Source: Sedimentisphaerales bacterium | GTDB taxonomy: Bacteria > Planctomycetota > Phycisphaerae > Sedimentisphaerales > SM23-30 | Reading direction: 5' to 3' (one strand) | Length of the DNA stretch: 64,000 nt | Assembly (NCBI GenBank): GCA_963666285.1 | Contig: OY762711.1 | In this document: piece after piece, positions 1 to 64,000 of the stretch | Numbering within the stretch: position 1 is the stretch's first letter | Layout of the letters: the number at the start of each line of letters is the position of its first letter | Translations under genes and position numbers: made by a program | Notes under the pieces: model-generated | What the model was told of the DNA's origin: nothing | Databases searched by the model: none | The model's input: the letters and a program-made list of their open reading frames with translations, nothing else

Positions 1-2
1 TT

Positions 3-971
3 CATCAGTTTATAACTTATGCTTTTTTGCATGGGAGCTGGATGCATATTATATCCAATATGTTGTTTTTATACATATTTGGTAATAATGTGAATGATAA
101 GCTGGGGCATCGCGGGTATCTCCTGTTTTATTTAGCCGGAGCTGTATTTGCCGGTGTAGGGCATTCATATGTTAGTGATTCCCCGGTTTTAGGTGCTTCC
201 GGTGCGGTGGCTGCCGTTACAGGTGCTTACATGGTACTATTTCCGCTTACACGGGTGATGGTATTGTACTGGTTGTTCTTTATAGGAACGTTCGATGTTT
301 CGGCATGGATTTTCATAGGCTTGAAATTAATCTTTATTGATAACTTCCTGGCCAGGGGGCCAAATGTGGCATACGATGCTCACATTGCCGGATATTTGTT
401 CGGTATTGTATCGACATTGTTATTATTGCATTTTAATTTTCTGCCGGCCAGTCAATTTGATATGTGGGCTATGATAAACCGTTGGAAACGCAGGCAGGAA
501 TTTAGAGCAGCGGCAAGAGATGGGTTTGGACCTGATAACAATGCCAGGAAAGTAGAAGTTAAGGTCAAAGATGTCGATCCGGAAAAAGCTGCTCAAATAG
601 AAAAATTACGTAATGAGCTATTTGATTTCGCCGGAGCAGGAGACCTGAATTCGGCATCAGATGTCTATTTGAAATTATTGGAAATCGATCCGGAACACGT
701 TTTGCCTCAGCAGAGACATCTGGATATATCGAATAAGCTAATGCAGCTTGGTAACTATGAGAATGCTGCGATTGCGTACGAATTGTTTTTAAATCGGTTT
801 ACTCGGTATCAATTTGTTGAACAGGTTGAGCTTATGCTCGGTTTGCTGTATGCTAGGTATCTGGAAAAGCCAGACCGTGCAAAAGAATTACTCAACAAGG
901 CAAAAGATAGATTAACTGATCCCGGTCAGATAAAATTATGTGAAGATGCACTTTCTTCACTTGAGTCATAA
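3..971 (+). CDS. Rhomboid-family intramembrane serine protease with C-terminal TPR-like helical domain (5' truncated by window edge)
   Basis: Frame open from position 3 (HQFITYAFLHG...); HxxxNM motif, catalytic GASG, AHIAG His motif, hydrophobic segments, helical soluble tail. Confidence 0.9.
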   Translation, partial: HQFITYAFLHGSWMHIISNMLFLYIFGNNVNDKLGHRGYLLFYLAGAVFAGVGHSYVSDSPVLGASGAVAAVTGAYMVLFPLTRVMVLYWLFFIGTFDVSAWIFIGLKLIFIDNFLARGPNVAYDAHIAGYLFGIVSTLLLLHFNFLPASQFDMWAMINRWKRRQEFRAAARDGFGPDNNARKVEVKVKDVDPEKAAQIEKLRNELFDFAGAGDLNSASDVYLKLLEIDPEHVLPQQRHLDISNKLMQLGNYENAAIAYELFLNRFTRYQFVEQVELMLGLLYARYLEKPDRAKELLNKAKDRLTDPGQIKLCEDALSSLES

Positions 972-974
972 TCT

Positions 975-1008
975 AAAAAAAAGCGTATGATACGATACCA
1001 TACGCTTT
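975..1008. terminator. Bidirectional intrinsic terminator
   Basis: A8-gcgtatg...catacgc-ttt inverted repeat between convergent genes. Confidence 0.75.
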
Positions 1009-1033
1009 GATATTTATTCGGTTTTTTAATAGC

Positions 1034-1954
1034 CTAGTCAGCCAGGCTTAGCAGAATTTCTGAATTAGATGATTCTATTTCTACTATATCCATTATTTCA
1101 GCTATTTTATCAGGTGTCAGGCTAAATTCTTCACGAATTTTACTGTCATAAATTGCGGCGTAGTTTCCACTGTCGCCAATATTCTGATTATGGCATATAT
1201 AGTCTGCCAGGTGAACTAATTTAACCAGCGGGAGATGTTTTTCATCCGGGCAGCTGGTCGGATCATGGTGATATTCCACTACCGCTTTCAAATCGTCACC
1301 CAATCTCCATTTATCTGCCAGCCATGCACCGGCTTCATTGTGGCTCATTCCGACGAATCTTGCTTCTTCCTTATCCAGTGGAAGATCAAGTTCTTTACCA
1401 CTCTTGATAGCCTGGTGGAACTGCTTGTTTGCGTATTTTTCAAACAGGATTTTGCCCATATCGTGTACAATACCTGATAAATGTGCAATGTCCCTGGTAA
1501 TTCTCTGGTCTATATGATTAGCACAGAAATCGTATAATGTGCCGGTAATGATACCGACAGTTATAGAATGCCGCCAGAATTCTCTTCTATCAAAAACCGG
1601 CTGCTGAGATTTGCTGAATGCCTGGAAAACGCTTGTGCTTAGAGCAATGTTAGTAATGGTAATAAATCCAAGCCTTGCGATTGCAGGTGACAGCTGGGTT
1701 ATCTCTGCGCCATGGGAAGGGCGATAGAATACTGAGTTAACCATTTTCAGCACCTTGGTAGATATTGAAGGGTCATTTTCGATGATTTTGGCAACGTCTC
1801 TGGCATCGCTATATGGATCATCTACAACCTGCTGCAGTTTCAGGGCTACTTCAGGTAATGTTGGCAAATCTTCTGCATTCTCGAAAATACTGATCAATTT
1901 ATGTGAATCAATAGGTGCAGACTGTTGTTCTGTCATTTGGTCAAATTCGCTCAT
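1034..1954 (-). CDS. HDOD domain signalling protein
   Basis: LPTLPEVA, DPSISTKVLKMVNS, FWRHS, HDMGK, H..AGAWLADKW, YHH motifs. Confidence 0.9.
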   Translation of the reverse strand: MSEFDQMTEQQSAPIDSHKLISIFENAEDLPTLPEVALKLQQVVDDPYSDARDVAKIIENDPSISTKVLKMVNSVFYRPSHGAEITQLSPAIARLGFITITNIALSTSVFQAFSKSQQPVFDRREFWRHSITVGIITGTLYDFCANHIDQRITRDIAHLSGIVHDMGKILFEKYANKQFHQAIKSGKELDLPLDKEEARFVGMSHNEAGAWLADKWRLGDDLKAVVEYHHDPTSCPDEKHLPLVKLVHLADYICHNQNIGDSGNYAAIYDSKIREEFSLTPDKIAEIMDIVEIESSNSEILLSLAD

Positions 1955-2218
1955 TTTCGTTATCCTTAAAAGAAAATAGATTTTTTCTTAAACTCTAATG
2001 TCAGAATACTTTTCGTCATGATTAAAGGCTATAATTAGTAAACTTATTCAAAGAAGTTAAAATTACTGAATATTGAGGTTTTATTTGTAATATATATAAA
2101 TTTATAGGACTTTTGGTAATGTTCACCAGGTATTAATTGAATTTTGGTGATAATTATAGTATCATTCATAACAATAACTGAATATTGACCATAATAATTG
2201 CTTTAGGAGTATTTAAGA

Positions 2219-3727
2219 ATGGCGAATGTAAAAACAATAAATGTATCTGTTCAATATAAAGAATTAGCCGGTGCCAAGGAAGACCTGCTGGTATTAGGTG
2301 TTTTTGAATCGGCTAAAATGCCTAACGATCTTGTTGAGCTTGACCGTCATACAGATGGAAGTATAAAGAAAGCTTATTCATTAGGTGATTTTACCGGTAA
2401 AAGCAAACAATCAACAATGATATATTGCGGCTGTAATAAATGTTCCGGCAGAATATTACTTTTAGGGCTTGGCGTCCAGAAGGATTTTGAGCTGGATGTA
2501 CTTAGAAAGTCAGCGGCATTGGCAGTAAAACAGGCCGATAAAATCAAGGCCGGCAGTATTGCTATTTGTCTTGACGTGCCAAAGTCCGTTAGTCCACAGG
2601 ATAAGGCAAAAGTCATATCCGAAGGCCTGGTTATTGGCAGGTACGAATATGTTGAGCAGTTTTCTGAGCCTGCCGGCAAGCTTGGCAGCATGAAGGCTGT
2701 TATTGTCGCCTGGAATCAGCAGGATGTTGCTCCAATGAAAAAAGGTGCAAAAACAGGAATAGCATTAGCAGAAGCGCAGAATTATGCCAGGTATCTGGGC
2801 AACAAGACTGGTGCCGAGATAAATCCGGTAACATTGGCAAATGAAGCTCGCAAACTGGCCCGCAAAGTCGGCTTAAAATGCAAGATATTTGATGATAAAG
2901 AGCTTACCAGTCTTCAGATGGGCGGGATTTTGGCCGTAGGTCAAGGATCTGCTACTAAACCAAGGATGATAATGCTTGAGTACACTGGAAATAAAAGCTC
3001 AAAATCTCCTGATGTCGTTATCGTTGGCAAGGCAATTACTTTTGACAGCGGCGGTATTTCTCTTAAACCTGGTGCCGGAATGCACGAGATGAAATTTGAC
3101 AAATGCGGTGGTTGTGATGCCTTTGGTATTATGCAGGCAGTTTCTTCGCTTAAGCTGAAAAAGAATGTAGTTGCGTTGATACCTTCGGCTGAAAATATGC
3201 CTGACAGTCACAGTTATCGTCCGGGCGATATTATAAAGACCTACAGCGGTAAAACTGTCGAAATTCAGAATACCGATGCCGAAGGGCGTATGATTCTTTG
3301 CGATGCTATCTCTTATGCAGTCAAAAAGTTAAAGCCTAAGGCTGTAATTGATATGGCAACTTTGACTGGTGCCTGTATCATCTCGCTTGGCCATCATAAA
3401 GCGGCATTGTTTAGCAATAATGATACTTTAGTTAAAGAGCTTGTTTCTGCTTCAGAAACAGCAGGCGAGCCGGTTTGGCATATGCCATGTGACAGGCCTT
3501 ATGCCGATCAGTTGAAAAGCGATTGTGCTGATTTGAGAAATATTGGCGGTCGCGAAGGTGGATCTGCAACGGCAGCGGCATTTTTACGAGAATTTGCCGG
3601 TGAGGAAATCTCTTGGGCACATATTGATATTGCAGGTGTTGCCTGGACAACTAAGCCAACTGACATTGCTTCGTCAGGAGCTACCGGCTATATCGTAAGA
3701 ACAGTTGCAGAATACCTAAGTAAATAG
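2219..3727 (+). CDS. pepA: Leucyl aminopeptidase (M17)
   Basis: GKAITFDSGG, MKFDK, NTDAEGR, ATLTGA, WAHIDIAG; SD AGGAG upstream. Confidence 0.95.
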   Translation: MANVKTINVSVQYKELAGAKEDLLVLGVFESAKMPNDLVELDRHTDGSIKKAYSLGDFTGKSKQSTMIYCGCNKCSGRILLLGLGVQKDFELDVLRKSAALAVKQADKIKAGSIAICLDVPKSVSPQDKAKVISEGLVIGRYEYVEQFSEPAGKLGSMKAVIVAWNQQDVAPMKKGAKTGIALAEAQNYARYLGNKTGAEINPVTLANEARKLARKVGLKCKIFDDKELTSLQMGGILAVGQGSATKPRMIMLEYTGNKSSKSPDVVIVGKAITFDSGGISLKPGAGMHEMKFDKCGGCDAFGIMQAVSSLKLKKNVVALIPSAENMPDSHSYRPGDIIKTYSGKTVEIQNTDAEGRMILCDAISYAVKKLKPKAVIDMATLTGACIISLGHHKAALFSNNDTLVKELVSASETAGEPVWHMPCDRPYADQLKSDCADLRNIGGREGGSATAAAFLREFAGEEISWAHIDIAGVAWTTKPTDIASSGATGYIVRTVAEYLSK

Positions 3728-3745
3728 TATTCTATACTTATTGAT

Positions 3746-3783
3746 AAAAAAGCTCGTCCTGGAATCCAAGGCGAGCTTTTTTT
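3746..3783. terminator. Bidirectional intrinsic terminator
   Basis: A6-gctcgtc...ggcgagc-T7 between convergent pepA and xylB. Confidence 0.8.
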
Positions 3784-3822
3784 ATTGTTAATTTGCCCTT
3801 TAAGTCATTGATGTATAACGGG

Positions 3823-5304
3823 TTAAATGTATAGTTTAAGGCACTCGATCCATTTGCTGTATGCCTGGACATATTGTTCTGTTAGTTCATTGTTCGGTGA
3901 GATTTTATCCAGGGCTGTCAGGCCGACAAAAGCATCTTTTTGGTCTTTATAATAACCAATTCCAATTCCGGCTCCGCGTGCTGCTCCCTGTGAACCGTCA
4001 GTATTATACAGTTCAATTTCAGCATCGGTAATGGTTGCAAGTGCTTCTGCAAAAATTCTGCTTTGGAACATGTTTGCTTGTCCGGCTCGTATATTAGTTA
4101 CCTTCAGGCCCATTTCTTTCATAATGTTCATGCCGTAATTAAAAGCAAACACAATACCTTCCTGAGCAGCTCTGGCAAGGTGAGCTTTATTATGAATATT
4201 GAAATTTATCCCGTGTATTGATGAATTGATCTGCTTGTTGCCGAGAGATCTCTCTGCTCCATTACCAAATGGGAGAATGCTTATACCATCCGATCCGGCT
4301 GAAACCGCTGTCGCCAGCTCATTCATTTCCGTATATGAAAGAGTTTCACCAACAGCCTTCTTAATCCAGCTGTTTAGGATGCCGGTGCCGTTGATACACA
4401 ACAGTACTCCCAGGCGTTTCTGGTCGCTGGTATTATTGACATGTATAAAAGTGTTAACTCTTGACTGGCTGTCAAAACAGGCACTATCAGCAACACCGTA
4501 GACAACACCGGATGTCCCGGCTGTAGCGGCAATTTCACCCGGCTCCATAACGCCAAGTGAAAAGGCGTTATTCGGCTGGTCACCGGCTCTGTATGATACC
4601 GGAGTGCCGGCAGCTAAACTCAAATCAGCTGCGGCAGATGAAGTAAGTTCACCATGTATGCCAAAAGTATCATATGTATCTGGAATCAGGCTGTTTTCAA
4701 AGCCAAATGCATCCATTACTTCCTTTGATAATTCATCATCTCTTATATTCCAGAATATACCCTCAGAAAGACCTGATTTTGTTGTAACGATAGAATCGGT
4801 CATCATCATGGCAAGATAATCTCCTGGCAGCATGATTTTATCGATTTGGTTATAAATTCCAGGTTCGTTTTCTTTGACCCAGGCCAGCTTCGCCGCAGTA
4901 AAATTTCCCGGGTGGTTGAGCAGGGTTTCCAGGCATTTTTTATCACCAATACTATCTGTTGCTTTTTGCCCGTATGGGACAGCCCGGCTGTCGCACCAGA
5001 TAATAGAAGGTCTCAGAACATTTTTGTTTTTATCGATACAGACCAGCCCATGCATTTGATAGGTTATGCCAATGCCTTTGATATCTTTTGCGTCAATATT
5101 AGCATCTTTAAGCAGGATAGCGGTAGCTGTTTTAAGGTTAGCCCACCAATCGCCGGGGTTTTGTTCTGCCCAGCCGCTCTGGTGTGATATTATCGTCATT
5201 TCCTTTTCAGGATATGTAGCTGACGCTACAACTTTTCCGCTTTCACCTTCCATAAGAGTAGCTTTTATCGAAGAGGTCCCAGAGTCATAACCTATAAAAT
5301 ACAT
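3823..5304 (-). CDS. xylB: Xylulokinase (FGGY family)
   Basis: GYDSGTSSIK, YQMHGLV, IIWCDSR, AGDQ, GTSG motifs; in xylA locus. Confidence 0.9.
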   Translation of the reverse strand: MYFIGYDSGTSSIKATLMEGESGKVVASATYPEKEMTIISHQSGWAEQNPGDWWANLKTATAILLKDANIDAKDIKGIGITYQMHGLVCIDKNKNVLRPSIIWCDSRAVPYGQKATDSIGDKKCLETLLNHPGNFTAAKLAWVKENEPGIYNQIDKIMLPGDYLAMMMTDSIVTTKSGLSEGIFWNIRDDELSKEVMDAFGFENSLIPDTYDTFGIHGELTSSAAADLSLAAGTPVSYRAGDQPNNAFSLGVMEPGEIAATAGTSGVVYGVADSACFDSQSRVNTFIHVNNTSDQKRLGVLLCINGTGILNSWIKKAVGETLSYTEMNELATAVSAGSDGISILPFGNGAERSLGNKQINSSIHGINFNIHNKAHLARAAQEGIVFAFNYGMNIMKEMGLKVTNIRAGQANMFQSRIFAEALATITDAEIELYNTDGSQGAARGAGIGIGYYKDQKDAFVGLTALDKISPNNELTEQYVQAYSKWIECLKLYI

Positions 5305-5333
5305 ATCAGATTTCCTTTTACTTTATAGTTTCC

Positions 5334-5393
5334 AAAAAAAATGGTTGCAGCTGGTATTCAGCAATGTTTTACTAAGTACCAGCTTACAACCAT
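5334..5393 (-). terminator. Long hairpin followed by U8 between symporter and xylB
   Basis: atggttg/gctggta arms pair with taccagc/caaccat; A8 on + strand is U8 on - strand. Confidence 0.6.
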
Positions 5394-5450
5394 GTTAATA
5401 TATTCTATTCTGCAGATATCTCTGCATCTCTAAAGATGCTTAAAATATTA

Positions 5451-7217
5451 TTACCAGAAATACCAGTAGAAAACACCAGTGAGAGCTAGAATAATTGCAG
5501 TGTGAACTAAGTCCCACTTATTCCAGCTCTGTTTGGTTTCTGCTAATTGTTCTTCAGTTGCAGTACCCATCACCAGTCCTTTAATTTTTTCTGGATCTGG
5601 AGCCTTGGTGAGCAAGCTGACAATTATCACAACTGCTAGGCAGAATGCCATCATGCCACCGCAGAAAAATAGCCAGTTAACTTCATAAAAATAATGAAGG
5701 AACCAGTTGTTTACACCTGTTTCTTCAGCCCATCTGGTAACGTCACCATTACCGTCAGCATCAAGAAAATTGGCGCTTTTAGCAGTTGTTGTATAATAAA
5801 CTTTTGCTCCAAGGCGAGTTAGTCCAACTACCATACCAGAGATAAGTCCCCACATACCGCCCATAGCGGATGTTCTTTTCCAGGCAATACCCATCAGAAA
5901 TGCTGCTGCAATACCAGGAGCCAATACAGACTGAACATCTTGTAGATATGTATAAAGCACATCTCCAATACTTTTCATTATTGGAATCCATAAAATACCA
6001 AGAATTACAATTACAACTGTTGCAATTCTTCCAACAAGTACCAATTTAGGTTGAGGTGTGTCAGGCTTAAATTTCTGATAGAAATCAATTGTAAATAGCA
6101 TTGCAGATGAGTTAAACAGTGATGCCAGTGAACTCATAAGTGCTGCGAGGATACCGCATACAACAACACCTTTAATACCGGCCGGCAGTAATTGTGCCAC
6201 TAAGCTTGGGAATGCCGCATCAGGTGTTTCCATGCTGAAAGGTACGTCACCAATCATGATGTTTTTCTTAACCATTGCAAATGCAATCATGCCTGGAATA
6301 AGGAATAAAAATACCGGAGTCATCTTCAGGTATGCTCCAAAAATTGCACCGCGTCTTGCTTGTTGCTGGTTTTTGCCGGATAATACACGTTGTACAATAA
6401 ATTGGTCAGTACACCAGTACCAGAAACCAATAATTGATGATCCAAGCAATACACCCAACCAAGGGTATTTTGCGTCATCATTACTTCGTATCAAGTTTGC
6501 CATCGAATCTCCATGTTCATTAACAGGAGTGGCACGTACGACTTCCATCATCTGGTCCCAACCTCCTAATTCTCGGAGGCCTAGGACTAGTATTACTAGT
6601 GAGCCAAGAAGTAGAATAGGGGTCTGAAGAACTGATGTATATAGTACTGATTTCATTCCGCCTAGTACTGTATAAACCGCTGTTATCAAAACCAGGCCAA
6701 TAGCTGATATCCAGAAGAAGTCAATACCCCAAAGAGTTTCAATTCCAAAAACCTGTTGGAATACAAGACCACCGGCATATACTGTAACGGCAACCTTTGT
6801 TAATACGTAACTAATTAACGAGATAAGAGAGAGGATTGTTCGCGATTGAGAATTGTATCGCCTTTCTAGAAACTCTGGCATTGTAAGGACCATACTGCGT
6901 GAGTAAAAAGGCACAAATGCCCAACCTAAAATAAGAATCATCCAACCCTGTATTTCCCAGTGAGCCATAGCCATTCCACTATCTGCACCAGCACCTGCAA
7001 GACCAATTAAGTGTTCAGAGCCAATATTAGAAGCAAAAATAGATGCACCTATTGCCAGCCAACCGGCATCGCGGCCCGCCAGAAAGTAATCATCCGAGGT
7101 TTCTTCTTTCTGTCTTGTTACCCAGACAATAATACCAATCATGGCAATAACAAACAGAGCAAGTACACCCCAATCAAGACCTTGAAAAGCTGCTGAGGCA
7201 AGCATAGAGTCAATCAT
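5451..7217 (-). CDS. Sodium:solute symporter (SLC5/SSS family), probable xylose transporter
   Basis: DYFLAGR, SIFASNIGSEH, TMPEFLERRY, YWCTDQFIVQR motifs; lies between xylA and xylB. Confidence 0.9.
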   Translation of the reverse strand: MIDSMLASAAFQGLDWGVLALFVIAMIGIIVWVTRQKEETSDDYFLAGRDAGWLAIGASIFASNIGSEHLIGLAGAGADSGMAMAHWEIQGWMILILGWAFVPFYSRSMVLTMPEFLERRYNSQSRTILSLISLISYVLTKVAVTVYAGGLVFQQVFGIETLWGIDFFWISAIGLVLITAVYTVLGGMKSVLYTSVLQTPILLLGSLVILVLGLRELGGWDQMMEVVRATPVNEHGDSMANLIRSNDDAKYPWLGVLLGSSIIGFWYWCTDQFIVQRVLSGKNQQQARRGAIFGAYLKMTPVFLFLIPGMIAFAMVKKNIMIGDVPFSMETPDAAFPSLVAQLLPAGIKGVVVCGILAALMSSLASLFNSSAMLFTIDFYQKFKPDTPQPKLVLVGRIATVVIVILGILWIPIMKSIGDVLYTYLQDVQSVLAPGIAAAFLMGIAWKRTSAMGGMWGLISGMVVGLTRLGAKVYYTTTAKSANFLDADGNGDVTRWAEETGVNNWFLHYFYEVNWLFFCGGMMAFCLAVVIIVSLLTKAPDPEKIKGLVMGTATEEQLAETKQSWNKWDLVHTAIILALTGVFYWYFW

Positions 7218-7328
7218 TGCAAATATCTCCTAAACAAAAGTAATAAAAATACACATACATAAATTATGATGTCATAATGACAGATATAATTCTAAAATAA
7301 TAAGGCTTTATGAAACAGCGACTTACAT

Positions 7329-7389
7329 ATTCTACATTAAAACCGGGCTATTTAAATACCATTTTGCGACAAAAAACATCCAAGTCACG
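7329..7389 (-). promoter_or_regulatory. Putative XylR-activated promoter of the symporter
   Basis: -10 TAGAAT (7329-7334); direct repeats ccattttgcg (7359) and ccaagtcacg (7380) with 21 bp period; same geometry as at xylA. Confidence 0.65.
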
Positions 7390-7578
7390 CAAACTTAATT
7401 ACAAATTGATATTCTGTAGAACTTATAGAACAAACTTATAATACCTATCAGTCTGCTATATTTAAACAATAAACTTGTAATATAGGTGAAATAGATAAGT
7501 TCTTTTTTCGAAAATACTATAATCCAGCACTTATAAATTAGCAGTTTCAATTGTCTGTTGTCTGGCAATCAGGCAGGT

Positions 7579-8889
7579 TTATATATATGTATTTAGAATA
7601 TTTTCCAGCATTTCCTGGCGTCCGGAGACTATTTCTGGTTCACCGTTTTCCAGGGTAAATTTTTCCAGTTCGGCAAAATTTAATTTACCTGATTCGATTT
7701 CGGCACCGATACCGCTATTCCAGCCGGCATAACGTGTTTTGAGATTGTCTTCAAAAACACCGTCTTCCAGCATTTTAGCTGCATTTTTCAGGCCGCGGGC
7801 AAAAGCGTCCATTGCTCCTATATGTGCGTGGAACAAGTCGTCCGGACAAATGCTCTGACGGCGTACTTTAGCGTCAAAATTCAGACCGCCAGTGGTAAAT
7901 CCGCCGCCTTTGAGAATAGTATACATTGCCAGGGTTGTGTCATAAATATCGGTAGGGAACTGATCTGTGTCCCAGCCAAGGAACAGGTCGCCCCGGTTGG
8001 CATCTACCGAACCTAAGAAGTCGTTAGCAACGCAAAATTCCAGTTCATGCTGGAATGAATGGCCTGCTAATGTAGCATGGTTAGCTTCGATATTCATCTT
8101 GAAATGGTCGAGGAGGTTATATTTTTGCAGAAATGCAAAGCAGTTTCCTGCATCAAAATCATATTGATGCTTGGTTGGCTCTTTTGGCTTAGGCTCAATA
8201 TAGAATTGACCGTCAAATCCTATAGATTTTTTGTGATCAACGGCCATTTGCAGTAGTAATGCCAGGTGATCGAGCTCTCTGCCGAGATCTGTGTTCAATA
8301 ATGTTTCGTAGCCTTCGCGACCACCCCAGAACACATAACCTTCGCCGCCTAATTCTTTGGTAATTTCCAGTGCTTTCTTTATCTGGCTGGCGGCATATGC
8401 AAATACTGCCGGAGATGGATTTGTTCCTGCACCGGCCATAAAGCGACGATGGCTGAAAGCGTTTGTTGTGCCCCAAAGCAGCTTCATGCCATTGTCATTT
8501 TGCAGTTTTTTGGCTAATTCGACTATTTTATCCAGCCTTTTGTTGGTTTCTGCCAGGTTATCGGCTTCAGGAGCAATATCTCTATCGTGGAAGCACCAGA
8601 AATCAACACCCAGTTTGGTAAAAAATTCAAATGCGGCATGCATGGTATCTTCAGCCACCTGCATCGGGTCATTTGAAGAGTTGTATTCGCGAATTATTGT
8701 TGGCGGGCCAAAAGGATCGCCTCCCAGTCCCTTGAATGTATGCCAGTAACAAACAGCAAAACGGAGGTGTTCTGCCATGGATTTTCCCATAATCTTTTCA
8801 TTTGCATTATAATGTCTAAATGCTAATGGATTTTTTGAATCTGGCCCTTCGTATTTTATTTGACTAACATTTGGGAAATATTCTTTCAT
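7579..8889 (-). CDS. xylA: Xylose isomerase (class II)
   Basis: [43 protein letters not shown]. Confidence 0.97.
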
Positions 8890-8980
8890 TATTGCCTCCG
8901 AAAATATATATTGAAACCAAGAAATATTATGTTATCAGTTGAAATTCTATAAATATAGACATTTGTTAATTATTTTTTTC

Positions 8981-9041
8981 ATTATAGTTCAATATTGTTT
9001 GTTTACTAGTCCATTTTACGTTAAAATATAACCATGTTGCG
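8981..9041 (-). promoter_or_regulatory. Putative XylR-activated promoter of xylA
   Basis: -10 TATAAT (8981-8986); direct repeats ccattttacg (9011) and ccatgttgcg (9032) with 21 bp period. Confidence 0.65.
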
Positions 9042-9063
9042 CATGATTTAATGGAGGCAATTA

Positions 9064-10212
9064 ATGAAAAAAGTACTAATACTGATTGATACTGCCCGTG
9101 TTGTTGGCAGAAAGTTTCTATCTGGTGTCGAGAGGTACATCAATAGTCACGACCAATGGGAAGTTTGTACCTTGCTGCCTGATTATCTAATAAAAAATGG
9201 CCAGGAGCAGTTTACATGGTTCAAGCTGGATGAAGCAGACGGCATTATTGCTTTGGATTCCAAATTTACCTCGGAGTTTTTGAAACTCAATGTGCCAATA
9301 CTTGTCAGCGATACAATTCTTGAGGTTGTTCCAGGCTCTACAAGTATATATACCGATTCTGATAAAATAGGGAAAAAAGCGGCTGAATATTTTGTTGGTT
9401 TAGGTTTCACTAATTTTGCTTTTTGCGGTTTTGATGATATTCCGTGGTCAAATAAGCGATTCACTTCATTTTCTGAACAAATTGCGTCTTCTTCTATTGG
9501 TAAGGTTTATAACTATTCAGATCACCCAAATCGAAATCCTGTTGGAAGTTTTTCTGACAGGGTAAGTATAGCAGAGTGGCTTGAAGGTTTGCCAAAGCCT
9601 GTTTCTGTCTTTGCCTGTAATGATGACAGGGGAATAAATGTATTGGAAGCCTGCCGGATTGCCAAATTAAAAGTTCCTGAAGAGGTTGCTGTGCTGGGGG
9701 TTGATAATGATGAGCTGGTATGTGGCTTGTCATCGCCGCCTATGTCTAGTATTGATATGAATTTTGAAGGGGCCGGTTATGAATCAGCCAGGATTCTGAA
9801 TGATCAGATGAATAACGGTCCTTCAGTAGCAGATATTACAGTTGAACCTTTTGATATAATTACCAGGCAGTCCAGCAATATTATGGCAGTGGATGATTCT
9901 GAATTGACTGACGCTTTGGTATTTATCCGTCAAAATTACCAGAAAAATATCCAGGTACAGGATGTTGTAAATTCTACTTCAATTTCACGTCGAGAACTTG
10001 AACTAAGGTTCCAGAAACTGCTTAAAAAGTCCATAAAAGATGAAATTAATAAGCATAGGATACAATTAGCAAAGAGAAAACTGATGTATTCCAGCCAACC
10101 AATCTATGTTGTAGCAAATTCTTTAAGCTTTACCGACCCTGAACATTTTGCCAGATTTTTCAAGAAAAACACAGGCATGTCGCCAAGGCAGTTTAGAAGT
10201 AATTATTCATAA
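9064..10212 (+). CDS. xylR: XylR-type regulator (periplasmic-binding-protein-like domain plus C-terminal AraC HTH)
   Basis: LPKPVSVFACND, VPEEVAVLGVDND, RQSS, AraC HTH; divergent from xylA. Confidence 0.88.
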   Translation: MKKVLILIDTARVVGRKFLSGVERYINSHDQWEVCTLLPDYLIKNGQEQFTWFKLDEADGIIALDSKFTSEFLKLNVPILVSDTILEVVPGSTSIYTDSDKIGKKAAEYFVGLGFTNFAFCGFDDIPWSNKRFTSFSEQIASSSIGKVYNYSDHPNRNPVGSFSDRVSIAEWLEGLPKPVSVFACNDDRGINVLEACRIAKLKVPEEVAVLGVDNDELVCGLSSPPMSSIDMNFEGAGYESARILNDQMNNGPSVADITVEPFDIITRQSSNIMAVDDSELTDALVFIRQNYQKNIQVQDVVNSTSISRRELELRFQKLLKKSIKDEINKHRIQLAKRKLMYSSQPIYVVANSLSFTDPEHFARFFKKNTGMSPRQFRSNYS

Positions 10213-10318
10213 CATTTATTGCATACCAGATGATTGATAGCGGCTCATTGTTATGGTTTTATAAGGTGTTTAATAACAGTATATTACGGTTTAATTTTAA
10301 ACCATTTGTTAGTCTTAT

Positions 10319-10347
10319 TTGAAAAACTGGTATATTTTTTGTATAAT
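10319..10347 (+). promoter_or_regulatory. Sigma70-type promoter of the oxidoreductase operon
   Basis: TTGAAA-17 bp-TATAAT. Confidence 0.55.
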
Positions 10348-10446
10348 TCTTCGGATTAGTACTAATTTGTTGATTGACAAATAAATATATGATTTAGAAA
10401 ATATATAATATATTAAAAATAATAAATGTTCGAAAAGGACTATTAA

Positions 10447-10677
10447 ATGACAACAAAGTCAAAATCATATCCTTTGATAAATGAATTAGAATGTAAAGGA
10501 TGTGGTAACTGCACTTATGCCTGCCCGCTCAATTTACTTGAGTTGGGTGATGTGATAAATAAACGCGGTTATGTTTTTGTTCAATATTGCGGAACAGGCT
10601 GCATTGGATGCGGTAATTGTTTTTATGCCTGCCCTGAATTTGGGGCTATTGAAGTAATTAATTCTGAAGAAGAATAA
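10447..10677 (+). CDS. 2[4Fe-4S] ferredoxin (delta subunit of 2-oxoacid:ferredoxin oxidoreductase)
   Basis: Two CxxCxxCxxxCP motifs. Confidence 0.9.
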
Positions 10678-10801
10678 GACCTGTAAAATAGCAATATTTA
10701 TGTGAAGAGGGTATTAAAATTCAGGTTAGTATATACCCTTATTTAACCTGAAAAACCAGATTAGATGGAGTTAATCTGGAATACAACGGAATGGAGCTGA
10801 T

Positions 10802-11860
10802 ATGGCAATTCAAATGATAAAAGGTAATGCAGCAGTAATAGCTGGTGCATTGTATGCTGGGTGTGATTGCTATTTTGGTTACCCGATAACTCCTGCCAGT
10901 GAAGTTTTGCATGAAGCTTCTCAGTTATTCCCTAAATTAGGAAGAAAATTTGTCCAGGCCGAATCTGAAGAAGCAGCGATAAATATGGTTTATGGCGGAG
11001 CATCTGCCGGTCACAGGGTTATGACTGCATCGTCCGGTCCGGGAATAAGTTTAAAACAGGAAGGTATCTCATATTTAGCCGGGGCTGAACTGCCATGTGT
11101 TATTGTTGATATCATGCGAGCCGGTCCGGGTTTGGGTAATATTGGTCCTGAGCAGGGTGATTATTTCCAGATTGTTAAAGGTGGAGGCCACGGCAACTAT
11201 AAAAATATAGTCCTGGCACCAAACTCTGTGCAGGAAATGTGTGATATGACAATTACTGCTTTTGATCTAGCATTTAAATATCGCAATCCGGTTTTTATTT
11301 TAGCTGATGCTGTTTTGGGACAAATGATCGAACCTATTAAATTCCCTGACTATGCAATTGAACCGAAAATTGATACAGATTGGGCTGTATGCGGCACTTC
11401 GGCTACAAATGACAATCTTATTACATCCATATTTCTGGATTTTGACCAGTTGGAAGAATTAAATCTGAAGCTTCAGAAAAAATATCAAGTTATCCAGGAT
11501 AATGAAGTAGATTTTGAAACCTTCATGATCGATGATGCGGATATTATAATCGTAACTTATGGGATATTAAGCAGAATTGCCTGTACTGCTATTGAGATAG
11601 TTCGAGAAGAGGGCTTAAAGGTTGGATTATTCAGGCCTAAAACTCTTTTCCCTTTCGGTGCTGACCAGCTTAAGGCAATTGCTGAGATAAATGATAGTAG
11701 GATATTGGTTGCTGAGATGAGTAATGGACAGTTTTTTGATGATGTCAGACTTGCAGTGGAATGTTCCCGACCGGTCGATTTGATCAGCCGCTGCGGTGGG
11801 AATTTGATATCTGTTGCCGAGATGATTGATCGGCTGCGTTCATTGGCTCCGGTACATTGA
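10802..11860 (+). CDS. vorB: 2-oxoacid:ferredoxin oxidoreductase alpha subunit (VorB-like)
   Basis: [28 protein letters not shown] motifs. Confidence 0.85.
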
Positions 11861-11882
11861 AAAATATCTGATTGAGATTGAT

Positions 11883-13322
11883 ATGGTAAAAAAGAATTTT
11901 AAAAGACCAAAGTCATTATATAAACAATTTACTCGCAAAGGAGGGGCAGCTGATACAGCCTCTCATTACTGTCCGGGATGCGGGCATGGGATTATCCATA
12001 AACTCATCGCTGAAGCTATTGACGACTTTTCTATTCAAGATAGAACTGTTTTGATTAGTCCGGTAGGATGTGCTGTTTTTGCATATTATTATTTTAATGT
12101 TGGAAATGTCCAGGCTGCTCACGGCAGGGCTCCTGCTGTTGCTACCGGCATAAGTCGCACAAGGGACGATGCGGTTGTAATTTCCTATCAGGGTGATGGA
12201 GATTTGGCTTCGATCGGCTTAAATGAGACTATTCAGGCGGCTAATCGAGGCGAGAAAATGGCTGTAATTTTTGTTAACAATACAGTCTATGGCATGACCG
12301 GCGGTCAGATGGCGCCAACCACTCTGATTGGTGAATCAACAGTTACTTGCCCGGAAGGCAGAGATGCTCAGCAAGCAGGGTTTCCGTTACATGTTTGTGA
12401 ATTGCTTCAGACTTTGAAAGCTCCTGTTTACATCGAGCGGGTAAGTATATCAGACATCAAGCATATAAAACAGGCTCGTAAAGCTATCCGGAAAGCATTG
12501 GAAATTCAGCGTGACGGCAAAGGTTATGCTTTTGTCGAGATTTTGACTGTATGCCCCATTAATCTTAGGTTTGACACAAAACAGTGTTCGGACTGGATAA
12601 ATGAACATATGGAAAAAGAATTTCCTTTAGGTGTCTATCGGGATATTTCTGACCAGGTTAAGCCGATTAAGAGACCTGATTCTGATTTTACCCTAAAATC
12701 GCTTAATGAGCTTTACCAGCATGATACAAAAGGTATTTCCGAACCGGTTTTTGATCCGGATTATGGCACAATAGCTCTTAGAGCTTCTGGTTTTGGCGGT
12801 CAGGGCTTATTAAGTATGGGATTGATTATGGCTCAAGCGGGATGCAAGTCTTTAAGGTTTGTTTCCTGGCTGCCTTCATACGGTCCCGAACAGCGTGGCG
12901 GCACTTCTAATTGCTCGGTAATTGTATCCGGGCAAGTAGTTAGTTCTCCTGCTTTTAATAAAAGTGACATACTGGTTGCTCTTAACAGACCTTCTCTGGA
13001 CAGGTTTGTTTCTGAAATCAATCATGGTGGGGTAGTAGTATATGATTCTACTATTGGAGATTATGAATTTCCATCTCACCTGAAAGTTTTTTCTGCTCCC
13101 GCTCTTGAAACTGCTCAGAAGCTTGGAATTCCTAAGTCGGCTAATGTCTTTATGCTTGGGATACTGTTTGCCTTAGATGTGTATAAGATCGATTTGGAGA
13201 TTTTCAGGGAAGCTATCAGCGATATGTTTGCCGGACGCAAAAAGCTGACCGAAGACAATCTCAAAATCTTTGATTATGCTGTCAACTGGGCCGCGGCAAA
13301 TCTTATTGCCGTTGAACATTAA
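11883..13322 (+). CDS. 2-oxoacid:ferredoxin oxidoreductase fused beta-gamma subunit
   Basis: YCPGCGHG, TPP-binding GDGD..N, GMTGGQ, then gamma-domain GFGGQG and PSYGPEQRGG; ATG 11883 preferred over the overlapping 11826 start. Confidence 0.88.
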   Translation: MVKKNFKRPKSLYKQFTRKGGAADTASHYCPGCGHGIIHKLIAEAIDDFSIQDRTVLISPVGCAVFAYYYFNVGNVQAAHGRAPAVATGISRTRDDAVVISYQGDGDLASIGLNETIQAANRGEKMAVIFVNNTVYGMTGGQMAPTTLIGESTVTCPEGRDAQQAGFPLHVCELLQTLKAPVYIERVSISDIKHIKQARKAIRKALEIQRDGKGYAFVEILTVCPINLRFDTKQCSDWINEHMEKEFPLGVYRDISDQVKPIKRPDSDFTLKSLNELYQHDTKGISEPVFDPDYGTIALRASGFGGQGLLSMGLIMAQAGCKSLRFVSWLPSYGPEQRGGTSNCSVIVSGQVVSSPAFNKSDILVALNRPSLDRFVSEINHGGVVVYDSTIGDYEFPSHLKVFSAPALETAQKLGIPKSANVFMLGILFALDVYKIDLEIFREAISDMFAGRKKLTEDNLKIFDYAVNWAAANLIAVEH

Positions 13323-13337
13323 TAATAAATATGTCTT

Positions 13338-14087
13338 ATGTTTATAACAAGAGCTGTTAAAATATATTATAGGTCTAGTGATGGGAAAATATCTGCATCC
13401 CGTTCAGGTTTAAATTTGCTGGAATATGTTCCAGTCAAATTGTGGCTCTCGTTTGAAGGCCGGGTAAACAAATCCAGCGGCTTAATTGTAAATGTCAGTC
13501 ATATCAAGAAAATGGTCAGGGCGTATCTTGAAACTCATGATGTTTACTGTACCTCTATATATGATATACTCTCATGGGCCGGTAGAAGTTTTGTCAGCAT
13601 TTTTGACAATTGTACGCTCAGCAAAGTTAAGTTAGAGTATGATGACAATAATTATTCAGTTTTAACCGGATCGCTAAATATGATTACTATTACCAGGATA
13701 TATGAGCTTGCAGCAGCACACAGACTGTGGAATGACCAGTGGGACAGTGAAAAAAACTTTCAGGAATTTGGTAAATGTGCTAATCCAAACGGCCACGGCC
13801 ATAATTATACCCTTGAGGTGTCTGTAAGATGCGATAAAGATGATATAAATTCTTATGGCTTGGAAGTTGATCAGCTGGATGCCCTGGTTGAAATGCATGT
13901 TATCGATAAACTGGATCACAAAAATCTGTGTCTGGATATTCCTGAAATGAAGGGAATGGTGCCAACGGTAGAAAATATGGTAGTTGTGGTGTGGGAAATG
14001 CTCGAAGATAAAATCATTAACGGAAAATTATCTAACTTGAGAATCTGGGAAACACAAAATACATATGCAGATTACTCAGGAAGCTAA
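13338..14087 (+). CDS. queD: 6-carboxytetrahydropterin synthase (QueD/PTPS family), two-domain form
   Basis: AAHRL, CANPNGHGHNY, LDHKNL, PTVEN, WET in C-terminal half. Confidence 0.75.
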   Translation: MFITRAVKIYYRSSDGKISASRSGLNLLEYVPVKLWLSFEGRVNKSSGLIVNVSHIKKMVRAYLETHDVYCTSIYDILSWAGRSFVSIFDNCTLSKVKLEYDDNNYSVLTGSLNMITITRIYELAAAHRLWNDQWDSEKNFQEFGKCANPNGHGHNYTLEVSVRCDKDDINSYGLEVDQLDALVEMHVIDKLDHKNLCLDIPEMKGMVPTVENMVVVVWEMLEDKIINGKLSNLRIWETQNTYADYSGS

Positions 14088-14422
14088 TTACCATAATAAT
14101 TATTGTTTGTCGGTGAGTTAATTCTACGCTGCTGAAATGCTCTGCCAAGGTTGGCAACTGCTAATTTTCGTATTTCCCCATTTCCCTGGGAACTGAATAC
14201 TGTCAATTCCTGGGTATTTTTATTGGCAACCCAGAGTAAATCCGGCACGCTTGTTCCGGATGTTGTAGTGGTCACAATGTAATACCCGGCTCTCGTTGTT
14301 GAACCAAGCGGACTTAAAAAAGGCTGGTCACCTATTGCTGCCCAGCAGGCAGAAAGAACTGCCAGACTGAACAATAAAAACGCTATTAAAGAATTCTTTG
14401 AAATAAATATATTATCACACAT
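14084..14422 (-). CDS. Hypothetical small exported protein
   Basis: N-terminal hydrophobic segment; similar to the adjacent ORF. Confidence 0.6.
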   Translation of the reverse strand: MCDNIFISKNSLIAFLLFSLAVLSACWAAIGDQPFLSPLGSTTRAGYYIVTTTTSGTSVPDLLWVANKNTQELTVFSSQGNGEIRKLAVANLGRAFQQRRINSPTNNNYYGN

Positions 14423-14457
14423 TATATTGCACCTGACATTTAGTATCTTATCTTTGT

Positions 14458-14733
14458 TTACGGCATATTGTTTATTGCAGAAACCTGGCCCCAGTCAATA
14501 CTTTTAGTTTCATAATTATACATGCAGTTAGTTACCTGGTGTGTTTTTAGATCTATTACCCAAATGAACTGCTTTCCAAGAATATGATTACCGGGAGTGA
14601 GAATGTAGTCGTTTTCAATTACTTGGCCGTAAGCTTTTGGCGTGGGGTCGAAATAGTGAAAAGCTATAGAGGTCAGAATAAACAGATTCAAAGAAACTAA
14701 TATTAGAATAATATTATCTTTTGTGATTTTCAT
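14458..14733 (-). CDS. Hypothetical small exported protein
   Basis: SD AAGGAG 8 nt before ATG 14733; N-terminal hydrophobic segment. Confidence 0.6.
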   Translation of the reverse strand: MKITKDNIILILVSLNLFILTSIAFHYFDPTPKAYGQVIENDYILTPGNHILGKQFIWVIDLKTHQVTNCMYNYETKSIDWGQVSAINNMP

Positions 14734-14796
14734 TACCGACACTCCTTTCGTAAAAGTTCGATAACAAAGAATTATATTGAATTAATAATTTAAGAT

Positions 14797-15018
14797 TTAA
14801 TCCAGGTGAGTGCGTTTGCTGTTTTTTAAGCCGACAACAATTGCACCTGCACTGAGGATAGAACCTACGAACCATGGACCGGCAGGGCCTGGTCTGTCAT
14901 CTTCAGGGATCGAACTTACAGAATTTCCATATTGTGCCTTAACATTTCCGGTCAAAATTGCACTATTAATGAACAGGGCGACAAGTATTATTATGGTCTT
15001 TGATGCAAATCTTTTCAT
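14797..15018 (-). CDS. Hypothetical small membrane protein
   Basis: Signal-peptide-like N terminus, C-terminal TM helix and basic tail KNSKRTHLD. Confidence 0.55.
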   Translation of the reverse strand: MKRFASKTIIILVALFINSAILTGNVKAQYGNSVSSIPEDDRPGPAGPWFVGSILSAGAIVVGLKNSKRTHLD

Positions 15019-15133
15019 AAGTTAATGTCTTATAATGCTTTATGGGTGATTAGTGTTTTAGTCACGTACATATCTATTTATAGTGATTATAATCGAAAGG
15101 TGCGTGGTTTTTAAAGATAAATTTGTAGTTTAT

Positions 15134-15622
15134 TTATTCTTTGTCTAGAGGGATTAAACTATAAATATTTATTTTAACAGATATTGCATCATTTTGGGCT
15201 ATTTCTATCGTGGGATTTCCAAGGCTGAGTTCCTCGGATGTTTTTATTAGGGGGGCAATTTGTTGGGTTTCCAGGTTACGCCCGTCTATGTGGTATGTAA
15301 TTAAATTGAATGGGCCAATTTGTTCGGGTACAGAGCTTTTGATACTAAACTTATCCTGAGAATATATCTTGGATATTTTCAGTTTCTCAATTATCAGTGC
15401 CTCGTTAACCGGATTCTTTTTGTAGTTTTGTTGTAGCATATCGCAATATTTGTTAAATTTATCAATATTTGAGCTGATAGCTTCCATTTCCTGTTTGATT
15501 TCGATTTTATTGGGAATAGTACGTTCCAGCTGCCGGTTTTCTTTAATCAGGGAATTGGCATACAGCATACAGCCGAATATGATTATTAATAACAGTGCTA
15601 TTATTTTTTGTTTCTTATTCAT
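15134..15622 (-). CDS. Type II secretion GspM/PilO-like protein
   Basis: N-terminal TM plus coiled coil; last gene of gsp cluster (positional inference). Confidence 0.55.
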   Translation of the reverse strand: MNKKQKIIALLLIIIFGCMLYANSLIKENRQLERTIPNKIEIKQEMEAISSNIDKFNKYCDMLQQNYKKNPVNEALIIEKLKISKIYSQDKFSIKSSVPEQIGPFNLITYHIDGRNLETQQIAPLIKTSEELSLGNPTIEIAQNDAISVKINIYSLIPLDKE

Positions 15623-17012
15623 ACTGTTTTTCCATATTGATTGTGACTAAGGCATTATTACTGCTTGTTGTTACTATTTCTATTCCAATATTGCCGGACA
15701 AATCTAATATCGATTTTTTAAAACTTTCTGTAACATCTTTTTCTGCGATTACTGCTATTTTGATGGAGTGACCTTCGAATGAAATGTTATCTATTGTCAT
15801 GACGCCCGGTTTGGCTTTGGCTATATTGTTCAGCATTAAAAGCCAGTCATACTTTTTGCCGTCAATTTCTGTTAGTCTTTCGTATGTTTTTGATATACTG
15901 CCTTCCTTTTCTTTCATTATAGACAGCATCATTTTAGGGACCAGTTTTTTGTCATTTTGCCCTGGAACTGAATTATTAAATAGCGATATAATATCAGAAT
16001 TTACCTGATTGTGAATTTTATTCAGTTTGTAGTTATTCAAAACCAGGTTGAATATATATGCAAACATAACCAGAACTAAAAGTACAGTTGTAATCCTGTA
16101 TTTTGAAGTATTTTGTGCACCACCGCTTTCTTCCTTTATAGTTTTAACCAGATTCATACCTATGTATTCGTTTGGCTTAAAATATATGTTTGCTGCGGCT
16201 AATGGTATCACAAATTGCTCTGGTGATTCGATACTTTTATCATATTCAGTTTCCTTTACTTGAATTACCGGCTGAACCTGGCATCTAAGATTGCTTCTTA
16301 TGAACGAATCCAGCTCCGGGTATTCTGTGTGGTTATTTATTACTACAACTTTTGTATCTTCTGGGATGTGTATTCCAAAGGCCGTCCGCCAGCTTAATTG
16401 CAGTTCCTGTGCAACTATAGAACTGATATCAACTTTTCCAGGTAAAGGTACATTTCTTACCAGCAGCAGGTTTTCATTACTCAGGACAGCAATTGTTATT
16501 CTGCTGTTTGTTACATAAAGCTGCATCCAGCCGCTTTCGCTGCCATGATTTTTATAAGCTGCCATCATGGCAAAAACAGGCAGCTCGATTCTGCTGCAGG
16601 ATAGGTCATTGGCTTTGCATAATTCCTTGATATTTTCAATACCATCTTTTTCAACGGAAATTAGAAGAGAAGATGGTCCGCTGCTGGCAAGCTTATGAAT
16701 TTCAGGTAAATGTATCTGGACGGAATCCGCCATTTTTACAGCAGGGCTGTTCTTGGAAGTATCGTCTGGTGAACTTGTTATATCCTGATCACTTTCTATG
16801 TTCATATAATGGCATTTGTCAGGAGAAACAGTTATCACAATCGGCAGTTTTTTATTAAAGCCTGCTTGCTGCATTTCATCAGAAAAACAGCCATATTTGT
16901 CCTTGCTTATTATAGCAGCCTTTTCTGCATACACGCCGGATGATGTTCTTCTCACTTGAACCAGATTGCAGCTGCTGCCGTTATATTCAATTGCGATACA
17001 TTTTTTGCTCAT
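15615..17012 (-). CDS. Type II secretion GspL-like protein
   Basis: Cytoplasmic PilM-like N domain (IAIEY, LVRNVP), single TM, periplasmic C domain; follows gspK. Confidence 0.65.
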   Translation of the reverse strand: MSKKCIAIEYNGSSCNLVQVRRTSSGVYAEKAAIISKDKYGCFSDEMQQAGFNKKLPIVITVSPDKCHYMNIESDQDITSSPDDTSKNSPAVKMADSVQIHLPEIHKLASSGPSSLLISVEKDGIENIKELCKANDLSCSRIELPVFAMMAAYKNHGSESGWMQLYVTNSRITIAVLSNENLLLVRNVPLPGKVDISSIVAQELQLSWRTAFGIHIPEDTKVVVINNHTEYPELDSFIRSNLRCQVQPVIQVKETEYDKSIESPEQFVIPLAAANIYFKPNEYIGMNLVKTIKEESGGAQNTSKYRITTVLLVLVMFAYIFNLVLNNYKLNKIHNQVNSDIISLFNNSVPGQNDKKLVPKMMLSIMKEKEGSISKTYERLTEIDGKKYDWLLMLNNIAKAKPGVMTIDNISFEGHSIKIAVIAEKDVTESFKKSILDLSGNIGIEIVTTSSNNALVTINMEKQYE

Positions 17013-17016
17013 ATTA

Positions 17017-17967
17017 TTATTTTATATATTTGTCAATAACGTAAATATCTTTATTATTGCTGATGTCTGCCTTAAGTTGGTATTTTTGACCTCTGTCTGT
17101 GCATTCGGCTGTTACGGTGTAATATATCTTTTTAGGTGCTGCTGTCAATATTCCGGCCAGATTATTACTGTCTGAAATGTCCAGCTCTGCTGCCGCAATA
17201 AAATCTGCAACTGTAGTATACTTTGCATCTTTATCAATAACTGATAACAGCCTGGCTTTTTCATCGGCCATATTTACAGCTAAGGATGATATAACCTCCG
17301 GATTTGCGGAATTTATATCAATTTTCCCTGTATTTTTAACAGTCAGAAGGTCAGCTAAATAGTTAAAACTGTTTTTATTTGCTCCTGTGAAGTCTTTAAT
17401 AAAATATATTTCCGACAAATCTGTAAGTTTATTGTTTTTGCATTGCGGCAATCCTTTTTGCCGGTAATATTTGTTTTCGGCTCCTATATAACTTCTTCCG
17501 AATATTTTCAAGTTTTCAATATCATTATCAGTATCTATTGCATCTACCAGTGCAGGGATAAAGTCATATGTTATCTTGTCATCAGGATATCTTTTGTTGT
17601 ATGATCTTATAAGGTTTGACATAATCGTAACATATTGATCGTTGGATTTGTTATCAGTTGCGATCAGGTTGTTGATATTAATTTTGCCATTATCACAAAT
17701 AATATTCAATTTACAGGCTATCCCGTCAATATTTATTGAGAGGTCTTTTATGTTAACTGCCTCATCATTCTGGTTTATAATACCCAGTGCGTAATTAATA
17801 GCACTTTTTGCAGTATGTTCTAATCTGTTTAGTTCGAAATGTTGTGACATCAGCTTATTGCTTGTTGATATCGTCTGGCTGCTTGCCAAAACAATTGTAG
17901 TGATAACAGATGCAATTATAACTGTTATCAATAACACAAAACCTGATTTTCGTCTCTTGTTAATCAT
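17017..17967 (-). CDS. gspK: Type II secretion minor pseudopilin GspK
   Basis: GFVLL prepilin without E5, DNGKININ, GAE..YY, GKIDINSA. Confidence 0.8.
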   Translation of the reverse strand: MINKRRKSGFVLLITVIIASVITTIVLASSQTISTSNKLMSQHFELNRLEHTAKSAINYALGIINQNDEAVNIKDLSINIDGIACKLNIICDNGKININNLIATDNKSNDQYVTIMSNLIRSYNKRYPDDKITYDFIPALVDAIDTDNDIENLKIFGRSYIGAENKYYRQKGLPQCKNNKLTDLSEIYFIKDFTGANKNSFNYLADLLTVKNTGKIDINSANPEVISSLAVNMADEKARLLSVIDKDAKYTTVADFIAAAELDISDSNNLAGILTAAPKKIYYTVTAECTDRGQKYQLKADISNNKDIYVIDKYIK

Positions 17968-17974
17968 TTGGATG

Positions 17975-18568
17975 TTAATGTGTGTGAACTATTATACTGT
18001 ATTCGTTTTCCTGGTTGCCGTCATTTGTTATGAGTTCAACCTTGACTAATTTAATTTCATCTAATGATACCTTGTTATTGCTTAACTGTTTCCAGGTATT
18101 ATCAGAATAGAACATAATGTCCAGCTTTTTTACATTTTTTGTCAGTAGTTCGCAATCCTTGATATTAGCAGTTGGTACTGCAAAGTTTAGTTCGGGCTTT
18201 TGATAATATCGGATTGTACTGTTACTTTTGTCAAAGATATATTGTATTATATATGGTCCCAATGGGTATTTGTCATCCTGCCATAAACCTTTATGAGTAA
18301 GAATAGTTATTGTAAATTTACTGCCGCTGTACGAGCATTGTATAGGCACATCTTTACCATCAATACAGGCAAGTCTTTCCAGCTGCTTTTTTATATTATC
18401 TATAATATTGTAAGCTGTATCTGTATTATGCGACATATTAATACAATTTCTGGCAGAGGCATTGCCAGCATGCCATACTGAGAAGACAGTAAACATTATT
18501 ATAGATAAAATTACTGAAGAGATCATTAACTCTATCAGTGTTGTTCCTTTGTTACAATGTTTTGCCAT
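17975..18568 (-). CDS. Minor pseudopilin (GspJ-like)
   Basis: KG|TTLIELM prepilin cleavage/methylation motif. Confidence 0.75.
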   Translation of the reverse strand: MAKHCNKGTTLIELMISSVILSIIMFTVFSVWHAGNASARNCINMSHNTDTAYNIIDNIKKQLERLACIDGKDVPIQCSYSGSKFTITILTHKGLWQDDKYPLGPYIIQYIFDKSNSTIRYYQKPELNFAVPTANIKDCELLTKNVKKLDIMFYSDNTWKQLSNNKVSLDEIKLVKVELITNDGNQENEYSIIVHTH

Positions 18569-18959
18569 AAATGTATTCTTTTATGCTAATTTCTTTCTTT
18601 TCTGATTTACATTCCCAGCTGACTGTAATTATTATTTCGTTCATGTCAATATTATGTTCTTCATTCATATCATTGACTTTTACTACTGAATTTTGTATGT
18701 CCCATTGAAATTCGGTATTATTTATCTTCTCGCTGCCATGATTCAATATTATCTTTTTGTCAGTGGCAGATATTTCTGCCAGTTTGCTTTCTGCCAGCAA
18801 ATGGGCATCTGCCATCTGCTTATTGTATAATGCATAATTAATATTGTTAATGCTTGTTTTAGCGATTGCCGTTGCAATAACAGTGATTATCATTACCGCA
18901 AAGAGGACTTCTATAAGGGTAACCCCTTTGCATTGTCTTTTATATGTGTTATTTATCAA
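18552..18959 (-). CDS. Minor pseudopilin (GspI-like)
   Basis: KG|VTLIEVL motif, LAESKLAE, ITVSW. Confidence 0.75.
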   Translation of the reverse strand: MINNTYKRQCKGVTLIEVLFAVMIITVIATAIAKTSINNINYALYNKQMADAHLLAESKLAEISATDKKIILNHGSEKINNTEFQWDIQNSVVKVNDMNEEHNIDMNEIIITVSWECKSEKKEISIKEYIYGKTL

Positions 18960-19362
18960 GGTTCCAGCTCTCTATGTCTGCGTCCAGTCCTTCACCGCCG
19001 TCTTCACCGTCTTTCCCATACGATTCTATATCAACTTTCCCATTCGTCCCCGGGTATATGTATACATAGGGGTTGCCCCATGGGTCTGTTATCTTGTCCA
19101 GGTAACCTTCCGGGTCGTAATTATCTATATTGCCGGGATCGTTAACCAGGATTTGCAGACCTTCGGCGGTTGTAGGATATCTACCGGTATGGGTATAGAA
19201 CATATTCACGGCATTCATTATATTGTTTATTTCGATTGCCGCCTTTTGTCGCTTAACTTTGTCTGGGTGATGTAGAATCTTTGGCACGATAAACGTAGAC
19301 AATAATCCCAATATAACCACAACAATCATTAGTTCCAGTAATGTAAATCCTTTATTACGCAT
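18949..19362 (-). CDS. gspG: Type II secretion major pseudopilin GspG
   Basis: KG|FTLLELM, GRYPTT, DPWGNPY, SYGKDG; SD GAGG before ATG 19362. Confidence 0.93.
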   Translation of the reverse strand: MRNKGFTLLELMIVVVILGLLSTFIVPKILHHPDKVKRQKAAIEINNIMNAVNMFYTHTGRYPTTAEGLQILVNDPGNIDNYDPEGYLDKITDPWGNPYVYIYPGTNGKVDIESYGKDGEDGGEGLDADIESWNLDK

Positions 19363-19458
19363 ATTATTTCCTCGTTGCTTTCTTTTGTTTCCCAATTAAA
19401 TTTATAAAATACCTTCTTTAATGTTGATATTTATATTCCAATTTTCATGTTTTTGAGT

Positions 19459-20622
19459 TTATAACGTCGAATTAATCTCAAATATAGGTAACAGCATCGC
19501 TGCTACAATATATCCTGTCAGGAGCCCCATAATCAGCATAATTACAGGTTCCATCATAGTTGTTATGATATTAGTTTTATGGTCGATTTCTTCATCCAGG
19601 ATATCGGAAATTGAAGTTAGCTGTTTTTCCAGCTGGCCGGTTGCTTCTCCAATTGCTATTGCATGGTGCACCATTGGTTGAAACACTCCGTATCTCCTGA
19701 AGCTTTCTTCTACACTGTAGCCTTTTGTTAAGCCTTTCGAAATACTGTTTATCGATTGCTTTATATATGTATTCTTTATTGCACCGCCTGCAAGTTCCAT
19801 AGAATCGACGATTGTCAGGCCGCCTCTTAACATTGCACATAATGATCTGCAAAGACGTACGGTTTCTATTTCCAAAAGATATCTTCCCATGTATGGTATC
19901 GTTAATATCTTTTTATCAGTCTGAATTCTATTGTCAGGTTTCTTGATAAATATTCGAAATCCAAAAAATACGACAATTGCTAAAACTATAATATATGGTG
20001 TTGTCAGCTCCAGTGCTTTGCTGGTGAAGATTAATGACTTAGTTATGAATGGTAACTCTCGTCCTGTTTCCATAAATAATGAAGAAATGTTTGGGATTAC
20101 CGTTGTCATTAAAAACATAATCACTAACGCAGATACTGACAGCATTAATGCCGGGTATGCCAGGGCACGGTTGACCTGGCTGCTGATTTTATTTCGTTTT
20201 TCAAGCATATCAGCAAGGTATTCCAGTGCTTTGTCCAGCTGACCGCTGGTTTGGGCGGAATATACAACATTGATAAACATTTCAGAGAATGTGCCCGGAT
20301 ATAATGCCATCGCTTCTGCCAGGGATCTTCCGGAATTCACCTCATTACGAAAGTTCATAATGATTTCTTTCACCTGTGTCTTATTGGTTTGTGTTACCAA
20401 AATCTCAAGTGCGATTGGTATTTCCATGCCGGCTTTTAACAGGTTCGACAATTGGCGGGTAAAGTTATATAAGTCTTTACTTTTCAGGCATAGTCTGCTG
20501 TTATGCACAATTTGTTTTTCGGCGGTCTCTTCCCTGTGCAATATCTCTGGCATAACAGGTTTTACAGTCTGCCGATTTTGTTTGTGTTTCTTATTCTGTT
20601 GTTCTGATTTTAGCTCTAGCAT
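19459..20622 (-). CDS. gspF: Type II secretion inner-membrane platform protein GspF
   Basis: FTRQLSNLLKAG, ALAYP, GEATGQL, MEP, LLPIF. Confidence 0.9.
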   Translation of the reverse strand: MLELKSEQQNKKHKQNRQTVKPVMPEILHREETAEKQIVHNSRLCLKSKDLYNFTRQLSNLLKAGMEIPIALEILVTQTNKTQVKEIIMNFRNEVNSGRSLAEAMALYPGTFSEMFINVVYSAQTSGQLDKALEYLADMLEKRNKISSQVNRALAYPALMLSVSALVIMFLMTTVIPNISSLFMETGRELPFITKSLIFTSKALELTTPYIIVLAIVVFFGFRIFIKKPDNRIQTDKKILTIPYMGRYLLEIETVRLCRSLCAMLRGGLTIVDSMELAGGAIKNTYIKQSINSISKGLTKGYSVEESFRRYGVFQPMVHHAIAIGEATGQLEKQLTSISDILDEEIDHKTNIITTMMEPVIMLIMGLLTGYIVAAMLLPIFEINSTL

Positions 20623-20653
20623 ATATAATTACGTTATAGTTAAAATATCTATA

Positions 20654-20835
20654 GTTTACTTTTGCAGTTTTTAAGTTGCAAAAAACGCCTAAAAGGGCCT
20701 TCCTGCAACGCTTTGAATTAAATGTACTTTCGAGAATTAGCTCGGAAATACATTCAAATATAAAGTTTTTCATTCACAAGGCCCTGTTCTGGCCTTTGCG
20801 TATAATGTTGAGCAGTCAAAAGTGCGATACCGCAC
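20654..20835 (+). repeat. Interspersed palindromic repeat, copy 1 (full length)
   Basis: gtttacttttgcagtttttaagttgca...aaaagggcctt...tttcgagaattagctcgga...aaggccctgtt...cagtcaaaagtgcgataccgcac; aligns to copies at 35109 and 38023. Confidence 0.9.
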
Positions 20836-20851
20836 CTATATATAACAGAAA

Positions 20852-22561
20852 TTAAGCTTTTTCCTGTGTTACGCGTATAACTTCTTCAATACTGGTAGTA
20901 CCAAGCAGGGCGTGTCTCAGGCCGTCATCTCTCAAGGTCAGCATACCTTTTGCTACCGCGTTATCCTTAATTATGTGAGATGGGGTCTGTTTACTTATCA
21001 TTTCTCTAATATCATCATCTATTATCAGCAGTTCCGCTATTGCTATCCTGTTTCTATAGCCGGTTCCGGCACAGTCTTCACAGCCGGTTCCGGTGAAAAA
21101 AACCGGCTGGCATTTAACTGATAACGGACTTTGCTTTAACAGCTCATTTGTATTGTATTCCGTTTTACATTCTGACTTACATGTCGGACATATCGTCCTG
21201 ACAAGTCTTTGTGCCATTACACCTGATAGTGCCGATGCGATCAGATAAGGTTCTACGCCCAGATTTTCCAGCCTGAAAATAGCAGATGCTGAATCATTTG
21301 TATGCAGGGTACTTAATACCAAATGCCCGGTAAGCGATGCATGTGTCGCTATTTCCGCGGTCTCACTGTCTCGAATCTCACCTATCATAATCACATCCGG
21401 GTCCTGCCTGAGAATATGTTTCAGGCATACCGCAAATGAAAGCCCTATTTTAGGCTTTATCTGCATCTGGCCGATACCCGGCAATTCATATTCTATCGGA
21501 TCTTCTACTGTCAGTATGTTTTTCTCATTAGTATTGATCTCATTGAGAATACAATATAAAGTAGTGGTTTTACCGCTTCCGGTAGGCCCGGTAAGCAATA
21601 CCATGCCGTGAGACTGATTGGTCAGCCCCAAAAGTTGGTTTTTTATATTCGGCTCTATCCCCAGGGTGTCGATATTTACTTTTTTGGTTCCTTTTTCCAA
21701 TAATCTCAATACCAGCCTCTCGCCACCAGAGGCAGGAATCGATGATATTCGAATGTCCATATCTGTATCGCCGATCTTTACCCTGAATTGACCATCTTGC
21801 GGCAGTCTTTTTTCTGCAATATTCATGCCGGCAGTTAATTTCAGCCTGGATATTAATGGTAGTACCGTTTTATTTGTAAGAGACATATTGTCCTGCAGGA
21901 CACCGTCTATTCTAAACCTCACTTTTGCATCATTTTCATAAGGTTCTATATGAATATCGCTGGCCCGGCAATTTACAGCTCTGAATAATATCTTATTGAC
22001 AAGTTTGACTACGGGCGGCAGGTTCGCGACATTTAATATGTCTTCTCTTTGCTTGCCGACCAGGCTTGTTTCGATTTCCAGCCCGTCATTATTTTCATTT
22101 TGCTCGGGTTCGTCATTCTTTTTAGAGTCAAAATACAGCTGGCTGATTGTATTTTCCAGGTCTTCGGTTGACGCAATTGCCTTCTGGCAGTATTCACCTA
22201 TTATATTGGAGATACTATCTATCGCTTCAATGTTCAATGGATTGTCTATAACAATAAGATTACCGCCGCTTTTTAATTTTACCGGCAGAATCTTTTTGTC
22301 TTTTAGAAAACCTATAGGGACCCTGGAGATTATGTCTGTATTTATATTGCTCAACGGGATATTGTCAATAAACGGCATATTCCATTGGATTGCCAGGGCA
22401 CGGCACAGCTGCTTCCTGGTGATAAAACCTTTTTCAACCAGTAAATCACCCAGGTTAGGCTTTGGCCGCCTTGTCTGCTGAATCCTGAGGACCATATCAA
22501 GCTGGTCCATGCTCAAATCAGTCTCTTTTAGTAGAATTTGTCCTAATGATACTTCCGTCAT
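20852..22561 (-). CDS. gspE: Type II secretion ATPase GspE
   Basis: ASDIHIEP, GPTGSGKTTT Walker A, EDPIE, LRQDPD, GEIRD, TLHTN, tetracysteine motif. Confidence 0.95.
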   Translation of the reverse strand: MTEVSLGQILLKETDLSMDQLDMVLRIQQTRRPKPNLGDLLVEKGFITRKQLCRALAIQWNMPFIDNIPLSNINTDIISRVPIGFLKDKKILPVKLKSGGNLIVIDNPLNIEAIDSISNIIGEYCQKAIASTEDLENTISQLYFDSKKNDEPEQNENNDGLEIETSLVGKQREDILNVANLPPVVKLVNKILFRAVNCRASDIHIEPYENDAKVRFRIDGVLQDNMSLTNKTVLPLISRLKLTAGMNIAEKRLPQDGQFRVKIGDTDMDIRISSIPASGGERLVLRLLEKGTKKVNIDTLGIEPNIKNQLLGLTNQSHGMVLLTGPTGSGKTTTLYCILNEINTNEKNILTVEDPIEYELPGIGQMQIKPKIGLSFAVCLKHILRQDPDVIMIGEIRDSETAEIATHASLTGHLVLSTLHTNDSASAIFRLENLGVEPYLIASALSGVMAQRLVRTICPTCKSECKTEYNTNELLKQSPLSVKCQPVFFTGTGCEDCAGTGYRNRIAIAELLIIDDDIREMISKQTPSHIIKDNAVAKGMLTLRDDGLRHALLGTTSIEEVIRVTQEKA

Positions 22562-24705
22562 TATTTTATTTCTGTATTATCTCTTGTTATTGTATCTAGT
22601 TTCATCTCACTGATGCTTGCGGCATCGGCTGGTCTGCGAATTATTCTTGGAGTAATAAACAGCAGCAGATTTGTTTTCTGCTTTACTGTTTTTGTTGATT
22701 TGAATAAATCGCCAATTAAAGGTATATCGCTTATCAACGGTATTCCGTCAACTGTTTCATTTGCTTCTTCGCGTATCAGGCCGCCTATCACAATTGAAGC
22801 TCCGTCCACCATTATTATCTCTGTATTGATCTTACGTTTCGATATCGTAGGGGTTTCTGCTCCCAGCCCGGTAAGGCTGTCTTTCTGCTGGGTAAATTCA
22901 CTGTCAATTTCCAGCTGTATCAGTTCGCCCTGATTGATATGAGGTGTTATTTTCATATCGATACCAACATCTTTATAGTCGTAGCTCTTTATGACTGTCG
23001 GGTCTGTCGGGTCTGTTTCTGTTATTCTTGAATCTTTCAGGTACGGTATATTATCACCGGCCATGAAGCTTGCCTGTTTATGATTAGTTGTTGTAACGTT
23101 TGGTGATGATATTACATTGCTGGATGTCAGACGTTTCAGTGCATTCAGAACTGATCCGATCTTTGTGTCATCTCCTACATTCTTAAACGCACCCAATGCC
23201 AATCCTTCGTAATCGCCTGATATGTAGTCCAGGCGAGCGCCAAAGTTGGTAGAGCCGAAAAACCTTATACTGTCACTTACAGCTTCGTCTAAGGTTGCCC
23301 AATCGATACCAAGTTCTTCAAGGTCGCCTTCGCTAACCTCGACTATTAATAAATCAATCGATATCTGTTCCTGTACAATATCAAGCCTTTTTACAATGCT
23401 TTGTATTACATTGAAGTCCGGCATGGCAGCGGTCACTATCAGGGTATTAGTGTCAGCAAAAGGTGTTATCTTGATCGGTATTGTATCGGTACTGCCTGAT
23501 CTGGGGATATCAATCTGTGCCAGGGCATTGGCAATTGTCTCTGCTTTGGCATTAATCAGTGGAATTACATGGATATCGTTATTGTCCGCCGAATGAATGA
23601 CATCCAGCTTTTTTATCATATCGAATATTATCTGCATATCCCTGATACCTGCTATTATCATTAATGAGTTTGTTCTGGTATCAGCCTGGATTTGAACCGC
23701 ATCTGGGTTTGCCGCTCTTGCTCCGACTCCTGTAGATATGGAATCCTGTTTGTTTATCATATCTAGTATTTGTTTACTCAGCGTTGATGCTGATGCATAT
23801 CTTAGCGGTATTCTTACAAATTCTTTTTTTGACCCAGGTACGTCAATTTTACTAATGATCTGTGCAGCATTATGTATATTTGCCGAAGTGTCTGTTATTA
23901 GCAGAGTATTGCTTTTCTTGTATACATTAACGTTTGCAGTAGAACCCAGTTTTGGTTTGATCAATGAGGATATCTCAGATGCATCTGCATATTTTAACGG
24001 CATAATTTGCGTAATTATTGTATCGCTAATTGCTATCTGGTCAGGATCGCTTCCGGTATGAATCTGAATGTTATAGCTGGCAGCATCTTTTTGCGGCACT
24101 ACTTTAACGTGATTTTCTGTAGGTATCGCAGCAAAACCATGTACTTCAAGGATCGACTCTAAAAAGGGATACAGTTCTTTTACTGTAATCTCATTTGGAC
24201 ATACAACAGAAACGTTTCCTTTTACCTGCTCATCAATAATAAATGTGATACCGGTTATTTCACTGACAGTCTTTATTACTGTTTTGATATCTAAATCTTC
24301 GAAATTCAATGACAGTTTTTGATTGGCAAGTTCCTGGTTTGCTAATATTCTGTCAACAGGATTAAGTTCTTGCTTTAGATTACGTGCTGTTGCAGATGGA
24401 TTAGCCTCTTGAGCGTTTTGCGGAAGATCAAATCTTTTATCCCAGTCATAATCGTCCGTAAAGTCTGCTTCTGGCGTATATGTCGGGCTTACATATTCTG
24501 AAGCTGTATTTCGCCTATTCATTTCCAGCATCTGTTTTATGTATTCTGAAGTGCTTACGTCAAGAGATGCTGAGTTTGCAGCAAGGCTGTTACTCTTACG
24601 CGAATTCTCAACGGTATCGCTGGTTTCGTTTTTTCCGTTATTAGCTTCCTGGCATCCGCTAAGGAATATTAAAGCTATTAGCAAATATTTAAATATTCTA
24701 ACCAT
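22561..24705 (-). CDS. gspD: Type II secretion secretin GspD (lipoprotein-type signal)
   Basis: LSGC lipobox, N-domain repeats (LKYADA, ADTRTNSL), YKDVGI, IGGLI, IPLIGDLFK; TAATG overlap with gspE. Confidence 0.92.
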   Translation of the reverse strand: MVRIFKYLLIALIFLSGCQEANNGKNETSDTVENSRKSNSLAANSASLDVSTSEYIKQMLEMNRRNTASEYVSPTYTPEADFTDDYDWDKRFDLPQNAQEANPSATARNLKQELNPVDRILANQELANQKLSLNFEDLDIKTVIKTVSEITGITFIIDEQVKGNVSVVCPNEITVKELYPFLESILEVHGFAAIPTENHVKVVPQKDAASYNIQIHTGSDPDQIAISDTIITQIMPLKYADASEISSLIKPKLGSTANVNVYKKSNTLLITDTSANIHNAAQIISKIDVPGSKKEFVRIPLRYASASTLSKQILDMINKQDSISTGVGARAANPDAVQIQADTRTNSLMIIAGIRDMQIIFDMIKKLDVIHSADNNDIHVIPLINAKAETIANALAQIDIPRSGSTDTIPIKITPFADTNTLIVTAAMPDFNVIQSIVKRLDIVQEQISIDLLIVEVSEGDLEELGIDWATLDEAVSDSIRFFGSTNFGARLDYISGDYEGLALGAFKNVGDDTKIGSVLNALKRLTSSNVISSPNVTTTNHKQASFMAGDNIPYLKDSRITETDPTDPTVIKSYDYKDVGIDMKITPHINQGELIQLEIDSEFTQQKDSLTGLGAETPTISKRKINTEIIMVDGASIVIGGLIREEANETVDGIPLISDIPLIGDLFKSTKTVKQKTNLLLFITPRIIRRPADAASISEMKLDTITRDNTEIK

Positions 24706-24707
24706 TT

Positions 24708-24875
24708 GTTAACTTTCTCAGTTTTGAGTTGCAATAATTGCCAAAATGGCCTTTATGCTGTTTTTAGGTTAAATGTACTTTCGAGAAATATCTCGATTAT
24801 ATATCAAAATACTTAGGTTATTGTTTACAAGGTCCGGTATCGGTCTATGCAAATAATGTTGAACGGTCTAAGGCC
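24708..24875 (+). repeat. Interspersed palindromic repeat, copy 2 (diverged)
   Basis: gttaactttctcagttttgagttgcaataa...ttaaatgtactttcgagaaatatctcga...acaaggtcc...taatgttgaacggtc. Confidence 0.8.
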
Positions 24876-24887
24876 AAATTCTCATCA

Positions 24888-25760
24888 TTATTTTTCCTCT
24901 GTGTTATTGATGTCAGAGTCAAATTTGATTTCGTTTCCATCACGTTTGACAATAATACTCAGCTTGTTTTGCAATTTGGCTTTTTGTAATACCTGGTACG
25001 TTTTCTTTATATTCGACAGTTTTTGACCGTTAATGCTTACGATTGTATCATTAGGTTTAACGCCTAGTAATGCAATTGGACTTAAAGGTTTTATGTTTGA
25101 AATCTTCAGACCTTCATCATTACTTCCACTTGTTGACTTTTCTACTATCTCCCATTGAGCGTCCAGGTTGAGACTATCAAGTGTCTTAACCAGGTTTTCA
25201 CGAGTTTTAGGCATAGCCAATTCTAATGGTTCGCTGATTACAGTTTCTTGTATGTTTTGTGTGCTTTCAGGCTGTATTGTTTTACCGTTACCTGATTGTA
25301 TCCAGAGCTTAACTTCCTGTTTGTTGGCTGTCAGTACCACGTAATCTTTTTGTATGTCTTTTATGACAAAACCACCAAGTTTTTCACCTGTCTTCAATAT
25401 CATTGTTTTATCTTCGCCTTGAACTGATATCATTGCTCTTGCGATACTTTCCGGGCCTGTAATTGTGCCCTTAAGATATATTCCTGAGGGGAGGGTTGGC
25501 TTACTTGGTACATCCTCAATTTCTTGTACCGCGTTGTCGTTCGTATTATCGAAAAGATTTTCTAAAACGCCGTTGTCGATTTCGCCAGCGGGTATTACAT
25601 TTTCAGATAATGATGAATCTTCTGTACTTACTTCAGCATTAATTTTTTCTGTATGCGTGTTATCTAAGCTGCTTTTTTTAGGAGAAAAGATACTGACACA
25701 TATCCATACCAGGATGCCCAACAGGCAAATATTCAATATTGTTAATGATATTTTTTTCAT
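24888..25760 (-). CDS. gspC: Type II secretion GspC-like protein with PDZ domain
   Basis: N-terminal TM, LKGTITG HR domain, C-terminal PDZ (GVKPNDTIVSING); start may be GTG 25787. Confidence 0.8.
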   Translation of the reverse strand: MKKISLTILNICLLGILVWICVSIFSPKKSSLDNTHTEKINAEVSTEDSSLSENVIPAGEIDNGVLENLFDNTNDNAVQEIEDVPSKPTLPSGIYLKGTITGPESIARAMISVQGEDKTMILKTGEKLGGFVIKDIQKDYVVLTANKQEVKLWIQSGNGKTIQPESTQNIQETVISEPLELAMPKTRENLVKTLDSLNLDAQWEIVEKSTSGSNDEGLKISNIKPLSPIALLGVKPNDTIVSINGQKLSNIKKTYQVLQKAKLQNKLSIIVKRDGNEIKFDSDINNTEEK

Positions 25761-26132
25761 AATTATATTCTCAATAAGTACTTTCACACTTTTGGTGCAA
25801 TTGTATGTTCAGAATTATTATCGTCAGTTTCTAAAGGCAACTTTTGCAGATTTAACTATAATATTGCTAAAAGCACTATCTGTAAGATGCTGTTATATAA
25901 GCAGATATGTAAATATTAAGTTGTAAGCTCATTAACTTGCAAAAATAGTGGGATTTTTGATTATAGGGATGGCCGGATCGGACATACGGAAATTAGATTA
26001 TCGCCCATCTGTGACCGGATTAGCAGGGTGATAGGATTCAGCTTACAGTGATTCCTGGGAATTATTTGTCAGATTATTTGCAGTTATACTGAAATACGTA
26101 TAAGCTGCGATATTATAAGGAGTTACTAGGTT

Positions 26133-27644
26133 CTACAATTGGACGGATTCCGACATTGTAGCAACTGGAGCCGACTTGCCGGTAAACAATTCAAATTGCT
26201 TAACTGCCTGGTTAATAAACATGTCCAAGCCGGAAATTGGCATTGCCCCCGACTCTACTGTATATTTTAAGAGTTTGGTTTCTAGCGGGGCATAGACAGT
26301 GTCAAAAACTGTCATATTGGATTTTATGGTAGTTTTGTTCACAGGGCAGGTTTCAATTTCAGGCTCCATACCAAGAGATGTACAGTTTATTATCAATTCG
26401 GCAGACGTAGAGTCTATTTCGTCTGAATTGGCATAATTGCAGCCGAAGGTTTCTGCTAAATGCTTTGCTTTTTCTATGGTCCTATTATAGATTGTTACAT
26501 CTGCTTTATTATCTACAAGCGCAGATACTATTGCACGCGAAACGCCGCCGGCGCCGATAACAGCTGCAGGCATTCCTTCAAGTGATTTTCCTGATTTGCT
26601 TAATCCATCCAAAATAGCTTTCAGAGCACCGTGGTAATCGGTATTATATCCTCGGAGTTCATGGTCACCGGTTATTATTATCGTATTGATTGCACCTATT
26701 TTTCTTGCCGGCGGATCAATGAAACCGTTGTTATTATCAAGATAGTTCATCGCGTTTTGTTTATGCGGCAGGGTAACACTAAAACCGCTAAATAACAGCC
26801 ATGGACGCTTCAGGCACTCATCCATAAACAAATCAAACTCGTCTGCCTGGATAAGCAGAGGCATATACATGCCGTTAAATGATGACTCTTCAAATGCACG
26901 ATTATGAATTATTGGCCCTCTGGAATGGCATACCGGGGCACCTATTATCCCAAAAAGACGGGTGTCTGAATTTGTTTTATCAAATCGGTAAACTTTTTTG
27001 ATTTCTGTTAGATTAATCTGACCGTCTGCTGTTGAATCTTCATTACTCAGCGATGCAAATGTCAGCAGGGCGTTGAGCTTTTTTGCTAATAACCGGGTAA
27101 TTATCCCTTCATAACCCATTGCAATTGCTATCATTCCAGGATTGTCACGCATAATGTCAAGTGCGGCAAATGAGTCAGCAATACTGTTAGCCTTAAATGC
27201 AATCTTAGGTATTGCATCCGACGAAAGATTCTTAATGCTGTTAATTATGTCAACAAGGTCTATTGGCTTTTCTTCAAAATTATGGTGGCTGATTATTACC
27301 TGGGCCGGACCGAATTCAGGCAGAAATTCTGCTACTGCTTTTAATTCAATATCAATATAATCGGCCCTGGCGGAAGCTGCTTTTTGCAGTATCTTGATTC
27401 TGTTTTTATCTGGTCCATCGTATTCGCCGCCTTCCCAGTTTGCTCGGCATGTAGCAATGACTTTCATGCCGTATTCACGGGCGATAGTAACAATATCAAC
27501 AACTTTTTCTTCTAACCGGATTTGGTCCGGCCAGTAATCAAGTCGCAGTTCGATAATATCGGCACCTTTGTCTTTTGCAGCCTGGGCTTGTGTTTTTAAT
27601 TTCTCTATTGATTCTACTTTTATTGGTATAGCAATGTATGTCAT
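26133..27644 (-). CDS. aroE: Bifunctional type I 3-dehydroquinate dehydratase / shikimate dehydrogenase
   Basis: DIIELRLD, ATCR..EGG, ISHHNF, AMG (AroD); HSRGP, SVTLPHK, GAINT, NTD, GAGG, NRT (AroE). Confidence 0.92.
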   Translation of the reverse strand: MTYIAIPIKVESIEKLKTQAQAAKDKGADIIELRLDYWPDQIRLEEKVVDIVTIAREYGMKVIATCRANWEGGEYDGPDKNRIKILQKAASARADYIDIELKAVAEFLPEFGPAQVIISHHNFEEKPIDLVDIINSIKNLSSDAIPKIAFKANSIADSFAALDIMRDNPGMIAIAMGYEGIITRLLAKKLNALLTFASLSNEDSTADGQINLTEIKKVYRFDKTNSDTRLFGIIGAPVCHSRGPIIHNRAFEESSFNGMYMPLLIQADEFDLFMDECLKRPWLLFSGFSVTLPHKQNAMNYLDNNNGFIDPPARKIGAINTIIITGDHELRGYNTDYHGALKAILDGLSKSGKSLEGMPAAVIGAGGVSRAIVSALVDNKADVTIYNRTIEKAKHLAETFGCNYANSDEIDSTSAELIINCTSLGMEPEIETCPVNKTTIKSNMTVFDTVYAPLETKLLKYTVESGAMPISGLDMFINQAVKQFELFTGKSAPVATMSESVQL

Positions 27645-27669
27645 TTTTCTGTCACTGGTTTTTATAATA

Positions 27670-28566
27670 TTATTTCTGTTTTTTTATAGTCTCTGCGGCT
27701 TCAATTCCTATTTCAACTGCATTTTCAAGCTTACCGCAAATTTCCGCATATGCTATATTTTTGCCGTTTACATCGCCAGAAAATGCTTTTATATGCAGCT
27801 TTGTATTTTCTACCCAGCTGTAAGCACCCATTGGGACCTGGCATCCTCCACCCATCGATGCAAGAAATGATCGCTCAGCATCAGTAGTAAGTTTTGATTC
27901 TTGATCTTCCAATGGTTTCAGTAATTTGGCGGTTTCCGGATCATTTGCTCTTATCTCAATCGCAAGTGCACCCTGACCGCAGGCTGGTAAAAAGACTTTG
28001 GGGTCCAGTTTGTGTGATACCAGGTTGTCCAGTCCCAGCCGCGCTAGTCCTGCGCTGGCAAGTATCATTCCGTCAATCTCGTCATTCTGCAGGTATTTTT
28101 TTATCCTGGTTTCTATATTTCCTCGAACATCTGATATCTGCAAATCTGGTCTTGCGTGTAGCAGCTGACATTTGCGTCTTAGAGAACTGGTAAAAATTTT
28201 TGCTTTTTTCGGTAAATTTTGTATTTCACAGCCGCTTTTACTAAAAAAGGATTCTGAAGAATCTTCTCTGCTGGTAATTGCGCCATATGTCAATCCTTCC
28301 GGCAGATCGGTTGGCAGATCCTTTAAGCTATGGACGGCCAAATCTATTTCTCCGGCAATCAGATTATCTTCTATCTCTTTAGTAAATAAGCCCTTACCGT
28401 CGATTTTACTCAATGCCTGGTCTAATATCTTGTCACCCTTGGTTTTGATTATTTTTATATGTAATTCGATATCGGGGTGTAGGTTTCTAAACAGTTTTTC
28501 TATATGCCTGGTTTGCCATAATGCCAGATTGCTGCCGCGTGTCCCAATTGTCAGTACTTTCGCCAT
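27670..28566 (-). CDS. hemC: Hydroxymethylbilane synthase
   Basis: GTRGSNLALWQ, KGLFTKE, AVHSLKD, TSSLRR, RGN, GGCQVP. Confidence 0.96.
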   Translation of the reverse strand: MAKVLTIGTRGSNLALWQTRHIEKLFRNLHPDIELHIKIIKTKGDKILDQALSKIDGKGLFTKEIEDNLIAGEIDLAVHSLKDLPTDLPEGLTYGAITSREDSSESFFSKSGCEIQNLPKKAKIFTSSLRRKCQLLHARPDLQISDVRGNIETRIKKYLQNDEIDGMILASAGLARLGLDNLVSHKLDPKVFLPACGQGALAIEIRANDPETAKLLKPLEDQESKLTTDAERSFLASMGGGCQVPMGAYSWVENTKLHIKAFSGDVNGKNIAYAEICGKLENAVEIGIEAAETIKKQK

Positions 28567-28676
28567 TTGTCCTCTTAAATAATAATTAAAAACAAATTTT
28601 AATAGCTAAATACAGCAATGTCAATTACATATGAAATGAATTTATTAGAAAGGAGTCGGAGTTCTGGAAAGATATG

Positions 28677-29069
28677 TCAAATTGTGCAGGGGTAGTCCTT
28701 TTTGACATATTTCATTTTCCAGTTGTCGCTTTCAATACTGCTTAGTATGATTTCTCCGTGCAGTGTCTCACTCTTGAGAACTAACTCGACTTCATCAAAA
28801 GGCAGGCAGGACATAAGTTTGCCTTTAGGGTCAAAATATTGACCTCTTATAACGATTCTCACAAAACCGCGATTCTCAGAAATCGGTCCTTCGTATGTCA
28901 AATACTTAAGCCTGTGGTCAAATATCTTTTTACAGTTAATCTCGCTTTCTGACCACTCAGTAGGGTGAGTTTCTATTTGCCAGGTAAGCAGAATCTCCCC
29001 ACATCGAACCATTAAATCCCAATGAGTATGATCATCGATAGTATGCTCTTGTACGACAAAATCATTCAT
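28677..29069 (-). CDS. Stand-alone LigD 3'-phosphoesterase-like protein
   Basis: FVVQEH, HWDL, DHRLKYLTYEG motifs. Confidence 0.75.
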   Translation of the reverse strand: MNDFVVQEHTIDDHTHWDLMVRCGEILLTWQIETHPTEWSESEINCKKIFDHRLKYLTYEGPISENRGFVRIVIRGQYFDPKGKLMSCLPFDEVELVLKSETLHGEIILSSIESDNWKMKYVKKDYPCTI

Positions 29070-29274
29070 CAATTGAATTATATCTTTCTGTTTTATGTTT
29101 GTCCATAAAACTTAAACTTATAAATTGAGATTTTAATGCCGACTGTAACAGTTGTATGGCTTTACTGCAAACACTAATGCATATGCTGCCTGCTGTGCAT
29201 AATGTGTTGTCTCGTAGATGTTTATGTTGATTTGGCAGTAGTTTGGCCTTGCTTTGTTGTGGCTCAGAATTTGA

Positions 29275-29303
29275 TTGAAATCGTACTCAATAAATGATAC
29301 AAT
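29275..29303 (+). promoter_or_regulatory. Sigma70-type promoter of lepA
   Basis: TTGAAA-17 bp-TACAAT with TGn extension. Confidence 0.55.
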
Positions 29304-29407
29304 TAATGTTCTATATATATTCTGTTATATGGAGTTATATAGAGCTAAACAAAACACCACACCAACACACCCCGGTTTCAAGACTAGGCAGGAACTACAA
29401 AAAATAT

Positions 29408-31207
29408 ATGGATACCAATTTTATAAGAAATTTTTCGATTGTAGCGCATATTGATCATGGTAAAAGTACTTTGGCTGACCGTATCATGCAAATTACCGGC
29501 GCTGTTTCTGAAAGAGATTTACAGGAACAGATGCTTGATAGTATGGAACTCGAACGCGAAAGAGGCATCACAATAAAAGCTTCTGCTGTTACTATGAATT
29601 ATAAACATTCAGACGGTAATACGTACATGCTCAATCTGATTGACACTCCGGGACATGTTGACTTTCATTATGAAGTTTCACGTGCTCTGGCTGCTTGTGA
29701 AGGTGCTTTATTGGTGGTAGATTCTACCCAGGGGGTTGAGGCACAGACTGTTGCCAATGCTTATCTTTCCATAGATGGCGGGCTCGAAATCGTGCCTGTT
29801 ATAAATAAAATTGATCTTCCTAGCGCTCAGCCGGATGTCGTTGCAGAAGAAATAGAAAATATTCTTGGGATAAAAAAGGGCGAATGTATTTCTGTTAGTG
29901 CCAAAAGTGCTGCAAATATGGCTGAGCTGCTTGAAGCGATAGTTACTTTGCTTCCCGCCCCGGAAGACTTGCATGATGAACCTCTAAAAGCACTTATTTT
30001 TGATAGTCATTATGATGATTACAGGGGGGTAATACTTTATGTCAGGATTGTTGCCGGCAAGCTAAAAAAGAATGACTCTATCAAGATGATGGCTACCGGA
30101 CGAACTTACCAGGTATGTGAACTTGGTAAATTTACACCCAAAATGACACGCATTGATGAAATCGGTTGTGGTGAAGTAGGCTATGTTGTTGCTTCTATAA
30201 AGCAATTGAATGAAGTTACTGTTGGTGATACGATAACTCACCAGCACAAACCTTGCGTCAAACCGCTGCCCGGCTATCAAAAGCCTGTTCAGATGGTTTT
30301 CTCTGATTTCTATCCTGGCAATTCAACTGATTATTCGAAACTGCGGGCTGCTTTCGATAAGCTTGCCCTGAATGATTCTTCTTTTACCTTTGTCCCACAG
30401 AATTCGCCTGCTCTTGGTTTTGGTTTCCGTTGCGGTTTTCTTGGCCTTTTGCATATGGAAATCATTCAGGAACGTCTTGAGCGTGAAAATGATGTGGAGG
30501 TCGTTCAGACAGCTCCTACAGTTAGTTATGAAGTTGTTACTACCGAAGATGAGGTTATCAGGATTGATTCTCCAAGCCAGATGCCTGACATGTCCCAGGT
30601 AAAAGAGTTGCGTGAACCATTCGTCAGGTTGGAGATTATTACTCCGGTAGAATTTATTGGTTCGATTATGACCCTTGCTGATGAGCGCAGATGTATTCTT
30701 GTCAAGCAGGATTATCTGAGCCAGACTCGAGTCATGATAGAATTTAAAGCACCTCTTGCAGAAATTGTATATGATTTTTATGATATCCTGAAGGGTGCTA
30801 CTCGTGGTTATGCTACCATGGATTATGAACTGCTGGCATTCGAAAAGTCAGACCTTGTGCGGGTTAACTTCCTTATCAATGGAAAAGCTGTTGATGCTTT
30901 GGCTATTATTATACACAGGCAAAACTGTGAAAACAGGGCCAGAAAGCTCCTTCTTAAGCTTCGTAAGGCTATCCCGCGTCATCAATTTGAAGTTCCTCTT
31001 CAGGCAGCTATTGGCGGCAAGATCATTGCTCGCGAAACCATCAAGGCTTATCGCAAGGATGTAACCGCTAAGCTTTACGGCGGTGATGTTACACGAAAAA
31101 TGAAGGTGCTCAAAAAGCAGAAAGAAGGAAAAGCCAGGATGAAGACTATCGGCTCGGTTAATATACCACAGGAAGCCTTTATGTCTATTCTTGACAATTC
31201 CGAATAA
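29408..31207 (+). CDS. lepA: Translation elongation factor 4
   Basis: IRNFSIVAHIDHGKSTLADR, ERGITIK, DTPGH, NKID, GFLGLLH, YGGDVTRK; start set to MDTNF. Confidence 0.97.
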   Translation: MDTNFIRNFSIVAHIDHGKSTLADRIMQITGAVSERDLQEQMLDSMELERERGITIKASAVTMNYKHSDGNTYMLNLIDTPGHVDFHYEVSRALAACEGALLVVDSTQGVEAQTVANAYLSIDGGLEIVPVINKIDLPSAQPDVVAEEIENILGIKKGECISVSAKSAANMAELLEAIVTLLPAPEDLHDEPLKALIFDSHYDDYRGVILYVRIVAGKLKKNDSIKMMATGRTYQVCELGKFTPKMTRIDEIGCGEVGYVVASIKQLNEVTVGDTITHQHKPCVKPLPGYQKPVQMVFSDFYPGNSTDYSKLRAAFDKLALNDSSFTFVPQNSPALGFGFRCGFLGLLHMEIIQERLERENDVEVVQTAPTVSYEVVTTEDEVIRIDSPSQMPDMSQVKELREPFVRLEIITPVEFIGSIMTLADERRCILVKQDYLSQTRVMIEFKAPLAEIVYDFYDILKGATRGYATMDYELLAFEKSDLVRVNFLINGKAVDALAIIIHRQNCENRARKLLLKLRKAIPRHQFEVPLQAAIGGKIIARETIKAYRKDVTAKLYGGDVTRKMKVLKKQKEGKARMKTIGSVNIPQEAFMSILDNSE

Positions 31208-31208
31208 G

Positions 31209-33431
31209 TTACAGCCTTAAATCCAGCACCAGAGTTCTATACAGCCAGCTCATAAAGGTTTGCCCGATAGTTTTGTCTTCATAAATGATTCTTATCCGGC
31301 CTGTCTGGCCATCCCTTAAACCTGTGGAATCAGATTGGGCTATAGGCAACACCAGTTCATAAACGTTGATTGCGGGCTTCAGTATTTCTTCTTTGTCTGT
31401 TGTGGGCAACGTAGGGATATCTCCCTGGTACATGGTAGAAAACGCAAGACTGCTTAATATTTGCACCTTGGTATCCGGTATGTTTTTCTTTTCTACCTTG
31501 GATTTTACTGTTTTTGCGTCCATTGCCCATAGCTTTATCTCTGCTTCTAAGCCGTCCGAGATAAACTCCATATCCTGGGCCTTGACAGCTGCTATTGCCT
31601 CAAAACTGTCTTTCTTGCACACAGAAAGTAGTTCGGTACCGGTCTGGATGAATGCCCCGTTATATTTTTCAAACTGTATTTGCGGGTTCAAGACTATAAT
31701 GCCGTCCATTGGCGATATGATGTCAAGATGAGACTTTTCACTTTTCGCCCTGTCGAGATACAGTTCCAGTGCTTTAAGTTCTTCTATTATCTGTTTCTCT
31801 TCTACTGCTTTACCGATATTCCTGGCCTGGTTCAAGGCTATCTGCTTCTGTTTTTTCTGAAGTTCAAGATCTTTTACCCTGTAAATCAATTCAGGGTCAG
31901 ACAACTGTAATATCAGGTCGCCTTTTTTAACTGCCATTCCATCGTCTGGCCATTGGCTCTTGTCATTGTTAAGTTCTAAAAATCCTGGCCTGCTTACATA
32001 TAGGGGAGTAAGTTCGGCCGGTCTGATTATACACTGCGTATCAACACTCTGCTCGATAGGAATCCATAGTATCCCTACAATACTTGAACAGATAAGAAGT
32101 ATTATTGCTGTTGCCATAACCGGGTGAACATGAATAGAATCCCATTGTGCCCCCAGGAATTTAAGAAATTTGAAAAATGGTGTAATAAAGGACGTTATTA
32201 TTGTTGATATAGCCATTATCGCAGCGATACTTTCGAGTCCGTATGGTTCCAAAAATTTCCAGACCATGGTAACGATCGCAAATATAATGAACCAGCGATA
32301 AATTGCACTGCAAATTGCGTAAGCCAGGATACCGGATTCTCTGGTATCAAGGTCTATCGGCTTTTCCGCTTTTTCCATGCCTAATACGTATTTTTTGCCT
32401 AAATACCATAGATATTGCGTGGCTTTCTGTTTCATGTTAGGTATCTCAAGCATATCCATAACGAAGTAATAGCCATCATATCTCAGTAAGGGATTTCCAT
32501 TAAACATGATTGTATTAATACTTGCTGCCAGCATTACATTTAGGGCAAACTGGTTTATCATGCTGCCGGGCACTGTTATCGCCCATATTATTGTTGCAGC
32601 CGTGGCCAAAAATACCTCTACCGCTATTCCGGCGGCTGTTATCCATACCCGTTTGTGTTTCTTGCTTATCATCCAGGCATCCGACACATCGCAATACATA
32701 CAAGGCATAAATACCAAAAATAGTATTCCCATTTCATGTACTTCTACGCCGAAATGCTTGGCTGTTAAGCCATGACCGAATTCGTGAATTATTTTAATAC
32801 AGAATAACGCTGGAAACAGGAACATCAAGTTTGTCCAGCTTAACAGCGGCTGTCTTTGCCCCAAATTGTCAATATTGGAAAACAGCATATATATTGCAAC
32901 AACAAACATTATCAGCGTAAAGATTATCATTGCCTTGCTGTAGATAAACGATCCTATTACCCTGTCCATTTTTGTTAGCAGCTTATCCGGGTCCAGCATG
33001 GGTATCTTGAAAAACATATATTCTGTTTTTATTCGCTGCCATATGCTGCGTGTAAGCTGCTGTTTGCGTTTCATTAAGTAGTCAGTTGTGCTGTCGCCGG
33101 TTGCCTGCAATAAATTACCGCCGCGCATCATTATTATAAAGCTCATTACTGACTGTGCATCAAATGTGTCGTCTGGAAATCGGATTGCTAATGTTTTCAG
33201 TACATCCTCAAGAGTTGTTTTACCGTCCAACATTTTAAAAATTGTATATTCTGGCGGTCTAAGGCGATAGTATCTTAAAGAAGTCGGATCTTTTAAAACA
33301 TAACATGGATTTCCATAATACACTTGTTCGGTTATTTCCAGGTCCGCTCTTGCTTTTGGCAATACGCCGGTTTGAGCTTTACTGGATTGAGATGAAATTT
33401 TATCTATATCAATATTGTTGTTTTCAGGCAT
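31209..33431 (-). CDS. M50 site-2 metalloprotease fused to a HlyD/membrane-fusion-like C-terminal region
   Basis: HEFGH zinc motif, NPLLRYDGYY, many TMs; lipoyl-like halves (VKKGDLI, ISPMDG) around a coiled coil. Confidence 0.8.
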   Translation of the reverse strand: MPENNNIDIDKISSQSSKAQTGVLPKARADLEITEQVYYGNPCYVLKDPTSLRYYRLRPPEYTIFKMLDGKTTLEDVLKTLAIRFPDDTFDAQSVMSFIIMMRGGNLLQATGDSTTDYLMKRKQQLTRSIWQRIKTEYMFFKIPMLDPDKLLTKMDRVIGSFIYSKAMIIFTLIMFVVAIYMLFSNIDNLGQRQPLLSWTNLMFLFPALFCIKIIHEFGHGLTAKHFGVEVHEMGILFLVFMPCMYCDVSDAWMISKKHKRVWITAAGIAVEVFLATAATIIWAITVPGSMINQFALNVMLAASINTIMFNGNPLLRYDGYYFVMDMLEIPNMKQKATQYLWYLGKKYVLGMEKAEKPIDLDTRESGILAYAICSAIYRWFIIFAIVTMVWKFLEPYGLESIAAIMAISTIITSFITPFFKFLKFLGAQWDSIHVHPVMATAIILLICSSIVGILWIPIEQSVDTQCIIRPAELTPLYVSRPGFLELNNDKSQWPDDGMAVKKGDLILQLSDPELIYRVKDLELQKKQKQIALNQARNIGKAVEEKQIIEELKALELYLDRAKSEKSHLDIISPMDGIIVLNPQIQFEKYNGAFIQTGTELLSVCKKDSFEAIAAVKAQDMEFISDGLEAEIKLWAMDAKTVKSKVEKKNIPDTKVQILSSLAFSTMYQGDIPTLPTTDKEEILKPAINVYELVLPIAQSDSTGLRDGQTGRIRIIYEDKTIGQTFMSWLYRTLVLDLRL

Positions 33432-33602
33432 GGCATTTCCATTGTTGTATTTATCTAAATATCTTTATAAACATATTCTAGCAAAAAAATATTCACTAGT
33501 AAATATCGACATATATTTATAGCAACTTATGATGTTTAGAAGTTATATGTTTTACATTATCTTTGTGTGGTAGTACCAAATAGCGTAACGGTAGGGTAGT
33601 TT

Positions 33603-33638
33603 AAAAAAAAGAAGCCGGGCTACAAAATATAACCCGGC
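33603..33638 (-). terminator. Intrinsic terminator
   Basis: gccggg...cccggc stem followed by UUC-U8 on - strand. Confidence 0.8.
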
Positions 33639-33776
33639 ATTAGGTTGTTCGTGAGCTATCACTATAATGGATCTAAATTACCCAAATCGTTAAGATCCGA
33701 ATAATCCGCCTAAGCAGGCCCACTCCCAACATAGCGTACTTTTATGTCTATTCTCTTTAGAAATTTCCTCGTCCTT
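33603..33776 (-). ncRNA. Candidate structured small RNA or leader RNA
   Basis: TTGAAA-17-TATATT promoter upstream, rod-like pairing, strong terminator; no substantial ORF. Confidence 0.45.
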
Positions 33777-33782
33777 ATCTAT

Positions 33783-33811
33783 AATATATATGACATTATC
33801 GGACATTTCAA
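33783..33811 (-). promoter_or_regulatory. Sigma70-type promoter
   Basis: TTGAAA (33806-33811), 17 bp spacer, TATATT (33783-33788) on - strand. Confidence 0.5.
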
Positions 33812-33941
33812 TATGTTTTTTAAAATTTAAATATTTTTTATTTATTGTTAATAAAGAAAATACGATTTCGCAACAAAATCTGGGCTTTCCATTCGCGGAC
33901 TACTTCAATATTTGGCACACACCCAACTATGGTAGGTCCAG

Positions 33942-34880
33942 CTATTTAAGGTGTATTAAATTATGTTCTCTTGCATAATGGAATTTATAACTGTTCCAGT
34001 AACCCCATGCTATCCCTAAACTGCCAAATACTGCGTATGTTATTGGAAGAATAGTCAAAGTTGCATAACCGGGATGTATTAGATGAGCTGGAACTCCATT
34101 GCTTGCCAGTTGGTCCCATAGGCCGTTGTTTCCTCTGATATAAAAGAAAGTCGCTACTATAATTGGTAGCGGAATAAATGCTTTTCCTGTGGTCCTGGTA
34201 AATTGGTGGGTAGCCATAACCGCAATAAAAAAGGTTGCTGTAACTGCAAATGCCTGCTGACCTATAGAGACTGCTGTGGAAAATTTCTGAGGCGAACCTG
34301 CTACCATTATTTCAGCTGTATCTCCAAGGCAGAGATATGGCAATATTAAGATCGATATTATACTTGCCGCAACTGCTGATAATATACATTTGGGAATATC
34401 TGTACCAAATTTAAGCTGACTGTTTTCCTCGGTGTTTTCTATGGCAGTTTTTTGGGGAATAAATTTTTTGTTTAGAATAACTACTACTATAAGTCCTGTA
34501 ATTATAGGTATATACCACAAAAAAGTATCAACTGCCATCTGGTTGAACAAGCTTGATCTGGATGACCCGCTCTGGTGTAAAGTTAGCAGTTTGTTCATAT
34601 TTGGAGAAAAAATAGCAGGAAGCAGCAGAACAAAAGGCGCTGCTAAAGGGGCTATATAACGAGTATTTTTACCGCCTATGAAAAACGCCAGAATTGTCGC
34701 CGCAATGCAGATGATGTTTATATATAGATATGTCATGAATGAGCTGTTAGGATTACCTAATATTGACTGAGGCAGGTCGTTATTATTAAACAGTGTGCCC
34801 TTACAGGTCATCCAGTATAGTCCGGCGGCAATTAACACTATTATTGTAATACGAATCTTTGTTAATATATGTAGTTTCAT
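33942..34880 (-). CDS. Hypothetical polytopic membrane protein
   Basis: 312 aa ORF with about 8 hydrophobic segments. Confidence 0.75.
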   Translation of the reverse strand: MKLHILTKIRITIIVLIAAGLYWMTCKGTLFNNNDLPQSILGNPNSSFMTYLYINIICIAATILAFFIGGKNTRYIAPLAAPFVLLLPAIFSPNMNKLLTLHQSGSSRSSLFNQMAVDTFLWYIPIITGLIVVVILNKKFIPQKTAIENTEENSQLKFGTDIPKCILSAVAASIISILILPYLCLGDTAEIMVAGSPQKFSTAVSIGQQAFAVTATFFIAVMATHQFTRTTGKAFIPLPIIVATFFYIRGNNGLWDQLASNGVPAHLIHPGYATLTILPITYAVFGSLGIAWGYWNSYKFHYAREHNLIHLK

Positions 34881-35108
34881 AATTTATAATATTACTGCTT
34901 TTTTAGTCAATAACAAGATAATTCAATATTAATCTTGGCTGCTTCTCAAGCTTTTATCAAAGATTATTTTACCTTCAAAACACGCTATATACCAATTATT
35001 TAGTCATTGCTTAAATTTATTTCAAGATAGATTTTACCATTTTAACTATTATTTTCTTTCTGTATGTATACTTGTGAAATATACTATTATTTTTACGGCT
35101 TATATTTA

Positions 35109-35330
35109 GTTTACTTTCGCAGTTTTTAAGTTGCAATAACGAAGTGACTCTGGTAAATCGCCTAAAAGGGCCTTCCTGCAGCGTTTTGAGTTAAATATAC
35201 TTTCGAGAAATAGCTCGAAAACACAATTAAATATATAGTTTTTCATTCACAAGGCCCTGTTCCGGCCTTTGCGTGTAATGTTGAACAGTCAAAAGTGCGC
35301 CATGCATATGATGCGAAGCATAAACCGCAC
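35109..35330 (+). repeat. Interspersed palindromic repeat, copy 3 (longest, two extra inserts)
   Basis: Aligns to copy 1; extra gaagtgactctggtaaat in left arm and catgcatatgatgcgaagcataa in terminal hairpin. Confidence 0.9.
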
Positions 35331-35379
35331 TATTACAAATTTGTTTTATATAATATTAAACTATTTTGAGGAAATCGTT

Positions 35380-37008
35380 TTGCATAATACTGTTAGTAAC
35401 ATCCCGTATCCTGTTAATGAACCTGTGTTTTCATATGCCCCCGGTTCACCTGAAAGAGAAAAATTAGAGGCAGAACTCTCTATACTCGAAGCTCAGGAGA
35501 TAGAAATTCCGCTTATTATTGGCGGAAAGGAAATCAAAACAGGCAAGCTTGGAAAATGTGTACAACCGCACAATCATAAAAAGACTCTTTGTACCTTCCA
35601 TATGGCAGGTGAAAAAGAGGTTGAAATGGCAATTGAGGCGACTCAAAAAGCCAAAAAAAGTTGGGAAAATCTTCCTTATGTTGAGCGTGCCAGGGTATTT
35701 TTAAAAGCGGCTGATTTGCTCGCTACAAAATATCGCTATAAAGTTAATGCTGCAACAATGCTGAACCAGAGTAAAAATGCTTTTCAGGCTGAAATTGACA
35801 GTGCTTGCGAACTTATTGACTTCTGGAAATTTAATGTGTTTTTTATGCAGCAGCTTTATCAGGACCAACCTTTGTATTCTCCTGCTGGAATGCTTAATTC
35901 TGTTGAATACAGGGCTTTGGAAGGGTTTGTCTTTGCTGTTTCTCCCTTTAATTTTACCAGTATCGGGGGAAATCTTCCCACTGCTCCGGCAATGATGGGC
36001 AATACTGCTATATGGAAACCGGCTTCTACCTCGGTTTTCTCTAATTATTTCATTATGAAGCTGCTTCAGGAAGCAGGCTTGCCGGACGGTGTTATCAATT
36101 TTATTCCGGGTTCTGGTCCGGAAATTTGCCAACAGGTAATGAGTTCGCCGCTTTTTGCCGGCATACATTTCACCGGCAGTACTGCAGTATTCCAGGGCAT
36201 GTGGAAGATGATTGGTAATAATATCGATAAATATATCTCTTATCCAAGAATTGTCGGCGAGACTGGCGGAAAGGATTTTATGGTAGCTCATTCTTCTGCG
36301 GATATCCAGGAAGTTGCTGTTGCCATGGTTCGCGGCGCCTATGAGTTCCAGGGCCAGAAATGTTCAGCTCTCTCTCGGGCATACATTCCGGAAAGCCTCT
36401 GGCCTGGTATCAAGGAAAGCATTGGAAATATGCTTGCCGAAATTAAAATGGGCGATGTGAAGGATTTTACAAATTTCGTTAATGCTGTTATTGATAAAAA
36501 GTCTTTTGACAAAAATAAGGGATATATAGACAGGGCCGCTAGCTCCAAAGATGCTGAAATTGTCTTTGGCGGCAAATGTGATGATTCCGTTGGCTATTTT
36601 GTTGAACCAACATTAATATTAGCCAATAAAGCCGACTATGAATCTATGGTTGAAGAGATATTCGGCCCGGTTTTAACTGTATTTGTCTATCCGGACAATG
36701 AATTTGAGCAGATTCTTAATACTTGTGATACTACTAGTATTTATGCTCTTACCGGTTGCATTATGGCTCGTGACAGGTATGCCGTTCAAATGGCTTTAGA
36801 CACGCTAAGGCATTCTGCCGGCAATTTCTATATAAACGACAAACCAACTGGCGCTGTTGTTGGACAGCAGCCTTTTGGAGGCAGCAGGGGTTCTGGAACT
36901 AACGATAAGGCTGGCTCTATGCAGAATCTGCTCAGGTGGGTATCTGTAAGAACGCTCAAAGAAAACTTTATCCCGCCGACAGATTATAAATATCCGTTTA
37001 TGGGATAA
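35380..37008 (+). CDS. pruA: L-glutamate gamma-semialdehyde (P5C) dehydrogenase
   Basis: NEPV, QAEID, PFNFT, FTGST, GETGGK, EFQGQKCSA, EEIFGP, NDKPTGAVVGQQPFGG; TTG start with SD GAGG. Confidence 0.93.
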   Translation: MHNTVSNIPYPVNEPVFSYAPGSPEREKLEAELSILEAQEIEIPLIIGGKEIKTGKLGKCVQPHNHKKTLCTFHMAGEKEVEMAIEATQKAKKSWENLPYVERARVFLKAADLLATKYRYKVNAATMLNQSKNAFQAEIDSACELIDFWKFNVFFMQQLYQDQPLYSPAGMLNSVEYRALEGFVFAVSPFNFTSIGGNLPTAPAMMGNTAIWKPASTSVFSNYFIMKLLQEAGLPDGVINFIPGSGPEICQQVMSSPLFAGIHFTGSTAVFQGMWKMIGNNIDKYISYPRIVGETGGKDFMVAHSSADIQEVAVAMVRGAYEFQGQKCSALSRAYIPESLWPGIKESIGNMLAEIKMGDVKDFTNFVNAVIDKKSFDKNKGYIDRAASSKDAEIVFGGKCDDSVGYFVEPTLILANKADYESMVEEIFGPVLTVFVYPDNEFEQILNTCDTTSIYALTGCIMARDRYAVQMALDTLRHSAGNFYINDKPTGAVVGQQPFGGSRGSGTNDKAGSMQNLLRWVSVRTLKENFIPPTDYKYPFMG

Positions 37009-37056
37009 TCTGGTTACCAGGATTTATTGCTAATAAATTACCTGTTTCATTTAATT

Positions 37057-37133
37057 GGCATGTTTCGGCCTTTGCGTGTAATGCTGAATAGTCACAAGTG
37101 CGTCATGCATATGATGCGAATCATAAATCACAC
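37057..37133 (+). repeat. Interspersed palindromic repeat, copy 4 (right arm only)
   Basis: cggcctttgcgtgtaatgctgaatagtcacaagtgcgtcatgcatatgatgcgaatcataaatcacac; shares the copy-3 insert. Confidence 0.85.
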
Positions 37134-37221
37134 TTATACAACAGGCTGTATTATAATAATACAGCCTGTTGCATTTTCTTATCAATTGTCTTTAACATTT
37201 TCGTATTATTTTTTTATAAAC

Positions 37222-37971
37222 TTATTTTTTGCGTTTCATTAATTTTCGATATTGGGCAGGTGTCAGTCCGATTGTTTTTTTGAATTGTCGTGAAAAAGCG
37301 CTTTGGTCTGCATACCCGCAATCCAAAGCTATTTCTACTATTTGAAGATTGGTCTCTCTCAGTTTCCATAATGCAATTTCTATTCTTGTCTTCTGGATAA
37401 ATTGACCTGCTGTCAGCTTGAATATCTTCTGCATACGCTGTTCATATTGATAGGTCGACATACACGCCATTCTGGCCAGATCATCGACCATCAGTGCCTT
37501 ATTATAATTATTCTTTATATATGTGACGCTTTCGGCTATACGCTGATAGTCTTCGTGTTTTTTCTTTTGTGGTATTAGGTCTCGCGATACGCCCGCTATC
37601 CCTACAACTTCACCTTTTGCGCCATGAAGAGGCACTTTTGTCGTAAGGCACCAGGACAATTCCTGGTTTGGCGTCATATGCAGTTCCAGCTGATTTAATA
37701 TCGGGGTACCGTCTTTGAGGATTTGGTCGTCCTGTTTCCTGTATTCGCTGCCAAGCGATAATGGATATACCTGGTCTGATGTTTTTCCAATTAACGCTGA
37801 TTTGTCGGTCAGGCCGCACCTTTCAACCAGGGTCTGATTAACAACAATATATTCGCCTTTATTATTTTTGACAAAATATACTATGTCGCTGAGTTGGTCA
37901 AAGAGGGTTTCGCAAGTGAAAGGCTCGTAGAGTAAGTTAAAGAAATCTGCTTGAAGTGAGGTATTTTCCAT
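37222..37971 (-). CDS. AraC-family regulator with N-terminal PAS domain
   Basis: YFVKN..G.Y..VN, LIGKT, TTKVPL...G.VVGIAGVSRD; C-terminal CGYADQSAFSRQFKK. Confidence 0.88.
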   Translation of the reverse strand: MENTSLQADFFNLLYEPFTCETLFDQLSDIVYFVKNNKGEYIVVNQTLVERCGLTDKSALIGKTSDQVYPLSLGSEYRKQDDQILKDGTPILNQLELHMTPNQELSWCLTTKVPLHGAKGEVVGIAGVSRDLIPQKKKHEDYQRIAESVTYIKNNYNKALMVDDLARMACMSTYQYEQRMQKIFKLTAGQFIQKTRIEIALWKLRETNLQIVEIALDCGYADQSAFSRQFKKTIGLTPAQYRKLMKRKK

Positions 37972-38022
37972 AAGATTTTTGTACCGTACCTAGAGATAGT
38001 TAATATTAGCATTAAACTTATA

Positions 38023-38204
38023 GTTAACTTTTATAGTTTTTAAGTTGCAGTAATCGCCTAAAAGGGCCTTCTTGCAACATTTTGGATTAAATAGACTTTC
38101 GAGAATTAGCTCGAAAATACAATTAAATGTTTAGTCTTTCATTCACAAGGCCCTGTTTTGGCCTTTGCGTGTAATGTTGGAAAGTCAAAAGTGCGAAACC
38201 GCAC
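38023..38204 (+). repeat. Interspersed palindromic repeat, copy 5 (full length)
   Basis: Colinear with copy 1 end to end, finishing gtcaaaagtgcgaaaccgcac. Confidence 0.9.
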
Positions 38205-38441
38205 CTTATACCATTGGAATATATTTGAAGTGTTTTTAATCTAAATCGTGTAATAATTACAAATTATGGCTTTTACCGCTCTCAAATATCTCCTATAATA
38301 TATTAGTAAGAATACTACTAATTTATTTGCAAGGCAAGTATTTTTGTTAGACTTTCATTATAAAATTTGATATTGTAAAATATTCAATTTATGTATCGAA
38401 TTTGCGCATATTATACCAAATGAAAAACTAGGTAATATATT

Positions 38442-39236
38442 ATGAAAATAGGTTTTATCGGTTGCGGCCAGATGGCACAGGTGTTGGTTAACTCTTTTAT
38501 TGAAAGCGAAATTGTTAGCTCTTCGCAGATTATTTGTTCTGATGTTAACCACGAACTATTAGAGGAAACCCGTGACAAATGTGGTGTCTGGATCACTATG
38601 GACAATAGCTATGTCTTTGAAAATGCAGACATTATTTTTCTCGCTGTTAAACCTCAGGCTTTTAATGATGCTGTCGTTGGTTGTAAGGACAAGATTCGTA
38701 AATCGCACCTTATCGTTTCTATTATGGCTGGTGTGACTATTTCCAGGATCAAGGAATCTCTACCGGCTCCCGTTGTCAGGGTTATGCCCAATACTCCCTG
38801 TATTGTCGGTCATATGGCCGCAGGTTATGCCGTTGGTAAAGATGTGACAACAGAAAAGCAGGAGTTTGTTGTTAAGCTGCTGTCTTGTACTGGAATTGCT
38901 ATCAAGGTTAATGAGTATGATCTTGATGCCGTAACTGGTCTTAGCGGTTCTGGTCCGGCCTTTGTGGCGTATCTGATTCAGCAATTTATTGATGCCGGCA
39001 TTAAAGAAGGATTGTCTCCAGATAAGGCCAGGGAGCTTTCTGTGATGACATTTATTGGTACCGGCATTTTGATCAGGGAAAAGAATATAGCACCGGAAAA
39101 GCTTATCCAAATGGTATCTTCTCCCAATGGTACTACTGTGGCAGGGCGGGAAATTCTGGAACACTCCGATATTGCTCAGATTATTCAGGATACAATTGCT
39201 CGGGCTTCTGAACGAAGCAGGGAATTATCAAAATAA
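38442..39236 (+). CDS. proC: Pyrroline-5-carboxylate reductase
   Basis: IGFIGCGQM, LAVKPQ, RVMPNTP, GLSGSGPA, SPNGTT. Confidence 0.95.
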   Translation: MKIGFIGCGQMAQVLVNSFIESEIVSSSQIICSDVNHELLEETRDKCGVWITMDNSYVFENADIIFLAVKPQAFNDAVVGCKDKIRKSHLIVSIMAGVTISRIKESLPAPVVRVMPNTPCIVGHMAAGYAVGKDVTTEKQEFVVKLLSCTGIAIKVNEYDLDAVTGLSGSGPAFVAYLIQQFIDAGIKEGLSPDKARELSVMTFIGTGILIREKNIAPEKLIQMVSSPNGTTVAGREILEHSDIAQIIQDTIARASERSRELSK

Positions 39237-39354
39237 ATGCTACTGATCCTGACTATGAACTTTGAAATAGACTCTAATCATATATAATAATAAGGGATGT
39301 TCACTACCATGAATATCCCTTATTTTATGTTTACAGCTTTTCAAGTTATCATTG

Positions 39355-40230
39355 CTACATATCAAGGGCTATATCAAGATTGCGAACTGAGTGTGTTAAT
39401 GCCCCGACTGATATTCGGTCTACTCCTGTCTCCGCTACTCCTCTCACTGTGTCAAAAGTTATTCCCCCCGACGCTTCCAGCTGTACAAACCTCGATTCTT
39501 CCTGCATCCTGTCACGAATTTGTACGGCTTCTTTAAGGTCTTTATTCGACATATTATCCAGAAGGACAATATCTACTCCTTTTATTGCTAATACAATTTT
39601 TAACTGTTCCAGTGTGTCAACTTCTACTTGTATAAAGTCAGGTTGCCTTTCAAATTTCCGTATTCGTTCCAGCATAAGAAAAACTTTATCATGTAGAGAC
39701 TCACCCTTAACTGCGGCCAGATGGTTATCTTTCACCAGTACCGCGTCAAATAAGGAGAATCGATGGTTCACTCCGCCTCCGCAGCGTACCGCGTATTTCT
39801 CCAGCTCACGCCATCCTGGAGTTGTTTTGCGGGTATCACATATCCGGGCCTTTGTTCCGCGAACTGCTTCTACATATTTATTTGTTATAGTAGCTATTCC
39901 GCTTAACCTTTGGATAAAGTTTAATATAATTCTTTCTGCCGCCAGTATCGAACGCATATTGCCCGATAACAGTCCTATTGCCTGGTGAGCCGCTATCATG
40001 TCACCATCATGAGCAAAAGGGGAATATACGATCGAACTGTCATAATAGCTTAAAATATCTTTGACTACCTGAGAACCGCAAAAACATCCCGGCTCTCTGA
40101 ATACCAGATTACCTTCCCCGGATAATTCTATCGGGATAGTCGTCTCTGATGTTATATCTCCATATTGATAGTCTTCTCGCCAGGCCAGCTCAATCAGCGG
40201 CAGATAGCTTTTGGGATCTGGTATTTTCAT
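39355..40230 (-). CDS. nadC: Carboxylating nicotinate-nucleotide pyrophosphorylase
   Basis: GDIT, DTRKTTPG, NHR, KDNH, EVD, LLDN, EASGG. Confidence 0.96.
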   Translation of the reverse strand: MKIPDPKSYLPLIELAWREDYQYGDITSETTIPIELSGEGNLVFREPGCFCGSQVVKDILSYYDSSIVYSPFAHDGDMIAAHQAIGLLSGNMRSILAAERIILNFIQRLSGIATITNKYVEAVRGTKARICDTRKTTPGWRELEKYAVRCGGGVNHRFSLFDAVLVKDNHLAAVKGESLHDKVFLMLERIRKFERQPDFIQVEVDTLEQLKIVLAIKGVDIVLLDNMSNKDLKEAVQIRDRMQEESRFVQLEASGGITFDTVRGVAETGVDRISVGALTHSVRNLDIALDM

Positions 40231-40249
40231 ATTTATCTTATCTTTAATT

Positions 40250-40336
40250 GTTTACTTTCGCAGTTTTTAAGTTGCTGGAAGGTCCTGTTTCGTTGTATGC
40301 GTGTAATGTTAAACTGTCAAGAGTGCGATATTGCAC
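40250..40336 (+). repeat. Interspersed palindromic repeat, copy 6 (internally deleted)
   Basis: Left end gtttactttcgcagtttttaagttgc joined to right end aaggtcctgttt...gtgtaatgttaaactgtcaagagtgcgatattgcac. Confidence 0.85.
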
Positions 40337-41301
40337 TACTTCTTCCTTTGCGAATATTTTTCTACTAAATCTATTATCTTGGGCTGATCCGGATCTAATT
40401 CTAGGGATTTATGCCAGTAGCTAACCGCCTCACGTGCAAGATCCTGTTCTTTTTCTTCACTATTGATGAATTGCATCATTCTTACAACCCCCATTCCATT
40501 ATAAGCATCCAGGTTATCTTTCTCTAAATCCAAAATACTCTTGTAAAAATCATATGCCTCTGATAATTGCTGGTTTGACAGGTGGCAGTAAGCGATAGAT
40601 ACCCTCGCTTTTACACTCTCCGGGTGTATCTTTATTGCTTTATTCAATATATACAATGCAGGCTCATATCTTTGCATATTTGTATATGCCAGGCCAAGCC
40701 CTATCATGGCATTCAGGTCATATGTATCTATTTCTAGCGATCTTTTATACTCTGTGATCGCTTTTTCATAGTCTCCGCTTTTGCTGTAAATATCTGCCAG
40801 CCCGGCCATATATTCAGAATTATTCGGATCGATCTCAATCGCTGCCCGGCAAAATTCTTCTGCCTTACCATAGTCATCTACTTTATAATAGCAAACGCCT
40901 AACCTGTAATTGACTTCACTACTCATCGGTTTCAGTTTATGGGCCTGGCTAAGAGTAGTTATTGCGTCTTTGAATCTTTCTAATACCTGGTAAACTTTTC
41001 CAAGCTTGAGATGTGCTGTGAATCCCCATGGATTAATTCGGCATGTCTTTTCATAGGATTTTGCCGCGTTTTCGTATTCACCGTTTTCTGCATATATGTC
41101 GCCCATCATTGAATGAGCCAGCGAAAACTCACTGTCTAGTTTTACTGCCTCTTTTAGTGCATATAAGGCATTTTGATCAAAATCGGTATTCTTCAGTGAC
41201 ATTGCTGTAACATAATACTCAACTGCTTTCTCATGTTTCCAGTTGCATCCTCCAATAATAATCAACGCTAATATTAAAAGTGATAATATGTGTCTATGCA
41301 T
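40336..41301 (-). CDS. Tetratricopeptide-repeat lipoprotein
   Basis: IGGC lipobox; multiple TPR-like repeats. Confidence 0.85.
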   Translation of the reverse strand: MHRHILSLLILALIIIGGCNWKHEKAVEYYVTAMSLKNTDFDQNALYALKEAVKLDSEFSLAHSMMGDIYAENGEYENAAKSYEKTCRINPWGFTAHLKLGKVYQVLERFKDAITTLSQAHKLKPMSSEVNYRLGVCYYKVDDYGKAEEFCRAAIEIDPNNSEYMAGLADIYSKSGDYEKAITEYKRSLEIDTYDLNAMIGLGLAYTNMQRYEPALYILNKAIKIHPESVKARVSIAYCHLSNQQLSEAYDFYKSILDLEKDNLDAYNGMGVVRMMQFINSEEKEQDLAREAVSYWHKSLELDPDQPKIIDLVEKYSQRKK

Positions 41302-41375
41302 AGTTTTGTATCCGTTTAATATTTATATATCATTTAATGTGTTTTCAATATCATACCATATCAAAGGTATAGATG

Positions 41376-42122
41376 TTAATTCCTTTTCCAGCCTTCATCT
41401 GCCGGCATTTTCCATGAATTTTCAGTACTTAGCATTTTCTTTTGCAGTAATATACTCATTATTACGCAGAATAATAGCAATGCGGGTAAATTCATTGGCA
41501 TATCTATCAGGTATTGTTTCATCATAGAAGCGAATGGGGTTTGATTCTTCAATATTGCCATTAACCCTATGATAAGCATTGAGCAGCCCTGTACAGAAGT
41601 AAACATCATTACCGTATACTTAAATGAAGAAAAGGCCAAAAACGCTCCTGCTACCATTCCCGCCAGTCCGCCGGCCAGTATCAAATTGTCCATTCCCATA
41701 AAACCTTTCCATAGTGCCGCTCCTATGGCTGCCCCGGCCATTCCTCCCAGGATTGCCACGCAGTATTTCATGAAAGGGTATGTCATTGATACGCAGAATA
41801 TCGCTCCCAATACTCCGCATAATAATATTATATTAGGCTGATTTGACTGGCTGCCCGCATATCTGCCCAGGTATAATCCTAAATACAAAAAGTTCAATGC
41901 CACTAGCAGCCGGAATAGTCGCCATCCGTACAATATGAAAATTGCCGCGATTGTAATAGCACCTAAAGCCTGTATCGATGATACAGAGTCCAGCTTTACC
42001 CAGAGTTCATTAAAATCTGACAATCTTTGCAGGCTTGACGAAAAGTTCTGTGACGTTTCGCCTTCTTCAGCTCCATTTGCCACTTGTGCCAGCAAAGTAA
42101 AATCTAATCCAGTGAAATTCAT
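41376..42122 (-). CDS. Polytopic membrane protein (DUF4203-like)
   Basis: LYGWRLFR motif, Gly-rich TMs. Confidence 0.65.
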   Translation of the reverse strand: MNFTGLDFTLLAQVANGAEEGETSQNFSSSLQRLSDFNELWVKLDSVSSIQALGAITIAAIFILYGWRLFRLLVALNFLYLGLYLGRYAGSQSNQPNIILLCGVLGAIFCVSMTYPFMKYCVAILGGMAGAAIGAALWKGFMGMDNLILAGGLAGMVAGAFLAFSSFKYTVMMFTSVQGCSMLIIGLMAILKNQTPFASMMKQYLIDMPMNLPALLLFCVIMSILLQKKMLSTENSWKMPADEGWKRN

Positions 42123-42137
42123 TTTTGCTGCTCCTTA

Positions 42138-43016
42138 CTATACATTTTCAGAGCTCTCCTTCTTTTGTTTCGATTGTTTCATTCCGCCTGTCATCAACTG
42201 GAATAACCAGCCAAAGGCTACCATTGCTCCGAATACTATTGTCAATACTTTATGGTGGTTTTGTAAATTCGACCAGACTGGCGTTCCTTTTGCTATTATA
42301 GCCAGCATAAGGCCGGTTATCATTGCTGATGAGCCTACTACGCTGCAGCAAAAGCCCATTACTATCAATTTTAGTAATTTTGCCAGGACCAGGCCGATAA
42401 TTCCTCCAACTACGCACCACATAATCAAATAGCCGGCATTTTTACTTACTGTTGGCTTTAATTCATTATATATCTCTTGTAATTTCTGGCCAAATGAGTT
42501 GGCATATTTTCCGGCTTTCAATGCTGTCTGACTGGCTTTATTTAGTTCATCCAGGCGGCTGCCTTCCCCAAAAGGACTTCCGGAGCCAAATAGACCGGTT
42601 CCGTTTGAAGATGCATCTTCATCATACAAGCCGGTCTGGGAACTTTCATCAGATACCCTGGTCAGACCATGTTTGCCGATTGTGTAATCTAAATATCCTG
42701 TTCCAAAAGCAAATGAAAATATCATTATTGCCAATATGAATATTATTACCTGCTGTGCTAGCATCGCAATAAACGCACAAAGGGTTGCTGATATACAAAT
42801 CGTAGCAGCAGGGTGGACATCTATATATGACGATATCATAAAACCGATTGCTGTTCCAATACATGCACCGATAAAGCCGGTTACGGCTTTAAGGTATCTC
42901 AATCCGCCAATCCACAGAAATAAACCGAGGATCATCAGTGTTACACCGGTCAATACCACCGGCGCGGTATTGGCTTCCAGGCATGCCTGTTCTATTTTTA
43001 ATAATTGCTCGTTCAA
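42138..43016 (-). CDS. Polytopic membrane protein (DUF4203-like), probable paralog of neighbour
   Basis: GLFLWIGGLRYLK motif, SVVGS..I.GL segment matching SVQG...IIGL of neighbour. Confidence 0.65.
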   Translation of the reverse strand: MNEQLLKIEQACLEANTAPVVLTGVTLMILGLFLWIGGLRYLKAVTGFIGACIGTAIGFMISSYIDVHPAATICISATLCAFIAMLAQQVIIFILAIMIFSFAFGTGYLDYTIGKHGLTRVSDESSQTGLYDEDASSNGTGLFGSGSPFGEGSRLDELNKASQTALKAGKYANSFGQKLQEIYNELKPTVSKNAGYLIMWCVVGGIIGLVLAKLLKLIVMGFCCSVVGSSAMITGLMLAIIAKGTPVWSNLQNHHKVLTIVFGAMVAFGWLFQLMTGGMKQSKQKKESSENV

Positions 43017-43387
43017 ATCTTACCTATTTTAGCTACTGTTTCTATCTTTACAGATTTTGACCCAATTCATTATATAATATCGGCTTACAGCATAAAATGT
43101 CACCATAATATTAGGTTTTTTTCTCCATTTTAGTCGGCTCTATTACGCTTTTATTGCATTTGCGATTATTTATCAAGACTAATTTATTAATGAAGAATTA
43201 CTATGCCATTGATAACAACAAAAATATGTTCAAAGAAGTCTATGGCAGTTGTTCAAATAGCTCAGAATCTATGATAATGCTAGCAAAACAATTCGGGAGA
43301 CATTACGTCATCTTTCCCCAACTGACTATTTTATATATAGTTACCTCGCTGTGAATTATAAACCTGTTTCCGTTCGCTAGTTTAGTT

Positions 43388-43415
43388 TTGCATTAATATT
43401 CTTTTCGGGTATAAT
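43388..43415 (+). promoter_or_regulatory. Sigma70-type promoter of fbaA
   Basis: TTGCAT-16 bp-TATAAT. Confidence 0.5.
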
Positions 43416-43468
43416 ACCCCAAGTTTGTATTTAATTAGTTTTATTAACTTAACTTATAGAGGCAAAAT

Positions 43469-44530
43469 ATGAGTATCCTAGATATTGTAAAACCAGGCGT
43501 TGTTTCTGGTGAAGACGTGCAAAAAGTTTTCGCTTATGCGAAAGAAAATGGTTTTGCACTTCCTGCGGTTAATTGTGTTGGAACAGACTCTTGTAATGCT
43601 GTAATGGAAGCTGGAGCAAAGGCTAAAGCTCCTGTTATCATTCAGTTTTCTAATGGTGGTGCCAACTTCGTTGCAGGTAAAACTTGCGATAACGGTAAAG
43701 TTCTTGGCGCTATCTCTGGTGCTATTCACGTTCACACTGTTGCTGAAGCTTATGGCATCCCTGTAATCTTGCACACAGACCATGCTGCTAAAAAGCTTCT
43801 GCCCTGGATTGATGCACTGTTAGATGAAGGCGAAAAGTATTTCGCTGAAACTGGCAAACCACTATTCTCTTCTCATATGCTTGACCTTTCAGAAGAAACT
43901 CTGGAAGAAAACATTGAAATCAGCTGCAAATATCTTGAGCGTATGGCCAAGATCGGTATGACTCTTGAAATCGAGCTGGGCTGTACTGGTGGCGAAGAAG
44001 ATGGTGTAGATAACTCTGATATGGATGAATCTAAGCTTTACACTCAGCCTGCTGACGTTGCTTACGCTTACGAAAAAATGATCAAAATCAGCCCTAATTT
44101 CACAATTGCGGCTTCTTTTGGTAATGTTCACGGTGTTTACAAGCCAGGTAATGTTAAACTTACTCCAACTATCCTGCGTGATTCCCAGACTGAAGTTTCT
44201 AAGAAGTTCGGCCTTGGCGATAACCCGCTGGACTTCGTATTCCATGGCGGTTCTGGTTCAACTCAGGCAGAGATCAAAGAAGCTATCTCTTACGGCGTTA
44301 TCAAAATGAATATCGATACAGATACCCAGTGGGCAACCTGGAAGGGTGTTCTTGATTTCTATAATGAAAATAAAGATTATCTTCAAGGTCAGCTTGGCAA
44401 TCCTGAAGGTGCCGATAAGCCTAACAAGAAGTTCTACGACCCACGCGTATGGCTTCGTAAAGGTCAGGAAAGCATGGTTGCTCGCATTGTAGAAGCATGC
44501 GATAGCCTTAACGCTACCGGCAAACTATAA
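43469..44530 (+). CDS. fbaA: Class II fructose-bisphosphate aldolase (type A)
   Basis: FALPAVN, HTDH, SSHMLDLS, GGEEDG, GNVHGVY, FHGGSG, KMNIDTD, YDPR. Confidence 0.97.
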   Translation: MSILDIVKPGVVSGEDVQKVFAYAKENGFALPAVNCVGTDSCNAVMEAGAKAKAPVIIQFSNGGANFVAGKTCDNGKVLGAISGAIHVHTVAEAYGIPVILHTDHAAKKLLPWIDALLDEGEKYFAETGKPLFSSHMLDLSEETLEENIEISCKYLERMAKIGMTLEIELGCTGGEEDGVDNSDMDESKLYTQPADVAYAYEKMIKISPNFTIAASFGNVHGVYKPGNVKLTPTILRDSQTEVSKKFGLGDNPLDFVFHGGSGSTQAEIKEAISYGVIKMNIDTDTQWATWKGVLDFYNENKDYLQGQLGNPEGADKPNKKFYDPRVWLRKGQESMVARIVEACDSLNATGKL

Positions 44531-44552
44531 TTGATAGTTTATCGAAAAAATT

Positions 44553-44585
44553 AAAAGCCATGCCATTCCGATGGCGTGGCTTTTT
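44553..44585 (+). terminator. Intrinsic terminator of fbaA
   Basis: gccatgccat-tccg-atggcgtggc-T5. Confidence 0.85.
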
Positions 44586-44591
44586 CTTTAA

Positions 44592-44615
44592 GTAGCACAA
44601 GCGTCCCCGCTTGTG
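44592..44615 (+). repeat. GTAG-type REP-like element
   Basis: GTAG immediately followed by cacaagcg-tccc-cgcttgtg palindrome. Confidence 0.65.
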
Positions 44616-44746
44616 AATTATTTATCTTCGGCGCAGCCGAAACCTTAAAGAGTCTTTTAGGGCGAAATATGTGGTTTGAAATTTTTAAAATAACGTCGCG
44701 CAGCGACACCTCAAGTAATTGTTGTTAACTCCAAAAAGGTGTTCGT

Positions 44747-45877
44747 ATGAAAAAATATTACCTGATTATTCTTGCTATCTTGGTATCCTCTACCTATATC
44801 TCTGCCCAAACTACCTCTATCACCAGCTACGAACTATTTCTCGACACCGACGGCAACCACATAAACGCCCATGGAGCAGGGGTGCTGTATCATGACGGTG
44901 TTTATTATCTATATGGCGAATACAAAAAGAGATGGGCCAGCGCTCTCGGCGTCAGTTGTTATTCATCCGGCGATCTCTATAACTGGCAGTTCAAAGGCTT
45001 GGCCCTAACAAACATCGACCGACCCGGCCACGATATCCAACCCGGAGCCGTTATCGAACGCCCCAAGGTCATCTACAATGCCAAAACCGGCAAATTCGTC
45101 ATGTGGTTTCATCTGGAACTGCGAGGCAAGGGGTACGAAGCTGCCCGTACCGCTGTTGCCGTTAGTGACTCTCCGGAAGGACCATTCGAGTATATCCGCT
45201 CTCTACGGCCCAATCCTGCCATATGGCCCATGAACTATTCCCAACAGCTTTACAACGCCTACAGGGAAAAATCGAACGGTTCAGATAAAGGTTTTTTCAA
45301 CCCCGGCACAGTCGGCGACTTCCTCGCACGCGACCTCGATTCCGGCCAGATGGCACGTGATATGACCCTTTTTGTGGATGATGATGGCAAAGCCTACCAT
45401 ATCCACGCTTCCGAAGAAAACCAGACTCTCCATATTTGTGAGCTTACCGACGATTATCTCGACTTCTCCGGTCGCTACACCCGCGTTCTGCCCGGCCAGA
45501 GCAACGAAGCCCCGGCAATATGCAAATTCAAAGGCATGTATTACATGATCTCCTCAGGCTGTACCGGTTGGGCACCCAACCAGGCTCGTTCTGCTGTCGC
45601 TCCTACTATCTGGGGACCCTGGACCTATACCGGCAACCCCTGCCAGGGCACCAACCCGCACAATAACTTGGGGCCGGACAAAACCTACGGCGGTCAAAGC
45701 ACATACCTTCTCCCAGTACAGGGCAAAGACAATGCCTTCATCGCTATGTTCGATGTGTGGCGGCCACACAACCAGCAGGACAGCCGCTATCTCTGGCTCC
45801 CCGCCCGCATCAAAGACGGCAAGCTCATCGTCCGCTGGCAATCCAGCTGGAACCTCTCATTTTTCGATCAGCAGTAA
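44747..45877 (+). CDS. Glycoside hydrolase family 43 protein (secreted)
   Basis: Signal peptide, INAHGAG, YYLYGE, IERPKV, RDMTLFVDDDG, EAPA, SGCTGW, QST. Confidence 0.88.
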   Translation: MKKYYLIILAILVSSTYISAQTTSITSYELFLDTDGNHINAHGAGVLYHDGVYYLYGEYKKRWASALGVSCYSSGDLYNWQFKGLALTNIDRPGHDIQPGAVIERPKVIYNAKTGKFVMWFHLELRGKGYEAARTAVAVSDSPEGPFEYIRSLRPNPAIWPMNYSQQLYNAYREKSNGSDKGFFNPGTVGDFLARDLDSGQMARDMTLFVDDDGKAYHIHASEENQTLHICELTDDYLDFSGRYTRVLPGQSNEAPAICKFKGMYYMISSGCTGWAPNQARSAVAPTIWGPWTYTGNPCQGTNPHNNLGPDKTYGGQSTYLLPVQGKDNAFIAMFDVWRPHNQQDSRYLWLPARIKDGKLIVRWQSSWNLSFFDQQ

Positions 45878-45952
45878 TGCAATAGTGTTGCATAAATAAT
45901 GAAAACAAACCATTTATCAGTTTGAGCAGTATAACTATGCTTATCAAGTCAT

Positions 45953-46600
45953 TTAGTATGAGCTGCAAATCTTCTGCATATGCATTTTTAGCGTCTCGAT
46001 TTCTGTAAAGATCATATCAGGCATAGACTCCTGCAGCTCTGATATATTTGCGGTACTGCTCCACGCGGCTGACCAGATTGCTATTCCCGCATCCCTGGCA
46101 GATTTTATATCACTTGCCGTATCTCCTATATATACTGCTTCTTCAGGCATAAGATTATACTTGGCAAGAACTGCTTGTATCCCTTCAACCTTTCTGGGGC
46201 CTTTAATCCAGCCAGTTTCCACCATATCAAACATATCACTTATGCCGTAAATCTCCAGTGTTATTCTGGCACTCTTATGCCCTTTACCCGTCACCAGTGC
46301 CGCAATCAACTCGCTTGACCTCAAATATTCAAGCAGCTCTACTATCCCGTCAAAAGGGGACATACTCATGCTGTGCAGTTCCTGGTAGTATTTCAAATAA
46401 TCTTTTACTCCTTGTTCATAATGGTCTGGTATCAGCTGTTGGATCGTTCCCTCTTCGCTTGGACCGAATGTTGCAATTATCTCATTGTCTGACAGCTTCT
46501 TGCCTGCCAGTGGTTCGATTGACTTCTTGAATGCTTCTATACATAGCGGCAGTGTGTCACCTAATGTGCCGTCCAGGTCAAAAATTACTGCTTTTATCAT
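45953..46600 (-). CDS. HAD-family hydrolase (phosphoglycolate phosphatase-like)
   Basis: FDLDGTL, VTGK, YIGDTASD. Confidence 0.9.
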   Translation of the reverse strand: MIKAVIFDLDGTLGDTLPLCIEAFKKSIEPLAGKKLSDNEIIATFGPSEEGTIQQLIPDHYEQGVKDYLKYYQELHSMSMSPFDGIVELLEYLRSSELIAALVTGKGHKSARITLEIYGISDMFDMVETGWIKGPRKVEGIQAVLAKYNLMPEEAVYIGDTASDIKSARDAGIAIWSAAWSSTANISELQESMPDMIFTEIETLKMHMQKICSSY

Positions 46601-46649
46601 CTACTTTATCTTTCTTTATTTCCTTTTGCTTTTTCTATTCTTAGTTACT

Positions 46650-46790
46650 GTTTACTTTCGCACTTTTAAAGTTGCAATAATGAAATGCCTCTGGTAAATC
46701 GCCTAAAAGGGTCTTCCTGCAACGCTTTGAATTTTAAAAAATGTGAGACGAAAGTCGAACACCTTAAATTTTCACTATTCATTTTTCATT
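46650..46790 (+). repeat. Interspersed palindromic repeat, copy 7 (left arm fused to hairpin-ACACC tail)
   Basis: gtttactttcgcacttttaaagttgcaataa...ctggtaaatcgcctaaaagggtcttcctgcaacgctttgaatt, then gtgagacgaaagtcgaacaccttaaattttcac. Confidence 0.85.
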
Positions 46791-48699
46791 TCGCGATGCT
46801 TGCCACTTCCTCATCGCTTCTCGCTTCTAACTTTTCTATCTCTTTACGTATCTCCGGAAAGATAATATTCTCTACCATAGTATAAATAATATTCGCTAAA
46901 GCTCCGGCAACAACACCATCCGTCTCTAAATGAAACATGCCGCCGTCCGCCAGCCAGCAAATATCAGCCGGCATATTTTTGTACAAATGTGAAAAATCAA
47001 ATTCTTCCGAATTATCCTTATTCAACCTGGAGGTAATGTCTTTTTTCAATTCATATGGTAAATATTTATTTAATGCCGTATTCAATGTTGCCCATAAGGT
47101 TTCGGAATCAAGATAATGCATATAATATATATTTTCAGGAAGATCTTTCGTTGCCCTAACAAACTTCGGACTTGACAGTATAGACTTCGATATGTCCTGA
47201 GATTGCCATAAGCTGATCATTTCAACTGCTGCCTGTTCGGATGTTGACAAAACAATGTTATTAGCATCAAGAGCAAAAATTGAAGGCTTAATAATATCAG
47301 ATAAAACCGGATATGAAAAAGAATAAAGATCAACCCCGTTACAATCTTTTACAGAAAGATCGACCCTTTCTTTATCCTTAACTTGAGCATTCAGTGCCTG
47401 AATAAACAACCCGGAATCATTGACTCCCAAAATACAAGTGATATTATTATTTCGTAGATTAACCGCATCATCCGCCTTAACAGTAACAAGCATAGCCCAG
47501 GTCAGATTGTTAAATATCCCCTCTAAAAAATCATCACCAACCAATTCTTTGATATTGGCAGCCAAACGCTGCATCTCCTGTGGAGTAATTTCTCCAAACT
47601 TAACAGATGAATTCATTAAAGTGATAAAACTTGTTTTATAATCATAGTTAAATGCTGCCATACCAGTCACATCTGCCGGAATTACAGAAAGCAGCTTACG
47701 GTTAAGTTTTGTTACTTTCTTAAATCTGGGGAAAAAGTTTGAATCAATATTAAAAAATTCTGTTTCGTATAAAAATGCATCTTTTTCTAATTTTACATCA
47801 TAGGCATCTATTACAGTTTGCCTGTCTTTGAAGCTGAATCTGTAATAAGATTTTCCTGATTGCTCCCGAGGCGTCAAGTTGCGATATTTTATAATTTCAT
47901 TTGGCAGCTGATAGCTGTTATTCTTGAACTGGTTTACAACAAATTCGTTGTTTTGCATAAATATAATGTCATCTCCTTGAAAACAATTGCTCTTGAAGCA
48001 TTCAATAGTTTCAGAACGAGACGAGATCGATTTCGCCATAGCTACCAGGCTTTGCTCTACTATATTATCCAAAGTGGCTATCGCAATTATGTATTTGTCA
48101 ATAACACATAAACACAATACCGGACGATGCCGATAAACCATTATATCTCCGGTCAATATTATAACGTTTCCATATTCAGGATATTTAACCACCTCAATAG
48201 CGGTTTTATTGTTTGCGAAGGTATTAAATTCTTTTAATACTTTAATATATTCATTCAGCTTTGCCTGATCTCCCGGGGTAATATAATATACGTAACTATT
48301 TGCACTCTCAATATCACGTGAAGAACTATCAACAACAAGACCAAACAATGAAGGATCTTGCAGCAATTTAAGATCGATAATCTTATCTCGAATCTCTTTA
48401 TATTCGGAAGTTTGCCGATAGTGTTTACTTATTATACTTTCCGGATGTATTGCTTGACTTAGCAGAGACTTAATATATTCATCTTCAAACACATCGTGCA
48501 AAATTGTTTTGTCATAATCATCTGACAAATTATCAGTTCCGCTGCTGGCAATATAAAAAAGGGAATCGTCGGGAGCAAGTGCCGCCAGCTCTTTAGCCAA
48601 AGAACGCGAATCCGGAGATTTAAAAGAGAGGTCAAACTGCATCGCTATCGCGACAGCAACAGTCAAGAAGGTAATAAACCCAAACAACTTCAATTTCAT
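46786..48699 (-). CDS. Hypothetical exported protein (possibly DUF3352-like)
   Basis: Long ORF, signal-like N terminus, LAPDDSLFYI and IPADV repeat-start motifs; family call tentative. Confidence 0.7.
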   Translation of the reverse strand: MKLKLFGFITFLTVAVAIAMQFDLSFKSPDSRSLAKELAALAPDDSLFYIASSGTDNLSDDYDKTILHDVFEDEYIKSLLSQAIHPESIISKHYRQTSEYKEIRDKIIDLKLLQDPSLFGLVVDSSSRDIESANSYVYYITPGDQAKLNEYIKVLKEFNTFANNKTAIEVVKYPEYGNVIILTGDIMVYRHRPVLCLCVIDKYIIAIATLDNIVEQSLVAMAKSISSRSETIECFKSNCFQGDDIIFMQNNEFVVNQFKNNSYQLPNEIIKYRNLTPREQSGKSYYRFSFKDRQTVIDAYDVKLEKDAFLYETEFFNIDSNFFPRFKKVTKLNRKLLSVIPADVTGMAAFNYDYKTSFITLMNSSVKFGEITPQEMQRLAANIKELVGDDFLEGIFNNLTWAMLVTVKADDAVNLRNNNITCILGVNDSGLFIQALNAQVKDKERVDLSVKDCNGVDLYSFSYPVLSDIIKPSIFALDANNIVLSTSEQAAVEMISLWQSQDISKSILSSPKFVRATKDLPENIYYMHYLDSETLWATLNTALNKYLPYELKKDITSRLNKDNSEEFDFSHLYKNMPADICWLADGGMFHLETDGVVAGALANIIYTMVENIIFPEIRKEIEKLEARSDEEVASIAK

Positions 48700-48865
48700 A
48701 ATAGATAATCCTTTATCTAAGTTATTCAAAGTGACCGATTTTACACTTTTTATTGCTGTAACACAATTTTATGCAAATTGTTACATTAATGATTTAATTA
48801 GCTTGCCGCTTTGCGACAAACCTTACCTAATACCTCTCAAACTGGCCATCGGTCAGTTTGAGTAA

Positions 48866-49037
48866 GTTAATTTTCTCAGTTTTTGAATTGCAATAACGAA
48901 TTGCCTTTTGATAATTCGTCTAAAAGGGCCTTTTTGCAACACTTTAAATTTAAACGAAACGTGAGATGCGATGTTGAGCAAAGCGAAATCCCGATGAACA
49001 TCGGCAAACACCTTAATTTTTCACTTTTCTATTCATT
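48866..49037 (+). repeat. Interspersed palindromic repeat, copy 8 (left arm fused to hairpin-ACACC tail)
   Basis: gttaattttctcagtttttgaattgcaataacgaa...tctaaaagggcctttttgcaac, then gtgaga...aaacaccttaatttttcac; same subtype as copy 7. Confidence 0.8.
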
Positions 49038-49040
49038 TAA

Positions 49041-49243
49041 CATCATTACCGGCTCATCAATTCCATTGCCATATAAGAATTCCTGTGCCAGGCATGCTTC
49101 TGAAGCATTATCCATAGAAGCATAATCACCTGCCACTCATCATTATGGTAACACCAAACCGTTTTGTCAACATCTTCATTTTCATCATAGAAAACTGCCA
49201 AAATCCGCCTGCCAAGGGCATCATATTCATATTCAACCAGCAA
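49041..49243 (-). pseudogene. RHS/YD-repeat core fragment, frameshifted
   Basis: YEYDALGRRI...YHNDEWQV in one frame continues as DYASMDNASEACLAQEFLYGNGIDEPVMM in another. Confidence 0.75.
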
Positions 49244-49251
49244 AGAGAACT

Positions 49252-49882
49252 AAAAGGGGTACGTCCCTTTTTCTTTATCCGCGACCATCTGTTCAACCTT
49301 TACTCCCGCACCAACTTTAAAACAAGTCGTCCGCTAATGCGAATTATTCCTGATGTCAACGTACATCAGGACACCTTCACCTCTGGGAACGCTGAGCACC
49401 GGCTCGGCACATTATTTAAAACAGGTCGCGTAAGCGACACCTTCACATCATTGGATTTGCCCAATGATGTGCCAGAGTGCGCAGCACGTATTTCCTGGCA
49501 GCTGGCTGCTCGCCGCTGTTGGCTACATTCCTGTTCTACTGCTCTCCTGTCAACTTTCCAGCGACCTTCCGTCGCTCGGCGTCAGCTTTAGAATAAGGTC
49601 CTGTACCGTACGGTACAAGACACCTCAACTCTTACCTCTTACTTTTACCTGTCTTCCCGCTTCCGCTTCGTTCCCGTCCGTATACCGCCGCACCCATTCA
49701 ACGTTCCGCCGTATATTGCCCGCAGCCCGCAATTCCCCGCCGTTCAAATCCATTCCCCTTTTCACCGCCTTCCACCCGCCGCGCTGCCCCGTATATATTC
49801 CGATTACCTCCCGTCACACATTAATTAGTGGTCGCGAAGCGACACCGCAATTCTTCACTCTCAACTCTTCATTCTTCACTTG
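49252..49882. repeat. Cluster of short REP-like hairpins and low-complexity pyrimidine tracts
   Basis: Inverted repeats at 49252, 49348, 49391, 49425, 49445, 49602 and 49831. Confidence 0.65.
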
Positions 49883-50213
49883 ATTTTTTCAAAGAAAATA
49901 TCATCTCGTTTTTACAACCACCAAAATGCGAAAATCTGAAATCTTTAAAATTATTATCCCGCATTACCCCAACCCTTTACAAATCTTCGGGCCAACCATC
50001 CCGCCACAAAAATCAGCGCACTTTCGACATACCGTCCAACAGTAGAGAGCTAACAAAAAATGAGAACCAACAAAAAACAGCTCTCTCTAAAACATAACAA
50101 CGACGAAAACTTCGTCTTAAACATAAAATATGTTATTGGATTGTAAATTTTTAATATATATCAGTCGATAAACATAGTAATATATAGCGATTACTTAATT
50201 ATAAGGATATATT

Positions 50214-51719
50214 ATGGCTGAATATGTTAAAATAAATAATTTATGTCACTTCGTTTGCAAACAGGTTGAACTTCGCGGCTGGCTATATAACGCCAGGTCG
50301 GGTGGCAAGGTCTTATTTCTTGTTGTCAGGGACGGCACAGGCTTATGTCAGGCCGTTTTCGAAAAAAACGATACTAATGCTGAACTCTTTGACAAGGTCA
50401 AACATTTGGGCCAGGAATCATCTATTACACTTACTGGAACCGTTAAGGAAGAGCCTAGAAGTGTAGGGGGGTATGAGCTGGCCGTTGACAACGTTAACAT
50501 TGTTCACGAAACCTCTGATTATCCTATCACACCCAAAAGTCATGGCATTGATTTTCTGATGAAAAACCGACATCTGCATCTTCGCAGCCAGCGTCAATGG
50601 GCAATCGCTCGTATCAGACACACTATTATCGATGCTATTAGGACTTATTTTAACAGTAATGATTTTATTTTGGTAGATACCCCGATTTTTTCACCTGCGG
50701 CCGGCGAAGAGGAACAGTCACTATTTAATGTCGATTATTTCGGCGAAGATGTGGCACTTTCTCAAACTGGACAGTTATATTTAGAAACAGCGGCAATGAG
50801 TCTAGGAAAAGTTTATTGCTTTGGACCTACCTTTAGGGCGGAAAAGAGTAAAACCAGACGGCATCTTACCGAATTCTGGATGGTTGAGCCGGAAATTTGC
50901 TATGTTGATATAAATGACCTTATGAAAGTTGGCGAAGGTTTAATTTGTGCTATTGTGGATGCTTCAATTCAAAAATGCAGTCATGAGCTCGATATTCTGC
51001 AGCGTGATTTATCTGATTTACAGAAAATTAAGCCTCCTTTTGCTCAGTTAAGCTATAAAGAAGCTGTAGATATGCTTCATAGCACCGACATCTCAGATTG
51101 GCTCGACAGTCAGCTGGAAGCTAAAATTATCGAAAAAAATGAATTAGAAAAAAATATTTTGGAATGGACCGACCAGCAAAATCAGGCCAAAAAGCAATGG
51201 CAGAAAGATAAGCTTGCTGCCCAGATTATTACTGCTAATTCCCAGGTTTCAGAGCTTACCGAGCAAATCGAAAATATGCCAAAACATAAAGAACTTGCTC
51301 TTAACTTTCAATGGGGAAAGGATTTAGGTGGATCTGATGAAACTATTATATCCATGCAGTTTGATACTCCTGTATTTGTCCACCGTTATCCCAAAGATGT
51401 TAAGGCCTTTTATATGAAGCCTGATCCCGATGATTCTTCCGTTGTTTTAAATTTTGATTGCCTTGCTCCTCAGGGTTATGGTGAAATAATTGGCGGTTCT
51501 ATGCGGGAAGAAGACTATCGGGCGCTACATAACCGCATTCAACAGTTAGGTTTTGATCCTGATAACTATAGCTGGTACCTGGATTTAAGAAAATATGGGT
51601 CAGTTCCGCACGGCGGCTTTGGTTTGGGGGTTGAAAGAACTGTCGCCTGGATTACCGGTGCCAAACATATTAGAGAATGTATCGCTTTTCCGAGAATGAT
51701 GGGCAAGGTCTTCCCTTAA
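50214..51719 (+). CDS. asnS: Asparagine--tRNA ligase
   Basis: RGWL, RDGTG, LSQTGQLY, FGPTFRAEKS, RHLTEFWMVEPE, KAFYM, GEIIGGS.RE, PHGGFGLGVER. Confidence 0.95.
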   Translation: MAEYVKINNLCHFVCKQVELRGWLYNARSGGKVLFLVVRDGTGLCQAVFEKNDTNAELFDKVKHLGQESSITLTGTVKEEPRSVGGYELAVDNVNIVHETSDYPITPKSHGIDFLMKNRHLHLRSQRQWAIARIRHTIIDAIRTYFNSNDFILVDTPIFSPAAGEEEQSLFNVDYFGEDVALSQTGQLYLETAAMSLGKVYCFGPTFRAEKSKTRRHLTEFWMVEPEICYVDINDLMKVGEGLICAIVDASIQKCSHELDILQRDLSDLQKIKPPFAQLSYKEAVDMLHSTDISDWLDSQLEAKIIEKNELEKNILEWTDQQNQAKKQWQKDKLAAQIITANSQVSELTEQIENMPKHKELALNFQWGKDLGGSDETIISMQFDTPVFVHRYPKDVKAFYMKPDPDDSSVVLNFDCLAPQGYGEIIGGSMREEDYRALHNRIQQLGFDPDNYSWYLDLRKYGSVPHGGFGLGVERTVAWITGAKHIRECIAFPRMMGKVFP

Positions 51720-51902
51720 TAGAATTTGGAATAATACTACAAAAGAAATATTTTGCGTATTTTCCCATAATTTTTGTTGTTTTATTATTTTTTGATACAA
51801 AATCGTTAGGTTAAAGCTGATTATTTTGTTATAATGACTCTTAATAAGTGAAAATCAGTAATTTATAAAAGAGAAAAAATTCAATTAATATTATTTTTAA
51901 TA

Positions 51903-51931
51903 TTGACTTTAAGTTTAATATCTGTTATAAA
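51903..51931 (+). promoter_or_regulatory. Sigma70-type promoter of PEP-CTERM gene
   Basis: TTGACT-17 bp-TATAAA with TGn extension. Confidence 0.55.
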
Positions 51932-52017
51932 TTACTATAGAAGTGATTAAAGTGAGTTGCAGAAAAGGCAATATTTACTAAATGAGAAAACGAACTTTTT
52001 TGGAGGTACGTAAAATT

Positions 52018-52479
52018 ATGAGGATAGGTTTTTTAGCTTTGTTGCTCATAGCTGTAGCAAGCGTAGCGAATGCCGCCCTTTATGAAACTGTCTATGATGA
52101 CAGTTCAGCTAGCTCTAAAAGTGTTATTATATTTAACATTGATAATCAGGGCTTTACAAATGACGGCGCATACGACTGGATCGGCTATGACTTTGAAATC
52201 TTAAGTGGTGGAGAATTTGTTTCTTCTAGTGCTTCAAGTGACATGTTTAGTACTGTTACTGAAGTAGTAGATGGTGGTGGACTGTTGACCAAGCTTGAAT
52301 TTTCAGATGGCACAGTTGCTCCTGGTGAAACAGTCAAATTCTCTTATGATATCGCAGTTGATTTGACTAATGGTCTGTTCGGCGTTCAGCTGGAAAGACA
52401 TGAAGTAGTAGTTCCTGAACCTGCAACTGTTGCTTTGACAGTAATGGGTGCCGGCCTGCTGCTAAGAAGAAAATTCTAA
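52018..52479 (+). CDS. PEP-CTERM sorting-domain protein
   Basis: Signal peptide ending ANA; C-terminal VPEPAT, TM helix and RRK; SD GGAGG. Confidence 0.9.
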   Translation: MRIGFLALLLIAVASVANAALYETVYDDSSASSKSVIIFNIDNQGFTNDGAYDWIGYDFEILSGGEFVSSSASSDMFSTVTEVVDGGGLLTKLEFSDGTVAPGETVKFSYDIAVDLTNGLFGVQLERHEVVVPEPATVALTVMGAGLLLRRKF

Positions 52480-52501
52480 TATTATAATTTTCAAAAGTAC
52501 T

Positions 52502-52536
52502 AAAGCCGACTGGTAGTATTACTGGTCGGCTTTTTT
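52502..52536 (+). terminator. Intrinsic terminator
   Basis: gccgactgg...ctggtcggc-T6. Confidence 0.8.
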
Positions 52537-52641
52537 ATTTTAAATATCCATATTTACCATGAGCGATAATTTACTTTAAAATATCGCTCTAATCGGTTAT
52601 ATTTTAACGACTTGAAGTGCTTGCTTAAAAGGTAATTATAT

Positions 52642-52953
52642 ATGGATGAGACATTTGAAATTGTTGAGCCTATTGGTAAACGTGTCGTTATTCGCAAGGA
52701 TGAGGATAAAAAAGAGACCAAAGGTGGTATCAGATTGCCGGATAATATTGAGATTCCTACTATCACCGGAAGGATTGTTGCTGTTTCAGCGGAAATAGAA
52801 TCTGACCCAATGGTGCCGTTAAGAAAATATGATAAGGTGCTGTTTAACCCCAAAGGTGCAATTCCAGTTGATTTTGAAGGTACAAACAGGCTGTTTGTAA
52901 TTGAACTTGATAGCGTTGTAGCTGTTTTTCGTAGGGCTGGTTCTGATAACTAA
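52642..52953 (+). CDS. GroES/Cpn10-family co-chaperonin (no adjacent groEL)
   Basis: PIGKRVVI, TKGGIRLP, G.IVAV, DKVLF. Confidence 0.8.
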   Translation: MDETFEIVEPIGKRVVIRKDEDKKETKGGIRLPDNIEIPTITGRIVAVSAEIESDPMVPLRKYDKVLFNPKGAIPVDFEGTNRLFVIELDSVVAVFRRAGSDN

Positions 52954-52970
52954 ACATTAGAAAGAATAAT

Positions 52971-53792
52971 ATGGATTTGATTGCAATTGACATTGGTAAT
53001 AGTTCGCTGACAGTAGGGGTATTTGCTGGCGGAGAGCTCAAAGAATCTGCTAGTATTACAAAAGAGGTAATTGCCAATAGTTTGCCGGAGATCTTAATAA
53101 AGTATAGAGAGATTTGTGGCCCTCAGAAATTTGGCGCCAGGACGGTACCAATTGTGGTAAGTTCTGTAAATATTGATAATCTGGCGGCTGTCGAAAAAGT
53201 AACTGTTGATATTTTTAACCAGGATATCCGTCTTGCCGGACGTGATTTTTCTGTTGATATGCCTGTTGGAATTGAAGATAGCAGTACGTTAGGGTCAGAT
53301 AGGCTGCTTACGGCTTTGGCTGCTTTTCAAGTCGTTGGAAAAGCTGTCGTTATTGCTGATTTTGGGACTGCTACCACAATTGATTTGGTAAATGACAGTG
53401 GTATTTTTCTGGGCGGAGTAATTTTTCCTGGTTTGGATTTAGCTTCGCATTGTCTTGATGAGCATACTTCAGCTCTGCCTTATGTTAAGCCGGGAGTTCC
53501 GCTAGAACCTCAGGCTTATGGCACTAATACAGAGAAGGCCATACAAAATGGTGTCTATTATTCTACGATTGGCGCTCTTAGAGAACTGGTAGAGCGTTAT
53601 GCGACTGAGCTGGGTTATTGGCCTCAGGTTGTTGCGACAGGGGGGTATGCTAATATGATTTCTCAGAAATCTGAAATAATAGAAAATGTTGTTCCCGGAC
53701 TATGTCTTAACGGCTTGTTTTTAGCGTATTCTGGGTGGCGTAGCCACCAGGAGTCACCGGAAGATATATTCTCAAGTGAAGATATAGAATAA
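52971..53792 (+). CDS. coaX: Type III pantothenate kinase
   Basis: AIDIGNS, LGSDR, DFGTATTID, GGVIFPG, ATGG. Confidence 0.92.
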   Translation: MDLIAIDIGNSSLTVGVFAGGELKESASITKEVIANSLPEILIKYREICGPQKFGARTVPIVVSSVNIDNLAAVEKVTVDIFNQDIRLAGRDFSVDMPVGIEDSSTLGSDRLLTALAAFQVVGKAVVIADFGTATTIDLVNDSGIFLGGVIFPGLDLASHCLDEHTSALPYVKPGVPLEPQAYGTNTEKAIQNGVYYSTIGALRELVERYATELGYWPQVVATGGYANMISQKSEIIENVVPGLCLNGLFLAYSGWRSHQESPEDIFSSEDIE

Positions 53793-54949
53793 TGTTAGAT
53801 ATTTGCGCAAATTCTTTGCGAGGAGGCCTGCTTACACCATCTGGCTATGGTGGTATTGCAATATTGCGTATTGCAGGACGAGGCTCTCTTGATTTAATAG
53901 GTAATATATTTGTACCATATCAGAGTATCTCTATCCAGGATATGCTTAATGACCATATTTATCTGGGTGAAATTAGGGAGGCAGATCAGGTTATAGACCA
54001 GGTTATGCTGGTTTTGGATAGGCAAAACTCTGTTTTTGAGGTTCATTGTCATGGCGGTCCGCGAATAGTTCAAAGGTTGCTCATTTTGTTCGAAAGTTTA
54101 GGAGTTGATGTTATATCATGGCATAATGCTGATCCTGAACCTTCAATTTTAGCTGAAGTTGAGTTTTTTCTGTCTTTCTGCAAATCTGAAATTGCGGTAA
54201 AAGCTATATCATGTCAGGCAAGTTCTGGATTAAGCTCATGGTGTAAACAAACAATTGAGATTCTTGCAACAGGTAATGCAGATATAAGTGGCTTATTATC
54301 CCAGATAAACCAGATTGCATTTACCTGGAATACTGCACAGTTATTATTATATCCGCCGAAAATATTTATCATCGGCCCTCCTAATGCCGGTAAAAGCGCT
54401 CTCGCTAATGCTTTAACTGGAAGGAGCCAGTCTCTGGTCTCCAGTATTCCCGGCACAACCCGGGATTGGACTTCAGAATTAACTGAGATGGCCGGCATTG
54501 CGGTTGAATTGGTAGATACGGCAGGTAAAAGAGTTACTGACGACCATTTTGAAAGCGTCTCACTGCAACGTCTGACCGTTCAGGTATCGCATGCCAAGCT
54601 TTTTATACTGCTAATTCCAGCTGATTATCCATCAAATGTAGAGCGTTTATATGATGAACAGGTTGATGGTTTGCCTGATGATGCAAAAGTCATAACAGTG
54701 ATAAGTAAGTCTGACTTGTCAGAAAGTCACAAGTACTCAGGTTTAGCTGACTTAGCTGTATCTGCTGTAGAGGGTACTGGTTTGATCCCGCTTATGAAAC
54801 TTGTAGCAGAACGGCTTGGATTTGGTGATGAGTTTGATTGCAGGAAGCCGCTAATATTTACACAGAGACAGTATGAGCTTGTTAATAAAATGACTAACAT
54901 CAGTAGTTTAGAGTCTTTACAAACGCTCTTATATGAGATCAAAGGTTAG
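53792..54949 (+). CDS. MnmE/TrmE-like GTPase (short form)
   Basis: TP.G.GGIA, EVHCHGG, GPPNAGKS, PGTTRD, DTAG; TAATG overlap with coaX. Confidence 0.75.
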   Translation: MLDICANSLRGGLLTPSGYGGIAILRIAGRGSLDLIGNIFVPYQSISIQDMLNDHIYLGEIREADQVIDQVMLVLDRQNSVFEVHCHGGPRIVQRLLILFESLGVDVISWHNADPEPSILAEVEFFLSFCKSEIAVKAISCQASSGLSSWCKQTIEILATGNADISGLLSQINQIAFTWNTAQLLLYPPKIFIIGPPNAGKSALANALTGRSQSLVSSIPGTTRDWTSELTEMAGIAVELVDTAGKRVTDDHFESVSLQRLTVQVSHAKLFILLIPADYPSNVERLYDEQVDGLPDDAKVITVISKSDLSESHKYSGLADLAVSAVEGTGLIPLMKLVAERLGFGDEFDCRKPLIFTQRQYELVNKMTNISSLESLQTLLYEIKG

Positions 54950-54957
54950 TTGATACA

Positions 54958-55677
54958 TTAACTGCCAGATACAATTTCTATTGCCTCTGATACTGAAAAT
55001 TTGTTTTCGTAAAGAGCTCTACCGGTAATAATTCCTTCTAGAGGAAGTGATCGCAGATTTTTAATATCGTCCAGAGAACCAACACCGCCTGAAGCAATGA
55101 CAGGGATTTTACAATTCTCAGCTAACTCTTTTGTTGATTCTATATTAGGTCCAATTAACATTCCATCTTTGGCTATGTCTGTATAAACAATAGCAGCAAG
55201 AGGGAGAGAGTTAACTTCACCTGCCATTTCTAATACAGTCATTTCACCTGTTACTGTCCATCCATGAGTAGCTATATAACCGTCTTTTGCATCCATGCCA
55301 AGTACTATTTTACCAGGATATTTGTTGACCATGGAGTAAAACCAATCTTGCTGTTCAAAAGCTTTTGTGCCAATAATCACTCTATTAATTCCGGTATCAA
55401 GTAATTTACTTATGGCCTCTTCATTGCGTATACCGCCGCCAACTTCAATGTTAAGAGAAGTATTCTGACGTATGTCCTTAAGAACAGCGAAGTTATACTG
55501 ATCACCATGTAAAGCACCGTCCAGATCAACTACATGCAGCCATTTTGCTCCTTGTTCTTCAAACAATTGGGCTTGAGAGACGGGAGAGTCATTATAATTG
55601 ATCTGACGATCGTAATCTCCTTGGATGAGCCTTACACATTTACCATCTCTAAGATCAATAGCAGGCAATATATACAT
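54958..55677 (-). CDS. hisA: ProFAR isomerase
   Basis: PAIDLRDGKCVRL, HVVDLDGA, GGGIR, YTDIAKDGM, ASGG. Confidence 0.96.
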   Translation of the reverse strand: MYILPAIDLRDGKCVRLIQGDYDRQINYNDSPVSQAQLFEEQGAKWLHVVDLDGALHGDQYNFAVLKDIRQNTSLNIEVGGGIRNEEAISKLLDTGINRVIIGTKAFEQQDWFYSMVNKYPGKIVLGMDAKDGYIATHGWTVTGEMTVLEMAGEVNSLPLAAIVYTDIAKDGMLIGPNIESTKELAENCKIPVIASGGVGSLDDIKNLRSLPLEGIITGRALYENKFSVSEAIEIVSGS

Positions 55678-55711
55678 AAATAATCTTTCTTTTAATAACA
55701 GTTAAATTACA

Positions 55712-56383
55712 CTATTTTTCATTGGAATTTGCATATTCGCTTAATCCGCTGCTGTCAGCTTTAGTAATGATCTCAATAGCTTCCTTTGGATCATCGGTTA
55801 AATCATAAAGACTGATATCTTCAGGTGATATTGTCTTTTCTTTCAACATGGATGATTTAACCCAATCAAACAGGCCTGACCAGTAATCTTTGCCCATTAC
55901 AACAACAGGGAAATGCCGCATTTTTAGTGTTTGCATCAGAGTTAGCGATTCGAAGAGTTCGTCAAGTGTTCCAAAACCGCCTGGCAGTATAATAAATCCC
56001 CTTGCATATTTTGTAAACATAGTTTTGCGTGCGAAAAAGTATTTAAAATGCAACTCAAGAGTTTGATAATCATTGGGCTTTTGCTCCATTGGCAACTCAA
56101 TATTGAGACCTGCACTTTTACCGCCAGCTTCAAATGCACCTTTATTGGCAGCTTCCATAATTCCGCCACCGCCGCCAGTGATAACAGCAAATCCTGCTTT
56201 AACTGCTTCTGTTGCAGTTTCTTCAGCCATTTTATAATAAGGGCTGTCAGGACTTGTTCTTGCTGAACCGAAGATTGAAATGGCAGGTCCGAGGTAGCAT
56301 AGTTCTTCAAACCCTTCGATAAATTCGGCCATAATACGAAAAATTCGCCATGTTTCTTTATTTAATTGTTCATTTATTGGCAT
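55712..56383 (-). CDS. LOG family (TIGR00730-like) protein
   Basis: FGSAR, TGGGGGIMEA, YFFARK, PGGFGTLDE. Confidence 0.92.
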   Translation of the reverse strand: MPINEQLNKETWRIFRIMAEFIEGFEELCYLGPAISIFGSARTSPDSPYYKMAEETATEAVKAGFAVITGGGGGIMEAANKGAFEAGGKSAGLNIELPMEQKPNDYQTLELHFKYFFARKTMFTKYARGFIILPGGFGTLDELFESLTLMQTLKMRHFPVVVMGKDYWSGLFDWVKSSMLKEKTISPEDISLYDLTDDPKEAIEIITKADSSGLSEYANSNEK

Positions 56384-57071
56384 TTATATCTCCCTTTTTA
56401 GTTATTGTTTCATAAAGGAAATCTATGACTTCCTGAATATTCATATTGGAGGTATCAACTATAAGAGCATCTTGAGCAACTTTAAGAGCACCTGTGTCAC
56501 GATTGATATCGGCATGATCTCTTTGTATTTGAGACTCTAAAATTTCGTTATAATTAGCATTTATCCCTTTTTGTAACATTTGCTCGTGACGGCGTTTAGC
56601 TCTAACTTCAGGAAGAGCGTCCAGATAGAATTTAAACTTGGCATCTGGAAATACCACTGTAGTTTGATCTCTACCTTCAGTAACTAGTGATTCCAGTTGT
56701 TTGCCAAGTTCCTGCTGCTGTTTGACCAGGATTTCTCTAATTTTGGGGTTAGAAGCGATAGATTTTGAAGCATTTGTGACTTCTTGGGTTCGTATCGCAA
56801 AGGCAATATCCTGTCCATTATCCAATTTATCTTTGCCATCAATTGTTAGTGTGCTAATTCCATTGATGTTAGTAAAAGACAGTTTAGTTTGTTTAGCAAT
56901 TTTAACTAGATTATCAGGATTGGAAAAATCAACTTTAGCTTCGATAGCAGCAAGTGTAATTCCTCTATACATAGCTCCGGTATCCAGGTAAGAGATGTTA
57001 AGTTTTTGAGCCAGTTTTTTGGCAATTGTGCTTTTACCGCTACCAGCGGGACCATCTATTGCTATTATCAT
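56370..57071 (-). CDS. cmk: Cytidylate kinase
   Basis: AIDGPAGSGKST, LDTGAMYR, EGRD. Confidence 0.95.
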   Translation of the reverse strand: MIIAIDGPAGSGKSTIAKKLAQKLNISYLDTGAMYRGITLAAIEAKVDFSNPDNLVKIAKQTKLSFTNINGISTLTIDGKDKLDNGQDIAFAIRTQEVTNASKSIASNPKIREILVKQQQELGKQLESLVTEGRDQTTVVFPDAKFKFYLDALPEVRAKRRHEQMLQKGINANYNEILESQIQRDHADINRDTGALKVAQDALIVDTSNMNIQEVIDFLYETITKKGDINANK

Positions 57072-57095
57072 TATAAACCCTGACGATACATACAG

Positions 57096-57138
57096 AAATA
57101 AAAACAGACGGATGAATGACAGCCGCCTGTTTTTATTT
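57096..57138 (-). terminator. Intrinsic terminator after pil cluster
   Basis: aaataaaaacagacgg...ccgcctgtttttattt inverted repeat. Confidence 0.7.
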
Positions 57139-57153
57139 AATTACTTATTTTAA

Positions 57154-58866
57154 CTACCTTCTACCAGCATTTCTTAATTCACGTTCCTGGTCTTTTCGCC
57201 TACGTTCATCAGCTGTATAAGCCCTGTTAACATTAGTATACATTTCTCTAAAAGTATCAGACCAAAATGCATTGTGTGAAGTAATTGATTTTGTTTGACC
57301 ATATTGATCACAATATACAATCTCACCACAAAGCTCAGACCTTAGCCCATTGTTGGTTTTATACCATCTAGTAGTAGGAGTTTTAATTTCAAGAACGGTA
57401 GCTCCAATTGCATAATCTACTTCAATCTCACTTTGATTTCCAGTTGCGGGATTCTGGCCCTGCGGCATATCGCCACCTTCCATTCCAATATTCATCATCC
57501 CAGGATTAGTATTGGGTGTATTGCTGGAAACATAAGCAGTTTGTGTGACAGGGAATCCGATAGACGATCCTGGTGATACGGAAAACGAACGTTTGAACCA
57601 TTGGCCATTTTGGAATTTGTAAACTTCAATGCGAGCAGAATTTTCATCGTTAATAGATCTTGGAATAAATAAAGAATCCGGAGGTGTCAAGACTGCATTT
57701 TCAGGCATAGCAACCGTTGAAGGGAAGACCTGGCTTAACCTCCATTGTTGACTAGATTTATTTAACCAGTTAGTCTCAAAGCATGGATTAAAGAAGCAAA
57801 CTTTCAATGCATAACTGTAAATTTTACCAGGTTCAACAGTTTCGTCATGTGCCCATACTTTGAAATCATCAACCACCAATTGTGTGTTGATTCTGTTGCC
57901 AGCTCCGGCTCCATACATGCCTGGTACAGCCGGTCCAGCTTGGTTTGGTTGGACTCCAGCTCTAGCACCTCTTCTATCTTCATCTTCTTCGCTTGCAGCT
58001 TCTCTAGCAGTAGGATTGAGCCATCTGTCGCCAATAAGTTCATAAGGTCTAGGCTGAAGCATTTGTAACTGAATGTCAGATGGCATATTATCCTTCATTG
58101 CAATTTCATGTTTTGTTTTAGACATATGCGTGAGTTCATCAAATGTGAAGTTGTTTTTCATAGGGTCATTAGACATTCTTGGGATGTAGACAGGGGCGGA
58201 CCATGAACCGTCATCAAGCAACTCTTTTCTTACCAAGTCAACAGACGCAACAATTGGATGATACATCTCTTTCATTTTTTTTGTAACACGTTGACCGGTG
58301 AACGCCTGTTCAAATGTTTCATAAAGAGCACTCATGTCAATGGTTGCTTCTACAGTAACAAAAGTAATATCTTTAACTTCGTAAGTTAAAGATCGATTAC
58401 CACCAAATGCAGCTAAAGCATTATTATCGTCGGATTCAGCTTCAACAGGAACAGAAGCTTGTGCATGGGTCAGCAAAATTTTAGGATCGCTAAGTACAGG
58501 TTGTTCCGGCATAGCGTAATTTCTAATATCTTGCTCTAAAATAAGCTTTCTGATATCAGGTGGGGTTAATAATATTTTATCCATTTGTACAGGCTTAATG
58601 TCTGCCATTACATCATCGCCTACAGGTTCATATACAGTAAGACCTTCGAGAGGCCCAGGTTCGCTAAGCTCGTCAACTACATTTCGAGCTATTTTAGCAC
58701 CTTTTTCGGCAGCTTCTGTTGCACTCATTTTCTGTCCTGAAACTTTTACGCCTGGAGCATTAAGTATACAAGAGAATACAACCCATGCAACAAAAGCAAT
58801 TGCTAGTGCTACTATTATTTTCTCAAAGTTAGCTTCTAAAAAATTCATTGTTTGTTTTTTGGCCAT
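57154..58866 (-). CDS. Hypothetical membrane-anchored protein of the pilM cluster
   Basis: N-terminal TM, D.TVEPGK.Y.Y...V...NP Fn3-like motif, Met/Gly-rich linkers. Confidence 0.75.
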   Translation of the reverse strand: MAKKQTMNFLEANFEKIIVALAIAFVAWVVFSCILNAPGVKVSGQKMSATEAAEKGAKIARNVVDELSEPGPLEGLTVYEPVGDDVMADIKPVQMDKILLTPPDIRKLILEQDIRNYAMPEQPVLSDPKILLTHAQASVPVEAESDDNNALAAFGGNRSLTYEVKDITFVTVEATIDMSALYETFEQAFTGQRVTKKMKEMYHPIVASVDLVRKELLDDGSWSAPVYIPRMSNDPMKNNFTFDELTHMSKTKHEIAMKDNMPSDIQLQMLQPRPYELIGDRWLNPTAREAASEEDEDRRGARAGVQPNQAGPAVPGMYGAGAGNRINTQLVVDDFKVWAHDETVEPGKIYSYALKVCFFNPCFETNWLNKSSQQWRLSQVFPSTVAMPENAVLTPPDSLFIPRSINDENSARIEVYKFQNGQWFKRSFSVSPGSSIGFPVTQTAYVSSNTPNTNPGMMNIGMEGGDMPQGQNPATGNQSEIEVDYAIGATVLEIKTPTTRWYKTNNGLRSELCGEIVYCDQYGQTKSITSHNAFWSDTFREMYTNVNRAYTADERRRKDQERELRNAGRR

Positions 58867-58941
58867 TATCTATATCCTGATTTAAGCTTTATGTTTTACA
58901 GCATTGATTAATTACATAATGTCTAAAAGACTGTACCGGGA

Positions 58942-60318
58942 TTAATATGTCTGCATCATAGTTTTTTGTGAATCTTCTGAAGGATTGATCAGCTGATCAA
59001 TTGATGTAGGAACAAAATCACTATAACCATCTTTGAAAAATACGTATTCACAAACATATTCTACTTTTGAGATAGCACCTGAACCATAATAATAGCCAGA
59101 TAATTCTTCAGTTTGGACATTCACCGGAATAATATTATATTCAAGTACCGTAATCTGGTTTCTTTGGTTTGTGCCATCAATATTAGCGCGTGGGCTTTGC
59201 AAGGCATTTATGAATTCATTAACATCATCCGAAGCCATTATGACAGATATGTTGAAATGCAAAACATCAATTAACTCATCGCAAAAACGATTTGACCATG
59301 GTGTAGCAAGAGAGTTTTTATAAGGTGAACTTGTTTCAGATGTATTACTGCTACTGCTAGGCTTAATTACATAGCCCGGTAAAGTATTTATGCCGCCAAT
59401 TCGTGAGATAAGGCTTCCACTGGTTAGTTTCCCCATTGCAGGCATGGGCATTCCACCACCAGCCATTCCACCACCTCCAATTTTAGCATTAGCCGAACCG
59501 GTTTGCGTCTGCAGGCCAGCAAAACTGATTTCAACAAGTCTTTTAATAGGATTTTCTTTTACAGATTTATTTTTATCATTAATTTTATTGATTGAAATTA
59601 CTACGTCTTCCTGAATCCAGAACGCTATCTGGCTTAACCAACTGTCAATTTGAAGAGTTGTCGGTGTTCCGGATTTACCATCATGCAATTTCCAAAAGTC
59701 ATATAAAACAAATGATGTTTGATCAGCATAAATGCTAATATCATTCGCTTTGTTTTCTCTATATTCAGCGAGAAGTTTCTGGTCAGCAGAACCTGAAGCA
59801 TTGCCCATACCACCAGTAGCATAACCAATTTCCATTCCAATACCGGCTCCACCTCCTCCGGTAGTTCTGGTTCGTCGTGAATCTTCCAGATAGTTCTTTT
59901 CTTCCAGTTGCGTTGGTTTATCACCGGCGTTTAGACCTGAGTTGCCATATAGTCTATCTATGGCTTTGGTGTATTCTTCTGCAAATCTGATATAATGGAT
60001 TTTGCTTTCATCAGCTTTTGCACTTGGAAATACATTTTTGTAGAGTAATGGTCTACTGCTTGTTTTTGTACAGAAGTTGTTTACAGTTTCTTCATCGGTT
60101 TTAGCTTTAATCAGGTTGTCATTCAAGAATTTCAGTTGATTATCATGTACTGCTTTTCCACTTAAGCTCATTGCCGTACTGTAATCACTTTCAATTCCTT
60201 TGAATCCCTGAATATTACTACTGTTCTGCATAACACCCAGGATGTAGATTCCTATAGATATTAGGACAGTAAGAATATAGATACCGTAAATATAATATTT
60301 CTTAATAAATTGCATCAT
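58942..60318 (-). CDS. Hypothetical membrane-anchored protein (PilO position)
   Basis: N-terminal TM, Q..FWIQED motif, Met/Gly-rich linkers; follows pilM. Confidence 0.75.
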   Translation of the reverse strand: MMQFIKKYYIYGIYILTVLISIGIYILGVMQNSSNIQGFKGIESDYSTAMSLSGKAVHDNQLKFLNDNLIKAKTDEETVNNFCTKTSSRPLLYKNVFPSAKADESKIHYIRFAEEYTKAIDRLYGNSGLNAGDKPTQLEEKNYLEDSRRTRTTGGGGAGIGMEIGYATGGMGNASGSADQKLLAEYRENKANDISIYADQTSFVLYDFWKLHDGKSGTPTTLQIDSWLSQIAFWIQEDVVISINKINDKNKSVKENPIKRLVEISFAGLQTQTGSANAKIGGGGMAGGGMPMPAMGKLTSGSLISRIGGINTLPGYVIKPSSSSNTSETSSPYKNSLATPWSNRFCDELIDVLHFNISVIMASDDVNEFINALQSPRANIDGTNQRNQITVLEYNIIPVNVQTEELSGYYYGSGAISKVEYVCEYVFFKDGYSDFVPTSIDQLINPSEDSQKTMMQTY

Positions 60319-60372
60319 ATCTGTCTTGTCTTTCGTTGAATATATAAATTGTTTATCATTATGATGTCAGCT

Positions 60373-62781
60373 TTAGTTAGATTCTGCATTTGCAACATCG
60401 CTACTATCATTATTATCTTTGAGTGCGATTTTCATTTTAAGTCTGAACCAGTAGTCATTCTTAATAGTTACAGGTTCTCCATTTTCTAAGACTATATCAC
60501 CCTCATCATTTTCTTTGTATTCAATGCTAACAACTTCCTGAGTAAAAGGGTCGATGAGTAAAGGTAATTGGTTGTTAGTTCTGTTTCCAACTCCACCCAT
60601 TACCATTCCAGCACCTTCATATCCAATGTTGCCCATTCCAAGTGCAGCAGAACCAGTTTGGTCTTCTTTAATTTTCATCACACCGATGCCAACCGGCTGG
60701 CCCATATTACCAATTCCAGAGACATAGCTACCTTCATTTGTATCAAAGTATAACTTTAATTCATTCTGTCCAATATAAGATTCGAACATCAGGTTTGATG
60801 CATATTCATTTTGGTTTTTCTGATAATCATTTTGCGGAGCATCATTTATTTTAAAAGATTTTTCTTCCATAAGTTTTTTTATCTGTTTATCAGTTTTGCC
60901 AAAATGATATAGCCTATTGAAAAATCCCCAGGTTTGCCTATCAAGTCCAACTCCGGGAACATTGAGAAATTCAAGTCCGTTTTTATTTGGTGTACTTCCT
61001 TCAATTACAACAACAAAACCAGGTTTCTTTCCTTCATTGTCCTGTGTTGAACCTGTGCTTTTATTTGCGTTTCCTAGTGGTGAAGGATTACCTAACATGG
61101 GGGTACCAGGCATTGTCATTTGACCGGGCATTGTCATTGGGCTGGTCATTGGTGTAGTGCCGCCACCCATTTCACCCGCTCCATAACCAAAGCCACTACC
61201 AGCACCTCTCATAGAATTAGAAGCTAGTATAGCTTCAAAACTTTTACTTAAATCATCAGTATACTTAGTCTTAATACCTGAAATAAAGACTTGCTTTCTT
61301 TCTTTTCTAGGTGTTTGTTTCAGTTGGTTTAGCTGGCCATTAAGAAAAGCCTGGTATACAGCGGCCTGGTCAGGATTATGCTCTGCATTAGGCAATGCCT
61401 GAACTAAAGCCTTGTGAAGTTTTTGGACGACAGATCTGTCACTATATACTATTTTATGTTTTTGAACATTTTCTCTTATCTGGTTTATCTGTTCTTCTTT
61501 TTCATTTTTTGCATTGTTAGTTTCATTTATCTTTGCAGCAGAACTTGAAATAGGCATGGCAGCAGTTTTAGCATTAGCAATGTCTGCTTTGCCAGCTTGA
61601 GCATTACCAATAGCAATTATGCCGCCTATCATAAAGCAAGCACATGCTGCGATAAACCATTTGTGTTTGCGTTTCCATTGAGTTTGCCGAATTGTTTCTT
61701 TGGGCAATAGATTACCGTCGATAACACCTTCACCGATACCCTGAAGGGCAAGACCGTAAGCGATAGGTAGCCTTGGGATGTGACCTGAAAACTCGGCAAC
61801 GGAAATATCATCCGCAGGAATTGATTTTTCAAAGGAGTCCAGACGTTTGATAGGTAATGACAGGCTTTGTTGTAAGAATTTCAGCAAACCAGGGAGCTTC
61901 ATGGCATTACCCATAGCCAGGGCTTCACCAAATTGAGTATCACGGTTTCCGCTGCTGTAAAAACCTAAAGAACGTTGAATTTCAGCGGCTAAATCAGAGA
62001 AGACAGGACGCATTGCCTGGAATATTTGACGTGCGTGTTTGCTGGTGTTTGCAGTACGCTTTATATTTTCAGCTTTCTGGAAACTAAGCTTAAATGATTT
62101 TTGAACTGCAGCAGTAAAGTGGTTACCACCGATTTTAATACTACGTTGCCAGACTCTTCCTTTATGGGCAATAATTAGATCAGTATTTTCAGCACCAATA
62201 TCAATAAGTATGACAGCTTCTTCAGAAGAAGATAATTCTGGTTTATCATAACTTAAGAAGTTGAATAATGCCATTGGTCCCATTTGTACTGTATCAATGA
62301 GACAATTGATTTCTGTGTAGGGATATAGAAGTCTTTTCGCTAAATCAGTTTTGATTGCAAAAATACCAATTTCAATTTCTTGTGCTTCTTCATCTTCGCT
62401 TAGAACCTGCCAGTCCCATTCAACATCATTTATATCAAACGGTATTTGCTGCTGAGCTTCATAATGAACCATATTAGGCAGGTTTTTCTTATCAACAGGC
62501 GGCAATTTTGCAAATCTGGCAAAACTGCTGTGACCTGGAACTCCAACAACAATATGGCTGCCGGATATATCATGTTCATCGACAAACTTTTCAAGAGACT
62601 TATTGATAAGTTCAATTCGCTGTTGAGGATTCACTTCAGGGGAAGTAAGAATGGTATCATGCTCTATAACTGCATAATCAAGCACTTCAACATTATCATC
62701 GTCTCCAGTCGCAATTTTGATTGCTTTTAGAGCGCTGTTACCGAGGTCAATACCCCATGCTGTTCCGGCTGCTTTTGCCAT
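60373..62781 (-). CDS. pilM: Type IV pilus assembly protein PilM with long TM and periplasmic extension
   Basis: WGIDLG..ALKA, YEAQQQIPF, IDIGA, GGNHFT, EIQRSLGFY, AYGLALQG, NLLP, then TM. Confidence 0.88.
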   Translation of the reverse strand: MAKAAGTAWGIDLGNSALKAIKIATGDDDNVEVLDYAVIEHDTILTSPEVNPQQRIELINKSLEKFVDEHDISGSHIVVGVPGHSSFARFAKLPPVDKKNLPNMVHYEAQQQIPFDINDVEWDWQVLSEDEEAQEIEIGIFAIKTDLAKRLLYPYTEINCLIDTVQMGPMALFNFLSYDKPELSSSEEAVILIDIGAENTDLIIAHKGRVWQRSIKIGGNHFTAAVQKSFKLSFQKAENIKRTANTSKHARQIFQAMRPVFSDLAAEIQRSLGFYSSGNRDTQFGEALAMGNAMKLPGLLKFLQQSLSLPIKRLDSFEKSIPADDISVAEFSGHIPRLPIAYGLALQGIGEGVIDGNLLPKETIRQTQWKRKHKWFIAACACFMIGGIIAIGNAQAGKADIANAKTAAMPISSSAAKINETNNAKNEKEEQINQIRENVQKHKIVYSDRSVVQKLHKALVQALPNAEHNPDQAAVYQAFLNGQLNQLKQTPRKERKQVFISGIKTKYTDDLSKSFEAILASNSMRGAGSGFGYGAGEMGGGTTPMTSPMTMPGQMTMPGTPMLGNPSPLGNANKSTGSTQDNEGKKPGFVVVIEGSTPNKNGLEFLNVPGVGLDRQTWGFFNRLYHFGKTDKQIKKLMEEKSFKINDAPQNDYQKNQNEYASNLMFESYIGQNELKLYFDTNEGSYVSGIGNMGQPVGIGVMKIKEDQTGSAALGMGNIGYEGAGMVMGGVGNRTNNQLPLLIDPFTQEVVSIEYKENDEGDIVLENGEPVTIKNDYWFRLKMKIALKDNNDSSDVANAESN

Positions 62782-63288
62782 GTCAAATTCCTTAATCTAT
62801 TTCGTTTGGTTAAATTACGTCCCGGCATATAGCAGGATGTTGAACTGTCATAATTCTATTGGCAGTTCAATTAAAATTGTCAAGGTATGCCGCTTTTGTC
62901 GGAAAAGTGAGGATTACCGACATAAGTCTTTGTGTAATAACTGATAACGGTACTATTTTCACCTATCTGAATCAGCAATAATAATTTTAACAAAAAAAAT
63001 ATTTCTTTCCAGTTTTATTTTCGGCCTAAAACAATAAACCAGTTAGATTTAGTGTTATTTTTCATTATATTTTTACATAACTCGTTTGTATAGAGTTTAT
63101 GAGTAAGCTCATATTAAGATTATATGCCTATAATCAAGCAAAAATAATTGGCTGTTGTTTTTGACCAAAGCCCAATGTTAAGTTATAATACAAAATTCTT
63201 TGAGTAGATTTCGTTTAAGTATGGAATTTGCGTTAAGAGTATTAAGTAGTAAGGATTATCGTAAAGGTATTAAATATAAGGAATTACA

Positions 63289-64000
63289 ATGACTCAATAT
63301 CAAAGTGCCAAAGCTGGAAATATCACAAATGAAATGAAAATTGTTGCAGAGAAAGAATCGGTCTCTGCTGAACTGATAAGAAGTGAAATAGCATTTGGTA
63401 GAATGGTAATACCAGCAAATATTGTTCATCTACAGAAGGGCTTGAGGCCAATAGGTATTGGGCGTGCCATTTCTACGAAAATTAATGCAAATATTGGAGC
63501 TAGTCCGTTAGATTCTGATGATTGTGGTGAGTTGGAGAAGATGAATATCGCGTTAGAATACGGAGCAGATACAATTATGGATCTTTCTACAGGTGGTGAT
63601 GTCGATAAATGCCGCTGTAATTTAATTGATCACTGTTCTGCACCAATTGGAACAGTTCCACTTTATGAGATGATAATCGGTAACAAGCCGATAGAAGAAT
63701 TGACATATGATACGATTTTAGATGTATGTGAAAAACAGGCTAAGCAAGGAATAGATTTTTTTACTATTCATGCCGGTTTATTGCGAAGTCATGTTCCTTT
63801 GGCAAAAAAACGTCTCGCGGGGATAGTAAGTCGTGGAGGAGCGTTGATTGCAAAATGGATGGAATACCATCAAAAAGAAAATCCTTTTTATCACGTTTTC
63901 GATGATCTTTGTGATTTAATGGCTGAATATGACGTTTGCTTTTCACTAGGAGATGGTTTAAGGCCTGGAGCAATAGCAGACGCATCAGATGAGGCTCAGT
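63289..64000 (+). CDS. thiC: Phosphomethylpyrimidine synthase (3' truncated by window edge; absent from the ORF track)
   Basis: Hand translation: [77 protein letters not shown]. Confidence 0.93.

Follow-up and report, generated by a model that had tools for sequence, protein, structure and literature searches.

The question raised by this locus is why several copies of one short repeat all face the same way. The window, by which we mean the whole 64,000-nucleotide stretch analysed, carries eight copies on the + strand at the places given in a preliminary description; full, internally deleted, left-only and right-only forms are seen among them, and all seven copies that possess a left end show the described GTT(T/A)A(C/T)T. 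The repeats are copies of a short gene-less MITE whose ends are of IS701 type and whose target duplications are 5 bp long. The features of the window are as follows.

10802..52479, no strand: zone in which the + strand is pyrimidine-rich at fourfold sites (C1:2474802-2516479)
20654..20835, + strand: MITE, full short form, exact duplication CTATA/CTATA, between gspE and gspF in a type II secretion cluster
24708..24886, + strand: MITE, near full with the right end decayed, profile match to 24871
35109..35330, + strand: MITE, full long form with extended right-end hairpin
37039..37133, + strand: MITE, right part only (model positions 129-224), previously placed at 37057
38023..38204, + strand: MITE, full short form, 6-bp duplication CTTATA
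40250..40336, + strand: MITE, both ends with the middle deleted, duplication with one mismatch
46650..46791, + strand: MITE, left part (to about 46733), then an inserted hairpin and pyrimidine-tract module
48866..49037, + strand: MITE, left part, then an inserted module
49290..49629, - strand: array of short modules (hairpins and heptamer repeats) on the 3' side of E2, strand-polarised across the genome
49630..50140, - strand: E2, conserved non-coding element of about 500 bp with 31 copies on C1, G-rich on the - strand
52386..52997, no strand: support interval of a sharp upward skew jump bounding the zone, about 2.3-2.9 kb 5' of E2

The copies at 46650 and 48866 are truncated by the inserted hairpin/heptamer module, and the left end of the copy at 24708 lies 2 bp from the gspD start codon. 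The zone was segmented without MITE data, and the local skew at the window copies ranges from -0.13 to -0.28. All eight MITEs lie 1.3 to 29.5 kb on the 3' side of the E2 copy at 49630..50140, which is a candidate start marker of the zone that holds them.

As a mobile element, the MITE is of an ordinary kind. A genome-wide profile count gave about 215 loci on chromosome C1 (113 + / 102 -), which are non-coding and about 180-240 bp long, and more than half of the match overlapped a called ORF in 11 of 198 matches. The preliminary description saw no consistent target-site duplication. However, an exact 5-bp duplication flanks 54 of the 119 copies with both ends called (shuffles: mean 1.8, max 8), and 85 of 119 when up to one mismatch is allowed (shuffles: mean 12.1, max 22), with no excess of 3- or 4-bp duplications over shuffles in the same set; identical copies at far-apart sites each have their own duplication. 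The terminal inverted repeats consist of a left end GTTTACTTTCGCAGTTTT and a reverse end GTGCGG(T/A)(T/A)TCGCACTTTT, which have GT and an inner TCGCA-TTTT in common and differ at positions 3-6. In the long form, an insertion in the right end extends its hairpin; this hairpin is kept by a double change in one subfamily (GTACG..CGTAC, 5 of 78 short copies) and is likewise kept in the congener G003.

The element had also been described as a palindrome over its whole length, which is overstated. The middle and central stems do form in the predicted fold of copy 20654, but its outer arms fold locally, and its match to its own reverse complement (119 of 182 positions) is within the shuffle range (105±7, max 122). 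Folding z values are -3.3/-4.7 for this copy, -3.2/-3.7 for 38023 and about -1 for 35109. Among 105-119 copies, no double change was found in nine outer pairs of the proposed long-range stems and one in eight middle-stem pairs, the central stem being poorly aligned. Given this near-zero covariation, the almost complete lack of an alignment-level fold across the copies, no Rfam match at gathering score in the window and no link of orientation to flanking genes (the local gene majority was matched in 100 of 198 cases), the suggested structured RNA is unsupported. The HUH/IS200-IS605 or REP/RAYT reading is likewise unsupported because the MITE has terminal inverted repeats and 5-bp duplications, and its ends are shared with an IS701-type DDE element. 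What stands of the original interpretation is a non-autonomous mobile element with strand-biased orientation.

That DDE element is a 1427-bp IS (C1:67161-68587) with ends GTAAACTTTCGCACTTTT, present in seven identical copies, each flanked by an exact 5-bp duplication. Its DDE transposase matches NF049999 at 286.5 bits (cut-off 170) as well as PF13546, and carries a complete YREK motif (YADRWAIEDTFKNTK, with Y, R, E and K), as assigned with what we take to be the motif spacing. De Palmenaer et al. (2008, PMC2266710) give IS701 members a length of 1400-1550 bp, ends of the pattern ---YACT-Y--YR, a typical duplication of 4 bp and a usually incomplete YREK, with the tyrosine in 4 of 27 members. 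The size of the IS is in this range, and the pattern is fitted fully by the MITE left end and with one mismatch (position 4) by the IS end. In contrast to typical IS701 elements, the duplication is 5 bp rather than 4, YREK is complete and the MITE right end is a hairpin variant; since all seven copies have 5-bp duplications, the IS is placed in the NF049999 IS701-like clade, not in the typical 4-bp group.

IS and MITE match over only about 20-26 terminal bases, positions 3-6 set the MITE right end apart from the IS end, and a parent element sharing internal homology with the MITE was not found. Of 32 relatives, 19 have both such ends, six of these 19 with an exact 5-bp duplication. The genomes G001-G003 carry the MITE with no match to the IS701 transposase, and one G003 copy begins with the exact IS end. 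Like bacterial MITEs that a resident IS mobilises in trans, the element is short and non-coding, with inverted-repeat ends and a fixed-length AT-rich duplication. Judged from these ends and duplications, the MITE is likely moved in trans by an IS701-family transposase.

The co-orientation seen in the window is our main finding: genome-wide, MITE orientation tracks strand-biased zones of tens of kilobases. Neighbours less than 20 kb apart agree in 114 of 120 cases, whereas permutation within replichores gave a mean of 62.7 and a maximum of 85, bearing out the suspicion that the shared orientation exceeds chance. The proposed lagging-strand targeting is not the main bias, nor is orientation mainly a lagging-strand effect of the oriC fork, because replichore concordance is just 132 of 215 while local purine skew alone predicts orientation in 197 of 218. 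With P denoting local purine skew at fourfold sites, the skew is followed by 93 of 93 copies at |P|>=0.2 and by 68 of 72 at 0.1-0.2; at |P|<0.05, GTTTAC is on the leading strand in 21 of 26, and a replichore term added to the skew model is significant (p=1.5e-4). Skew profiles around the MITEs are symmetric. The polarity extends to other repeats, as MITE and nearest other-repeat marker within 3 kb agree in 50 of 50 cases and 274 of 341 high-copy 14-mers are zone-polarised (89 are replichore-polarised). Beneath the zones lies a normal oriC-ter architecture, which KOPS, genes and group II introns follow.

The skew climbs within a few kilobases of E2 and fades across about 50 kb, on just one side of it. 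It is higher 3' than 5' of the element in 28 of 31 copies, with a difference of 0.163 (random control 0±0.028, max 0.089), and this holds whether the copy is codirectional with the fork or head-on, gene direction staying the same. MITEs match the direction of E2 in 37 of 38 cases within 40 kb on the 3' side, compared to 15 of 30 within 40 kb on the 5' side. A jump of at least 0.2 within 5 kb accompanies merely 13 of 31 copies (random sites 47 of 400), and E2 and E3 together account for the skew map only in part (r=0.46). E2 likely marks starting points of one-way DNA copying separate from normal chromosome replication. No enzyme for one-way synthesis was found; profile searches of the genome found neither VirB4 nor three relaxase families (PF03135, PF03432, PF08751 and PF13814, the last of which gave no match in its control either), nor was the GxxExxY family found.

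Zones are also present in G003, where 7 of 7 MITE matches in 800 kb fit. E2 was found in neither G003 nor G001; G003 has a start motif of its own, unrelated-looking to E2, at which downstream skew exceeded upstream skew at 7 of 7 previously untested sites, with one downstream value of the wrong sign and two near zero. Zones are weak in G001, where one of four MITE loci fits, two are unclear and one leans against. In G019, no MITE, E2 or clear zones were seen in the 800 kb of 3.9 Mb examined. The E2 motif had no matches in genome and metagenome contig collections and one, probably by chance, in viral contigs; in 150 other genomes, with four candidates scored per genome, only short module-level matches were seen, in nine.

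A mechanism is plausible to us, although we stop short of calling it probable, in which the MITE is moved by an IS701-family transposase and its orientation follows the skew zones rising by E2, as a result of one-way DNA synthesis and fixed-polarity insertion. The mover would be the IS701 transposase of the resident IS or one related to it. DNA synthesis would start at E2/E3 or at a site 1-3 kb 5' of them, with the purine-rich strand as the newly made one, and would be error-prone enough to leave the skew (in the new strand, T from 0.345 to about 0.24 and G from 0.177 to about 0.26). The transposase may insert with fixed polarity on the primer-template, the GTTTAC strand of the MITE being the template strand, which would explain why GTTTAC lies on the leading-sense strand (the Okazaki template) in weak zones. 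The wider proposal, which we offer tentatively and would at present lean against, is a second one-way DNA-synthesis programme on top of oriC replication, running from dozens of sequence-marked sites (E2, E3 and the different motif of the congener), leaving 50-100-kb mutational wakes and orienting most small repeats.

Among the alternatives, it is unlikely, yet worth weighing, that insertion is random or fork-biased and that wrong-way copies in zones are later removed as harmful, through the right-end hairpin with its T run, a left end resembling an outward promoter, or pairing within long single strands between a copy and its inverted neighbours. Such removal would agree with the right-end hairpin being maintained by double change in the subfamily and in G003, and with the autonomous IS, which breaks the zone rule (7 of 9 resident copies are leading-oriented, and of the four at |P|>=0.1, three oppose the rule). 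It would also agree with 13 of the 14 youngest MITE copies being leading-oriented; zone-concordant lagging-strand copies are absent among these 14. However, of the eight youngest copies that lie in clear zones (|P|>=0.1), seven already obey the rule, a promoter-like pattern survives at just 39 of the 119 left ends, and this end is no nearer to gene starts (63 versus 71 of 197). Selection against head-on promoters would give the opposite bias in weak zones, and a directional process that defines the zones would still be required.

It is rather improbable that long-range transcription or R-loops from E2, instead of DNA synthesis, bias mutation and target capture over tens of kilobases. The forward strand of E2 is G-rich with promoter- and terminator-like matches, and its reverse strand has a hairpin and a boxA-like word (consensus checked against 16S leaders and otherwise presumed), as such a source might have, but that word faces away from the zone and covariation in E2 is merely scattered; Rfam gave two matches around it, at chance level. 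Furthermore, gene direction 3' of E2 is unbiased (0.53), so about half of the genes would be read antisense, and the coding-strand signature of ordinary genes is pyrimidine-rich, opposite in sign to the purine-rich strand of the zone.

That the zones are real and E2/E3 are passengers, drawn to an insertion hot spot that lies immediately downstream of some unrecognised start or break site 1-3 kb from them, we regard as quite improbable. The skew jump usually lies 1-3 kb 5' of E2, outside the element itself, the 2.5 kb on its 5' side already have a skew of 0.135, IS3, IS110 and modules crowd beside it, and the G003 motif looks unrelated, all of which such insertion would accommodate. Against it, E2 is conserved across about 500 bp in 31 copies, and 29 skew jumps share no motif or gene type beyond the repeats themselves and have no excess of DnaA boxes (6 versus 5.5 expected). 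As a separate observation, parS-like words number 6 at these jumps, with 1.6 expected; being palindromes they are counted twice, and four are at the origin.

Strict replichore polarity at insertion, scrambled into blocks by later inversions or by repeat misassembly, is very unlikely. The genome is IS-rich, about a quarter of orthologues have changed polarity relative to G003, and E2 is not bridged by short-read contigs. Yet the share of leading genes is 0.615 and 0.621 around leading- and lagging-oriented MITEs, KOPS stand at 99/13 and 97/8 around the same two classes, the two zone types retain orthologue polarity alike (104 of 141 and 68 of 91 genes, p=1), group II introns are leading in 10 of 10 cases, one zone state does not mirror the other and the skew weakens with distance. 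Inversions as the cause of the zones are thus largely refuted, KOPS, gene and orthologue polarity being the same inside them. An HUH-mobilised single-strand element, or a structured RNA co-oriented with transcription, is hardly credible: folding is stronger than in shuffles for some copies, a hairpin is conserved at the right end and the genome has five Y1 transposase matches, but the 5-bp duplications, IS701-type ends, near absence of covariation and lack of a tie to gene direction all speak against it.

Orientation by a directional process in local zones, as favoured here, has several relatives. Replication-polarised insertion occurs in Tn7 through clamp-linked targeting by TnsE. One survey reports it for IS200/IS605, IS607, ISL3, IS110 and IS91, and lists IS701 among families with orientation bias in few or no chromosomes (PMC3971601), whereas here the orientation of an IS701-related MITE is locked to local zones. 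In these systems, as is proposed here, orientation is set by the polarity of DNA synthesis, and a weak replichore bias occurs in this genome too (21 of 26 in weak zones); the main compass in this genome, however, is many local one-sided zones on a normal two-replichore chromosome. Sequence-defined one-way origins comprise oriT/Hfr transfer, ColE1-type RNA-primed origins, phage run-off replication and oriK sites. They share with E2 a cis element of a few hundred base pairs and a one-sided effect fading with distance, but here about 40 dispersed chromosomal copies stand in both orientations, the motif differs between congeners, VirB4 and the tested relaxases were not found and no known RNA family was matched. 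Mosaics of REP/BIME-like hairpins and short tandem repeats, including those beside four-helix-bundle genes, resemble the shuffled hairpin and 7-mer modules here, which are polarised by local skew and not by genes. Unlike in those mosaics, the polarity here can be followed back to one-sided start markers, and it is shared by a DDE-type MITE and by the composition of fourfold sites.

In bacteria, strand asymmetry is usually attributed to two replichores, and patchy skew is taken as a sign of rearrangement. In this genome, the purine skew at fourfold sites and the majority of high-copy repeats are instead aligned with local one-sided zones that begin by a 500-bp element, and local GC skew can be a poor guide to the direction of the fork in these genomes. 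If DNA synthesis is the cause, this bacterial chromosome would have many secondary start sites marked by sequence, offering a clonable element and mapped positions open to testing. No account of such zones or of the MITE was found among titles and abstract openings in a literature collection with few subscription papers.

At the locus itself, the syntenic gspE/gspF gap of G001 and G003 is without the MITE and does not align, and no joint skipping the MITE was seen in four sequencing runs, of which the two spanning the stretch may be the source sample. Private substitutions among MITE copies amount to very few events. Local hopping was not apparent, nearest-neighbour copies being a median 1.41 Mb apart versus 1.50 Mb for all pairs, with identity flat with distance; nearest-neighbour copies within 100 kb number 11 of 119, with 4.3 expected.

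All eight copies of the 180-240-bp repeat were found on the + strand at the positions listed in the preliminary description, and a profile search of the chromosome contig (C1) gave 218 matches at 215 loci, 113 on the + and 102 on the - strand. C1 measures 6.15 Mb, and the window occupies C1:2464001-2528000. The same search gave no matches in the three 65-kb contigs (C2-C4), which also lack E2, a second repeat of ~500 bp. The element was present in 3/3 congeners and in 0/17 other relatives searched. The whole-length palindrome holds only in a loose sense, with self-complementarity of 119/182 matches (105 ± 7 in shuffles), and the covariation check suggested for a structured RNA found none in the outer and middle stems. 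The statement that there is no consistent target-site duplication has to be withdrawn: among the 119 copies, out of 239 left-end matches, for which both ends could be called, 54 are flanked by a perfect 5-bp repeat of the target (shuffles 1.8), and allowing one mismatch raises this to 85 (shuffles 12.1); targets follow the consensus T-W-W-W-A.

The host genome also contains a 1427-bp IS701-type insertion sequence (partner IS) with the ends GTAAACTTTCGCACTTTT, present as seven identical copies, each with an exact 5-bp duplication, one 89% copy and one fragment. The transposase it encodes (430 aa) scores above the cut-off of the NCBIfam IS701 model NF049999, and records with relatives of this transposase are mostly from Sedimentisphaerales; 19 of 32 related loci examined have both ends of the partner type, and six exact 5-bp duplications were found among them. 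The left end of the repeat resembles that of the partner IS, while at its right end GT at the terminus and the inner motif are retained, with positions 3-6 altered into a hairpin that is conserved in the congener G003 and, via a double change, in one subfamily. Movement has been recent, because three 100% identical copies at distant sites, and likewise another pair, each carry their own duplication. We are highly confident that the element is a MITE, a known kind of element and new as a member. In PMC2266710 the duplication of the IS701 family is given as 4 bp, and the partner IS group is therefore a 5-bp clade.

At 8/197 loci, window 24705-24708 among them, only 2-3 bp separate the left end of the MITE from a called start codon, and the element may provide translation signals at such sites or displace them. 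Window 15134-25787 and 57154-62781 hold genes for type II secretion (gspC, D, E, F), a cluster broken at two places by the MITE, and also a PilM-type gene. A word resembling the modules (short hairpin/heptamer units, arrayed 3' of E2) occurs in one sense at 52/218 loci, window 46650 and 48866 included, and in the opposite sense at none; modules appear to enter the MITE in a fixed orientation.

Taking the GTTTAC strand as orientation, we found it on the leading strand, relative to the oriC fork, at 132/215 loci. Adjacent loci agree in 55/55 cases when <5 kb apart and in 114/120 when <20 kb apart (permutation mean 62.7). Segmentation of C1 by fourfold-site composition, built without MITE data, split it into a mosaic of 73 segments with a median of 65 kb, each in one of two states; what separates the states is a purine component, G>C together with A>T, and the state predicts the MITE strand in 194/218 matches. 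With P as a continuous measure of this skew, the MITE follows P in 93/93 cases at |P| of at least 0.2, in 68/72 at 0.1-0.2 and in 23/27 at 0.05-0.1; below 0.05 it follows P in 16/26 and is instead leading-oriented in 21/26. As these counts show, MITE orientation is locked to the zones. High-copy 14-mers (at least 20 copies, MITE masked) are zone-polarised in 274/341 cases and replichore-polarised in 89, though many of these words overlap and do not represent independent families, and a MITE within 3 kb of the nearest marker from another repeat shares its orientation in 50/50 cases. In PMC3971601 the replichore bias of IS701 is small or absent, with local GC skew as the proxy for fork direction. 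At title and abstract level, the literature searched contained no description of zone-locked MITE orientation or of the one-sided zones.

The skew profile is symmetric around the MITE and one-sided around E2. Of the 31 E2 copies on C1, 19 are fork-codirectional; most core columns are conserved, and hairpin and heptamer module arrays follow the element. E3, a third repeat with eight copies, behaves like E2; it is G-rich with phased GGCGG-type repeats, and 6/8 copies are arranged as pairs that face outward from a sharp skew jump. The E2 copy in the window, the E3 sites and a candidate start motif of G003 are as follows.

Window ~49630-50140, minus strand: E2 copy, with all eight MITEs 1.3-29.5 kb on its 3' side
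C1 248660/252419, 1125988/1129501, 4649314/4652669, 342542, 590143: E3
G003 C1 2881568, 1617022, 1928130, 2270166 and others: candidate start motif of this congener, 11-bp-phased ATGTACAT repeats, then heptamer and hairpin arrays

Purine skew is higher 3' than 5' of E2 in 28/31 copies (difference 0.163 vs 0 ± 0.028), GC skew on the 3' side drops from 0.25 over the initial 10 kb to ~0.05 beyond 30 kb, and gene direction is the same on both sides. On the E2 forward strand the share of T drops from 0.345 to ~0.24, and those of G (0.177 to ~0.26) and A (0.305 to 0.35) increase, whichever way the genes point. MITE orientation equals E2 direction in 37/38 cases within 40 kb 3' and in 15/30 on the 5' side. 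E2 was first spotted among polarised words and near jumps, which involves some selection; its words rank top of 4529 tested (z ~7), and the scoring of copies covered all 31. Against a simple start at E2, the change point lies mostly 1-3 kb 5' of it, a jump of at least 0.2 occurs within 5 kb of only 13/31 copies (random 47/400), and E2 and E3 together correlate with the skew map at r=0.46. IS3 and IS110 copies gather in the module arrays adjoining E2, and zone polarity is shared by 8/9 IS3a, 8/9 IS110a and 4/4 IS110b copies. A near-consensus sigma-70 promoter match (11/12) at window 49142-49170, minus strand, is directed into the zone.

Zones are stronger in G003 than in the host genome, and the MITE fits the zone rule there in 7/7 matches in 800 kb; of five further loci, three fit and two are near neutral. 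A search for E2 in G003 found none, and a different motif, with further copies, stands at two of its jumps. At seven copies unexamined beforehand (6-kb flanks), downstream exceeded upstream in 7/7, with one downstream value negative and two near zero. The congener G001 has weak zones and MITE orientation without a clear zone pattern, and 800 kb of a further relative, G019, showed no zones.

Both regimes come under a single rule if GTTTAC marks the template strand at a primer-template junction. At a fork from oriC this would be the leading-sense strand, the Okazaki template; in zones it would be the pyrimidine-rich strand, and therefore the purine-rich strand would be the new one, growing away from E2. 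From this common rule we infer one-way, error-prone DNA synthesis from E2/E3 or just 5' of them, and capture of the target by the transposase with fixed polarity. T-to-G and T-to-A changes on the new strand would be consistent with the misincorporation of oxidised dGTP and, opposite lesions, of A. Clamp-linked targeting, of which TnsE is a part, would be the analogue of polar capture; such targeting is treated in PMC3971601. We place one-way synthesis near E2/E3 with polar capture slightly short of an even chance, and a second one-way DNA-synthesis programme from dozens of marked chromosomal sites, atop oriC replication, is a rather doubtful proposal. VirB4 and three relaxase families were searched in the genome and not found.

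The main counter-evidence to this mechanism comes from the resident IS701, which is leading-oriented in 7/9 copies and opposes the zone rule in 3/4 clear cases; MITE orientation may accordingly owe something to selection after insertion or to another mover. All nine IS701 copies on C1 lie in zones agreeing with the fork; 12/14 of the youngest MITEs lie in the zone type where zone and fork disagree.

Inversions were rejected as the origin of the zones, given that the neighbourhoods of leading- and lagging-oriented MITEs have leading-gene shares of 0.615 and 0.621 and KOPS counts of 99/13 and 97/8, respectively, and that orthologue polarity is kept in 104/141 and 68/91 cases in the two zone types (800 kb of G003). 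The zone state of these orthologues is mixed, and the skew rises more abruptly than it falls (increment skewness +0.57). Group II introns on C1 are leading-oriented in 10/10 cases, an independent sign of normal oriC forks. Gene direction does not explain MITE orientation (agreement 100/198), and local hopping does not account for it either.

An intergenic repeat with the word ATCAAAAGCAATTT (40 sites on C1, e.g. 57437 and 795519) lies on the leading strand in 40/40 and on the purine-rich zone strand in 40/40 cases, and is therefore present only where zone and fork agree. PF05635 (four-helix-bundle) genes are on the purine-rich strand, per the segmentation, in 8/10 cases. C1 also carries two related inverted prophage-like regions at 966-995 kb and 2114-2143 kb, 88-94% identical.
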